The position numbers and the translations under genes are program-made. 30,351 nucleotides of DNA from an uncultured Verrucomicrobiota bacterium. Its GTDB lineage: Bacteria; Verrucomicrobiota; Verrucomicrobiia; Limisphaerales; UBA1096. This document shows positions 1 to 30,351 of this stretch, piece after piece. Where the stretch lies: positions 1 to 30,351 of the forward strand of contig CAJXAU010000001.1 in NCBI GenBank assembly GCA_913050205.1, given 5' to 3'. Positions within the stretch are counted from its first letter, which is position 1. Every line of letters begins with the position of its first letter. The notes below the pieces were generated by a model. The model was not told the origin of the DNA. It saw nothing but the letters and a program-made list of their open reading frames with translations, and made no database searches.

Positions 1-77
1 TTCTTGGCGGGAGCCTTTTTTACCGCTTTTTTGGCGGTTTTTGTTGCTTTTTTGGCGACTTTTTTCTTCGCTGCCAC
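1..77 (-). CDS. 5' end of a Lys/Ala-rich (histone H1-like) protein, truncated by the window edge
   Basis: Not in the ORF track. Manual translation from GTG at 77 gives MAAKKKVAKKATKTAKKAVKKAPAK, open to position 1. An in-frame TGA lies just upstream (81-83). The rest of the protein is outside the window. Confidence 0.75.
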   Translation of the reverse strand, partial: MAAKKKVAKKATKTAKKAVKKAPAK

Positions 78-337
78 GAGTCAAAAAAATTGGTTTTCTG
101 GTCGCAAATCTCCCTTATCCGCTGGCCTTCTGCGACCCGTCGGCCAAAACGAGGCGCGGAAATTTACCAAAGAGAACTTCGATTTCCACAAAAAAATCAG
201 GTTTTTTTCATTTATTTTGCCCTCTGCATAATAGCCCGATTTGAAGGGTTTGCGCTTGGCCAAGCGGAATTTCGTGACCGCGCTTGGCCAAGTTGGTAGC
301 TTCCGCCCCTTGCGGGCATGGCCAAGCGCTCGCGGTT

Positions 338-1432
338 ATGAACAATTCCGTCTCCCTCTTTACCCGATTTGCCATCGCGATTCTTACCGGATCGGCGATG
401 TTGATTATCGGTTGCTCTGATACCCCCACGAACACTTCACCGAAGACTTCCCAAACTCAGCCCGCTGAAAACCAGCCCGAGATTCAACCCAGAGAGTTCG
501 ATTCAAAGAACATGGTCTGGATACCGGGAGGCACTTTCGCGATGGGGTCCGACGATGAAAAGGAGGACGAACGCCCGATTCACGAGGTCACTGTGAACGG
601 GTTTTGGATGGACAAAACCGAGGTCACCAACCGGCAGTTCGCCGAGTTTGTGAAGGAGACCAAGTATGAGACCGTGGCAGAGCAAAAACCGAATCCGCTG
701 GATTTCCCCGGTGTTCCAGCTGATAAACTGGTGCCCGGTGCCGTGGTGTTTTCCCCTCCACCGGGAAATGTGCCTCTCAACAATCATCGTGCCTGGTGGA
801 TCTGGCAGCAGGGCGCCGACTGGAGGCACCCAAACGGCCCGGACGACTCAATCGAGGGTATGGAGGAACACCCTGTCGTAAACGTCTGCTGGTTTGATGC
901 CGTCGCCTACGCTGATTGGATGACAAAGCGCACCGGGGTGAAACACCGGCTGCCCACCGAAGCGGAATGGGAGTTTGCCGCCCGTGGTGGACTCGATCGC
1001 AAAAAATACATCTGGGGGGAGGAACTCAAGCCAGACGAGAAGTGCATCGCGAATTTTTGGCAGGGCCGATTCCCAAACCAAAACACTACAGAGGATGGCT
1101 ATCGTATGTCGGCCCCGGTGGGGCAGTTCGCCGCCAATGGCTACGGGTTATACGACATGGCCGGAAACGTCTGGGAATGGTGCATGGACTGGTACCGGGC
1201 AGATTATTACAAGAAGAGTCCGAAGGATAATCCAAAGGGACCGGCGACCAGCTATGACCCCAACGAACCTACAACGGCTAAACGTATCACCCGGGGTGGC
1301 TCGTTCCTTTGTAGTGAACTATATTGCACTGGTTACCGGCCAGCTGCCCGGATGAAAACCAGCCCGGATACCGGCTTGAGTCACACCGGTTTTCGACTTG
1401 TCGCCGAAGGCAAGGCACCGGAAAAAAAGTAA
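338..1432 (+). CDS. Formylglycine-generating enzyme (FGE/SUMF1) family protein, probable lipoprotein
   Basis: Family motifs F.MGS, EVTNRQF, HPVVNVCWFDA, RLPTEAEWEFAARGG, NGYGLYDMAGNVWEWC and RGGSFLCSELYCTGYRPAAR..GFR. The N-terminal hydrophobic stretch ends in LIIGC (lipobox-like), followed by a Thr/Pro/Gln linker. ATG 338 is preferred over the alternative start at 284; ATG 398 is also possible. Confidence 0.9.
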   Translation: MNNSVSLFTRFAIAILTGSAMLIIGCSDTPTNTSPKTSQTQPAENQPEIQPREFDSKNMVWIPGGTFAMGSDDEKEDERPIHEVTVNGFWMDKTEVTNRQFAEFVKETKYETVAEQKPNPLDFPGVPADKLVPGAVVFSPPPGNVPLNNHRAWWIWQQGADWRHPNGPDDSIEGMEEHPVVNVCWFDAVAYADWMTKRTGVKHRLPTEAEWEFAARGGLDRKKYIWGEELKPDEKCIANFWQGRFPNQNTTEDGYRMSAPVGQFAANGYGLYDMAGNVWEWCMDWYRADYYKKSPKDNPKGPATSYDPNEPTTAKRITRGGSFLCSELYCTGYRPAARMKTSPDTGLSHTGFRLVAEGKAPEKK

Positions 1433-1436
1433 GCCA

Positions 1437-1454
1437 AGTGCCTGAGCAGGCACT
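1437..1454. terminator. Hairpin between the convergent FGE and ftsZ stop codons, possible bidirectional terminator
   Basis: AGTGCCT-GAGC-AGGCACT (7-bp stem) fills the 21-bp gap. A T-run follows only at some distance on the minus strand. Confidence 0.45.
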
Positions 1455-2800
1455 CAATTCAACACCATCCCGCGTCGGATGTACGTGGGCTGATCGAGAT
1501 CCTCCCCCTTGTGGATGGTCGGTTCGCTTTTTTCAAAACGCCCCTTGGACACGATTTCCAGCGGGAGCATTTCCTGCGTGATTTTCTTTCGCTTTTTCCG
1601 GTCCGGCTCCTGCCGTGCGGCCGCTTCGAGAAGGCTGTCCTTGAGCTCTGGCGTGATTGCCTCAGCCGTTGGAGCAGGCGGTGTGTAGGCGAAGCCGCTG
1701 CGGCGCGAGCCACCGGAATCCTCCCCCAGTCCGACGTAACTCGTCTCTCCGGATGGCATGAAGGTTTCCGGAAAACTCACGTCGGTCACATCGCTGGACT
1801 GGTTTTCGCTCGGCGCACTCAACTCCGGCTCGGTATCGGACAATTTGAGCTGATGCGCGATTACGACGGTGACCTGCAGTGCCTCGTCACGCCCCGGCCC
1901 GGACGCGCCGACGACCAAATCGACAGCCGAGGCGTGTTGCTTGATTGCCTCGGTGACTGTGTTCATCTCGGAGAGAGACAATGGCTCGCCTCCGGAGAGG
2001 TGTAACAGGATCGCATTGGCCTCCTTCAACGCCTCCCCTCCGCGTGCCGCCGGGTGGGCCAACATTTTTCCCACCGCCGCCGCCGCACGGTCTTCGCCGC
2101 TCCCCTCGACATGAATCACGGAGCCAAGACTCTGCCGTCCCTGCACAGCCGACTGCAGGTCTGCAAACGAGACATTCAACAGACCCGGCTCGAGAAGCAT
2201 CCGGCTCACGCCGAGCACCGATTCGCAAAGGTGGCGATTCGCAATTTCGAGCGCGTTGTTCAGGCTGGTATCGGTACCGGTCATCTGTACGACGTCCTGA
2301 TTTGAAAAATGGAACACCACGTCAGACGCCTGCTTGAGGTCGCGCAGGCCGCCGGTGGCCGTGTTGCATCGGCGGGTGCCCTCACAATCAAACGGCGAGG
2401 CCGCCACCCCCACCACCAGTGCGCCCGTCTCCTTGGCCAAGCGCGCCACAAGCGAGGCCGCACCAGTGCCGGTGCCGCCTCCCATGCCGGCGATGACAAA
2501 TACAAGGTTTGCGCCCTTGACCAGCTTGGCCAAGCGGTCGCGATCCGACTCCACCGCAGCTCGTGCCAACGCCACATCCCCGCCCGTGCCCAGACCGCAG
2601 GGGATCGCTTGGCCAAGCAGTAGCGTCTTGGATTGATGACAGCGTGACAGGCTCCGGTTGTCGGTATCGAGAGAGTACGACTCGACACCTTCCGGGCCAA
2701 TCATCGCAAGGGTCTCAACTAGTTTCACCCCGGTCTCACCCAAGCCGATTAATCGGATGACCGGTTCACCGCCGCTGATATTCGGTTTGTTCTCCGTCAT
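1454..2800 (-). CDS. ftsZ: Cell division protein FtsZ (divergent)
   Basis: Tubulin signature GMGGGTGTGA, GLGTGG, PFDCEG, NVSFAD, G.GEDRA and C-terminal peptide DLDQPTYIRR. ATG at 2800 overlaps the ftsA stop (ATGA). Directly downstream of ftsA. Confidence 0.93.
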   Translation of the reverse strand: MTENKPNISGGEPVIRLIGLGETGVKLVETLAMIGPEGVESYSLDTDNRSLSRCHQSKTLLLGQAIPCGLGTGGDVALARAAVESDRDRLAKLVKGANLVFVIAGMGGGTGTGAASLVARLAKETGALVVGVAASPFDCEGTRRCNTATGGLRDLKQASDVVFHFSNQDVVQMTGTDTSLNNALEIANRHLCESVLGVSRMLLEPGLLNVSFADLQSAVQGRQSLGSVIHVEGSGEDRAAAAVGKMLAHPAARGGEALKEANAILLHLSGGEPLSLSEMNTVTEAIKQHASAVDLVVGASGPGRDEALQVTVVIAHQLKLSDTEPELSAPSENQSSDVTDVSFPETFMPSGETSYVGLGEDSGGSRRSGFAYTPPAPTAEAITPELKDSLLEAAARQEPDRKKRKKITQEMLPLEIVSKGRFEKSEPTIHKGEDLDQPTYIRRGMVLN

Positions 2801-4020
2801 TTTTTCCCTCCGAAGAGCGATACAAATTGTTTTCGGATTGCCCGGCCGATTCCTTCCCGTCTCGGCGCGGTTTGCGACTGGAATGCGCCGAATTTGATCA
2901 AGCCAACCGGTGTGGCGAATTCCGGTTCGTCCAGCGCGTTCTTGATGCCGCTCACGGTACTCGAGCGACCGATCGCCGAGGGTAAGTTGAACACATCCCT
3001 TGCCAACCGGGTGATGTATGGCGTGCGCGCGCCCCCCCCGCAAAGCACCACGCCGGCGCGGAGATACTCAATCAGCCCTGCCTGTTCAATGTCCTTCGCG
3101 ATTAACTCGAAGGTTTCCTGCAGGCGCATTGACATGATCATTTGCAGGTGGCCGAGATTGACCTTTTTGCCGGGGATCACGCTGTCTGTGGATAGGTCTA
3201 CGGACCGATTGTTTGCCTCGGGGTCGATGATGGCTGAGCCGTGATCGATCTTTAATTGCTCCGCGCGCCCAAGCGGCACCTTGAGCCCGTATGCCAAATC
3301 GTTGGAGACGTGGTCTCCGCCCACCGCCAGCACGCCGGTGTGTTTGATGACACCCGCAGAGTAGATCGCATACTCGGTAGTGCCGGCGCCGAGGTCTATG
3401 ACCAATGTGCCGAGTTCCTTCTGCTCTGTGCTCAACAATGCAAGAGAGGAGGCCAATCCGTTGAACGCGATGTTGTCCACCTCCAGATGCAGTCCGCTGA
3501 CAAGGCGGATGGGGTTTTGAAGCCGGTTGTACCGGCCGCTGACTACATGGACATCAACCTCGATCTTCGCACCCAGCATGCCTTCCGGGTTCAAGACGCC
3601 ACTTTGTCCATCCACACTAAAGTGCTGCCGGATCACGTGCACCACGGAGTGGTCACTCGGTAGATTAATCGCCTTGGCGTTCTTGATGACGTCCTGAATG
3701 TCGGAATCGGTGATTTCACGATCGGCGGAAACGACCGGGTGCACACCCGTGTTGTTGAAGCCCCGCATGTGGCTACCGCTTACCCCGAGAAAAACCGAAC
3801 GAATCTCAACATCCGCCATGTGCTCGGCCTCGACGATCGAGTTGCGCACGTCTTCCTCCACCAATGATGCATCGACGATTTCACCCTTACGCACGCCGCG
3901 GGATTTCGACTGGCCAAGGCCGATGATGTTGACCACCTGATTTTCGCTCACCTCACCAACGGCGACACACACCTTAGAGGTTCCGATCTCGAGGCCAACG
4001 ATGATTTGTGAGTCGCTCAT
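2797..4020 (-). CDS. ftsA: Cell division protein FtsA
   Basis: GLEIGTSKV, GVRKGEIVD, VIDLGAGTT, VGGDHVSNDLA, AEQLKIDHG and LCGGGA actin-fold motifs. Lies between ftsQ and ftsZ. Confidence 0.96.
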   Translation of the reverse strand: MSDSQIIVGLEIGTSKVCVAVGEVSENQVVNIIGLGQSKSRGVRKGEIVDASLVEEDVRNSIVEAEHMADVEIRSVFLGVSGSHMRGFNNTGVHPVVSADREITDSDIQDVIKNAKAINLPSDHSVVHVIRQHFSVDGQSGVLNPEGMLGAKIEVDVHVVSGRYNRLQNPIRLVSGLHLEVDNIAFNGLASSLALLSTEQKELGTLVIDLGAGTTEYAIYSAGVIKHTGVLAVGGDHVSNDLAYGLKVPLGRAEQLKIDHGSAIIDPEANNRSVDLSTDSVIPGKKVNLGHLQMIMSMRLQETFELIAKDIEQAGLIEYLRAGVVLCGGGARTPYITRLARDVFNLPSAIGRSSTVSGIKNALDEPEFATPVGLIKFGAFQSQTAPRREGIGRAIRKQFVSLFGGKK

Positions 4021-4026
4021 GGGAGT

Positions 4027-4986
4027 TTAATTACCTGCAACCTTACGTCCATTGCGCACTTCCTCTGCGATGGTCGGCGAGAGCATCCAGCGAACCGGTA
4101 CATTATTGGTTACGGAAAGATCCATCGTCTCGATGGCGAGCCCGTATTTTTCGCCATGCGCCCGGATGCGCGCCCATCGGGTGAATTGTTGGGGCAACCG
4201 ACTGGTCGCAAGGTCAATCTGTCCGCCATCCCCGGTAGTGACCCGAAGGATGCGCGGCTGTGAGAGATCCACTACGCGCAAATCAATTTCCCCCGCGAGG
4301 GACGACCGGCGATATTCCCTGATCAACTGCAACGCCGACTGCAGTTTTGGCAATTCTGCGTCCCGACCGGGCGCGAGCGATTGCAGCGTCTTGAGTTCAA
4401 TCCCCGCGATAACCGGAAGCGACCACTCCGCCTGCTGCTCCGGGATCACGACCGAGCGACCCGCGATGGGCGGCATCACGTGGCCGGACTCGTCCACCTG
4501 CAATCGCACACAATCGTACCCGCCAAGGCCTTCCCCTCCGCGCTGCCAGACCCATATTTGCGCCATTGGCACACGCTCAGTCACCCGCACCTGCAGTGTA
4601 TCCGGCAGAATCCGCTCCACCGAAGCCATCTTCACACGGGGCGTCAGTTCGATGTTTCGCTTGATACGGAGCAAATCAAGTGAAAGCAAGTTGTCGCCAA
4701 CCCGCACTCCTCCCCAGTCCTGCAACTGGTTCTCGCTGATGATCCCGTCCGTCCGGTAATCCATCTCCGTCACGGCGAACGATTCGTTCTCGTACACCAG
4801 CCGGTTTAGCGCGAAACCTCCGCCGAGCCAACTTCCCAAAACCAGCGCCACGATGGCCACCACCAATGCGGCAAGGGAACGCAGCCAGCGCAGCCGCTCT
4901 CGACGGGACTGCTGTGACTGCACTTTGACCGACAACACATTTTTTTGTGAAGTCTTCTTGTTTCGCCGTCTTGATTTCAATGCCAT
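4027..4986 (-). CDS. ftsQ: Cell division protein FtsQ/DivIB
   Basis: Basic N-terminus, one transmembrane helix and a POTRA-like segment (NLLSLDLLRIKRNIELTPRVKMASVERILPDTLQVRVTERVPMA). Lies between ddl and ftsA. Confidence 0.88.
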   Translation of the reverse strand: MALKSRRRNKKTSQKNVLSVKVQSQQSRRERLRWLRSLAALVVAIVALVLGSWLGGGFALNRLVYENESFAVTEMDYRTDGIISENQLQDWGGVRVGDNLLSLDLLRIKRNIELTPRVKMASVERILPDTLQVRVTERVPMAQIWVWQRGGEGLGGYDCVRLQVDESGHVMPPIAGRSVVIPEQQAEWSLPVIAGIELKTLQSLAPGRDAELPKLQSALQLIREYRRSSLAGEIDLRVVDLSQPRILRVTTGDGGQIDLATSRLPQQFTRWARIRAHGEKYGLAIETMDLSVTNNVPVRWMLSPTIAEEVRNGRKVAGN

Positions 4987-4987
4987 G

Positions 4988-5917
4988 TCAAACTGGTTCC
5001 GGTTGTGCCACCTGCCCGGCCGGCTCGAGCGCCAAATTCACGAGCCGCTGGCACAGCTCCACAAAACTCATTCCCGCCGCCCTCGCGGCCTTGGGCAACA
5101 AACTGGTTTCCGTCATGCCGGGCAGCGTATTGATTTCCAGCAAAACCGGCTCTCCGCTGTCACGCACGATAAAGTCCACCCGCACATAACTCCCCCCACC
5201 CACGGCTGCCAGCGCCTGGACAGCCGCATCCTGAATTCGCGCCGTAGTGGCTTCATCAAACTCAGCGGGGCAGATGTACTCCGTGGCACCTGTGGTGTAC
5301 TTGTTCGTGTAATCATACGCCCCTCTCTTTGGCCGGATCTCCACCACTGGCAGAAGCTCGCCGCCCACAATGCCAACCGTGACCTCGCGGCCTACGATTT
5401 TTTCCTCCACCAAAACCGGCCCACCATGGGTCATTGCCTTGGCCAAGCCGCTTGGCCAAGCGGCAACATCATCCACAAATTCCAGACCAATACTCGACCC
5501 CTGAGTCGCCGGTTTAAGCACCAGCGGGAGTGTCAAACCAAGCGGAAGTCCAGCGCCCTCCTCTTCGATCACAAAGTCGTTGGCCAAAGCCAAGCCTCGG
5601 CCCGCGCATGCCCGCTTGGTTAGCACTTTGTCAAACGCCAAGCGGCTCACCGCAGCACTGCACCCGGTGTACGGCATGCCAAGCGCATCCAACTCGGATT
5701 GCACCGAGCCGTCCTCCCCGTACGTACCGTGCAACGCGAGAAAGACCACGTCCACATTTGGCGGGAGTTGAAAGGTTCCATCTGCTGGATCCACCTCGGT
5801 CACCCGATGCCCGATCTCTCGCAGCGCACCCGCGACCGCAGCACCCGACCGCAGCGAAACCTCCCGTTCCGGAGATGGCCCGCCCAGCATCACGCAGATA
5901 TCAATCGCCTCATTCAT
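4988..5917 (-). CDS. ddl: D-alanine--D-alanine ligase
   Basis: GGPSPEREVSLRSG, LHGTYGEDG, KPATQGSSIG, YDYTNKY, RVDF and LEINTLPGMT. Confidence 0.97.
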   Translation of the reverse strand: MNEAIDICVMLGGPSPEREVSLRSGAAVAGALREIGHRVTEVDPADGTFQLPPNVDVVFLALHGTYGEDGSVQSELDALGMPYTGCSAAVSRLAFDKVLTKRACAGRGLALANDFVIEEEGAGLPLGLTLPLVLKPATQGSSIGLEFVDDVAAWPSGLAKAMTHGGPVLVEEKIVGREVTVGIVGGELLPVVEIRPKRGAYDYTNKYTTGATEYICPAEFDEATTARIQDAAVQALAAVGGGSYVRVDFIVRDSGEPVLLEINTLPGMTETSLLPKAARAAGMSFVELCQRLVNLALEPAGQVAQPEPV

Positions 5918-6863
5918 GGTTCGACGCCCCCCCGATAACCTGCACCTCGGTCTTCAAATCGATGTCCCGCTCGTCCATCGCGCATCGCTGTATTCGATCG
6001 ATCAGCGTCAAAAAATCAGCCGCAGTGGCACCGCCCTTGTTGACGATAAAATTGCCGTGCTCCTCAGAAACCATCGCCCCGCCCTCACTCGTTCCCTTCA
6101 GGCCGAGCTCGTCGATCAGCTTTCCGGCTGGGATGGTTTCAGGATTTTTAAAAATGCACCCGGCACTGCGGGCCTTGGGCTGGCTGGTCCATCGTTTTTG
6201 ACTGAATGCAGTCATGCGCTCGGCGATTGCCTCCGCGGAGTCCGGTCGCCCTCTCAACACTGCACCAAGCGCGATCTGATTTTTCAAAAGCGGACAACTC
6301 CGATACGAAAACTCGATGTCGCTGGCAGCCATTTCGAACACCTCGCCGGCGGCGTCCATAAAACTCAGGCTCTCGACGATTTCGACCATTTCGCTGCCCA
6401 TCGCGCCGGCGTTCATTCGTAACCCGCCGCCGATGCTTCCGGGGATTCCCTCGAGAAACTCCATCCCAGCCAGACAACTGCTTCTGGCTTCGGCGGCCAC
6501 TTTTTTCATTTTCGCACCCGCACCGCAGCGGATGCGTTCCCCATCCGTCTCGATGGCTACAAACGGTTCGTTACCAAGCCGCACTGTCAGGCCGCGCACA
6601 CCCGTGTCGAGCACGAGAAAATTGGATCCCAACCCCAACACCGTTACCGGCAACTCATGCTCGCGGCACGCTTTCACAAGAGCTGCCAAGCCCTCAAGTG
6701 AGTTCGGCTCCGCAAACCAATCCGCAGCTCCCCCCGCCCGAAGGGTGGTCAACTCGCCAAGCGCCCTGTCCCTGAAAATTTCCGTTCCATCCCCGGCCGC
6801 TTTTTCAAAAAGCGACTTGAGGTCGCGTTGGCCGGCGACCGGTTCTGCCACGCTCAAGCTCAT
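5910..6863 (-). CDS. murB: UDP-N-acetylenolpyruvoylglucosamine reductase
   Basis: LGLGSNFLV, GIPGSIGGGLRMNAGA, FSYR, QP..RSAGCIFKNP, HGNFIVN and EVQVIG. Confidence 0.95.
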   Translation of the reverse strand: MSLSVAEPVAGQRDLKSLFEKAAGDGTEIFRDRALGELTTLRAGGAADWFAEPNSLEGLAALVKACREHELPVTVLGLGSNFLVLDTGVRGLTVRLGNEPFVAIETDGERIRCGAGAKMKKVAAEARSSCLAGMEFLEGIPGSIGGGLRMNAGAMGSEMVEIVESLSFMDAAGEVFEMAASDIEFSYRSCPLLKNQIALGAVLRGRPDSAEAIAERMTAFSQKRWTSQPKARSAGCIFKNPETIPAGKLIDELGLKGTSEGGAMVSEEHGNFIVNKGGATAADFLTLIDRIQRCAMDERDIDLKTEVQVIGGASNHE

Positions 6864-8017
6864 GCCGCCACCTCCTTCGGCTTGGCAACAGGAATGTACA
6901 AATCATCCTCCGACGAATTCTCCCACTGGCACACGTCGTAAATCCGCTGGACCACCTCTTCCGTCGCCTGATCCGCCTTCCACTGGCGCATCGCCTCCGA
7001 CATCGACTTGAGCTTGTTCGGTTTACGGAACAATTCCCTTAGCTGCACGAGGAGCAACTTGGAGGTCAATTGCTTTTGGTGGAAACAACGCGCCGCGCCC
7101 ATCTCGACGAACGTCCGCGCATTCAGCCTCTGGTGATCGTCCACGGCGGAAGGGTACGGCACGAGGATGGCCGGCAGTTCCATCGCAGAAAACTCTGCCA
7201 GCGACGATGCTCCGGACCGGCTCACCGCCAGATCCGCCGCACCAAGCGCATACTCCATTTCGGTCAAAAATGGACGCACCACGGCCCGCAAGCCAAGCGC
7301 ATCATAAGCCGCCCGCACCGGTTCCAGTTCGCGGTTACCGGTGAGGTGAATGAACTGCAATTTCGGCAGCGACTTGGCCAAGCGCGGCAGCGCGCCGAGG
7401 ATCGCCCGGTTAATCGACTCCGCGCCCTGGCTTCCGCCCATCACAAGCAACACCGGTTGGTCGTCCGCCAGACCGAGCACTGTCCGTGCGTCTGGCTTGG
7501 GCACCGGCTCCATCGTGGCTCGTACTGGCATCCCGGTTTTACGCACGTCGGTACCGGACACCTGCGACATGGCATCGGGAAACTGCACAAACACCTCGTC
7601 TGCCAGCGGCGACAACATCTTCACTGCACGCCCCGGAACGGCGTTGGCCTCGTGCAGGAATATTTTTGCACCCATCATCTTTCCGGCGATCACCGGCGGC
7701 GCGCTGGTAAAACCACCCATAGCGAGTACGACCGAAGGACGCTGCTCACGGAAGAGTTTGCGGCAACGACCAAGCGATTGAAAAAAACGGAAGGCAAACT
7801 TGGGCAGGTTGCCGGACAGCCCCACCACCGGCAACGGCTCAACATCCATTCCGTAGGCGGACTTGACCGCGGTCTGGTCGACTTCCTTCGGACTGACCAA
7901 AAGCGTGACTTCACACCCTCTCGCCACGAGCGCATCCCCCACGGCGATCCCCGGGAACAGGTGCCCACCGGTTCCTCCGCAGGCAATGGCAACGCGCTTG
8001 GCCAAGGGTTTATCCAT
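6860..8017 (-). CDS. murG: Undecaprenyldiphospho-muramoylpentapeptide N-acetylglucosaminyltransferase
   Basis: GGTGGHLFPG, HEANAVPG, GGSQGA, RSGASSLAE and VPYP...DHQRLNA. The start could instead be TTG at 8023, overlapping the ftsW stop. Confidence 0.96.
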   Translation of the reverse strand: MDKPLAKRVAIACGGTGGHLFPGIAVGDALVARGCEVTLLVSPKEVDQTAVKSAYGMDVEPLPVVGLSGNLPKFAFRFFQSLGRCRKLFREQRPSVVLAMGGFTSAPPVIAGKMMGAKIFLHEANAVPGRAVKMLSPLADEVFVQFPDAMSQVSGTDVRKTGMPVRATMEPVPKPDARTVLGLADDQPVLLVMGGSQGAESINRAILGALPRLAKSLPKLQFIHLTGNRELEPVRAAYDALGLRAVVRPFLTEMEYALGAADLAVSRSGASSLAEFSAMELPAILVPYPSAVDDHQRLNARTFVEMGAARCFHQKQLTSKLLLVQLRELFRKPNKLKSMSEAMRQWKADQATEEVVQRIYDVCQWENSSEDDLYIPVAKPKEVAA

Positions 8018-8019
8018 CG

Positions 8020-9153
8020 TCAACTCGTCCTGAACGGGGACAATCCCCCTGAGGAATTCATGCGCGCCGACTTGGCCGGCTCGTCACCCCGTGAGTAGCG
8101 CGCCACACTCAACAGCACTCCCACACAAAACAACATGACCACCAGATTCGTCCCACCCCGGCTGATGAACGGCAGAGGCAACCCCTTGTTGGGCAGAGTA
8201 CTGGTGACCACTCCGATGTTTATAAACGCCTGCAGGCCGATCAACAGCGTGAGCCCGGAGGCGAGCAGAAATCCAAAAAAGTCACTCGAGCGCAGTGCGA
8301 TAAACGCGCCGCAAACCACAAACAAAACAAACGCCACAACCACGCCCAGCGTGGCGATCAGGCCCAGTTCCTCACCGATTACGGAAAAAATAAAGTCGGT
8401 CTGGTGTTCCGGGACAAAGCCGAGTTTCTGCCTGCCGTTGCCCAACCCAAGTCCGGTCGGGCCACCCGATCCAAGAGCGATCAGCGACTGCCAAGCCTGA
8501 TACCCCACGCCCTGCTTGGTGCCCTCCGGATCCAGCCAACTCATAATCCGGTTGAGGCGCACAGTATTTTGCGAAAGCAGATAACCACCTGCCGCCATCA
8601 GGCCGATCACCGGTATAGCCATGTAACGAATTTTCGTCCCCGCGAGGAAAAGCATCAGACCGCACACAACCGCCAGCAACGCCGTGCTTCCCCAGTCAGG
8701 CTCCAGAAAAATCAGGCCAAGAATCAACCCCATACCCAAACCCGGCACCAACATTCCATACTTGAACGTATCCATCTTGCGCCCCTTACGCTCGCAGTAA
8801 TGGGCCAGCGCGATGATCAACGCAATCTTGGCAAACTCGGATGGCTGGAAACGAGTTCCCGGCAGTTGCACCCATCGGCGTGCGCCGTTCACCTCCACAC
8901 CGATCCCCGGGATGAGTACCGCCACCAACATGATCAGCGCCACGATCATTAACGGCAGCGAAACTTTCTTGAGCAACTGATAGTCCAGCTTGGCCGTCAC
9001 CGCACAGACGAACAATCCAATGCAACACCACAAAAGTTGCGCGCCCCAAAAAGTACCGCCACGATGAAACATCGTGGCGCTGTAAAGCATCACCAACCCC
9101 AGCGCCAACAACGCTGATACGACAAACACCAGGGTGGTCGAAGCAAACTTCAT
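8020..9153 (-). CDS. ftsW: SEDS peptidoglycan glycosyltransferase FtsW
   Basis: Multi-pass membrane protein with GARRW, FQPSEFAK, EPDWG, PEHQTDFIFSVIGEELG and PNKGLPLPFISRGG. Lies upstream of murG. Confidence 0.95.
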   Translation of the reverse strand: MKFASTTLVFVVSALLALGLVMLYSATMFHRGGTFWGAQLLWCCIGLFVCAVTAKLDYQLLKKVSLPLMIVALIMLVAVLIPGIGVEVNGARRWVQLPGTRFQPSEFAKIALIIALAHYCERKGRKMDTFKYGMLVPGLGMGLILGLIFLEPDWGSTALLAVVCGLMLFLAGTKIRYMAIPVIGLMAAGGYLLSQNTVRLNRIMSWLDPEGTKQGVGYQAWQSLIALGSGGPTGLGLGNGRQKLGFVPEHQTDFIFSVIGEELGLIATLGVVVAFVLFVVCGAFIALRSSDFFGFLLASGLTLLIGLQAFINIGVVTSTLPNKGLPLPFISRGGTNLVVMLFCVGVLLSVARYSRGDEPAKSARMNSSGGLSPFRTS

Positions 9154-9168
9154 AAAAGATGCTTCGAC

Positions 9169-9939
9169 CTATTCTGCTTCAGCCGGCTTGGGAATGATCA
9201 ACTTTTGACCCGGACGAATGTTGGAAGTTTTCAGGCCGTTCGCATCCCTGATCTCCTTGACGGTGGTCTTGTGATTCTTCGCGATGGTGTACAGGTTGTC
9301 ACCCGCCTTAACCTCGTACTGCGTTGCCCCCTCCGGTACGGCCGGAGCCGCCGGCTCTGGCGCCTTCGCAGGAATAACCAGCACTTGGCCAATCGCGATG
9401 CGGTTCGGATCCACCGCCGGGTTGGCCTCCTTCAATGCCGTTACGGAGACTCCATGCTTCCTTGCGATCGCAGTGTAGTTGTCCCCCTTTACCACGACAT
9501 ATTCGGATTGGCCGGTGGCAACCGGCACTTCGAGGCCTGTGCTTGGCTCGGGCACCAGCGGCACCACGTCCTCCACATTCTCCGGCTCACCCGTGCCCGG
9601 AATCTGAACCTCCGGCGGTGTTGGCAATGGCGGAGTCGTGGTGATGACTTCGTTTGTTGGCACCGGCGCCGGTGGCGGTTCCACCACGGTCACAGTATTG
9701 GTCGAAGCCGGAGCCGGCGGTGTCGCCACTTCTCCCATCGGCGGCAGCGTGGCGATGGGGTTTGTGTCACCGGTCGTTGTCGTCTGGGATTCTTCCCGAC
9801 TACATCCGGAAAACAGTAGTCCACCAAGAAAAACGACATGCACAGCCACGATGATCATCACCATCTGAAGACCGGACCGATTCTTGGTATTTTTTTCGAG
9901 CAACGAACTCTTGGGTTGCAATGGATTTTGCCTAGACAT
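9169..9939 (-). CDS. Membrane-anchored protein with a Pro/Thr-rich linker and two C-terminal LysM domains
   Basis: N-terminal hydrophobic helix ending LLFSGC. LysM repeats YVVVKGDNYTAIARKHGVS...NP...GQVLVIP and YEVKAGDNLYTIAKNH...N.L....IRPGQKLIIP. AAGGAG ribosome-binding site upstream. Confidence 0.92.
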   Translation of the reverse strand: MSRQNPLQPKSSLLEKNTKNRSGLQMVMIIVAVHVVFLGGLLFSGCSREESQTTTTGDTNPIATLPPMGEVATPPAPASTNTVTVVEPPPAPVPTNEVITTTPPLPTPPEVQIPGTGEPENVEDVVPLVPEPSTGLEVPVATGQSEYVVVKGDNYTAIARKHGVSVTALKEANPAVDPNRIAIGQVLVIPAKAPEPAAPAVPEGATQYEVKAGDNLYTIAKNHKTTVKEIRDANGLKTSNIRPGQKLIIPKPAEAE

Positions 9940-10005
9940 GATTATTTAACACTCCTTGTATTTTTGTTGAAAAAATGACGCTTGGCCAAGCGCATTTGGG
10001 GGGGA

Positions 10006-10021
10006 ACACAATATATTGTGG
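10006..10021. promoter_or_regulatory. Palindromic operator resembling an NrdR box
   Basis: ACACAATATATTGTGG contains the perfect 14-bp palindrome CACAATATATTGTG (10007-10020) and matches the NrdR consensus acaCwAtATaTwGtgt at 15/16 positions. It sits in the 96-bp murD-LysM gap. Only one copy is present. Confidence 0.45.
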
Positions 10022-10035
10022 TTGAAGAAAGGCCC

Positions 10036-11484
10036 TCATCGCGACATGACGTTTGAGATTTCTGGGGCTGGTGAGCCATTGCCGGTTGTTTTTCCCTCCA
10101 CGGTGTAACCGGCCAAGCGCTCGACGTATTGCCGAAACATCTCGCCACGATGTTGATAGCCGTTGACGCTACCGGAATCTTCGCTCGCTGGCGAGAGTAA
10201 AATAACATCCCCCTCCTCGGCCATTTCGTATGCCTGCTGAACCGCATCTTCGAGCGAGTTCACCAGCCGACATGGGGTAAAAAGACTCCATGCAGCACGC
10301 AGTTTTTCACGTGTTTCCCCCATTAAACAGACAGCCTTCACACGCTGGGACAACATGGGTCCTATGTCATGAAACGCCCCGCCCTTGTCCCTTCCCCCGG
10401 CCAGAAGCCAGATATTCGGCCTTCCACCCGGTGCCGGCGGCATCGAGGCGAGGGTTTTTTCCATAGCGGCGAGATTGGTCGACCGGGAGTCGTTGACGAA
10501 CCGGATTCCATTAATCTCAGCCACGGTCTCGCACCGGTGCAGCAGCGGGGGCTGGTTTTTGAGCACCCCGGCGGATTGTTCCAATGGAATTTTCAGCACA
10601 CGCCCCACGGCTAGAGCCGCCATGATAATCTCGGCGTTGTGTGCCCCCTGCAATCGACATTCGCTGAAATCCAAAAGCGGCCCTTCCCAGCCCGGCACGC
10701 GGCTGACGATCAATCCGCGGTTGAGGGAGATATCCGCCCGGCGGTTGCTTGAGCTGAATGTAATCACCTTGGAGGGGATCTCGATCCCAAGTGAACGAAT
10801 CTGTGCCAACGCCTCGCTCTGGACGATTGCCCAGTCGAACGGCTGCTGGTTGGTGAACATCCGCGCCTTGGTTTTCACGTACTCTGCCATCCCGCGATAG
10901 TGATCCTGATGATCCTGCTCAATGTTCATGAGCACGGCGACGGTTGGTTGAAAAAACTGTGTCAATTCCAACTGGAACGAATTCACCGCTAGCATGAGGT
11001 AATCCAACTCCTTCGAGTCGGCCACGGCATCGCAAACCGGACAACTTACCTTGCCGGCTAGGCGCGTTTCACGCTGGGCACCAATCAAGACCTGCTCGAT
11101 GAGTTTTGCCGTCGAGGTTTTGCCGTTGGTTCCGGTCACCGCGATGTTCAGGCAGCGGAGTTGCTGGTAGCCCAGCTCCAGCTCGCCGATCACCGGAACA
11201 TCCCTTTTGCGCAGCGCACGCACCCAGTCCGTCTCGCGTATCCCCCCAACGCTGATCACGCCGAGATCCACCCCGGCCAACAGCTTGGCATCCGGCTTGG
11301 CCAAGCCCAAGTGCACCTCAGCGCCCAGCTTGGCCAAGCGCTTGGCCTCGCCCTGCAGTGTGGTCGAGTCCTTGCGATCCACCGCCACGACCGACGCACC
11401 ACTTTCGCAAAGCAGACGACAAGCCGCCCTGCCCCTCGCGCCAAGGCCGATCAACAAAACTCGTTTTCCGTTCAGCTTGAACAT
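10036..11484 (-). CDS. murD: MurD-family UDP-MurNAc-L-Ala--D-Glu ligase (divergent)
   Basis: IGLG, VTGTNGKTST P-loop, SFQLE, DH, HRCE, NDSRSTN, LAGGRDKG and LLSPA...RG. Directly downstream of mraY. Several canonical residues are substituted (see findings). Confidence 0.88.
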   Translation of the reverse strand: MFKLNGKRVLLIGLGARGRAACRLLCESGASVVAVDRKDSTTLQGEAKRLAKLGAEVHLGLAKPDAKLLAGVDLGVISVGGIRETDWVRALRKRDVPVIGELELGYQQLRCLNIAVTGTNGKTSTAKLIEQVLIGAQRETRLAGKVSCPVCDAVADSKELDYLMLAVNSFQLELTQFFQPTVAVLMNIEQDHQDHYRGMAEYVKTKARMFTNQQPFDWAIVQSEALAQIRSLGIEIPSKVITFSSSNRRADISLNRGLIVSRVPGWEGPLLDFSECRLQGAHNAEIIMAALAVGRVLKIPLEQSAGVLKNQPPLLHRCETVAEINGIRFVNDSRSTNLAAMEKTLASMPPAPGGRPNIWLLAGGRDKGGAFHDIGPMLSQRVKAVCLMGETREKLRAAWSLFTPCRLVNSLEDAVQQAYEMAEEGDVILLSPASEDSGSVNGYQHRGEMFRQYVERLAGYTVEGKTTGNGSPAPEISNVMSR

Positions 11485-11492
11485 TCCCTAAT

Positions 11493-12647
11493 CTACCTCA
11501 ATTTCAGTGTACTCAAAGCGAGTACGGCGAATAAAATTCCCAAGATATAAAACCGGGCCACGACCTGCGACTCGTGCCAGCCCTTCTTTTCGAAGTGATG
11601 ATGTAATGGTGCCATCAGAAAAACCCTTCGCCCTACCCCGGACTTGCGTCGCGTGTACTTGAACCAGCCGGTCTGGATCATCACGGATACTGCCTCGAGC
11701 ACAAACACGCCCCCCGCAATCACCAATATAAACGGCTGATGAATCAGCACCGCGATCACACCGAGAGACCCGCCCAGTGCCAGCGAACCGGTATCTCCCA
11801 TGAATACTTGAGCCGGGTGGCAGTTGAACCAGAGAAAACCCAACCCGGCACCGATCATCGCGGCACAAAAAACAGTCAACTCTCCCGCGCCCTCCACATA
11901 GGGCACGATCAAATATTCGGCCGTTTTCACATTGCCCGCGATGTACGTCAAAATGATGAATACGAATGCCACAATGAGGGTGCAGCCGATGGCGAGGCCG
12001 TCGAGGCCGTCTGTCAAATTTACCGCGTTCGAGCTGCCGACGATTGCCGCCATTGTGATCAGCAACCCCACAAAACCAACCCCGGCAAACTCGATCGCCT
12101 CGCCATAAAACGGCACCATGAGCTGCTTGACCAAGTGGCTCATCGACTGGTGGTTCCAAAGGTAAAGACCGATGAACAACGCAAGACCAATCTGCACGAC
12201 CAGTTTCACCTTGGAGTGAATCCCCGCCTTGTCCTGCTTGGTGAGCTTCACCCAATCATCATAAAAACCAAGTGCCGCGAGTACGATGACCGACATGAGC
12301 GTGAGTGCGAGAAACTCATTCCAACGCGCCCAGAGTAGTGCCGTGATGTCCAACGTAAGCACGATCATTATGCCCCCCATGGAGGGTGTTCCCAACTTGT
12401 TCACGCGCCCTTCCAGCCCACCTGCCTCCTCGGCCTTGTCCTTGTACTGTTGGCTAAATTTTAGCTGCTTTAATTTGGCGATGATCCGTGGTCCCAGCCA
12501 CCAACTTAGGAGCAGCGCAGTCACCGCGGCACCAGCGGTCCGGAATGTGATGTATTGGAAAACGCGAAGGAACGACAACCAGTCCGCCCATGCCGCATGG
12601 TCGTTATCGACCAACCACTGCGGCATCTGGCTTAGGTAATAAAACAT
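11493..12647 (-). CDS. mraY: Phospho-N-acetylmuramoyl-pentapeptide transferase
   Basis: TPSMGG, GFYDD, NAVNLTDGLDGL, FNCHPAQVFMGDTGS and MAPLHHHFE. Confidence 0.98.
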   Translation of the reverse strand: MFYYLSQMPQWLVDNDHAAWADWLSFLRVFQYITFRTAGAAVTALLLSWWLGPRIIAKLKQLKFSQQYKDKAEEAGGLEGRVNKLGTPSMGGIMIVLTLDITALLWARWNEFLALTLMSVIVLAALGFYDDWVKLTKQDKAGIHSKVKLVVQIGLALFIGLYLWNHQSMSHLVKQLMVPFYGEAIEFAGVGFVGLLITMAAIVGSSNAVNLTDGLDGLAIGCTLIVAFVFIILTYIAGNVKTAEYLIVPYVEGAGELTVFCAAMIGAGLGFLWFNCHPAQVFMGDTGSLALGGSLGVIAVLIHQPFILVIAGGVFVLEAVSVMIQTGWFKYTRRKSGVGRRVFLMAPLHHHFEKKGWHESQVVARFYILGILFAVLALSTLKLR

Positions 12648-12656
12648 GGCGATTCG

Positions 12657-14048
12657 CTAGGGCTGCAACTCCCCCTTGAGCGCCTCCATGACGCGTTCCA
12701 GTTTTGCCGATCGACTCCCCTTGACGAGCACCACGTCCCCAGGGGTCAGTTTCATCGCCAGTGCCTTGCCTGCGTGAGCGGCATCCTCAAACGCTGCCAC
12801 GTTTGATAGACCCACCGCCTGCGCGGCCCTCACCATGACGTCTGCCCATTGACCCACCGCAATGAGGCCGCTCAGACCGAGCTTGGCAACTTGCTCACCC
12901 GCCTCGTTGTGGGCGGATTCGCTCGATTTACCAAGCTCGGCCATATCACCTAGAACAGCAATGAGCTTGCCCCTAACCGGAAACGCCTTGAGCGTTTCCA
13001 AAGCCGCCTGAAGGGAGTCGGGGTTGGAGTTGTAGGCGTCGTTTATTACGCAGACACCGCCGAGTGTCTGCATCTGCATTCGCATGGACGCCGGTCGACA
13101 GTCCCGCAGGCCCTGATTCAGTTCCTCCTGGCTCAGGCCCAACTCCGTCGCAACCGCCATGGCGATCGCAGCGTTGTGGGCATTATGACGGCCCAGCAGG
13201 TCGACACGGTAGACTCCGTTCCGATCTCCCTTCGGCGAAAGGATTTCAAATTCTGTTCCCTCCCCATCCGGCGTGATACGAACTATTCGCCAGTCGCAGC
13301 CCTCTGATTCCCCGATAGTGACGACTCGCGCCCGGCATCGTTTCCGGATCGTTTCAAGTCCGTCGATGTCCCCGTTGACAAACAGGCAACCGTCCTCCGG
13401 CAATGCCTCAGCCAAAGCACCCTCCTCACGGAGCACTCCGTCCAGGTTTTCAAAAAATTCCAGATGCTCGCGGCCGATACTCGTCAACACGCCGATATTC
13501 GGGCGGATGGCAGAGAGCAGCGCCTCCATCTCGCCCGGATGATTCGACCCAACCTCGATCACAGCCGCACGGTGCGACTCCTGCAGGCGCAGCAGCGTCA
13601 ACGGCACGCCGATATCGTTGTTAAAACTGGCCTCGCTGGAGAGTGTTTCAAATCGTTGGCCGAGCAATGCAGCCAAAATATCCTTCGTTGTAGTCTTGCC
13701 GTTTGATCCCCCTACAGCAATCACCGGAATGTCAAAGTCCTGCCGATAACGGGCGGCCAATTGGCCAAGTGCCTCACGCGTCTCGTCGACGTGAATCGCC
13801 GGGGCCACATCGCCCCCTTGGCTAAGTCGGGAACGGTTCACCAACGCCGCCACAGCTCCTTGGCCAAGCGCTTGGCCGGCGTAGTCGTGACCATCAAACC
13901 GGTCGCCCTCAATCGCAACAAACAGGTCGCCCGGCTTGGCCAAGCGCGAGTCCGTGCAGACACGGTTCACGTACGCCGTACGTTGCCCAGTGACCAACTG
14001 GCCGTGGCAGCTTTCAGCAATAAATTCGAGCGTGCGCGGTTCCATCAT
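12657..14048 (-). CDS. murF: UDP-N-acetylmuramoyl-tripeptide--D-alanyl-D-alanine ligase
   Basis: TDSR, GDRFDGH, GSNGKTTTK, FNNDIGVPLTL, EHLEFF, NDAYNSNP, LGDMAELG and VKGSR. ATGA overlap with the ftsI stop. Confidence 0.96.
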   Translation of the reverse strand: MMEPRTLEFIAESCHGQLVTGQRTAYVNRVCTDSRLAKPGDLFVAIEGDRFDGHDYAGQALGQGAVAALVNRSRLSQGGDVAPAIHVDETREALGQLAARYRQDFDIPVIAVGGSNGKTTTKDILAALLGQRFETLSSEASFNNDIGVPLTLLRLQESHRAAVIEVGSNHPGEMEALLSAIRPNIGVLTSIGREHLEFFENLDGVLREEGALAEALPEDGCLFVNGDIDGLETIRKRCRARVVTIGESEGCDWRIVRITPDGEGTEFEILSPKGDRNGVYRVDLLGRHNAHNAAIAMAVATELGLSQEELNQGLRDCRPASMRMQMQTLGGVCVINDAYNSNPDSLQAALETLKAFPVRGKLIAVLGDMAELGKSSESAHNEAGEQVAKLGLSGLIAVGQWADVMVRAAQAVGLSNVAAFEDAAHAGKALAMKLTPGDVVLVKGSRSAKLERVMEALKGELQP

Positions 14049-15934
14049 CTCCGGGCTAATTCCGACTTGGGTTCCGCCAACGATTTCACCGGTACCGTCG
14101 GCTCGATGCCCAGGTAGTTGGCTGTCTTTTCGGCAATCTCCTTGAATGCCGGCCCCGCCACGACACCACCGTAGTAGCCGTTATGCGGTTCGTCCACAAA
14201 CACGCCAATGCACAACTCAGGCTTGCGCGCCGGGAGAAATCCAATGAACGACGCAAAGTATTTGCCGGGGTCGTAACCCCGTCGGGTCTTCGAAGGTTTT
14301 TGTGCCGTACCGGTCTTGCCGGCGACCTGATAATTCTCCAACCACGCCTGTCTTGCCGTACCGTTCGGCGAAACCACGGTGATTAGCGCCTCAACCATTT
14401 GCACTGCCGCCTCGTCACGGATTACCTTGCGGATCTCGGCCGCCTTGTACTGAACCACGGTGTTCCCGTCGCGGTCGGTCAACTTGTCGACCAGCATCGG
14501 TCGCATCAGCCGACCGCCGTTCGCCACGGCACTCATCGCCATCGTGAGCTGAATCGGTGTCGCCGCGATTTCATGTCCCATCGGGATGCGCGAGATGGAG
14601 AGCTTGTTCCAATTCTTATACGGGTGCAACAGACCGCTGATTTCACCCGGCAATGACACCCCAGTCTTCGCGCCGAAACCAAGCTGGGAGATGTAACGAT
14701 GCAACCGCTCGCCACCCATTCGCATCGCGACCTTGGCCGTGCCGATGTTGGAAGATTTGGTGATGATCTCCTCAACCGTTAATTGGTCGTACCCGTGATG
14801 ATCACGCAGCACCCTACCCGCAAAATAATAGCGGCCATTTTCGCAGTCGAACCGATCGGACAAGCGGACGACGCCATCATTCAGCGCTCCAGACACCGCC
14901 ACAATCTTAAAGGTAGACCCCGGTTCATACATGTCCGTAACCACGCGGTTCCGGCGATTATCCGCGGTGGATTCACCCGGCGTATTGGGGTTGAACGTAG
15001 GCCGATTGGCCAACGCAAGGATTGCACCTGTGTTCGGATTCACCACCACCACACAGGCACTGGCCGGCGTGTGCTTGGCACAAAGTTTTTCCAGTGCCTT
15101 CTCGGCGATGTACTGGATGTTGGCGTCCAGCGTCAGGACGGCATTCATCCCGTCGCGTGATTTAATGTCGTAGCCGCGGTATGCCACGACCTCGCGCCGA
15201 CCGCGATCCGTTTCTGTTTCGCGCCAGCCACGAACCCCTTCCAGCACAGAGTCCAGCATCATTTCAATCCCGTGTTTACCCTCGAGCCCCTCCATCGGAA
15301 CCTTTGCACTGCCGGGATCTCGTACACCGACAAATCCCAAAACATGTGCTCCAAGGTTGCCGCTCGGATAAACCCGCAATTGAGAATCGACGCGTTCGCT
15401 GAAAACGGATCGGTACTTCACGTTGTAATAACGCAGCCGCTCCTTGCGAGGCAACGATTTCACATCCATCCCAAAATCAAGGTTTGCGAGCGCGTTGGTG
15501 ATCTGCTGCCAATCCTCGAGCAACACCTTGCGCTTAAGCACAACGTGCTTGTCCTCGCGCTGCCGACCGGCTGCGTCTGTGTACACCCGGCGCTGCATCC
15601 GCTTGGCCAAGCCATTGACTTCCACCCCGAGGATCGGTGCAATCGCCCTCGCCACCAGCAATTGGTTCGTGCCAATCAGCGATGGGTCGGCGCAGACTGT
15701 CTTGGCGATACGACTCGTCGCCAGCACCGTTCCACGGGAGTCCAGAATATCGCCTCGCCGGGAAGCGTGAATCACCTTCCGGCGAGTGTTGTCCAGCGCA
15801 TGCGCTGAATGTTTGTCGTGTTGATACACCTGGATATCCACCAACCTCACCCCAAGTCCCACAAAACCGGCCGTAATCAGTGAGACCAGAAGGATCACCC
15901 TACCCCGGTGAGCGTTGGTTAGGATATGTGCCAC
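14045..15934 (-). CDS. ftsI: Class B penicillin-binding protein FtsI/PBP3
   Basis: N-terminal transmembrane helix, RRGDILDSRG, RVYP.G, EPGSTFK (SxxK), KSSN (SxN) and GKTGTAQK (KTG). GTG start. Confidence 0.95.
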   Translation of the reverse strand: MAHILTNAHRGRVILLVSLITAGFVGLGVRLVDIQVYQHDKHSAHALDNTRRKVIHASRRGDILDSRGTVLATSRIAKTVCADPSLIGTNQLLVARAIAPILGVEVNGLAKRMQRRVYTDAAGRQREDKHVVLKRKVLLEDWQQITNALANLDFGMDVKSLPRKERLRYYNVKYRSVFSERVDSQLRVYPSGNLGAHVLGFVGVRDPGSAKVPMEGLEGKHGIEMMLDSVLEGVRGWRETETDRGRREVVAYRGYDIKSRDGMNAVLTLDANIQYIAEKALEKLCAKHTPASACVVVVNPNTGAILALANRPTFNPNTPGESTADNRRNRVVTDMYEPGSTFKIVAVSGALNDGVVRLSDRFDCENGRYYFAGRVLRDHHGYDQLTVEEIITKSSNIGTAKVAMRMGGERLHRYISQLGFGAKTGVSLPGEISGLLHPYKNWNKLSISRIPMGHEIAATPIQLTMAMSAVANGGRLMRPMLVDKLTDRDGNTVVQYKAAEIRKVIRDEAAVQMVEALITVVSPNGTARQAWLENYQVAGKTGTAQKPSKTRRGYDPGKYFASFIGFLPARKPELCIGVFVDEPHNGYYGGVVAGPAFKEIAEKTANYLGIEPTVPVKSLAEPKSELARR

Positions 15935-15961
15935 GTTAGTCAGGTAACAGCTTCATGTCAG

Positions 15962-16357
15962 CTACGGCCGCCATTGACGCAGCGTGTGTTTTACCGTGCG
16001 GTATTCCCCAGGTTTACTTGGCTCCAGCTCCTTGGCTTCTGGAGGCAAATCCGAAAGTCGCAATACCTGCTCCGGTGTTGGCATGGTCAACCCAAGCCCC
16101 AGTTTACGGACTCGTTCGTAAAGTTTCTGCGTCGAGCGCATCTCGGCCCGCATCTGTCGCCAACGCTCGTTTTCCCCCTTAAGCAGATCAAGGCGCACCT
16201 CCTTTTTTTGAACCGCCGTCCCTAGTTGATGGATCTGCGACTTCTGCCACACGTAACCCATCGCCGTTCCGCCAAGCAGCAGGCACAACATCACCGCCTT
16301 GATCCACGAGCCCACGCTCAATGAAACTTCTCCCCGCCTGCGATTCCTTGCTGCCAT
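15962..16357 (-). CDS. ftsL: FtsL-like cell division protein
   Basis: Small bitopic protein: basic N-terminus, one transmembrane helix, heptad-like coiled coil and a LGL..P motif. Lies between rsmH and ftsI. Confidence 0.8.
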   Translation of the reverse strand: MAARNRRRGEVSLSVGSWIKAVMLCLLLGGTAMGYVWQKSQIHQLGTAVQKKEVRLDLLKGENERWRQMRAEMRSTQKLYERVRKLGLGLTMPTPEQVLRLSDLPPEAKELEPSKPGEYRTVKHTLRQWRP

Positions 16358-16360
16358 GTC

Positions 16361-17290
16361 TTATATTTTTTCCAGCACACGCAACTGCGCACTACGACTA
16401 CGGGGGTTGCGCCCCAACTCCGCCTCGCTTGGCTTGATCGCCTTTCGACTCAGCTCCCTCGCTAGCGGCTCGCGCGGCTCGCGCAACTCCGGTAAATCCA
16501 CCTCGCCTCGCACCGTGTACGGCTTGGCCAATTGCCGACTGAACTGTTTCACCATCCGATCCTCACCGGAGTGAAACGTGATCACCGCCAGCCGGCCACC
16601 TGGTTTCAGTACCGACCAGCCGGCATTCAGCCCGGCCTCCACCTGCCCCAGCTCATCGTTTACCGCCATCCGCAACGCCTGAAACACACCAGTCGCTGGA
16701 TGAGACCGCGCACCTCGCCTTGGGCAGGCTCTCTCCACCACTTCTGCCAACTGCATCGTTGTTTCAAGTCGTTGCATGCTTCGTTGCTCAACGATCGCAC
16801 GGGCGATGCGGCGCGATTTCCGCTCGCCACCCAGTTTCCAAAAAATCTCCGCCAACTCCTCGCATTCGAGTTCGTTGACCAATTGCACCGCCGACATTCG
16901 CTGCCGACGATCCATCCGCATGTCCAGCGGACCGTCCGACTGAAAACTGAACCCCCGTTCCGCCTCGTCGAGTTGCGGAGAACTCACCCCCAAATCCAGC
17001 AACACCCCATCGCAGGAGCGCTTGGCCAAGTGCTTGGCCAAGCCGGCAAATGCCTCGTGATGCAGCTCCAACCGGTCGCCAAACCGGGCCAAGCGCTTGG
17101 CTGCAGCCGTTAACGCCCAATCGTCCCGGTCGAATCCCACCAGTCGACCTTCCGGCGAACACGCCTCGAGGATCGCCTCCGAGTGCCCGCCGCCTCCAAC
17201 CGTCCCATCCACGTATAACCCGCCGCTCACCGGATTCAGTACGGTCAGCACTTCCTCCAGCAGGACGGGTTCGTGAATAAAGTCGGTCAC
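16361..17290 (-). CDS. rsmH: 16S rRNA m4C1402 methyltransferase RsmH (MraW)
   Basis: HEPVLLEE, DGTVGGGGHS, DLGVSSPQLD..RGFSF, PLDMRM, FQALRMAVN, FHSGEDR and NPRSRSAQLR. Confidence 0.97.
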   Translation of the reverse strand: MTDFIHEPVLLEEVLTVLNPVSGGLYVDGTVGGGGHSEAILEACSPEGRLVGFDRDDWALTAAAKRLARFGDRLELHHEAFAGLAKHLAKRSCDGVLLDLGVSSPQLDEAERGFSFQSDGPLDMRMDRRQRMSAVQLVNELECEELAEIFWKLGGERKSRRIARAIVEQRSMQRLETTMQLAEVVERACPRRGARSHPATGVFQALRMAVNDELGQVEAGLNAGWSVLKPGGRLAVITFHSGEDRMVKQFSRQLAKPYTVRGEVDLPELREPREPLARELSRKAIKPSEAELGRNPRSRSAQLRVLEKI

Positions 17291-17313
17291 TCTGCATCGG
17301 TAATTAATTCGGC

Positions 17314-17991
17314 CTATCCGTTTTTCTTCTCAACGTTCTCGGCATAACTCCAAGCCACCCGGCCATTGACGTACACGTCCGTCTTGTAGTCCCGAGCTAT
17401 CTCGATCGCCTCCTGAAATTCCTCCTGGCTCATGCCCTCAATTGACGGCTCCTCCTCCTTCGCAGCGGAAACCGGCCGCACGTTTACCTCGCCGCCTCCC
17501 CCAATCCCCACCAGACGGGTCATGCGATCCAAAAATCCAAATCTGTTTTTCAGCCGAGTAAATATCGAATTCCGCTGCGGCTCCTCTGCAATGAGACTGG
17601 AGCGGAAGGAATCCACTCCGGAACTCTCGCGCAGCGCGATGTCCGACCCCACGAGATCGTTGCGCACCACCCGCACCCGGGTCGGGGTGATTCGACTGTG
17701 CACCTCCACCTGCTCTTCGAGCTGCGGCTTGGCCTTCTCCTGATCTGACTCAAGATGATTACCAGGCGCCTGCGATGAACGATCGATCTCAAGCGGCTCA
17801 ATGAACCCGAACTCCCCCTGATCCTGATCGACCAAGGACGGTTCCACCAACACCACCGATTCTGATTGCTCCGTGGTGCGGGCTTCGGTTTGGACTGACT
17901 CGCTCTTTTGGTTGCCGATCCTACGGGAAAAATGTTTCTCCCGTGGAGACTCGAGCGCTCCGCCCACCGATAAGTACTGCATCAGATTCAT
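17314..17991 (-). CDS. Hypothetical acidic, probably partly disordered protein inside the dcw operon
   Basis: 225-aa ORF that fills the mraZ-rsmH gap. Its ATG overlaps the mraZ TGA (ATGA). No recognisable domain. Confidence 0.75.
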   Translation of the reverse strand: MNLMQYLSVGGALESPREKHFSRRIGNQKSESVQTEARTTEQSESVVLVEPSLVDQDQGEFGFIEPLEIDRSSQAPGNHLESDQEKAKPQLEEQVEVHSRITPTRVRVVRNDLVGSDIALRESSGVDSFRSSLIAEEPQRNSIFTRLKNRFGFLDRMTRLVGIGGGGEVNVRPVSAAKEEEPSIEGMSQEEFQEAIEIARDYKTDVYVNGRVAWSYAENVEKKNG

Positions 17992-18452
17992 AGGTTTAAA
18001 TTCTTTATAGCCGCAGCGGCCACGGCTTCGCTGCCTTGATTGGTTTCCTCAAATCGATCCGGGGCCCAGATTTCAAACTTGTTCAACCGCCCCACTAACA
18101 CCGCCTCCTGCTTGATGCCTGCCACGCTCGCCAGTTCCTCCGGCAAACAAAGACGCCCAACTTTGTCTAGCTTCACATGTGCGGAACTTCCGCCGATCAC
18201 CCGCTCAACCACCGCCGCCTCCTCGTCCGAGAGCGACATTTCGTTCAACCGCTCCAGCAGCACCGCCCATCGCGCAGGAGGTAGCACTAATAAATACTGC
18301 TGCTGACCAATCGGCCACGGCAGGATGGTTAACTCAGTTTTGCCTGATTTCGGCCGCCACTTGGAGGGCACCATGACACGCCGGGACCCATCGATTCCGT
18401 GTCGAAATCGGCCTGTAAAAACGGTCGCTGGCTGGTCCTGGGTTGCTGACAT
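17988..18452 (-). CDS. mraZ: Transcriptional regulator MraZ
   Basis: Two SpoVT/AbrB-like repeats (FTGRFRHGIDGSRRVMVPSKWR; VKLDKVGRLCLPEEL...LVGRLNKFEIW). First gene of the dcw operon. Confidence 0.93.
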   Translation of the reverse strand: MSATQDQPATVFTGRFRHGIDGSRRVMVPSKWRPKSGKTELTILPWPIGQQQYLLVLPPARWAVLLERLNEMSLSDEEAAVVERVIGGSSAHVKLDKVGRLCLPEELASVAGIKQEAVLVGRLNKFEIWAPDRFEETNQGSEAVAAAAIKNLNL

Positions 18453-18478
18453 GACAGATGCAAAAGGTGACTGAATCG

Positions 18479-18524
18479 CCCGTTGCGTCCCAATGTTTCC
18501 CGTTCTCTACCGTTTCCTCCCCAA
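18479..18524 (-). promoter_or_regulatory. Five 10-bp-periodic direct repeats, probable MraZ operator
   Basis: On the minus strand: TTGGGG, AACGGT, AACGGG, ATTGGG and AACGGG, spaced exactly 10 bp apart just upstream of mraZ. This matches the 10-bp periodic GGG-core boxes known for MraZ (E. coli TGGGN repeats). Confidence 0.7.
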
Positions 18525-18563
18525 CAGGTCAACCGGTTTTTTGCATTTTTTTTCAGTTTTTTT
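18504..18563 (-). promoter_or_regulatory. Putative sigma70-type dcw promoter with phased A-tracts (UP-like element)
   Basis: -35 TTGACC (18532-18527), 17-bp spacer, weak -10 TAGAGA (18509-18504). A-tracts at 18537-42, 18546-53 and 18557-63. Confidence 0.5.
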
Positions 18564-18725
18564 GCATTTGCCCCTCCCCTTCCCCGTTTTCAGTTCCATT
18601 CAGGCCAATTCGTTAACGATACAGATAATTGGGCATTTTTGCTGAGCCGATAGCCAAGCGGTTGATCTAACGGACCTCGCAGCAAAGGAATCGCACTTCT
18701 GCCGAAAAACCGGTAAAGAGCGCCC

Positions 18726-19799
18726 GTGCGCACGGCCGATTTTGACTACGATCTTCCAGCGGAACTGATCGCCCAGCATCCCGCAGAACGCCGGGATGCC
18801 TCCCGATTGCTGATCGTGGAGCGCTTGGCCAAGCGCTTGGCCCACTGTCAGTTCACCGACCTGTTAGGCTGCATCGAGCCGGGAGACCTGCTGGTCGTGA
18901 ATAATTCCCGCGTCATCCCGGCACGAGTCCGCGGCCAAAAGGAGGGAGACGGCGCCCGGGTCGAAATATTACTGACTGAGCAGCAAGCACCCGGCCAATG
19001 GTGGTGCATGCTCCGCCCGGGCAAACGCATCCACAACGGCACGCAAATCCAGTTGCACGACCTCGACGGAAACCCAACCGACTACTGGGTCACAGCCATC
19101 GAAAAAAACGAAACCGGCAAGTACCTCCTCCAGTTGCCAGACTCTCCGGACGTCTTCCGTATCCTCTCTGAGATTGGAGAGACGCCGCTGCCGCCGTATA
19201 TCGAGCGTAAACCGGTCGACACTCTCGCCGACAGGGAGCGGTACCAAACGGTCTACGCGAAACAGGAAGGATCCGTGGCTGCACCCACAGCCGGGCTTCA
19301 TTTCACCGGGCCATTTCTCGATGAACTGAACGCAAAGGGGATCGGCTTGGCGGAGGTCACCCTGCACGTTGGTCCGGGGACGTTTCAACCGGTGGAGTGC
19401 GACGTGGTCGAGGATCACCCGATGCACGAAGAGTGGTTTGAGATTTCAGCTCAAGCGGCACAGGCCATCAACGAAACCAAACGGAATGGAGGCCGCATTA
19501 TCGCCGTTGGCACAACGAGCATGCGTGTTCTCGAATCGGCTGGTGACGCGAAAAGCAACATCGCTCCTCAGCAAAACCGGACTGACATTTTCATCTACCC
19601 GCCACACGATTTTCGTATCGTCGATGCGTTGCTCACAAATTTCCATCTGCCCAAGTCAACGCTGCTGATGCTGGTCAGCGCGTTCGCTGCTCCCGGTGGA
19701 GAGGCCGGGCGCGAGTTGGTGATGAAGGCCTACGCCGAAGCAGTCGAACAGCGTTACCGTTTTTTCAGCTATGGCGACGCGATGTTTTTGCACCGATGA
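18726..19799 (+). CDS. queA: S-adenosylmethionine:tRNA ribosyltransferase-isomerase
   Basis: FDYDLPAELIAQHP, NNSRVIPAR, PLPPYI, RYQTVYA, GSVAAPTAGLHF, LHVGPGTF, AVGTT, TNFHLPKSTL and YRFFSYGDAM. Confidence 0.97.
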   Translation: MRTADFDYDLPAELIAQHPAERRDASRLLIVERLAKRLAHCQFTDLLGCIEPGDLLVVNNSRVIPARVRGQKEGDGARVEILLTEQQAPGQWWCMLRPGKRIHNGTQIQLHDLDGNPTDYWVTAIEKNETGKYLLQLPDSPDVFRILSEIGETPLPPYIERKPVDTLADRERYQTVYAKQEGSVAAPTAGLHFTGPFLDELNAKGIGLAEVTLHVGPGTFQPVECDVVEDHPMHEEWFEISAQAAQAINETKRNGGRIIAVGTTSMRVLESAGDAKSNIAPQQNRTDIFIYPPHDFRIVDALLTNFHLPKSTLLMLVSAFAAPGGEAGRELVMKAYAEAVEQRYRFFSYGDAMFLHR

Positions 19800-20497
19800 A
19801 ACCGCAACGCCCATTTGTGTTGATAAACATGGCGATGACAGCTGATGGGAAAATTGCGCCACCACATCGCCGCTTTGCCCCGATCGGCAGCCGCCGCGAC
19901 CACGACAATCTTCTCAGGCTACGCACCACTGTGGATGCCGTGATGTGCGGTGCAAGGACGGTGGAGTCCGGTAACATCACGATGGATGCTGGTGGAGCCC
20001 GATACGAACGTCAACGCTTGGCCAAGCGCTTAAACCGACAAAACCTAAGAGTGCTTGTCAGTGGTTCCGGTTCGGTCGATCCGGGTGCCGCCATATTCAA
20101 ATCCCGAATTTCACCCATCCTCATTTTTGTCTCAAGCCAAGCCCCGGCCAAGCGCTTGGCCAAGCTCAAGGCTGTTGCGGATGAGGTGATCGTTTGCGGC
20201 GCCAAGTCGGTAGCGCTTGGCCAGGCGCTTGGCCGCCTGCGCCGCGACTGGAACGTAAAACGCCTCCTTTGCGAAGGAGGCGGTGAGTTGAATTTCGAGC
20301 TGCTCCGGCTTGGCCTTGTCGACGAATTGCACCTGACGATTTGCCCCCGATTGATCGGCGGACGGGATGCCCCGACTATCGCGGACGGTGCCGGTTTTCA
20401 GCGCTTGGCCAAGGCCGCAAAACTGGAGCCGGTTGCCCAGCGGCGTACAGGTGACGAGCTGTTTACGACATGGCGCGTCAGGCCAGAATCTCGTTGA
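19796..20497 (+). CDS. RibD C-terminal / pyrimidine reductase (DHFR-fold) family protein
   Basis: [30 protein letters not shown] and [16 protein letters not shown]. No deaminase domain. ATGA overlap with queA. Confidence 0.85.
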
Positions 20498-21920
20498 CCA
20501 CTCGGGCGCCCTGCACGCCGGTCAGGCGCTGGTCGAGCCCCTGATAGCGGTAGGTGAACCGTTCGTGATCGATGCCAAGGCACTGCAACACCGTGGCGTT
20601 GAGATCGTTGATGTGCACCGGGTCACGGACAATGTTGTAGCTGAAGTCGTCCGTCTCGCCGTGCACGTGGCCCTTCCGGATTCCGCCACCGGCCATCCAC
20701 ATCGTAAAGCAGCGGCCGTGGTGGTCGCGCCCGTGGTTGTCCTTGGTGAGACTGCCCTGCGAGTAGATCGTCCTGCCGAATTCGCCGCCGCAAATCACGA
20801 CGGTGTCCTCCAGCATGCCGCGCTGCTTGAGATCGCGAACGAGGGCGGCTGCCGGCTGATCGACATCCTCGCACTGGCGGCGGACGTCGCGCGGACAGTT
20901 ACCGTGCTGATCCCAGCCGCGGTGGAACAATTGAACAAACGGCACGCCACGCTCGAGCATACGGCGCGCGAGGATGCAATTGTAGGCAAACTTGCCCGGG
21001 GTCTTGGCGTCCTTGCCGTACTGCTCAAATACATGATCCGGCTCGGATTTCAAGTCGGTCAGGTCCGGCACGCTTGCCTGCATGCGAAAAGCCATCTCGT
21101 ACTGGGCGATGCGAGTCTGGATTTCCGAGTCCTGCGTTTCCTCAAACTTGGCGCGGTTAACGGCGTTGATGCTGTCGAGAATCGCGCGGCGTGACCCGCT
21201 GGTGATGCCCGGTGGGTTGTTCAGGTAGAGCACCGGCTCGCCAGAGCTGCGGAACTTCACGCCCTGATGCTTGGACGGCAGGAAACCGCTGCCCCAAAGA
21301 CGCGAGTAGAGAGCCTGACTGCCGCCGCGTCCCTTGGAGATCATCACGATGTAGCCCGGAAGGTTGTCGCTCGGGCTGCCAAGGCCGTAGTTCAACCAGG
21401 CGCCCATGCTGGGGTGGCCGAGTTGCTGCGTGCCGGTGTTGATGTAAGTGATCGCCGGGTCGTGGTTGATCGCCTCGGTGTTGACACTGCGGATGAGGGA
21501 GATCTCGTCCGCGATCGAGGCGACGTTTGGCAGAATCTCGCTGAAGTATCCGCCGCTCTGCCCGTGTTGCTTGAAATCGAACATCGGGGCCACGCATGGG
21601 AACGACTTTTGGCCGGAGGTCATGCCGGTGATACGCTGGCCGTTGCGGATGGAGTCCGGCAACTCGATGCCGTGAATCTTCCGCATCGCGGGCTTGTAGT
21701 CATACATGTCGATGTGCGACGGGCCGCCGGAGAAAAACAGGTAAATTACCCGCTTGGCCTTGGGTTTGAAATGCGGCTCGCCCATCGCGCCGCGGCCGGC
21801 GGCGTTGAGCATTCCGGGCTGGGCCAGTGAGGCGAGGCCCATCGCGCCCATTCCGCGTGCGCCGATGTTCAAAAACTTGCGGCGATCGATCAGGTGATCC
21901 GAGTTGAGCAGTGGAATCAT
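20478..21920 (-). CDS. DUF1501 family protein (alkaline-phosphatase-like), probable Tat substrate
   Basis: RRKFL twin-arginine signal, [46 protein letters not shown] and [19 protein letters not shown] ribosome-binding site before ATG 21920. Confidence 0.88.
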
Positions 21921-21922
21921 GT

Positions 21923-24886
21923 TTACTCCTTGGTTAAAACTTCGTCGAGATTGAGAATGGCACTGGCCACGGTCGTCCACGCGGCGTGCTGGGCCATGTC
22001 GACCGATTCGTCGCGCTTGGCCTCGCCAAATTTGAGTAGTTCCTCCGCCCGTTTTTTGTCGGCGGTGAACTCTTTGAGCTGGCTGTCGTAAAGATCGCGG
22101 AACACGCGTTTGCGCAGGTCGTCGGCAGGACGCGAGGTCGTCAACAGGAAGGCGTAGTCGAGCTGCGAATCAAAGTCCGGCCCGCCCTGCTGCAGCACGC
22201 GCTGCGCGAACACCCTCGCGGCCTCGACAAACTGCACGTCGTTCATCGTCACCAACGCCTGCATTGGCGTGTTGGTGCGAGGCCGCTGGATCACGCACTT
22301 CTCACGAGTCGGCGCATCAAACGCCACCATGTTCGGCATCGGCGCAGAGCGTTTCCAGTAGGTGTACATCGAGCGACGGTACAGTTTCTGGTCGTTGTCG
22401 CGCTTGTAAAAAAGCCCACCGTTGAGTGCGACCTCGTTCCAGATGCGCGGCGGCTGATACGGCTTCACGCTTGGCCCACCGATCTGGCCGTTTAGAATGC
22501 CGCTCACCGAAAGGGCGTTGTCGCGGATGAACTCTCCCTGCAACCGAAAACGCGGCGCGCGGGAGAGGTAAATATTCTGAGGATCTTGCTCCAGTTTTTC
22601 ACGAGTCGCAGCGGACACCTGGCGGTACGTGGCCGACATGAGCATCTGCTTGAGGATGCGTTTCACATTCCAGCCGCTGTCGGCAAAGTCGCGCGACAAA
22701 TAATCCAATAGACCCGGGTGGCTTGGCAGCGCGCCGCGTGTACCAAAGTCGGCCACCGTGCTAACCAGTCCGGAGCCGAACAGCATGGCCCAGTAACGAT
22801 TCACTGCCACGCGGGATGTCAGCGGGTGGTCGTCGTCGGTGAGCCACTTGGCCAAGCTCAACCGTTTTTGCGGAGCGTCCTTGGGAAGGGACGGCAACAC
22901 CTTGGGCACGTTCGGGAAAATCTCCTGATCCTTGATCGGCGAGGCGTAGTGACCACGGTTAAGCACGTAGGTTTTGCGCGGCTTGGCCAAGTCGCCCATC
23001 GTCATCACAGTGACGATGCCGTTGTTGTAGTCGTTGACCGATTTCTCGGCCGCCTTGATTTTTTCGTCCAACTGCTTGGCCAAGGGCCAGACGGACTTTT
23101 CATAATACTCCCGCAGCTTGGCCACGTGCTCTTCGCTCAAGACGTCCTGGCCAAGGTTCGCCAACACCTCCTGTGGCAGACTCGACCCGCCGAGTTTGAA
23201 ATACATTCCTCCCTGACCACCATTGTTGACGATCTTGATCAGCAGATGATTGTCGCCCTTGGCCAGATTCAACTCCGCCTTTTCCTGATCGGCGGCCGGC
23301 CCGCGGTTGGCATTGTTTGCCAGGATTTGTTTGCCGTTGAGGAAAACCTTGATGCCGTCGTCGCTGCCCAGAGACACACCCACCTTCTGGGCGTTCGGCG
23401 ACTTCACCGTGCGATAAAAATAGGACGCACTCTTCTCAGGCAAACCGATGGTGTGCACCTTGCCATCCTCATACTTGCGGGCCTCCCACTTTTTGCCGCC
23501 GTATTCCTTTTTCAAATCAACCCCTTTTTCCGGGCCAAAATCCTTGTTGAACGCCTCGTTGCTGTCCTTCGCGCCAAAACTGCCGAGGAATTGCCAACCG
23601 CCGAGTTCCGGCGGGTGCGGCACTTCGTCCACGCGATTGTCAGCGATCCATTCGTCCATCTCCTTCAACGTCGGCTTGGCCTTGGCCCGCTCCGCCTTGG
23701 CCAGTTCCACCGCCGCACGGCGGTTCTCCAGTTCCCGGTTTTGCATCATGGTCGGCACCTTGATCATCGGCGCAGAATTTCCGTTGCGCGTCTGCATTCC
23801 CTTGTCCGAGTTAATGTTGAAGTAGGCGTAAAACTGATAGTACTCCTTCTGCGAAATGGGATCGTACTTGTGGTCGTGGCACTGCGCGCATTCCATCGTC
23901 AAACCAAGCCAGACGTTGGAGGTCGTTTTGACCCGATCGACGTTATATTCCACCCGGTACTCTTCGGCGATCGCCCCGCCCTCGTCGGTCGTGCCGTGGT
24001 TGCGATTAAACCCGGAGGCCACTTTTTGCGCGAGCGTGGCATTCTCCAGTTGATCGCCGGCCAACTGCTCGATGGTAAACTCGTCGAATCGTTTGTTGTC
24101 GTTGTAGGCGTCGATCGTCCAGTCGCGCCATGGCCACATGAAACGCACACCGTCATCATGATACACACTCGAGTCGCCGTATCGTGCAGCATCCATCCAC
24201 GCCAACGCCATCCGCTCTCCGTACCGTTCACTGGCCAGCAATGAATCGACCAGTTTTTCGTAGGCGTTCGGGTCGGTATCGTTCACGAACCGCTCCACCT
24301 CCTCCGGTGACGGCGGCAGGCCGGTCAGGTCAAAGCACACCCGACGAATCAACGTGCGACGATCCGCCTCCTTCGACGGCTTCAATCCCTGCTGCTCCAT
24401 CTTCGCGAGCGTGTAAAAATCGATCGAGTTCTTCGGCCAAGCCTTCTTCTGCACCTTGGGCAGGTTGGGCGTCTTCGGAGTCACGAATGCCCAGTGATCC
24501 TCCCATGCCGCACCCTGTGTGATCCATCGCTCAATTAGTGCAATCTCCTCAGCGGACATCTCCAGTTTGCTCTCCGGCGGAGGCATCAAGTCGTCCTTAT
24601 CGTGGGCCGTAATACGCTGGAAAAGCAGACTCTCTTTCGGTTTGCCGGGAGCGACAATCCGATCCTCGCCCTCTCCGCTGAATAACCCATCGCGTGTGTC
24701 CAGTCGCAGGTCGGCCTTGCGATGTTCCTCGTCCGGCCCGTGACACTGCACACAGTAGTGGGACAACACCGGGCGCACATCGATACCGAATCGCACCTCT
24801 CCCGGCTGGGCTGCCTGCGCTTGGCCAAGCGCAATCACTGCGGCCAAAGGCATCAGCAAACTAATCCGTTGGATAAAAAACATCAT
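21923..24886 (-). CDS. PSCyt1/DUF1549/DUF1553 planctomycete-type cytochrome c domain protein
   Basis: Signal peptide; CxxCH motifs CVQCHGPD and [11 protein letters not shown]; [38 protein letters not shown] and NTP.QAL..MND. Confidence 0.9.
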
Positions 24887-25005
24887 GGACAAAAAAGCTC
24901 AAAAACTCCCTAAGCGAAAAATCTGGCGAAAAAATGCCTGCAAGAACACACAAAATCAAGGTCATGTTGACCCGAATCGGAGTAATTTTATTCGATCATT
25001 CCACT

Positions 25006-27603
25006 TTATTTGGTGCGAAATGCCCGGCTATCGATTAGGGAGAAAAACAGGTCTCCGAATTGGTTTTTTTCTAGCTCGTTTTCTCGGACTAACTGGGCGA
25101 TTTCCCTTCGCTCCACATAGCTCAAGGGCCGGCCTGTGGCATACACCAACAGCTTCTCTGCAAGGCACTTGGAAAAGTCATCGATGTTGCCCACAACCCA
25201 TTTTTTAAGGTCGAGGATACCGTTTATTTTTGTCCCGTCCGGGAGCATCCCGGATGGGTTGATCTCGCTCCCCTGTTCCATCACCCGCTGACCTTTTTCG
25301 TTCTTTTTGAAAACCGGATAGTGTTCCCGCCAGCGGCCCACTGGATCGAAATTCTCAAGCGCCAAACCGATCGGGTCGATTTTTTTGTGACATACATTGC
25401 AGCTGGCATCCGCGGTGTGGGCCTTGAGTTGCTCCCGAATCGTGTTTGCCCCAGTCGTGTCAGGCGTGATCGCCGGGACCGAATCCGGTGGTGGCGGTGG
25501 CGGGTTGCCCAAAATATTTTCCAGCACCCAGACTCCACGCACCACAGGCTGGGTGTGAACCCCGTTGGCAGTGGCTGCCAGCACGGCCGCTTGGCCAAGC
25601 AGCCCCCCATGCCGGCCGCCGCGCTGCAAGGCAACCCGCTGCAACGCGTCGGTGTCCTTCAGGCCTTCGTCGATCCCATAAATTTTCTTGGCGATGGCAG
25701 CGGTAGTGATGGTGAAGTCGGGATCGATAAAATCAGTCATCGGCCGATTCTCCCTGAGCATGGTCTCGAAGAAACGCTCTGACTCGCGCCGGGCCAACTG
25801 CAGTTCCGCTTGGCCAAGCGCAAGGCGCGCATCCGGCATGAGGTGTTCGAGCCTGCGCGTGTCGAGCCACTGCCCCACGAAATGCTCCACAAACGCTGCG
25901 GACGATTTGGCCCGAAGCAGCCGCTTGGCCTGCTGCCGTAGTTCATCATCACGCAACAACGCCCCGGAGCTCGCACTGGCCAACAGTTCGGCATCCGGCG
26001 GGGCGCTCGTCAAAAAATAGGCCAGACGGCTCGCGAGATCGTGTGCGTCTAGTTCGCCCGGCTCGAGAGCACGGTATAGAAATTGCGGTGAGATGAGCAT
26101 CGTGCGGATGGCCAGATGAACTCCCTCGTTAAACGTGTGGCCTTGGCCAAGGTGTTCGCGCATTAGTTGCCAGTAGGCATCGACGTCCCGGTTGGTCGGC
26201 GGCTTGCGATTCACCCGCGAAAGTAACTGGCGCAATACATCCCGGGCGTGGGCCTCCTCACTACGGTCGCCACGGTCACCGATCAGTTTGGCCTGCAGTT
26301 CCCGGCGGCGTTTTTCCGCGGGACTCTCGATGACCCTGAGCGGGCCTTCGATGATGGTGCGATGAATGTCGAGTCCCGGCCCGTCCTCAAAGTGCTCGTA
26401 CGAGATCGTGTCGATATAGAGCACCGGATCCTTGAGCATTTCTTTGATGAGTTTTTCCGTGTCGGGGTGATCCATCGTCGCTCTGGACAGGTCGAGATCT
26501 TCACGGGCCAAATGCTTTTTGATGCGCCGCCAGCCGATGCCTCCGCGAATCGGGTTACCGAGTTTCACCTGTTGCCACGCAGCGAGCAGGCGCGGCTTGG
26601 CCTTGAACTTTGCGCGAAGCATCTGCTCGTAGGCCGGCTTGTCACCGCGGTCGCCGTCCAGCGGCGCATTTGCGAAGTAAAAAACAATCGTGTCGCCCTT
26701 GTGCAGTTCGGCCACAAATTCAAACTCGGCCGGTGATTGTCGAGACACCTCGACTGCATGAAGCAGACGCAGACTCGGGACTTTTACATCATCGCTTTGC
26801 GACACCGGCTTGGCCCGGAGTTCAAGTCTCATTGGCTGGTCGTGCTCCGGTTTAAACGCAGAGAGGCTCATCCTCACCCGGTACGTGCCGGAGGTGTGCA
26901 CTTCGAATTTGCTTGGCCAAGTGCAGCTGCGCATCACCGGGTCGTGCTTGGTCACCAGTCGCATGGCGCCGCCACGGATGCTGCTCGCAGAGTAACTGAT
27001 CGCCATGTCTTCCGGCTCGACCACCACGGTCTCGCGCTTGGCCAAGCGCCGGTTTGGCAGAATAATCCGGTCGGCCACATCCGCCGCAGCGAGGGTGTAG
27101 GCCTCCAGTAGCGGAGGAGACAGGATGAGTGATTCGCCGATGTTATCGAATCCGTGCCGCTCAACATCTGGCGGAAAACTGTCCGGCAATTCGAACCCGA
27201 TGCCGAAAATTGAGCGGATGCTGTTTCGATACTCTGCGCGGTTGAGCCTGCGCGCCACCGTACCGCCCACCGGGGAGTGTCGTGTCAATTGCGTGTCCAG
27301 CCAGGCAACAAACGACTCACGCTCCACGCCGAACGGTTGCCGTTTTTTTGCGGGCGGCATTTCCCCGGCGGCAAGCACGTTCATGACACGCTCCCAATGG
27401 TTGCGGACAGTCGCGCGGCTCCAGTCAATCTCGGAAGCCTCGAGCACCACACCACCCTTGCCAGTGTCGGTGTCGTGACAGTCGAGACAGTACGCGTTGA
27501 GAAATTCCGCCGGGGCTCGGGGTATAGGTTCAGCACCCTGCGCCGTGCCAAAAAGAGCGCAACCGAAGAGGACAAACAGCAACCGAAAACCACCGCCGAT
27601 CAT
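25006..27603 (-). CDS. DUF1592/DUF1588/DUF1587/DUF1595/DUF1585 planctomycete-type cytochrome c domain protein
   Basis: Signal peptide; CLDCHD and CNVCHKKIDPIGLALENFD; RRLNRAEYRN, LISPQFLYR, LASRLAYFL...PD, FVGQWL and T.PVVRGVWVLENILG. Confidence 0.9.
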   Translation of the reverse strand: MIGGGFRLLFVLFGCALFGTAQGAEPIPRAPAEFLNAYCLDCHDTDTGKGGVVLEASEIDWSRATVRNHWERVMNVLAAGEMPPAKKRQPFGVERESFVAWLDTQLTRHSPVGGTVARRLNRAEYRNSIRSIFGIGFELPDSFPPDVERHGFDNIGESLILSPPLLEAYTLAAADVADRIILPNRRLAKRETVVVEPEDMAISYSASSIRGGAMRLVTKHDPVMRSCTWPSKFEVHTSGTYRVRMSLSAFKPEHDQPMRLELRAKPVSQSDDVKVPSLRLLHAVEVSRQSPAEFEFVAELHKGDTIVFYFANAPLDGDRGDKPAYEQMLRAKFKAKPRLLAAWQQVKLGNPIRGGIGWRRIKKHLAREDLDLSRATMDHPDTEKLIKEMLKDPVLYIDTISYEHFEDGPGLDIHRTIIEGPLRVIESPAEKRRRELQAKLIGDRGDRSEEAHARDVLRQLLSRVNRKPPTNRDVDAYWQLMREHLGQGHTFNEGVHLAIRTMLISPQFLYRALEPGELDAHDLASRLAYFLTSAPPDAELLASASSGALLRDDELRQQAKRLLRAKSSAAFVEHFVGQWLDTRRLEHLMPDARLALGQAELQLARRESERFFETMLRENRPMTDFIDPDFTITTAAIAKKIYGIDEGLKDTDALQRVALQRGGRHGGLLGQAAVLAATANGVHTQPVVRGVWVLENILGNPPPPPPDSVPAITPDTTGANTIREQLKAHTADASCNVCHKKIDPIGLALENFDPVGRWREHYPVFKKNEKGQRVMEQGSEINPSGMLPDGTKINGILDLKKWVVGNIDDFSKCLAEKLLVYATGRPLSYVERREIAQLVRENELEKNQFGDLFFSLIDSRAFRTK

Positions 27604-27608
27604 GGCGA

Positions 27609-28865
27609 CTAGGAAAACAGTTCGTTGAGGTTGCGCTTGGCGTTGGAGAATCGATCCACCTCCATACCCATTTGCTGCATTAGCGTGATGTACAGGTCGC
27701 CCAGCAACGGCGCGCCATCCGCCTTGGGGTCAATCGCAACGTGGCTACCGTGCCGGAAACCGCCACCCGCCACCACGGTTGGCAGGTCATTGTTCGTGTG
27801 GTCGCTCGCGTTGCCCATGCCGGTGCCCATCATCACGATCGTGCTATCCAGCAACGGGCGCCCCTCGGCATCGGTCTTGGCCTTGAGTTGCGAAATGAAA
27901 TTCTCGAGACATTTCATATGCTCCACCTCCACGCGAACGAGATCCTGAATTTTCTCCCCGTCATTTCCGTGGTGCGACAGCGCATGGTAACCAGCCTGTA
28001 ACGTCTCGCCACCGATCGTGAACACCTGCCCCAGCCCGGCGAGGAACATCGTCATCACTCGTGTCGAATCCGTCTCCAGCGCCAATGCCATCAAGTCGTA
28101 CATCAACTGCTCCGCCTCTATCATCAGGTTCGGCGCGATCGGGTCGTAGCCCGGCAGTTTGTAGTCCGTCTTGGGCAGCGGCAGGTCAATCCCGTTCAAC
28201 TGGCGGGTCATCCGTTTTTCCACCTCGCGTACGGAGCCGAAATACTCGTCCAACTTGTGTCGATCACGGGCAGACACCCTGCCCTGCAGTCGCTTGGCTT
28301 CGTTCCGAACAAGGTCCAGCGAACTTCGCCCGCTTTTGAGCAGGTACTCCGTGTGCGCCCGATCTGCCGCCGAGGCGAACAGTTTATTATAAAAAACAGA
28401 CGGCCGCTGGATCATCGGCAGTGCCACCCCGTCATGATTGTAACTCATGAACCGGCTCGCTTGGCCTGCCGTGAGTTGGATCGACTCGAATCGAGTCGCT
28501 TGGCCAAGCGCACGCGCAACAATCTGGTCCAGAGACACCTTGCCAACCTTTTGGCCGCAAAGGTAGTTCGCCCACTCGCCATGGCCATGCTTGGCCCGGT
28601 GGTCGAGTCCGGAGAAAATCGTGAAATCACCGCGATGGCCGGCCAAGGGCTGAAGCGTCTGCGACATCGTGTAGCCGCGCCCGGTTTCCTTCGGGTAGAT
28701 GGCTTCCTGATGAAAACCGAGATAACCGCCCACGCAAACCAAGCGCTTGGCCTTGGCCCCACCAGACGCAGCACCCAGCACAGGCACCGACTCCAGCATC
28801 GGAAGCGCCAGCGACACTCCGGTTGCCTTCAGGAAACGACGTCGATCAGTCTTGTTCTCCAGCAT
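27609..28865 (-). CDS. DUF1552 (HXXSHH) family protein, probable Tat substrate
   Basis: RRRFLK...LALPMLES signal, SLDQIVA, D.YF.SVREVEKR, LALETDSTRV.T, HALSHH and LLDSTIV..GTGM...H...DLP.VVAGG. GGAG ribosome-binding site before ATG 28865. Confidence 0.9.
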   Translation of the reverse strand: MLENKTDRRRFLKATGVSLALPMLESVPVLGAASGGAKAKRLVCVGGYLGFHQEAIYPKETGRGYTMSQTLQPLAGHRGDFTIFSGLDHRAKHGHGEWANYLCGQKVGKVSLDQIVARALGQATRFESIQLTAGQASRFMSYNHDGVALPMIQRPSVFYNKLFASAADRAHTEYLLKSGRSSLDLVRNEAKRLQGRVSARDRHKLDEYFGSVREVEKRMTRQLNGIDLPLPKTDYKLPGYDPIAPNLMIEAEQLMYDLMALALETDSTRVMTMFLAGLGQVFTIGGETLQAGYHALSHHGNDGEKIQDLVRVEVEHMKCLENFISQLKAKTDAEGRPLLDSTIVMMGTGMGNASDHTNNDLPTVVAGGGFRHGSHVAIDPKADGAPLLGDLYITLMQQMGMEVDRFSNAKRNLNELFS

Positions 28866-28924
28866 ACGCAAACTCCTTGGTCGCGCGGATCATCCCCCTC
28901 CCGGCCGGTAACGTCAAACCGCGA

Positions 28925-29635
28925 TTACTCATTTTCAACCCCAAACAATCGGTTGAATTCAGCACGAATGTTGTCGTGTAATTCCTGCTCCCAAACGATC
29001 CCGGGAATCTCGATGCGCTTGGATTTCATACGCATGTCATAAGGTGAAATTACGGCTGTGACGTTCAGCTTCCCGACCTCGGAAACCATCAGGAACAACT
29101 CCTCAATCCCGGCGTCGCCAATCGGTATGCAACCGATAGTTGCCGAGCCGCCGTGAATGAAAATATCGAACCCCAAACGATCACGACCATCAGCCTTGCC
29201 CTTGGCCTTGTCGAATGCATTGGGGTAATTCAACTTCATCGACAGGTGAAACTGGCTGTTCGGGTTGAGGTATTCGATCGCGTAAATCCCCTCCGGAATC
29301 TGCCCGTCCCCCTCCCGCAACTTCGGCCCCGGGCCACCACTGAACCCGGTGATCGGGTAACGCTTAATCAATTCCAATTCGCCCGATTTTAGTCGCCCCC
29401 ATACTTCCAGCATTCGCTCCTCCTTTAACCCGAGTAAAACCAGTTCACTCCACTTGCCAGAATCAAATGCGAACGGACGATCGAAACGGATCTCCGTAAC
29501 CGCCTGCTCGACCGACTTAGCTCCCGTCAGTTTCACCCAGACCGGCCGCCAAGCCGATTTACCGAAATAATAAAACGACAGCCCCGCCAACAGCAGGACG
29601 AAAAACCAAGCCGACTTGTTTTTAAACACTGTCAC
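28925..29635 (-). CDS. L,D-transpeptidase (YkuD) family protein of the YafK/DpaA-like type
   Basis: N-terminal transmembrane helix; GPKLREGDGQIPEGIY, NPNSQFHLSMKLNYPN and the catalytic IFIHGGSATIGC motif (His...Cys). Confidence 0.87.
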   Translation of the reverse strand: MTVFKNKSAWFFVLLLAGLSFYYFGKSAWRPVWVKLTGAKSVEQAVTEIRFDRPFAFDSGKWSELVLLGLKEERMLEVWGRLKSGELELIKRYPITGFSGGPGPKLREGDGQIPEGIYAIEYLNPNSQFHLSMKLNYPNAFDKAKGKADGRDRLGFDIFIHGGSATIGCIPIGDAGIEELFLMVSEVGKLNVTAVISPYDMRMKSKRIEIPGIVWEQELHDNIRAEFNRLFGVENE

Positions 29636-29788
29636 TTCCGCTCATCGATGGATTTCACGCCGCGATACCTCAGAATACGCCGAGAAGCCGAATCCAAATG
29701 CCAGCCTAAGGACGGCTGATACCACTTCCATCTGCAGCGCACCTTGTTCGGCGATCGGTACTTACCACCCGCTTGGCCAAGCGGAGGG

Positions 29789-30351
29789 TTAGGCCAACAG
29801 TTCAGGGAGGATGGCCGTGCTGTCGGCGAAGCGGTTGGTGACGCCGGTTTGTTGGAGCATGGTGGCGAAGACGTTTGCGAATGGTGTGTCCTCACCGTAT
29901 TTGAGGTACTGACCATGCTTGAAGCCAAGGCCGCGACCGCCAGCGAGCACGAGCGGGTAATTCTTGTTCGTGTGCGTGGTACTGTTGCTGCAGCCGTAGA
30001 TGATGGTGGTCTGGTCGAGCAATGTTGCATCGCTCTCCGGGCCAGCCGGCGTGTTGCGCATGCGATCCAGAAAGGTCACGAATTGCTCCGCGAGAAAACG
30101 ATCCCATTTGCCCAGTGCCTCGGCGCCCTCGGCCTTGTTCCAGTCGTGGGCCAAGCCGTGAAGGTGTTTGCCGATACCCAGCAGTTGCGGGAACTTGCCA
30201 CCCAGCGTAGTCGCATCTCCCATGCTGGCAATCTGGTAGGTGGCCACGCGGGTGGAGTCGGTCATGAACGCAAGGTGCATCAACTCGTACATGGTGGCCA
30301 CGTACTCGGTTGGCACTTTTGAGTCGGCGTCAAGTTGAAGTCGTTCGCGGT
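29789..30351 (-). CDS. Second DUF1552 family protein, C-terminal part (5' end outside the window)
   Basis: The frame is open to the window end (RERLQLDADSKVPTEY...). Motifs LAFMTDSTRVAT, LLDQTTIIYGCSNSTTHTNKNYPLVLAGG, FKHGQ and ANVFATMLQ. Confidence 0.85.
   Translation of the reverse strand, partial: RERLQLDADSKVPTEYVATMYELMHLAFMTDSTRVATYQIASMGDATTLGGKFPQLLGIGKHLHGLAHDWNKAEGAEALGKWDRFLAEQFVTFLDRMRNTPAGPESDATLLDQTTIIYGCSNSTTHTNKNYPLVLAGGRGLGFKHGQYLKYGEDTPFANVFATMLQQTGVTNRFADSTAILPELLA

What the first reader, a model, noticed from the sequence alone, without database searches (positions are those of the whole stretch)
253..29784. Highly iterated palindrome CGCTTGGCCAAGCG at about one copy per kb: a HIP-like DNA signal outside cyanobacteria
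Seen in sequence: about 32 exact CTTGGCCAAG, about 19 GCTTGGCCAAGC and 10 CGCTTGGCCAAGCG in 30 kb (hand counts). The longest perfect copies are 18 bp (24816-24833) and 16 bp (27034-27049, 29769-29784). Assuming ~60% GC, chance gives about 0.04 copies of the 10-mer and about 0.0003 of the 14-mer. Established: short palindromes are usually avoided in bacteria. Densities like this are known for cyanobacterial HIP1 (GCGATCGC) and for the non-palindromic Neisseria/Pasteurellaceae uptake sequences. Nucleoid sites such as matS, SlmA sites, Noc boxes and parS are far sparser. I do not recognise this motif from any described system. Inference: it is a lineage-specific, genome-wide cis signal. Candidate roles are a methyltransferase-linked HIP (the core contains GGCC and TGGCCA), a nucleoid-protein binding site, or an uptake or recombination signal.
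Basis: partly seen in the sequence, partly recalled or inferred. Interest (0 to 1): 0.92.

Follow-up and report, generated by a model that had tools for sequence, protein, structure and literature searches.

The report
Palindromic DNA-uptake-like word in marine Verrucomicrobiota
A 10-16 bp palindrome written about once per kilobase into the genomes of one marine Verrucomicrobiota genus fades away in exactly those lineages that deleted their DNA-uptake (competence) genes, so it is most likely a new, palindromic kind of 'self' tag for natural transformation.

Summary
The window holds 32 CTTGGCCAAG, 19 12-mers and 10 CGCTTGGCCAAGCG. The whole 2.35-Mb MAG holds 2216 cores (0.94/kb) in 447 of 462 contigs.

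The motif survives an amino-acid- and codon-preserving null (1738 observed vs 75 expected in CDS). It occurs in all three frames, distorts the proteome (RLAKR 223 vs 1.1), arises by point substitution and is conserved about 10-fold above background.

All 26 species of the genus (= family) carry it, at 0.012-0.94/kb. Other families of the order do not.

New here:
- No DNA methyltransferase class or Vsr tracks the motif.
- The seven lowest-density genomes are exactly the seven that lack ComEC, DprA, ComM and ComF (0/28 detections vs about 77% in the other 19).
- A rooted tree and synteny show three independent, gene-precise deletions. Relic and 'ghost' copies show decay afterwards.
- Copies are phased at about 10.5 bp, so duplex DNA is being read.

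Best reading (about 0.5): a palindromic, methylase-independent uptake or transformation signal. It resembles DUS/USS and the recent HIP1 hypothesis, in a new phylum.

The scan had already met this palindrome in other marine Verrucomicrobiota genomes (e1-4649003, e1-4883867, e1-2304994). The competence link is the new element. No function has been tested experimentally.

The parts
253..266 (.). 14-bp palindrome CGCTTGGCCAAGCG, intergenic, upstream of the FGE-sulfatase gene
283..292 (.). 10-bp core CTTGGCCAAG at the start of the FGE-sulfatase ORF; 28 bp from the previous copy
2432..2441 (.). core in ftsZ, frame xxC TTG GCC AAG (LAK)
2524..2535 (.). 12-bp palindrome in ftsZ (LAK frame)
2607..2618 (.). 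12-bp palindrome in ftsZ, frame CTT GGC CAA G (LGQ)
5438..5447 (.). core in ddl (LAK frame); shared by 8 of 11 aligned motif-rich species
5447..5464 (.). 18-bp palindrome GCCGCTTGGCCAAGCGGC in ddl (Trp frame), 13 bp from the previous core; core shared by 11 of 11 motif-rich species
7373..7382 (.). core in murG (LAK frame); shared by 8 of 11 species
7997..8006 (.). core in murG (LAK frame)
9979..9992 (.). 14-bp palindrome in the intergenic gap between murD and the LysM gene; shared by 9 of 11 species
11294..11307 (.). 14-bp palindrome GGCTTGGCCAAGCC in murD (LAK frame)
11328..11339 (.). 12-bp palindrome in murD (LAK frame), followed by CGCTTG (start of the 12-bp lattice); shared by 11 of 11 species
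13859..13868 (.). core in murF (LGQ frame)
13934..13945 (.). 12-bp palindrome in murF (LAK frame)
15601..15612 (.). 12-bp palindrome in ftsI (LAK frame)
17021..17043 (.). two cores exactly 12 bp apart in rsmH/mraW (tandem lattice CTTGGCCAAGxGCTTGGCCAAGC), both in the LAK frame
18820..18837 (.). 18-bp palindrome AGCGCTTGGCCAAGCGCT in queA (LAK frame)
20015..20028 (.). 14-bp palindrome in ORF 19796-20497 (LAK frame)
20154..20165 (.). 12-bp palindrome in ORF 19796-20497
20404..20413 (.). core in ORF 19796-20497
22847..22856 (.). core in the PSCyt/PSD1 gene (LAK frame)
22982..22991 (.). core in the PSCyt/PSD1 gene (LAK frame)
23075..23084 (.). core in the PSCyt/PSD1 gene (LAK frame); 93 bp from the previous copy, a helical-phase peak
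24816..24833 (.). 18-bp palindrome TGCGCTTGGCCAAGCGCA near the 5' end of the PSCyt/PSD1 gene (LGQ frame)
25589..25600 (.). 12-bp palindrome in the PSD/PSCyt3 gene (LGQ frame)
25807..25820 (.). 14-bp palindrome in the PSD/PSCyt3 gene (LGQ frame)
26141..26152 (.). 12-bp palindrome CCTTGGCCAAGG in the PSD/PSCyt3 gene
26912..26921 (.). core in the PSD/PSCyt3 gene, rare Trp frame (xCT TGG CCA AGx)
27034..27049 (.). 16-bp palindrome GCGCTTGGCCAAGCGC in the PSD/PSCyt3 gene (full consensus)
28497..28510 (.). 14-bp palindrome in the DUF1552 gene (LGQ frame)
29769..29784 (.). 16-bp palindrome CCGCTTGGCCAAGCGG in ORF 29632-30030

Best explanation
The palindrome (G/C)CGCTTGGCCAAGCG(C/G) is a genus-wide 'self' word tied to natural transformation. 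It most likely acts as a DNA uptake signal, analogous to the DUS of Neisseriaceae and the USS of Pasteurellaceae. Proposed mechanism, with status of each step:

1. A two-fold-symmetric receptor of the uptake apparatus binds the palindrome on duplex DNA. The symmetry and the 10.5-bp phasing are shown.
2. DNA fragments carrying the word are taken up preferentially and recombined through ComEC, ComF, DprA, ComM and RecA. This is inferred.
3. Point mutations that create or complete a copy are therefore transmitted preferentially (molecular drive), and copies are restored when they decay. The word thus accumulates to about one per kb wherever proteins tolerate it: the LAK and LGQ frames, intergenic DNA, and especially just after stop codons. 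Origin by substitution, the frame bias, the proteome distortion and the excess conservation are all shown.
4. When a lineage deletes the competence genes the drive stops. The word then decays by ordinary AT-biased mutation into one-mismatch 'ghosts' and finally a few relics, and genomic GC falls. Shown as a correlation in three independent lineages; causality is inferred.

The motif-rich genomes contain essentially no DNA methyltransferase, so recognition does not appear to depend on methylation.
For: DNA-level signal: the 10-mer occurs 1738 times in CDS vs 75.5+-8.4 after synonymous-codon shuffling. It is in all three frames (921/709/106). Intergenic density is 2.45/kb vs 0.80/kb in coding DNA. 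Peptides RLAKR (223 vs 1.1) and LGQA (639 vs 19) are inflated, while the reversed controls KAL and QGL are not.

Origin and maintenance: copies arise by substitution without indels. In most species at 72-75% DNA identity, 50-75% of them are conserved (33% in G021), vs 6-8% for ordinary 10-mers. In G000 there are 922 perfect 14-mers, but at most 4 copies of any single change at the three innermost half-site positions.

Distribution: all 26 species of the genus carry it, at 0.012-0.94/kb, vs 1-19 copies of the reversed control word. 16 other families of the order have 0-2 copies of the 14-mer.

Competence link: ComEC is found in 14, DprA in 14, ComM in 15 and ComF in 16 of the 19 higher-density genomes. 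That is about 77% of gene-by-genome combinations, matching their mean completeness of 77%. All four are undetected in the 7 lowest-density genomes: G011, G041, G001, G004, G006, G008 and G024, which are 67-89% complete. That is 0 of 28 detections. The joint probability of missing just three of these genes (ComEC, DprA, ComM) in all seven by incompleteness is about 2.5e-15.

Independence: in the rooted tree the low-GC poor clade is sister (100% support) to the G000 group. G041 and G011 are nested separately in the other clade (100%).

Synteny: the deletions are gene-precise on single contigs. dprA is gone in G041 (flanking ORFs 157 bp apart) and in G011. comEC is gone in G011 (flanks 59 bp apart) and in G008, G001 and G004 (a shared gap of about 550-600 bp), and is replaced in G041. 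The roughly 18 neighbouring ORFs are retained.

Controls: ComEC is present in 38 of 39 other families of the order, so its absence is a derived loss. RecA, secretins and PilB/PilT-type ATPases are retained in the poor genomes tested.

Decay: the ghost-to-perfect ratio rises from 0.33 (G000) to 2.2 (G041) and 3.8-5.4 (low-GC clade), with rho = -0.97 against density. 4 of 5 alignable residual copies in G001 lie exactly where G000 has a perfect copy.

Features shared with DUES: about 1/kb density; a peak of 276 copies within 50 bp after stop codons; convergent intergenic regions densest (4.0/kb); cluster spacing more regular than random (CV 0.54 vs 0.75+-0.035).

Duplex reading: 10.5-bp phasing is coherent beyond 120 bp and is also the strongest period among intergenic pairs.
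Against: - No uptake or transformation experiment exists; these are uncultured marine MAGs.
- The association rests on three loss events, so the phylogenetically independent sample is small.
- I tested about 13 chosen families, not all families, so other genes may share the same 19-vs-7 pattern.
- The most recent loss, G011, shows only a modest effect: 0.29/kb vs 0.38/kb in its sister G002, and a ghost ratio of 1.69 vs 1.63.
- Density varies 3-fold among genomes that keep the genes.
- ComEC, DprA, ComM and ComF are also conserved in bacteria without uptake sequences, including 38 of 39 other families of this order. The genes are therefore at most necessary, and the specificity factor is unidentified.
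- Known uptake sequences are asymmetric words and about half lie in terminators. Here the word is a perfect palindrome, only 19% of stop-proximal copies are followed by a T-run, and the hairpin is weak at -6.9 kcal/mol.
- All MAGs are incomplete (59-93%). ComEC itself was not found in G000, which is 61% complete.
Confidence: 0.5

Rival explanations
1. The signal is linked to transformation but acts after uptake. The palindrome would work on incoming or resident DNA as a recombination-promoting or protective signal: Chi-like, loading DprA/RecA, or protecting against nucleases. Alleles that carry it would then be integrated preferentially. The same molecular drive and the same decay after loss of competence would follow.
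For: All the evidence for co-loss with competence genes applies equally. The four lost genes are the inner-membrane and cytoplasmic part of the pathway, while secretins and pilus ATPases are retained. For HIP1, Kamoku & Nielsen (10.1101/2024.09.10.611283) suggest a Chi-like contribution in addition to uptake or processing.
Against: DNA enters the cytoplasm single-stranded. The 10.5-bp phasing of neighbouring copies is a property of duplex B-DNA, which points to recognition before translocation or on the chromosome. Known Chi-type signals are asymmetric and strand-polar.
Confidence: 0.15
2. The word is the binding site of a cooperative chromosomal (nucleoid-organising) protein unrelated to transformation. 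Sites would be kept by selection for chromosome architecture. The lineages that lost the motif would have lost that protein, and the loss of competence genes would be coincidental or part of a wider change in lifestyle.
For: The perfect two-fold symmetry suits a dimer. Phasing at 10.5 bp is strong, and clusters are regularly spaced at about 1.7 kb. An earlier follow-up in this scan reached this reading for a sister genome (e1-4649003). The loss lineages also changed in GC and have long branches.
Against: It needs three separate coincidences with the loss of four dedicated competence genes. That includes G011, whose GC (0.576) is unchanged and whose branch is short. In G041, 32 kb around the two loci is otherwise collinear, with only dprA and comEC missing, so there is no general gene decay. 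No candidate protein is known. Described nucleoid sites such as matS, SlmA-binding sites, Noc boxes and parS are far sparser (from my own knowledge).
Confidence: 0.2
3. It is a methyltransferase- or repair-linked HIP. An orphan methyltransferase recognising GGCC or TGGCCA, with very-short-patch-type repair or methyl-dependent recognition, would create and maintain the word, as proposed for cyanobacterial HIP1.
For: The core contains GGCC and TGGCCA. HIP1 is recognised by DmtA and DmtC and boosts transformation only when methylated. Centre G>A/C>T ghosts are the commonest core ghosts in G041 (9 per 9 perfect 12-mers).
Against: PF00145 is found in only 2 of 26 genomes (one rich, one poor), Vsr in 1 of 26 and PF01555 in 1 of 26 (a poor genome). 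PF02384 and PF02086 are found only in poor genomes among the 5 tested. The richest genome, G000, has almost no centre-transition ghosts: 35 per 2216 perfect 10-mers.
Confidence: 0.05
4. It is a miniature mobile or selfish repeat (REP/MITE-like, or spread by a homing enzyme), or a mutational or codon-usage by-product.
For: Tandem copies sit exactly 12 bp apart (87 pairs), and intergenic DNA is enriched.
Against: There is no conserved sequence beyond 16 bp. 78% of copies lie inside genes. Orthologous alignments show gain by substitution without indels. The enrichment survives the codon-preserving null 23-fold. 399 of 435 copies of the permuted palindrome simply abut a main core.
Confidence: 0.02

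Closest known systems
[quoted passage not shown]
   Same: It is a short word at about 1 per kb genome-wide. It is present in genes in preferred reading frames and distorts the proteome (Findlay & Redfield, PMC2817400). It is enriched in intergenic DNA and directly downstream of genes, more evenly spaced than random, and accumulates by point mutation rather than transposition. It is specific to a lineage, and here its abundance is tied to the presence of the competence genes.
   Different: The word is a perfect palindrome, not an asymmetric word. The phylum is Verrucomicrobiota rather than Proteobacteria; DUES are described only for those two families (10.1101/2025.10.24.684340). Only 19% of stop-proximal copies look terminator-like, against about half for DUES. 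No dialects were seen in the three species sampled. The receptor is unknown (ComP in Neisseria; ComN predicted in Pasteurellaceae). Uptake preference is untested. From my own memory, the half-site shares the hexamer CAAGCG with the Apl-type USS ACAAGCGGT; this is probably coincidence.
HIP1 (GCGATCGC) and alternate highly iterated palindromes of cyanobacteria
   Same: It is a hyper-abundant palindrome in both coding and non-coding DNA. It is conserved beyond codon constraints and has a quasi-periodic distribution (PMC5861425). HIP1 was recently proposed to be a DNA-uptake recognition sequence, on the basis of a phylogenetic correlation with type IV pilus and competence proteins (PMC13756078).
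   Different: HIP1 is recognised by orphan methylases (DmtA, DmtC) and enhances transformation only when methylated (10.1101/2024.09.10.611283). Here the motif-rich genomes lack all four major DNA methyltransferase families. The word is longer (10-16 bp vs 8 bp) and the phylum differs. The correlated genes here are ComEC, DprA, ComM and ComF, and the evidence includes gene-precise deletions, not only correlations with pilus components.
REP/BIME elements and their RAYT transposases
   Same: Both are abundant short palindromic repeats with intergenic enrichment.
   Different: REPs are imperfect 20-40 bp palindromes confined to intergenic DNA and spread as units. This word is mostly intragenic, arises base by base, and has no conserved flanks.

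Membership tests
DUS/USS (DNA uptake enhancing sequences) | Short specific word hyper-abundant across the whole genome (order of 1 per kb) | tested here: met
   2216 cores in 2.35 Mb, 447 of 462 contigs; top k-mer of the genome
DUS/USS (DNA uptake enhancing sequences) | Accumulates in place by point mutation and is maintained above neutral expectation, including inside genes | tested here: met
   Orthologous alignments show substitutions and no indels; mostly 50-75% conserved vs 6-8% background; codon-preserving null exceeded 23-fold
DUS/USS (DNA uptake enhancing sequences) | Occurs in a naturally competent lineage, and abundance depends on the transformation machinery | tested here: met
   By comparative genomics only: ComEC, DprA, ComM and ComF are undetected in exactly the 7 lowest-density genomes; three independent gene-precise deletions. 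Competence itself has not been demonstrated.
DUS/USS (DNA uptake enhancing sequences) | DNA carrying the word is taken up or transforms preferentially | not testable with these tools
   Needs uptake or transformation assays; the organisms are uncultured
DUS/USS (DNA uptake enhancing sequences) | Cognate sequence-specific receptor (ComP-type minor pilin or equivalent) | not tested
   Secretins, PilB/PilT-type ATPases and HHH_3 proteins are present but not differential; no receptor candidate identified
DUS/USS (DNA uptake enhancing sequences) | Frequent placement as hairpins in intrinsic terminators | tested here: inconclusive
   Sharp peak 0-50 bp after stop codons and highest density in convergent spacers, but only 19% are followed by TTTT and the hairpin is -6.9 kcal/mol
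HIP1-type highly iterated palindromes | Perfect palindrome hyper-abundant in coding and non-coding DNA, conserved, quasi-periodic | tested here: met
HIP1-type highly iterated palindromes | Cognate orphan DNA methyltransferases that recognise sequences within the palindrome | tested here: not met
   PF00145 in 2/26, PF01555 in 1/26, PF03852 (Vsr) in 1/26; PF02384 and PF02086 absent from the rich genomes tested. An unknown methylase family cannot be excluded.
REP/MITE-type mobile palindromic repeats | Intergenic unit with conserved flanks that spreads by insertion | tested here: not met
   No conservation beyond 16 bp; 78% of copies intragenic; no indels at orthologous sites
Polar chromosome motifs (Chi, KOPS) and sparse nucleoid sites (matS, parS, Noc/SlmA boxes) | Asymmetric strand-skewed word, or tens of sites per genome | tested here: not met
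   The word is its own reverse complement and occurs 2216 times

The most novel reading that the evidence does not exclude
This is the first uptake-sequence system outside Proteobacteria. It is palindromic and independent of methylation, and is read on duplex DNA by a symmetric receptor. It also offers a natural experiment: three lineages that deleted comEC, dprA, comM and comF show successive stages of decay of the word, from 0.29 to 0.13 to 0.02 per kb. In the two older cases genomic GC has also fallen, from about 57-66% to 53% and then 41-43%. That would tie the loss of transformation directly to base-composition evolution and would support the idea that HIP-like palindromes in general are transformation 'self' tags.
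Probability: 0.45. Interest if true: 0.9.

Novelty: new variant of a known kind. Interest (0 to 1): 0.82.

Why it matters
Sequence-specific DNA uptake is established in only two proteobacterial families, and the function of cyanobacterial HIP1 has been debated for 30 years. This element combines the anatomy of HIP1 (a perfect, phased, hyper-abundant palindrome) with the comparative signature expected of an uptake sequence: it decays wherever the transformation genes are deleted. It does so in an unrelated phylum and without methyltransferases.

If this reading is right, three things follow:
- 'Self' tagging for transformation has evolved repeatedly and can be symmetric.
- It gives a clean phylogenetic framework (19 keepers, three independent losers) in which to find the receptor by gene profiling.
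- It supplies natural time points for measuring how fast such words decay and how the loss of transformation affects GC content.

It also has a practical use. The word is a compact marker for binning and tracking this abundant marine clade, and a candidate tool for making its members genetically tractable.

Tried and rejected
- **Methyltransferase/VSP-repair origin:** searched PF00145, PF03852 and PF01555 across the genus, and PF02384 and PF02086 in five contrasting genomes. None tracks the motif.
- **Deamination signature in G000:** centre transitions are rare, 35 per 2216.
- **Half-site CCAAGCG as the true unit:** rejected. 60% of half-sites sit in the full core, and 399 of 435 copies of the permuted palindrome CCAAGCGCTTGG abut a core. 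That palindrome is a by-product of 12-bp tandem copies.
- **Alternative 'dialect' words in low-density species:** none. G001 and G008 have no iterated word, and G041, G011 and G017 have the same consensus.
- **Motif-free stretches as foreign islands:** the longest gaps encode ordinary genes (FlhA/FlhB, a NuoG-like protein, TRAP/ABC transporters, a TonB receptor). Some have low GC and none is an obvious mobile element, so this is not informative.
- **Phage test:** the 14-mer occurs only once per listed viral contig, about chance level.
- **ComEA-type HHH_3 domain, secretin and T2SSE ATPases:** present in rich and poor genomes alike, so not discriminating.
- **Prediction of extra decay in G011 relative to its sister G002:** only weakly met.
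- **The search for related loci with FtsW:** returned only distant relatives at 55-60% identity. It was used to name the outgroups as Verrucomicrobiae/Limisphaerales.
- **Literature search for the word itself:** found nothing relevant.
- **The look-up of sequencing runs:** unavailable, so read support and population polymorphism were not examined.

Full report
**1. Observation.** The counts are exact. The window has 32 CTTGGCCAAG, against 0.06 expected from dinucleotide-preserving shuffles. It has 19 GCTTGGCCAAGC and 10 CGCTTGGCCAAGCG, against 0.00 expected. Two further 18-bp ones, at 5447-5464 and 18820-18837, were overlooked.

The window is a dcw cell-division and cell-wall cluster: ftsZ, ftsA, ftsQ, ddl, murB, murG, ftsW, murD, mraY, murF, ftsI and rsmH. 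It also carries queA and Planctomycete-type DUF1501, PSCyt and PSD genes. The nearest named relatives are Verrucomicrobiae/Limisphaerales MAGs. Identical proteins occur in Tara Oceans and other marine assemblies.

**2. Genome-wide status and null models.** The assembly holding the window is 2.35 Mb in 462 contigs, 57.4% GC and 61% complete. It has 2216 cores (0.94/kb), 1360 12-mers and 922 14-mers, and 447 of 462 contigs carry at least one copy. The commonest 8-, 10- and 12-mers of the genome are all sub-words of the motif.

I made crude gene calls and shuffled synonymous codons within each gene, which keeps every protein and its codon usage. This gives 75.5+-8.4 cores in CDS against 1738 observed, and 7.2+-2.2 14-mers against 613.

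The force acts on DNA, not on protein. All three frames are used: xxC TTG GCC AAG 921 times, CTT GGC CAA G 709 times, and the Trp-requiring frame 106 times. Intergenic DNA is three times denser than coding DNA, 2.45 vs 0.80/kb. The proteome is visibly bent: LAK 1566 vs 334, RLAKR 223 vs 1.1, LGQA 639 vs 19 and AWPS 78 vs 3.4. The reversed peptides KAL and QGL are at or below expectation.

**3. Anatomy.**
- Information is highest in the 10-bp core and falls off symmetrically to (G/C)CG...CG(C/G). Nothing is conserved beyond 16 bp.
- In G000 the core is almost never mismatched. There are 922 perfect 14-mers but at most 4 copies of any single change at the three innermost half-site positions.
- The second palindrome, CCAAGCGCTTGG (435 copies), is a by-product. 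399 copies abut a main core, and 87 pairs of cores lie exactly 12 bp apart.
- Copies peak sharply in the first 50 bp after stop codons: 276, against about 45-90 per 50-bp bin inside genes. Density is 4.0/kb in convergent spacers, 2.4 in tandem spacers and 1.7 in divergent spacers.
- Stop-proximal copies are more complete (CG flanks in about 90%), but only 19% are followed by a T-run and the hairpin is weak at -6.9 kcal/mol. Most are not classical terminators.
- Spacing is bimodal. Copies form clusters, and the clusters are more evenly spaced than random: mean 1.7 kb, CV 0.54 vs 0.75+-0.035 in simulations.
- Within clusters, pair distances have a dominant period of about 10.5 bp. Its power is 887, against 187 for the codon period and about 10-35 for the unrelated control periods tested. 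It is coherent beyond 120 bp and is also the strongest period among intergenic pairs. This confirms a claim made by an earlier follow-up on a sister genome (e1-4649003). It means duplex DNA is read from one face.

**4. Origin and maintenance.** I aligned the dcw region from 14 species of the genus. Copies arise by point substitution at sites that already resembled the word. There are no indels and no inserted units. Some sites are shared by 11 of 11 motif-rich species, and others are gained or lost in single lineages. In most species at 72-75% DNA identity, 50-75% of G000's copies are conserved (33% in G021). Only 6-8% of ordinary 10-mers are. Conservation stays high, roughly 40-75%, whatever the divergence. 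That fits a set of tolerant positions that are continually restored.

**5. Distribution.** The 14-mer is absent or at chance level (0-2 copies) in 16 other families of the order. The family consists of this single genus, 26 species, and all of them carry the core well above the reversed control. The range is very wide: 0.29-0.94/kb in 20 species, 0.13/kb in G041, and 0.012-0.023/kb in G001, G004, G006, G008 and G024.

The poorest species have much lower GC, 41-43%, and G041 has 52.7%. Composition alone explains only about a 2-fold drop. They have no alternative iterated word, and lower-density species use the same consensus, so there are no dialects.

I built a rooted maximum-likelihood tree from nine dcw proteins. 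It places the low-GC clade as sister (100% support) to the G000/G003/G018/G005/G012 group. G041 and G011 sit separately inside the other major clade, which also has 100% support. The high-density state is therefore ancestral, and the low densities are secondary. In line with this, 4 of the 5 residual G001 copies that could be aligned to G000 lie exactly where G000 has a perfect copy.

**6. Gene-content tests.** Methyltransferase and repair hypotheses fail. PF00145 is found in 2 of 26 genomes (one rich, one poor). Vsr is found in 1 of 26 and PF01555 in 1 of 26 (a poor genome). PF02384 and PF02086 occur only in poor genomes among the five tested. Motif-rich genomes are essentially free of DNA methyltransferases.

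The four dedicated transformation genes, in contrast, track the motif perfectly:

| Gene | Found among the 19 higher-density genomes | Found among the 7 lowest-density genomes |
|---|---|---|
| ComEC (PF03772) | 14 | 0 |
| DprA (PF02481) | 14 | 0 |
| ComM (PF13335) | 15 | 0 |
| ComF (TIGR00201) | 16 (14 strong) | 0 |

Detection among the 19 is about 77% of gene-by-genome combinations, equal to their mean completeness. The seven genomes with none are G011, G041, G006, G004, G024, G001 and G008.

The absences are real deletions on single contigs:
- **dprA in G041:** the two flanking ORFs are 157 bp apart.
- **dprA in G011:** the flanks are about 530 bp apart, against about 1.56 kb in G010.
- **comEC in G011:** the flanks are 59 bp apart, against 2.5 kb in G010.
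- **comEC in G008, G001 and G004:** all three share the same gap of about 550-600 bp.
- **comEC in G041:** the slot holds a Trypsin-Endonuclease I ORF and a TPR ORF.

In G041 the 32 kb around both loci is otherwise collinear with G010, and the roughly 18 neighbouring ORFs are retained. This is not general gene decay.

ComEC is present in 38 of 39 other families of the order. The losses are therefore derived, while the word is an innovation of this genus. RecA (found in G011, G041 and G001), secretins and PilB/PilT-type ATPases are retained in the poor genomes.

**7. Decay.** I computed the ratio of one-mismatch 'ghosts' to perfect cores, corrected with the reversed-word control. It rises monotonically as density falls (rho = -0.97): 0.33 in G000, about 1 in mid-density species, 1.69 in G011, 2.24 in G041 and 3.8-5.4 in the low-GC clade. 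In G041, core ghosts outnumber perfect 12-mers 2.2 to 1, against 0.12 to 1 in G000, and most are G>A or C>T changes.

One caveat applies. G011's ratio is hardly above that of its sister G002 (1.63). The youngest loss therefore shows only a 24% lower density so far.

**8. Mechanism.** The shown facts are:
- a symmetric, helically phased word on duplex DNA
- gain by substitution
- active maintenance in lineages that have the transformation genes
- decay in three lineages that deleted them
- no methylase

The simplest model is the molecular-drive model developed for uptake sequences, which I know from the work of Redfield and colleagues (see also PMC2817400, PMC7811141). A sequence-specific step of transformation favours fragments that carry the word. 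Mutations creating the word are therefore over-transmitted by recombination until density reaches roughly one per uptake or recombination tract.

The 10.5-bp phasing argues that recognition is of double-stranded DNA. That places it at or before passage through the outer membrane and periplasm, hence 'uptake signal' rather than a cytoplasmic single-strand signal. The fall in GC after loss fits loss of GC-biased gene conversion or selection, but that is inference only.

**9. Comparison with known systems.** DUES are described only for Neisseriaceae and Pasteurellaceae (10.1101/2025.10.24.684340). HIP1 has just been hypothesised to be a cyanobacterial uptake sequence, from correlations with pilus and competence proteins and from methylation-dependent stimulation of transformation (PMC13756078; 10.1101/2024.09.10.611283).

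The present element behaves like a DUES and looks like a HIP. It fails HIP1's methylase criterion, and it differs from DUES in being palindromic and rarely terminator-like. I found no paper that mentions this word. Within this scan, the same palindrome was already reported from other marine Verrucomicrobiota genomes (e1-4649003, e1-4883867, e1-2304994). As far as their summaries show, the competence-gene co-loss, the rooted polarity, the synteny-proven deletions and the decay series are new here.

**10. Limits.**
- All genomes are incomplete MAGs.
- Only three independent loss events exist.
- The families tested were chosen, not exhaustive.
- G024 could not be placed on the tree.
- The gene calls used for frame and spacer statistics are crude: stop positions are exact but start positions are approximate.
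- The viral-contig test was inconclusive.
- Read-level checks were impossible.
- No experiment shows uptake preference.

I therefore give about 0.5 to the uptake-signal reading. Adding the post-uptake variant brings any transformation-linked role to about 0.65. I give about 0.2 to an unrelated chromosomal binding-site function.

Noticed in passing
L161:1131-2576 (G041:C40, the slot where comEC lies in G010): In G041 the comEC position is occupied by a 481-aa ORF that fuses a Trypsin domain to an Endonuclease I domain, followed by a TPR ORF. An extracellular or periplasmic DNase has replaced the DNA-import channel.
   Followed up: partly
genus-wide: Motif-rich genomes have practically no DNA methyltransferase of any major class. 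The motif-poor G008 has at least six hits: two m5C, three N4/N6 (one with internal stops) and one D12. Restriction-modification content seems to run inversely to the 'self' word.
   Followed up: partly
G001, G008 (41-43% GC), G041 (52.7%) vs 55-66% in the others; The two older lineages that lost the competence genes have markedly lower GC and longer branches. The youngest, G011 (57.6%), does not. This suggests the order: gene loss, then motif decay, then GC decline.
   Followed up: partly
window 4988-15934: The dcw cluster runs ftsI-murF-mraY-murD-(LysM protein)-ftsW-murG-murB-ddl. There is no murE between ftsI and murF and no murC between murG and murB. A LysM-domain gene (9169-9939) sits between murD and ftsW. 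Also flagged by first-reader note e1-5295393.
   Followed up: no
G012:C90:9221-9514 and G005:C14:806-901: The ComM hits in G012 and G005 carry an in-frame stop (TAG and TGA respectively) or are fragments. G012 also lacks detectable ComEC and DprA, and its assembly contains N runs. This is either poor assembly or a fourth loss in progress.
   Followed up: no
L178-L187 (G017 sample): A second over-represented 12-mer family, GATGGAGATTTG / ATGGAGATTTGA (19 counts on both strands in 200 kb), appears in G017. It is unrelated to the palindrome and may be a repeat array or a repeated gene.
   Followed up: no
G010:C16:32713-33210, G019:C25:11311-11808, G041:C63:20021-20518, G008:C18:35329-35829: One secretin domain lies in an open frame of about 3900-4300 aa, next to a PilB/PilT-type ATPase and an HHH_3-domain ORF. 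This giant secretin locus is conserved in rich and poor species and could be the outer part of the uptake route.
   Followed up: no
G000:C15:1373-6080 (L167): This is the longest internal motif-free stretch (4.7 kb). Its GC is only 44% and it encodes a DUF7133-HEAT-cytochrome c protein, so it may be recently acquired DNA.
   Followed up: partly

Follow-up and report, generated by a model that had tools for sequence, protein, structure and literature searches.

A highly iterated palindrome in one genus of marine Verrucomicrobiales, translated in three reading frames

Why should one short palindrome recur in protein after protein, translated now in one reading frame and now in another? The question is raised by a stretch of 30,351 nt from an uncultured Verrucomicrobiota bacterium (the window, that is, the whole of the DNA analysed), in which CTTGGCCAAG occurs 32 times against 0.06 expected from dinucleotide shuffles. 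The original prediction was that the palindrome is written into essential proteins in all three frames, and that the constraint acts on the DNA rather than on the peptide, as it does for uptake sequences.

A palindrome read in three frames

Using our own gene calls, checked against Pfam, we assigned 19 of the window copies to the LAK frame, 7 to the LGQ frame and 2 to the WPS frame, with 4 being non-coding. They are listed below; the copies themselves are given without strand.

255..264, full 14-mer, non-coding, upstream of the FGE-sulfatase gene
283..292, 5' edge of the FGE-sulfatase ORF; the motif's TTG is the first possible start codon
2432..2441, ftsZ (gene on the - strand), LAK frame, ARLAKE
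2525..2534, ftsZ, LAK frame, DRLAKL
2608..2617, ftsZ, LGQ frame, LLGQAI; common to nearly all motif-rich congeners
5438..5447, ddl, LAK frame, SGLAKA
5451..5460, ddl, WPS frame, AAWPSG; in 17/17 motif-rich species aligned
7373..7382, murG, LAK frame, PRLAKS
7997..8006, murG, LAK frame, KPLAKR
9981..9990, full 14-mer, non-coding, spacer between murD and a LysM gene
11296..11305, murD, LAK frame, LGLAKP
11329..11338, murD, LAK frame, KRLAKL
13859..13868, Mur ligase (murF-like), LGQ frame, ALGQGA
13935..13944, Mur ligase (murF-like), LAK frame, SRLAKP
15602..15611, ftsI, LAK frame, NGLAKR
17021..17030, rsmH, LAK frame, in 12-nt tandem with the copy at 17033
17033..17042, rsmH, LAK frame; with the copy at 17021 gives LAKHLAKR
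18824..18833, queA (gene on the + strand), LAK frame, ERLAKR
20017..20026, RibD_C-domain gene, LAK frame
20155..20164, RibD_C-domain gene, LAK frame, 138 nt after the 20017 copy (~13 helical turns)
20404..20413, RibD_C-domain gene, LAK frame
22847..22856, PSCyt/DUF1549/DUF1553 gene, LAK frame
22982..22991, DUF1553 gene, LAK frame, 135 nt after the 22847 copy
23075..23084, DUF1553 gene, LAK frame, 93 nt after the 22982 copy
24820..24829, DUF1553 gene, LGQ frame
25590..25599, DUF1592/DUF1588 gene, LGQ frame
25809..25818, DUF1592 gene, LGQ frame, 219 nt after the 25590 copy (~21 turns)
26142..26151, DUF1592 gene, LGQ frame
26912..26921, DUF1592 gene, WPS frame
27037..27046, DUF1592 gene, LAK frame, 125 nt after the 26912 copy (12 turns)
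28499..28508, DUF1552 gene, LGQ frame
29772..29781, full 14-mer, non-coding

Every position named in the original prediction carries the palindrome, and the quoted peptides were recovered in FtsZ (DRLAKL, LLGQAI), MurG (KPLAKR), MurD (KRLAKL), the MurF-like ligase (SRLAKP, ALGQGA), FtsI (NGLAKR), RsmH (LAKHLAKR), QueA (ERLAKR) and Ddl (AAWPSG). The copies in the DUF1553, DUF1552 and DUF1592 genes likewise have the claimed position and frame, and the two ddl copies, 13 nt apart, are indeed read differently, as LAK and WPS. The emphasis on essential proteins stands only in part: the motif is present in them, but they are nothing special in this respect, its density being nearly uniform from gene to gene.

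The 2.35-Mb genome to which the window belongs (G000) holds 2216 copies of the 10-mer, about one per kb, of which 942 are in the LAK frame, 716 in the LGQ frame, 108 in the WPS frame and 450 in non-coding DNA or at gene edges. The full form reads S-CG-CTTGGCCAAG-CG-S, a palindrome of 10 to 14 nt; the 12-mer is found 1360 times and the 14-mer CGCTTGGCCAAGCG 922 times. The word is sharp, every one-letter variant of the inner six letters being present 3 to 20 times only. Its density is 3.6 times higher in non-coding than in coding DNA, with a peak of 5.85 per kb between convergent genes, and dips mildly in the genes of lowest GC3 (0.60 versus ~0.83 per kb). A search for atypical or foreign genes lacking the word revealed no motif-free island in this MAG, and in a test of carriage by phages, a 22-nt tandem of the motif was not found on any viral contig.

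Constraint at the DNA level and its effect on the proteome

LAK, LGQ and WPS are the most over-represented of all tripeptides in the proteome (4.55, 4.85 and 4.69 fold, respectively), and their permutations stay at about 1 fold. The exact motif codons are used in 73% of LAK, 79% of LGQ and 72% of WPS occurrences, against 5.5, 2.4 and 3.8% expected. Tripeptides that are not motif-encoded (435, 216 and 43, versus 352, 210 and 33 by chance, that is, 1.0 to 1.3 times) are thus close to chance, so that the DNA word has added some 2000 tripeptides. The excess is repeated in G010, an independent species (LAK 4.55, LGQ 4.44, WPS 9.45). In the outgroup G031, the values are 1.23, 0.96 and 1.41, with 3 copies of the word in 400 kb; as this genome has ~61% GC, high GC as the cause is ruled out. 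The genome-wide check suggested beforehand, on tripeptide excess and codon bias, was therefore positive (4.55 to 4.85 fold; 72 to 79% motif codons).

Comparison between species, made on coding DNA, leads in the same direction. At identical residues, codons of G000 and of distant motif-bearing congeners are identical in 89% of cases inside motifs and 51% outside, versus 38 and 35%, respectively, when motif-poor congeners are used. Where the motif is lacking, the corresponding protein columns are less conserved than others (62% versus 80% among motif-poor species, 37.5% versus 50% between these and outgroups, 54% versus 61% among outgroups), so that motif sites do fall at variable columns of motif-lacking orthologues, as had been proposed. 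Among motif-bearing species, the same columns are more conserved than others (82.5% versus 74.6%), and 16 of 31 dcw sites are common to both deep clades. Codon use within the tripeptides, identity at silent sites and column conservation together support the view that the constraint acts on the DNA and not on the peptide.

Motif copies arise via substitution, not insertion: gaps amount to 5.0% at motif columns against a background of 5.7%, and 4343 of 4348 flanks are unique. Point substitutions create copies wherever the frame yields a tolerable peptide (L-A-K, L-G-Q-A or A-W-P-S), usually where a Leu, Gly or Trp anchor pre-existed and the third residue was variable. The copies are then kept unaltered, silent positions included, in all motif-bearing species, and the word has in this way multiplied three tripeptides nearly five-fold.

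Genus distribution, competence genes and helical phasing

The word belongs to a single genus of marine Verrucomicrobiales, where it is found in MAGs of uncultured bacteria from many independent studies. Among the first 24 congeners sampled, 19 carry 330 to 1852 copies of the 12-mer, and the maximum elsewhere in the phylum is 6 (400 genomes, 185 other genera). A motif-poor clade, with ~3 copies of the 12-mer per Mb, is nested inside the genus in the tree, which implies that the word was lost there; no substitute palindrome was found in 314 kb of one of its species, G001. Density has also fallen in other lineages: the 14-mer is present at 17 per Mb in G041 versus 392 in G000, G011 has the lowest motif density of the motif-rich set of clade B, and G012 has the lowest of its own subclade.

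The competence genes comEC, dprA and comM were each found in 14 of 20 motif-rich genomes, G000 carrying dprA and comM, and none of the three was found in any of the five motif-poor genomes, nor in G041. By synteny, the conserved neighbours of comM adjoin each other in G001, G004, G006 and G008, the gene having been cleanly deleted there and, in a separate event, in G041; dprA was likewise lost from G001, G006 and G008, with separate deletions in G041 and G011. For comparison, the background of genes missing by synteny is 9 of 76, all metabolic, and mutS and secretins are retained in motif-poor genomes. For ComEA, no TIGR00426 match above the family cut-off was obtained in five genomes tested. 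Decay of the word and of its peptides goes with deletion of comM and dprA and with comEC not being found, a correlation made of two clear and two weaker independent losses, in lineages that also shifted in base composition (from ~60% to 40 to 50% GC). Many bacteria without an uptake word also carry these three genes. A point against uptake is G012, which retains only a remnant of comM yet has the 14-mer at 224 per Mb; a recent loss is compatible with this, and so, equally, is independence of the word from comM.

Copies of the word are clustered (611 clusters, with an excess of spacings below 200 nt and a deficit from 200 to 800 nt), an arrangement that DNA binding or a structural role would explain no less well than uptake. 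The spacing of close copies follows the turn of the DNA helix, with a period of ~10.45 nt: among 1063 motif pairs 14 to 400 nt apart, Rayleigh power reaches 91 at 10.45 to 10.5 nt. It is 51 when multiples of 3 are left out of the spacings, 14.9 for pairs that span different genes or lie in non-coding DNA (n = 256) and 14.6 for non-coding pairs (n = 66). In pooled loci of other species, power is 11.5 at 10.55, and the signal is weak in G010 (4.4, n = 104). We judge it unlikely that the periodicity of alpha-helices (3.6 residues, or 10.8 nt) lies behind this phasing, as power at 10.8 is always below that at 10.45, the signal reaches ~250 nt and is present from gene to gene as well as in non-coding DNA, and none is seen for non-motif L[AG][KQ] tripeptides.

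Possible roles of the word and relation to known systems

We propose, with a probability of about 0.5, that CTTGGCCAAG is a genus-specific highly iterated palindrome maintained as DNA sequence, its likeliest role being that of a signal linked to natural transformation, i.e. an uptake or self-recognition word. A receptor of the competence machinery, probably dimeric, would prefer palindrome-bearing DNA, and fragments with the word would hence have a higher rate of uptake and recombination. The word could then be spread and preserved, despite its cost in protein, by molecular drive or by selection for uptake of self DNA, and the way in which neighbouring copies are phased hints at several readers sitting together on one face of the DNA.

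The word shares many properties with the DUS of Neisseriaceae and the USS of Pasteurellaceae: about 1 copy per kb, location within genes in several frames, inflation of its own tripeptides (~2-fold for USS/DUS), copies at poorly conserved residues (Findlay & Redfield 2009, PMC2817400), higher density between genes, presence in related species and a tie with the competence machinery. The anticipated likeness to uptake sequences thus holds, and decay where competence genes are deleted adds to it. Unlike DUS and USS, the Verrucomicrobiota word is a perfect palindrome of 10 to 14 nt, clustered and helically phased; its tripeptide excess is ~4.7-fold; and no ComP-like pilin receptor was found for it. 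Uptake sequences described so far are not palindromes, we know of no report of their being helically phased or clustered, and to our knowledge they are established experimentally in two families only. In the literature searched, we found no published uptake sequence for Verrucomicrobiota, and located no description of TTGGCCAA, nor of HIP1 or uptake sequences in Verrucomicrobia.

Closer in form are HIP1 (GCGATCGC) and the alternative cyanobacterial palindromes, which are also hyper-abundant inside genes as well as outside them, propagated by substitution with no indels, conserved in position between species, lost in some nested lineages, and correlated in abundance with competence and pilus genes (PMC5861425, PMC4390886, PMC13756078); HIP1 also raises transformation efficiency (PMC13756078). 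HIP1, however, is 8 nt long, phylum-wide, associated with the methyltransferases DmtA and DmtC, and periodic on a scale of 10 to 90 kb, whereas the Verrucomicrobiota word has 10 to 14 nt, is restricted to one genus, goes with none of four common DNA methyltransferase families, and is periodic on the helical scale (10.45 nt). The purpose of HIP1-like palindromes has been debated for 30 years. As to REP/BIME, Correia and other miniature palindromic repeats, they too form very many palindromic copies enriched between genes, but they are inserted elements of 30 to 150 nt, mostly intergenic, unlike a 10- to 14-nt word made by in-frame substitution in genes and with unique flanks. What is new here is the confinement to a genus, the helical phasing, the lack of association with any common DNA methyltransferase family and the decay with competence-gene deletion.

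A role in binding an abundant dimeric protein, nucleoid-associated or chromosome-organising, with selection for binding and with competence loss being coincidental or secondary, seems to us rather unlikely, even though a perfect palindrome suits a dimer and the clusters, the conservation of sites between species and the phasing, seen also between genes, in non-coding DNA and in other species, are all in its favour; a structural role has been argued for HIP1 (Xu et al. 2018, PMC5861425). On the other side, no protein emerged as a candidate, the phasing is weak in G010, and a multivalent uptake receptor would favour phased copies too. Nor does binding by itself predict the repeated coincidence with deletion of comM and dprA. 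Less probable still is a ratchet of the kind reportedly proposed for HIP1 by Elhai in 2015, in which an orphan methyltransferase would mark TGGCCA or GGCC, classical restriction sites contained in the motif core, and biased mismatch repair would convert near-matches and mend decayed copies. The very sharp consensus with its scarce variants, the presence of mutS and the conservation of sites, also expected from a correcting process, would agree with it. None of four Pfam methyltransferase families tracks the word, however: PF00145 occurs in 2 of 26 genomes of the genus (one motif-poor, the other the motif-rich G010), PF01555 in one of 26, motif-poor, and PF02086 and PF02384, lacking in G000, G010 and G019, occur only in the motif-poor G008. 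In addition, mutS was kept in the clade that lost the word, and the helical phasing is left unexplained.

Very improbable, finally, are usefulness of the peptides, an RNA hairpin or terminator, a tiny mobile element and an assembly artefact. In favour of this group, LAK-like tripeptides suit amphipathic helices, and the density of the word peaks between convergent genes. Peptide selection is ruled out, as a single DNA word stands behind three unrelated peptides, the whole excess is carried by one codon spelling, and the word is denser outside genes. So is an intrinsic terminator, with a T-run near only 16% of non-coding copies, as is insertion of a mobile element, given the lack of indels at the sites and the unique flanks. 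An artefact is countered by the word's recurrence in independent studies.

Returning to transformation, a fuller and more tentative reading would make this the first self-recognition word of uptake type in the PVC superphylum, a palindrome read by a dimeric, multivalent receptor favouring copies on one face of the helix; loss of comM, dprA and comEC would have ended both the drive of the word and a recombination-linked GC bias.

The genus amounts to a natural experiment, one word being held at silent sites in ~20 species and eroding where competence genes were excised, in lineages that lost up to 20 GC points. It allows comparative tests of the uptake-sequence explanation for iterated palindromes, of the protein cost of such words (~2000 forced tripeptides, ~0.8% of residues) and of recombination as the keeper of high GC, and the helical phasing gives a tangible lead on the binding mode of the reader. 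In annotation, LAK, LGQ and WPS "motifs" of these proteins are best presumed to stem from the DNA word rather than to be functional. If the fuller reading is true, the genus would record, at different stages in as many as four independent lineages, the relaxation of a genome (from ~60% to 40% GC) and of a proteome (LAK, LGQ, WPS) after transformation was lost.

Frames, codons and density of the word

The word CTTGGCCAAG is found 32 times in the window, where 0.06 copies are expected, and 2216 times genome-wide, with 1360 copies of the 12-mer GCTTGGCCAAGC and 922 of the 14-mer CGCTTGGCCAAGCG. Its consensus is sharp: a single-letter change within the inner six gives a variant seen only 3 to 20 times, and CG flanks are present on 71 to 78% of the copies (87 to 89% of the non-coding ones). 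Since 4343 of 4348 flanking sequences are unique, the word is not embedded in a longer repeat. Coding DNA carries 0.80 copies per kb and non-coding DNA 2.9, with a peak of 5.85 per kb between convergent genes. No published description of this palindrome was found in our literature search.

The original prediction held that the word is written into proteins in all three reading frames under a constraint on the DNA, and named two signatures, an excess of LAK, LGQ and WPS in the proteome and a preference of these tripeptides for the motif codons. Both are present: the excess is 4.55- to 4.85-fold, and motif codons spell 72 to 79% of the tripeptides, against 2.4 to 5.5% expected (see table). The three are within the top four over-represented tripeptides, the fourth being GQA (4.75), which is due to the word being read as LGQ-A, and their permutations have observed/expected ratios of about 1. 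Tripeptides spelled otherwise are close to their chance number, which indicates that the word has added about 2000 tripeptides, beyond recoding existing peptides. Frame use scales with the intrinsic commonness of the peptide, at 3.3 to 3.8 times expectation in each of the three frames. The excess recurs in an independent motif-rich species, G010, and is absent from an outgroup of equal GC, G031.

Table. Tripeptides read from the word (frames according to our own gene calls; 450 further copies are non-coding or at gene edges). O/E, observed/expected in the proteome; G000, source genome.
Tripeptide; word copies; O/E in G000; O/E in G010; O/E in G031; exact motif codons (predicted by codon usage); other spelling (chance)
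LAK; 942; 4.55; 4.55; 1.23; 73% (5.5%); 435 (352)
LGQ; 716; 4.85; 4.44; 0.96; 79% (2.4%); 216 (210)
WPS; 108; 4.69; 9.45; 1.41; 72% (3.8%); 43 (33)

Motif sites in the dcw genes

The window is the entire longest contig of a 2.35 Mb MAG (completeness 61%). Gene calls are our own, checked by Pfam within the window. The dcw cell-division and cell-wall cluster comprises mraZ, rsmH, ftsI, Mur ligases, mraY, ftsW, murG, murB, ddl, ftsQ, ftsA and ftsZ; beyond it lie queA, a RibD_C gene and DUF1501, DUF1549, DUF1553, DUF1592 and DUF1552 genes, the DUF genes being typical of PVC bacteria. The following features call for comment:

283-292, motif copy whose TTG, at 284, is the earliest possible start of an FGE-sulfatase ORF
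1454-3043, ftsZ ORF as listed, overlapping ftsA by about 250 nt; the tubulin domain begins at residue 96, and the start was taken as 2800
10036-11484, murD
12657-14048, a murE/murF-like gene
17314-17991, 225-aa ORF between mraZ and rsmH, without a Pfam match

The true FGE-sulfatase start is probably further downstream, and over-long ORF calls are the likely source of an apparent genome-wide excess of the motif at the beginning of genes (326 in the first tenth, versus about 140). Between 6860 and 14048, murD and the murE/murF-like gene are the only two Mur ligase genes, murC is absent between murG and murB, and a LysM-domain gene is placed between ftsW and murD. The 225-aa ORF is conserved genus-wide (42 to 76% identity), and is therefore a real lineage-specific gene.

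We aligned 18 genes of the dcw region from 20 congeners and 3 other families. No indels accompany motif sites in these genes (gap fraction 5.0%, against a background of 5.7%), and 16 of 31 distinct sites are common to both deep clades of the genus. The source genome and clade-B species agree at 86% of nucleotides within motifs and 72% elsewhere, and identical residues share their codon in 89% and 51% of cases. With motif-poor congeners, the corresponding values are 59% versus 67% and 38% versus 35%; with outgroups, nucleotide identity is 40% versus 58%. Compared with other columns, those bearing a motif are less conserved among motif-free species and more so among motif-bearing ones. The Leu, Gly or Trp anchor often pre-exists in outgroups, the third position (Lys or Gln) being the most variable. 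The proposal of a DNA-level constraint at tolerant protein positions is borne out by these comparisons, and we consider it established that the constraint acts on the DNA and reshapes proteins. A parallel pattern was described for USS and DUS, the uptake sequences of Pasteurellaceae and Neisseriaceae, by Findlay and Redfield (PMC2817400), and the present word likewise sits at tolerant positions.

Distribution of the word and of competence genes

Of 24 congeners drawn first, 19 had 330 to 1852 copies of the 12-mer and five had 6 to 14, the poor clade having about 3 per Mb. The genus counts 25 other species in all; in G041, the one outside this draw, the 14-mer occurs 53 times (17 per Mb, versus 392 in the source genome). 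Sixteen genomes of other families of the order have 0 to 3 copies each, and 400 genomes sampled from 185 genera of the phylum at most 6. In public records, the 22-nt tandem is carried by marine MAGs under the labels Verrucomicrobiales, Verrucomicrobia, Verrucomicrobiae or Verrucomicrobiota. Contig JAERSV010000037.1 (locus L121), filed as 'Methanobacteriota archaeon BH15', carries this tandem and 4 motif copies at 47% GC; it probably comes from a Verrucomicrobial genome and was mis-binned as archaeal.

In a dcw tree (11 proteins, with the other families as root), the poor clade is sister to the subclade of the source genome, inside the genus, so that the word is ancestral and was later lost. 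In 314 kb of G001, a member of this clade, no replacement palindrome was found; LAK is still at 2.0 times expectation, versus 1.23 in the outgroup, and TTGGCCAA occurs 27 times; both may be relics of the lost word, at the protein and the DNA level respectively.

Each of the competence genes comEC, dprA and comM was found in 14 of the 20 rich genomes, a rate of 70% over gene-genome tests that matches MAG completeness, and none in the five poor genomes or G041; mutS and secretins are kept in the poor genomes tested. Synteny shows the conserved neighbours of comM side by side, with comM gone, in the poor species G001, G004, G006 and G008 and, as an independent event, in G041. In G006 and G008 the conserved neighbours of dprA remain and the gene itself does not; G001 has lost it along with the next gene on the right, and G041 and the motif-rich G011 have lost it independently. 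These are real deletions; as a background, 9 of 76 source-genome genes have no syntenic counterpart in G001, all of them metabolic. Word density tracks competence-gene loss: besides the poor clade and G041, the lowest density among the rich species of clade B is that of G011, and G012 ranks last in its subclade, a correlation that rests on few independent loss events among genomes that are all incomplete MAGs. In G012, which is still motif-rich, comM is a remnant (L212:2698-3405, G012:C90) of which only residues 1-38 and 308-508 align, the ATPase core being gone; this may reflect a recent loss of competence.

Helical phasing and possible roles of the word

Neighbouring copies are helically phased, a new observation. 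Their distances peak at 12, 21, 30, 42, 51, 60, 72, 81, 93, 102 and 114 nt, and the 1063 pairs 14 to 400 nt apart give a Rayleigh power of 91 at a period of 10.45 to 10.5 nt. Power is 51 in spacings not divisible by three, 36 in pairs using different frames of one gene, 14.9 in pairs from different genes or non-coding DNA, and 14.6 in purely non-coding pairs; phasing is present both at 14-100 nt and at 100-250 nt. The alpha-helix period of 10.8 nt gave lower power in every case, and non-motif L[AG][KQ] tripeptides are not phased. Pooled loci of other species replicate the phasing (power 11.5 at 10.55), which is weak in the clade-B species G010 (4.4, 376 kb). Copies form 611 clusters, spacings below 200 nt being in excess and those of 200 to 800 nt in deficit. 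Adjacent pairs at 12 nt (87 cases) generate a second palindrome, CCAAGCGCTTGG, and arrays have two units at most.

What maintains such a word? We favour, with a probability of about one half, a role as a transformation-linked uptake or self-recognition word, because its depletion coincides repeatedly with competence-gene loss, and because USS/DUS, together with recent results on HIP1, the iterated palindrome of cyanobacteria (PMC13756078), offer a close parallel. The main rival, that the word is bound by an abundant DNA-binding protein, gives the simplest account of the helical phasing; we hold it to be possible but rather unlikely, and the two are compatible. Maintenance by a methylation/repair ratchet appears improbable. 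Motif-rich genomes essentially lack DNA methyltransferases of the C5, N4/N6, Dam-type and N6_Mtase families, and in this the word differs from HIP1.

GC content ranges from about 40% to 65% within this single GTDB genus, the low end being made up of the lineages from which comM and dprA were deleted. At fetched loci it is about 40-42% in three motif-poor species (G008, G004 and G001; L033, L034 and L038) versus 56-65% in rich ones (comparison within L031-L050), and about 49-51% in G041 (L211, L213). This pattern would fit a loss of recombination-linked GC-biased gene conversion once transformation had been lost.
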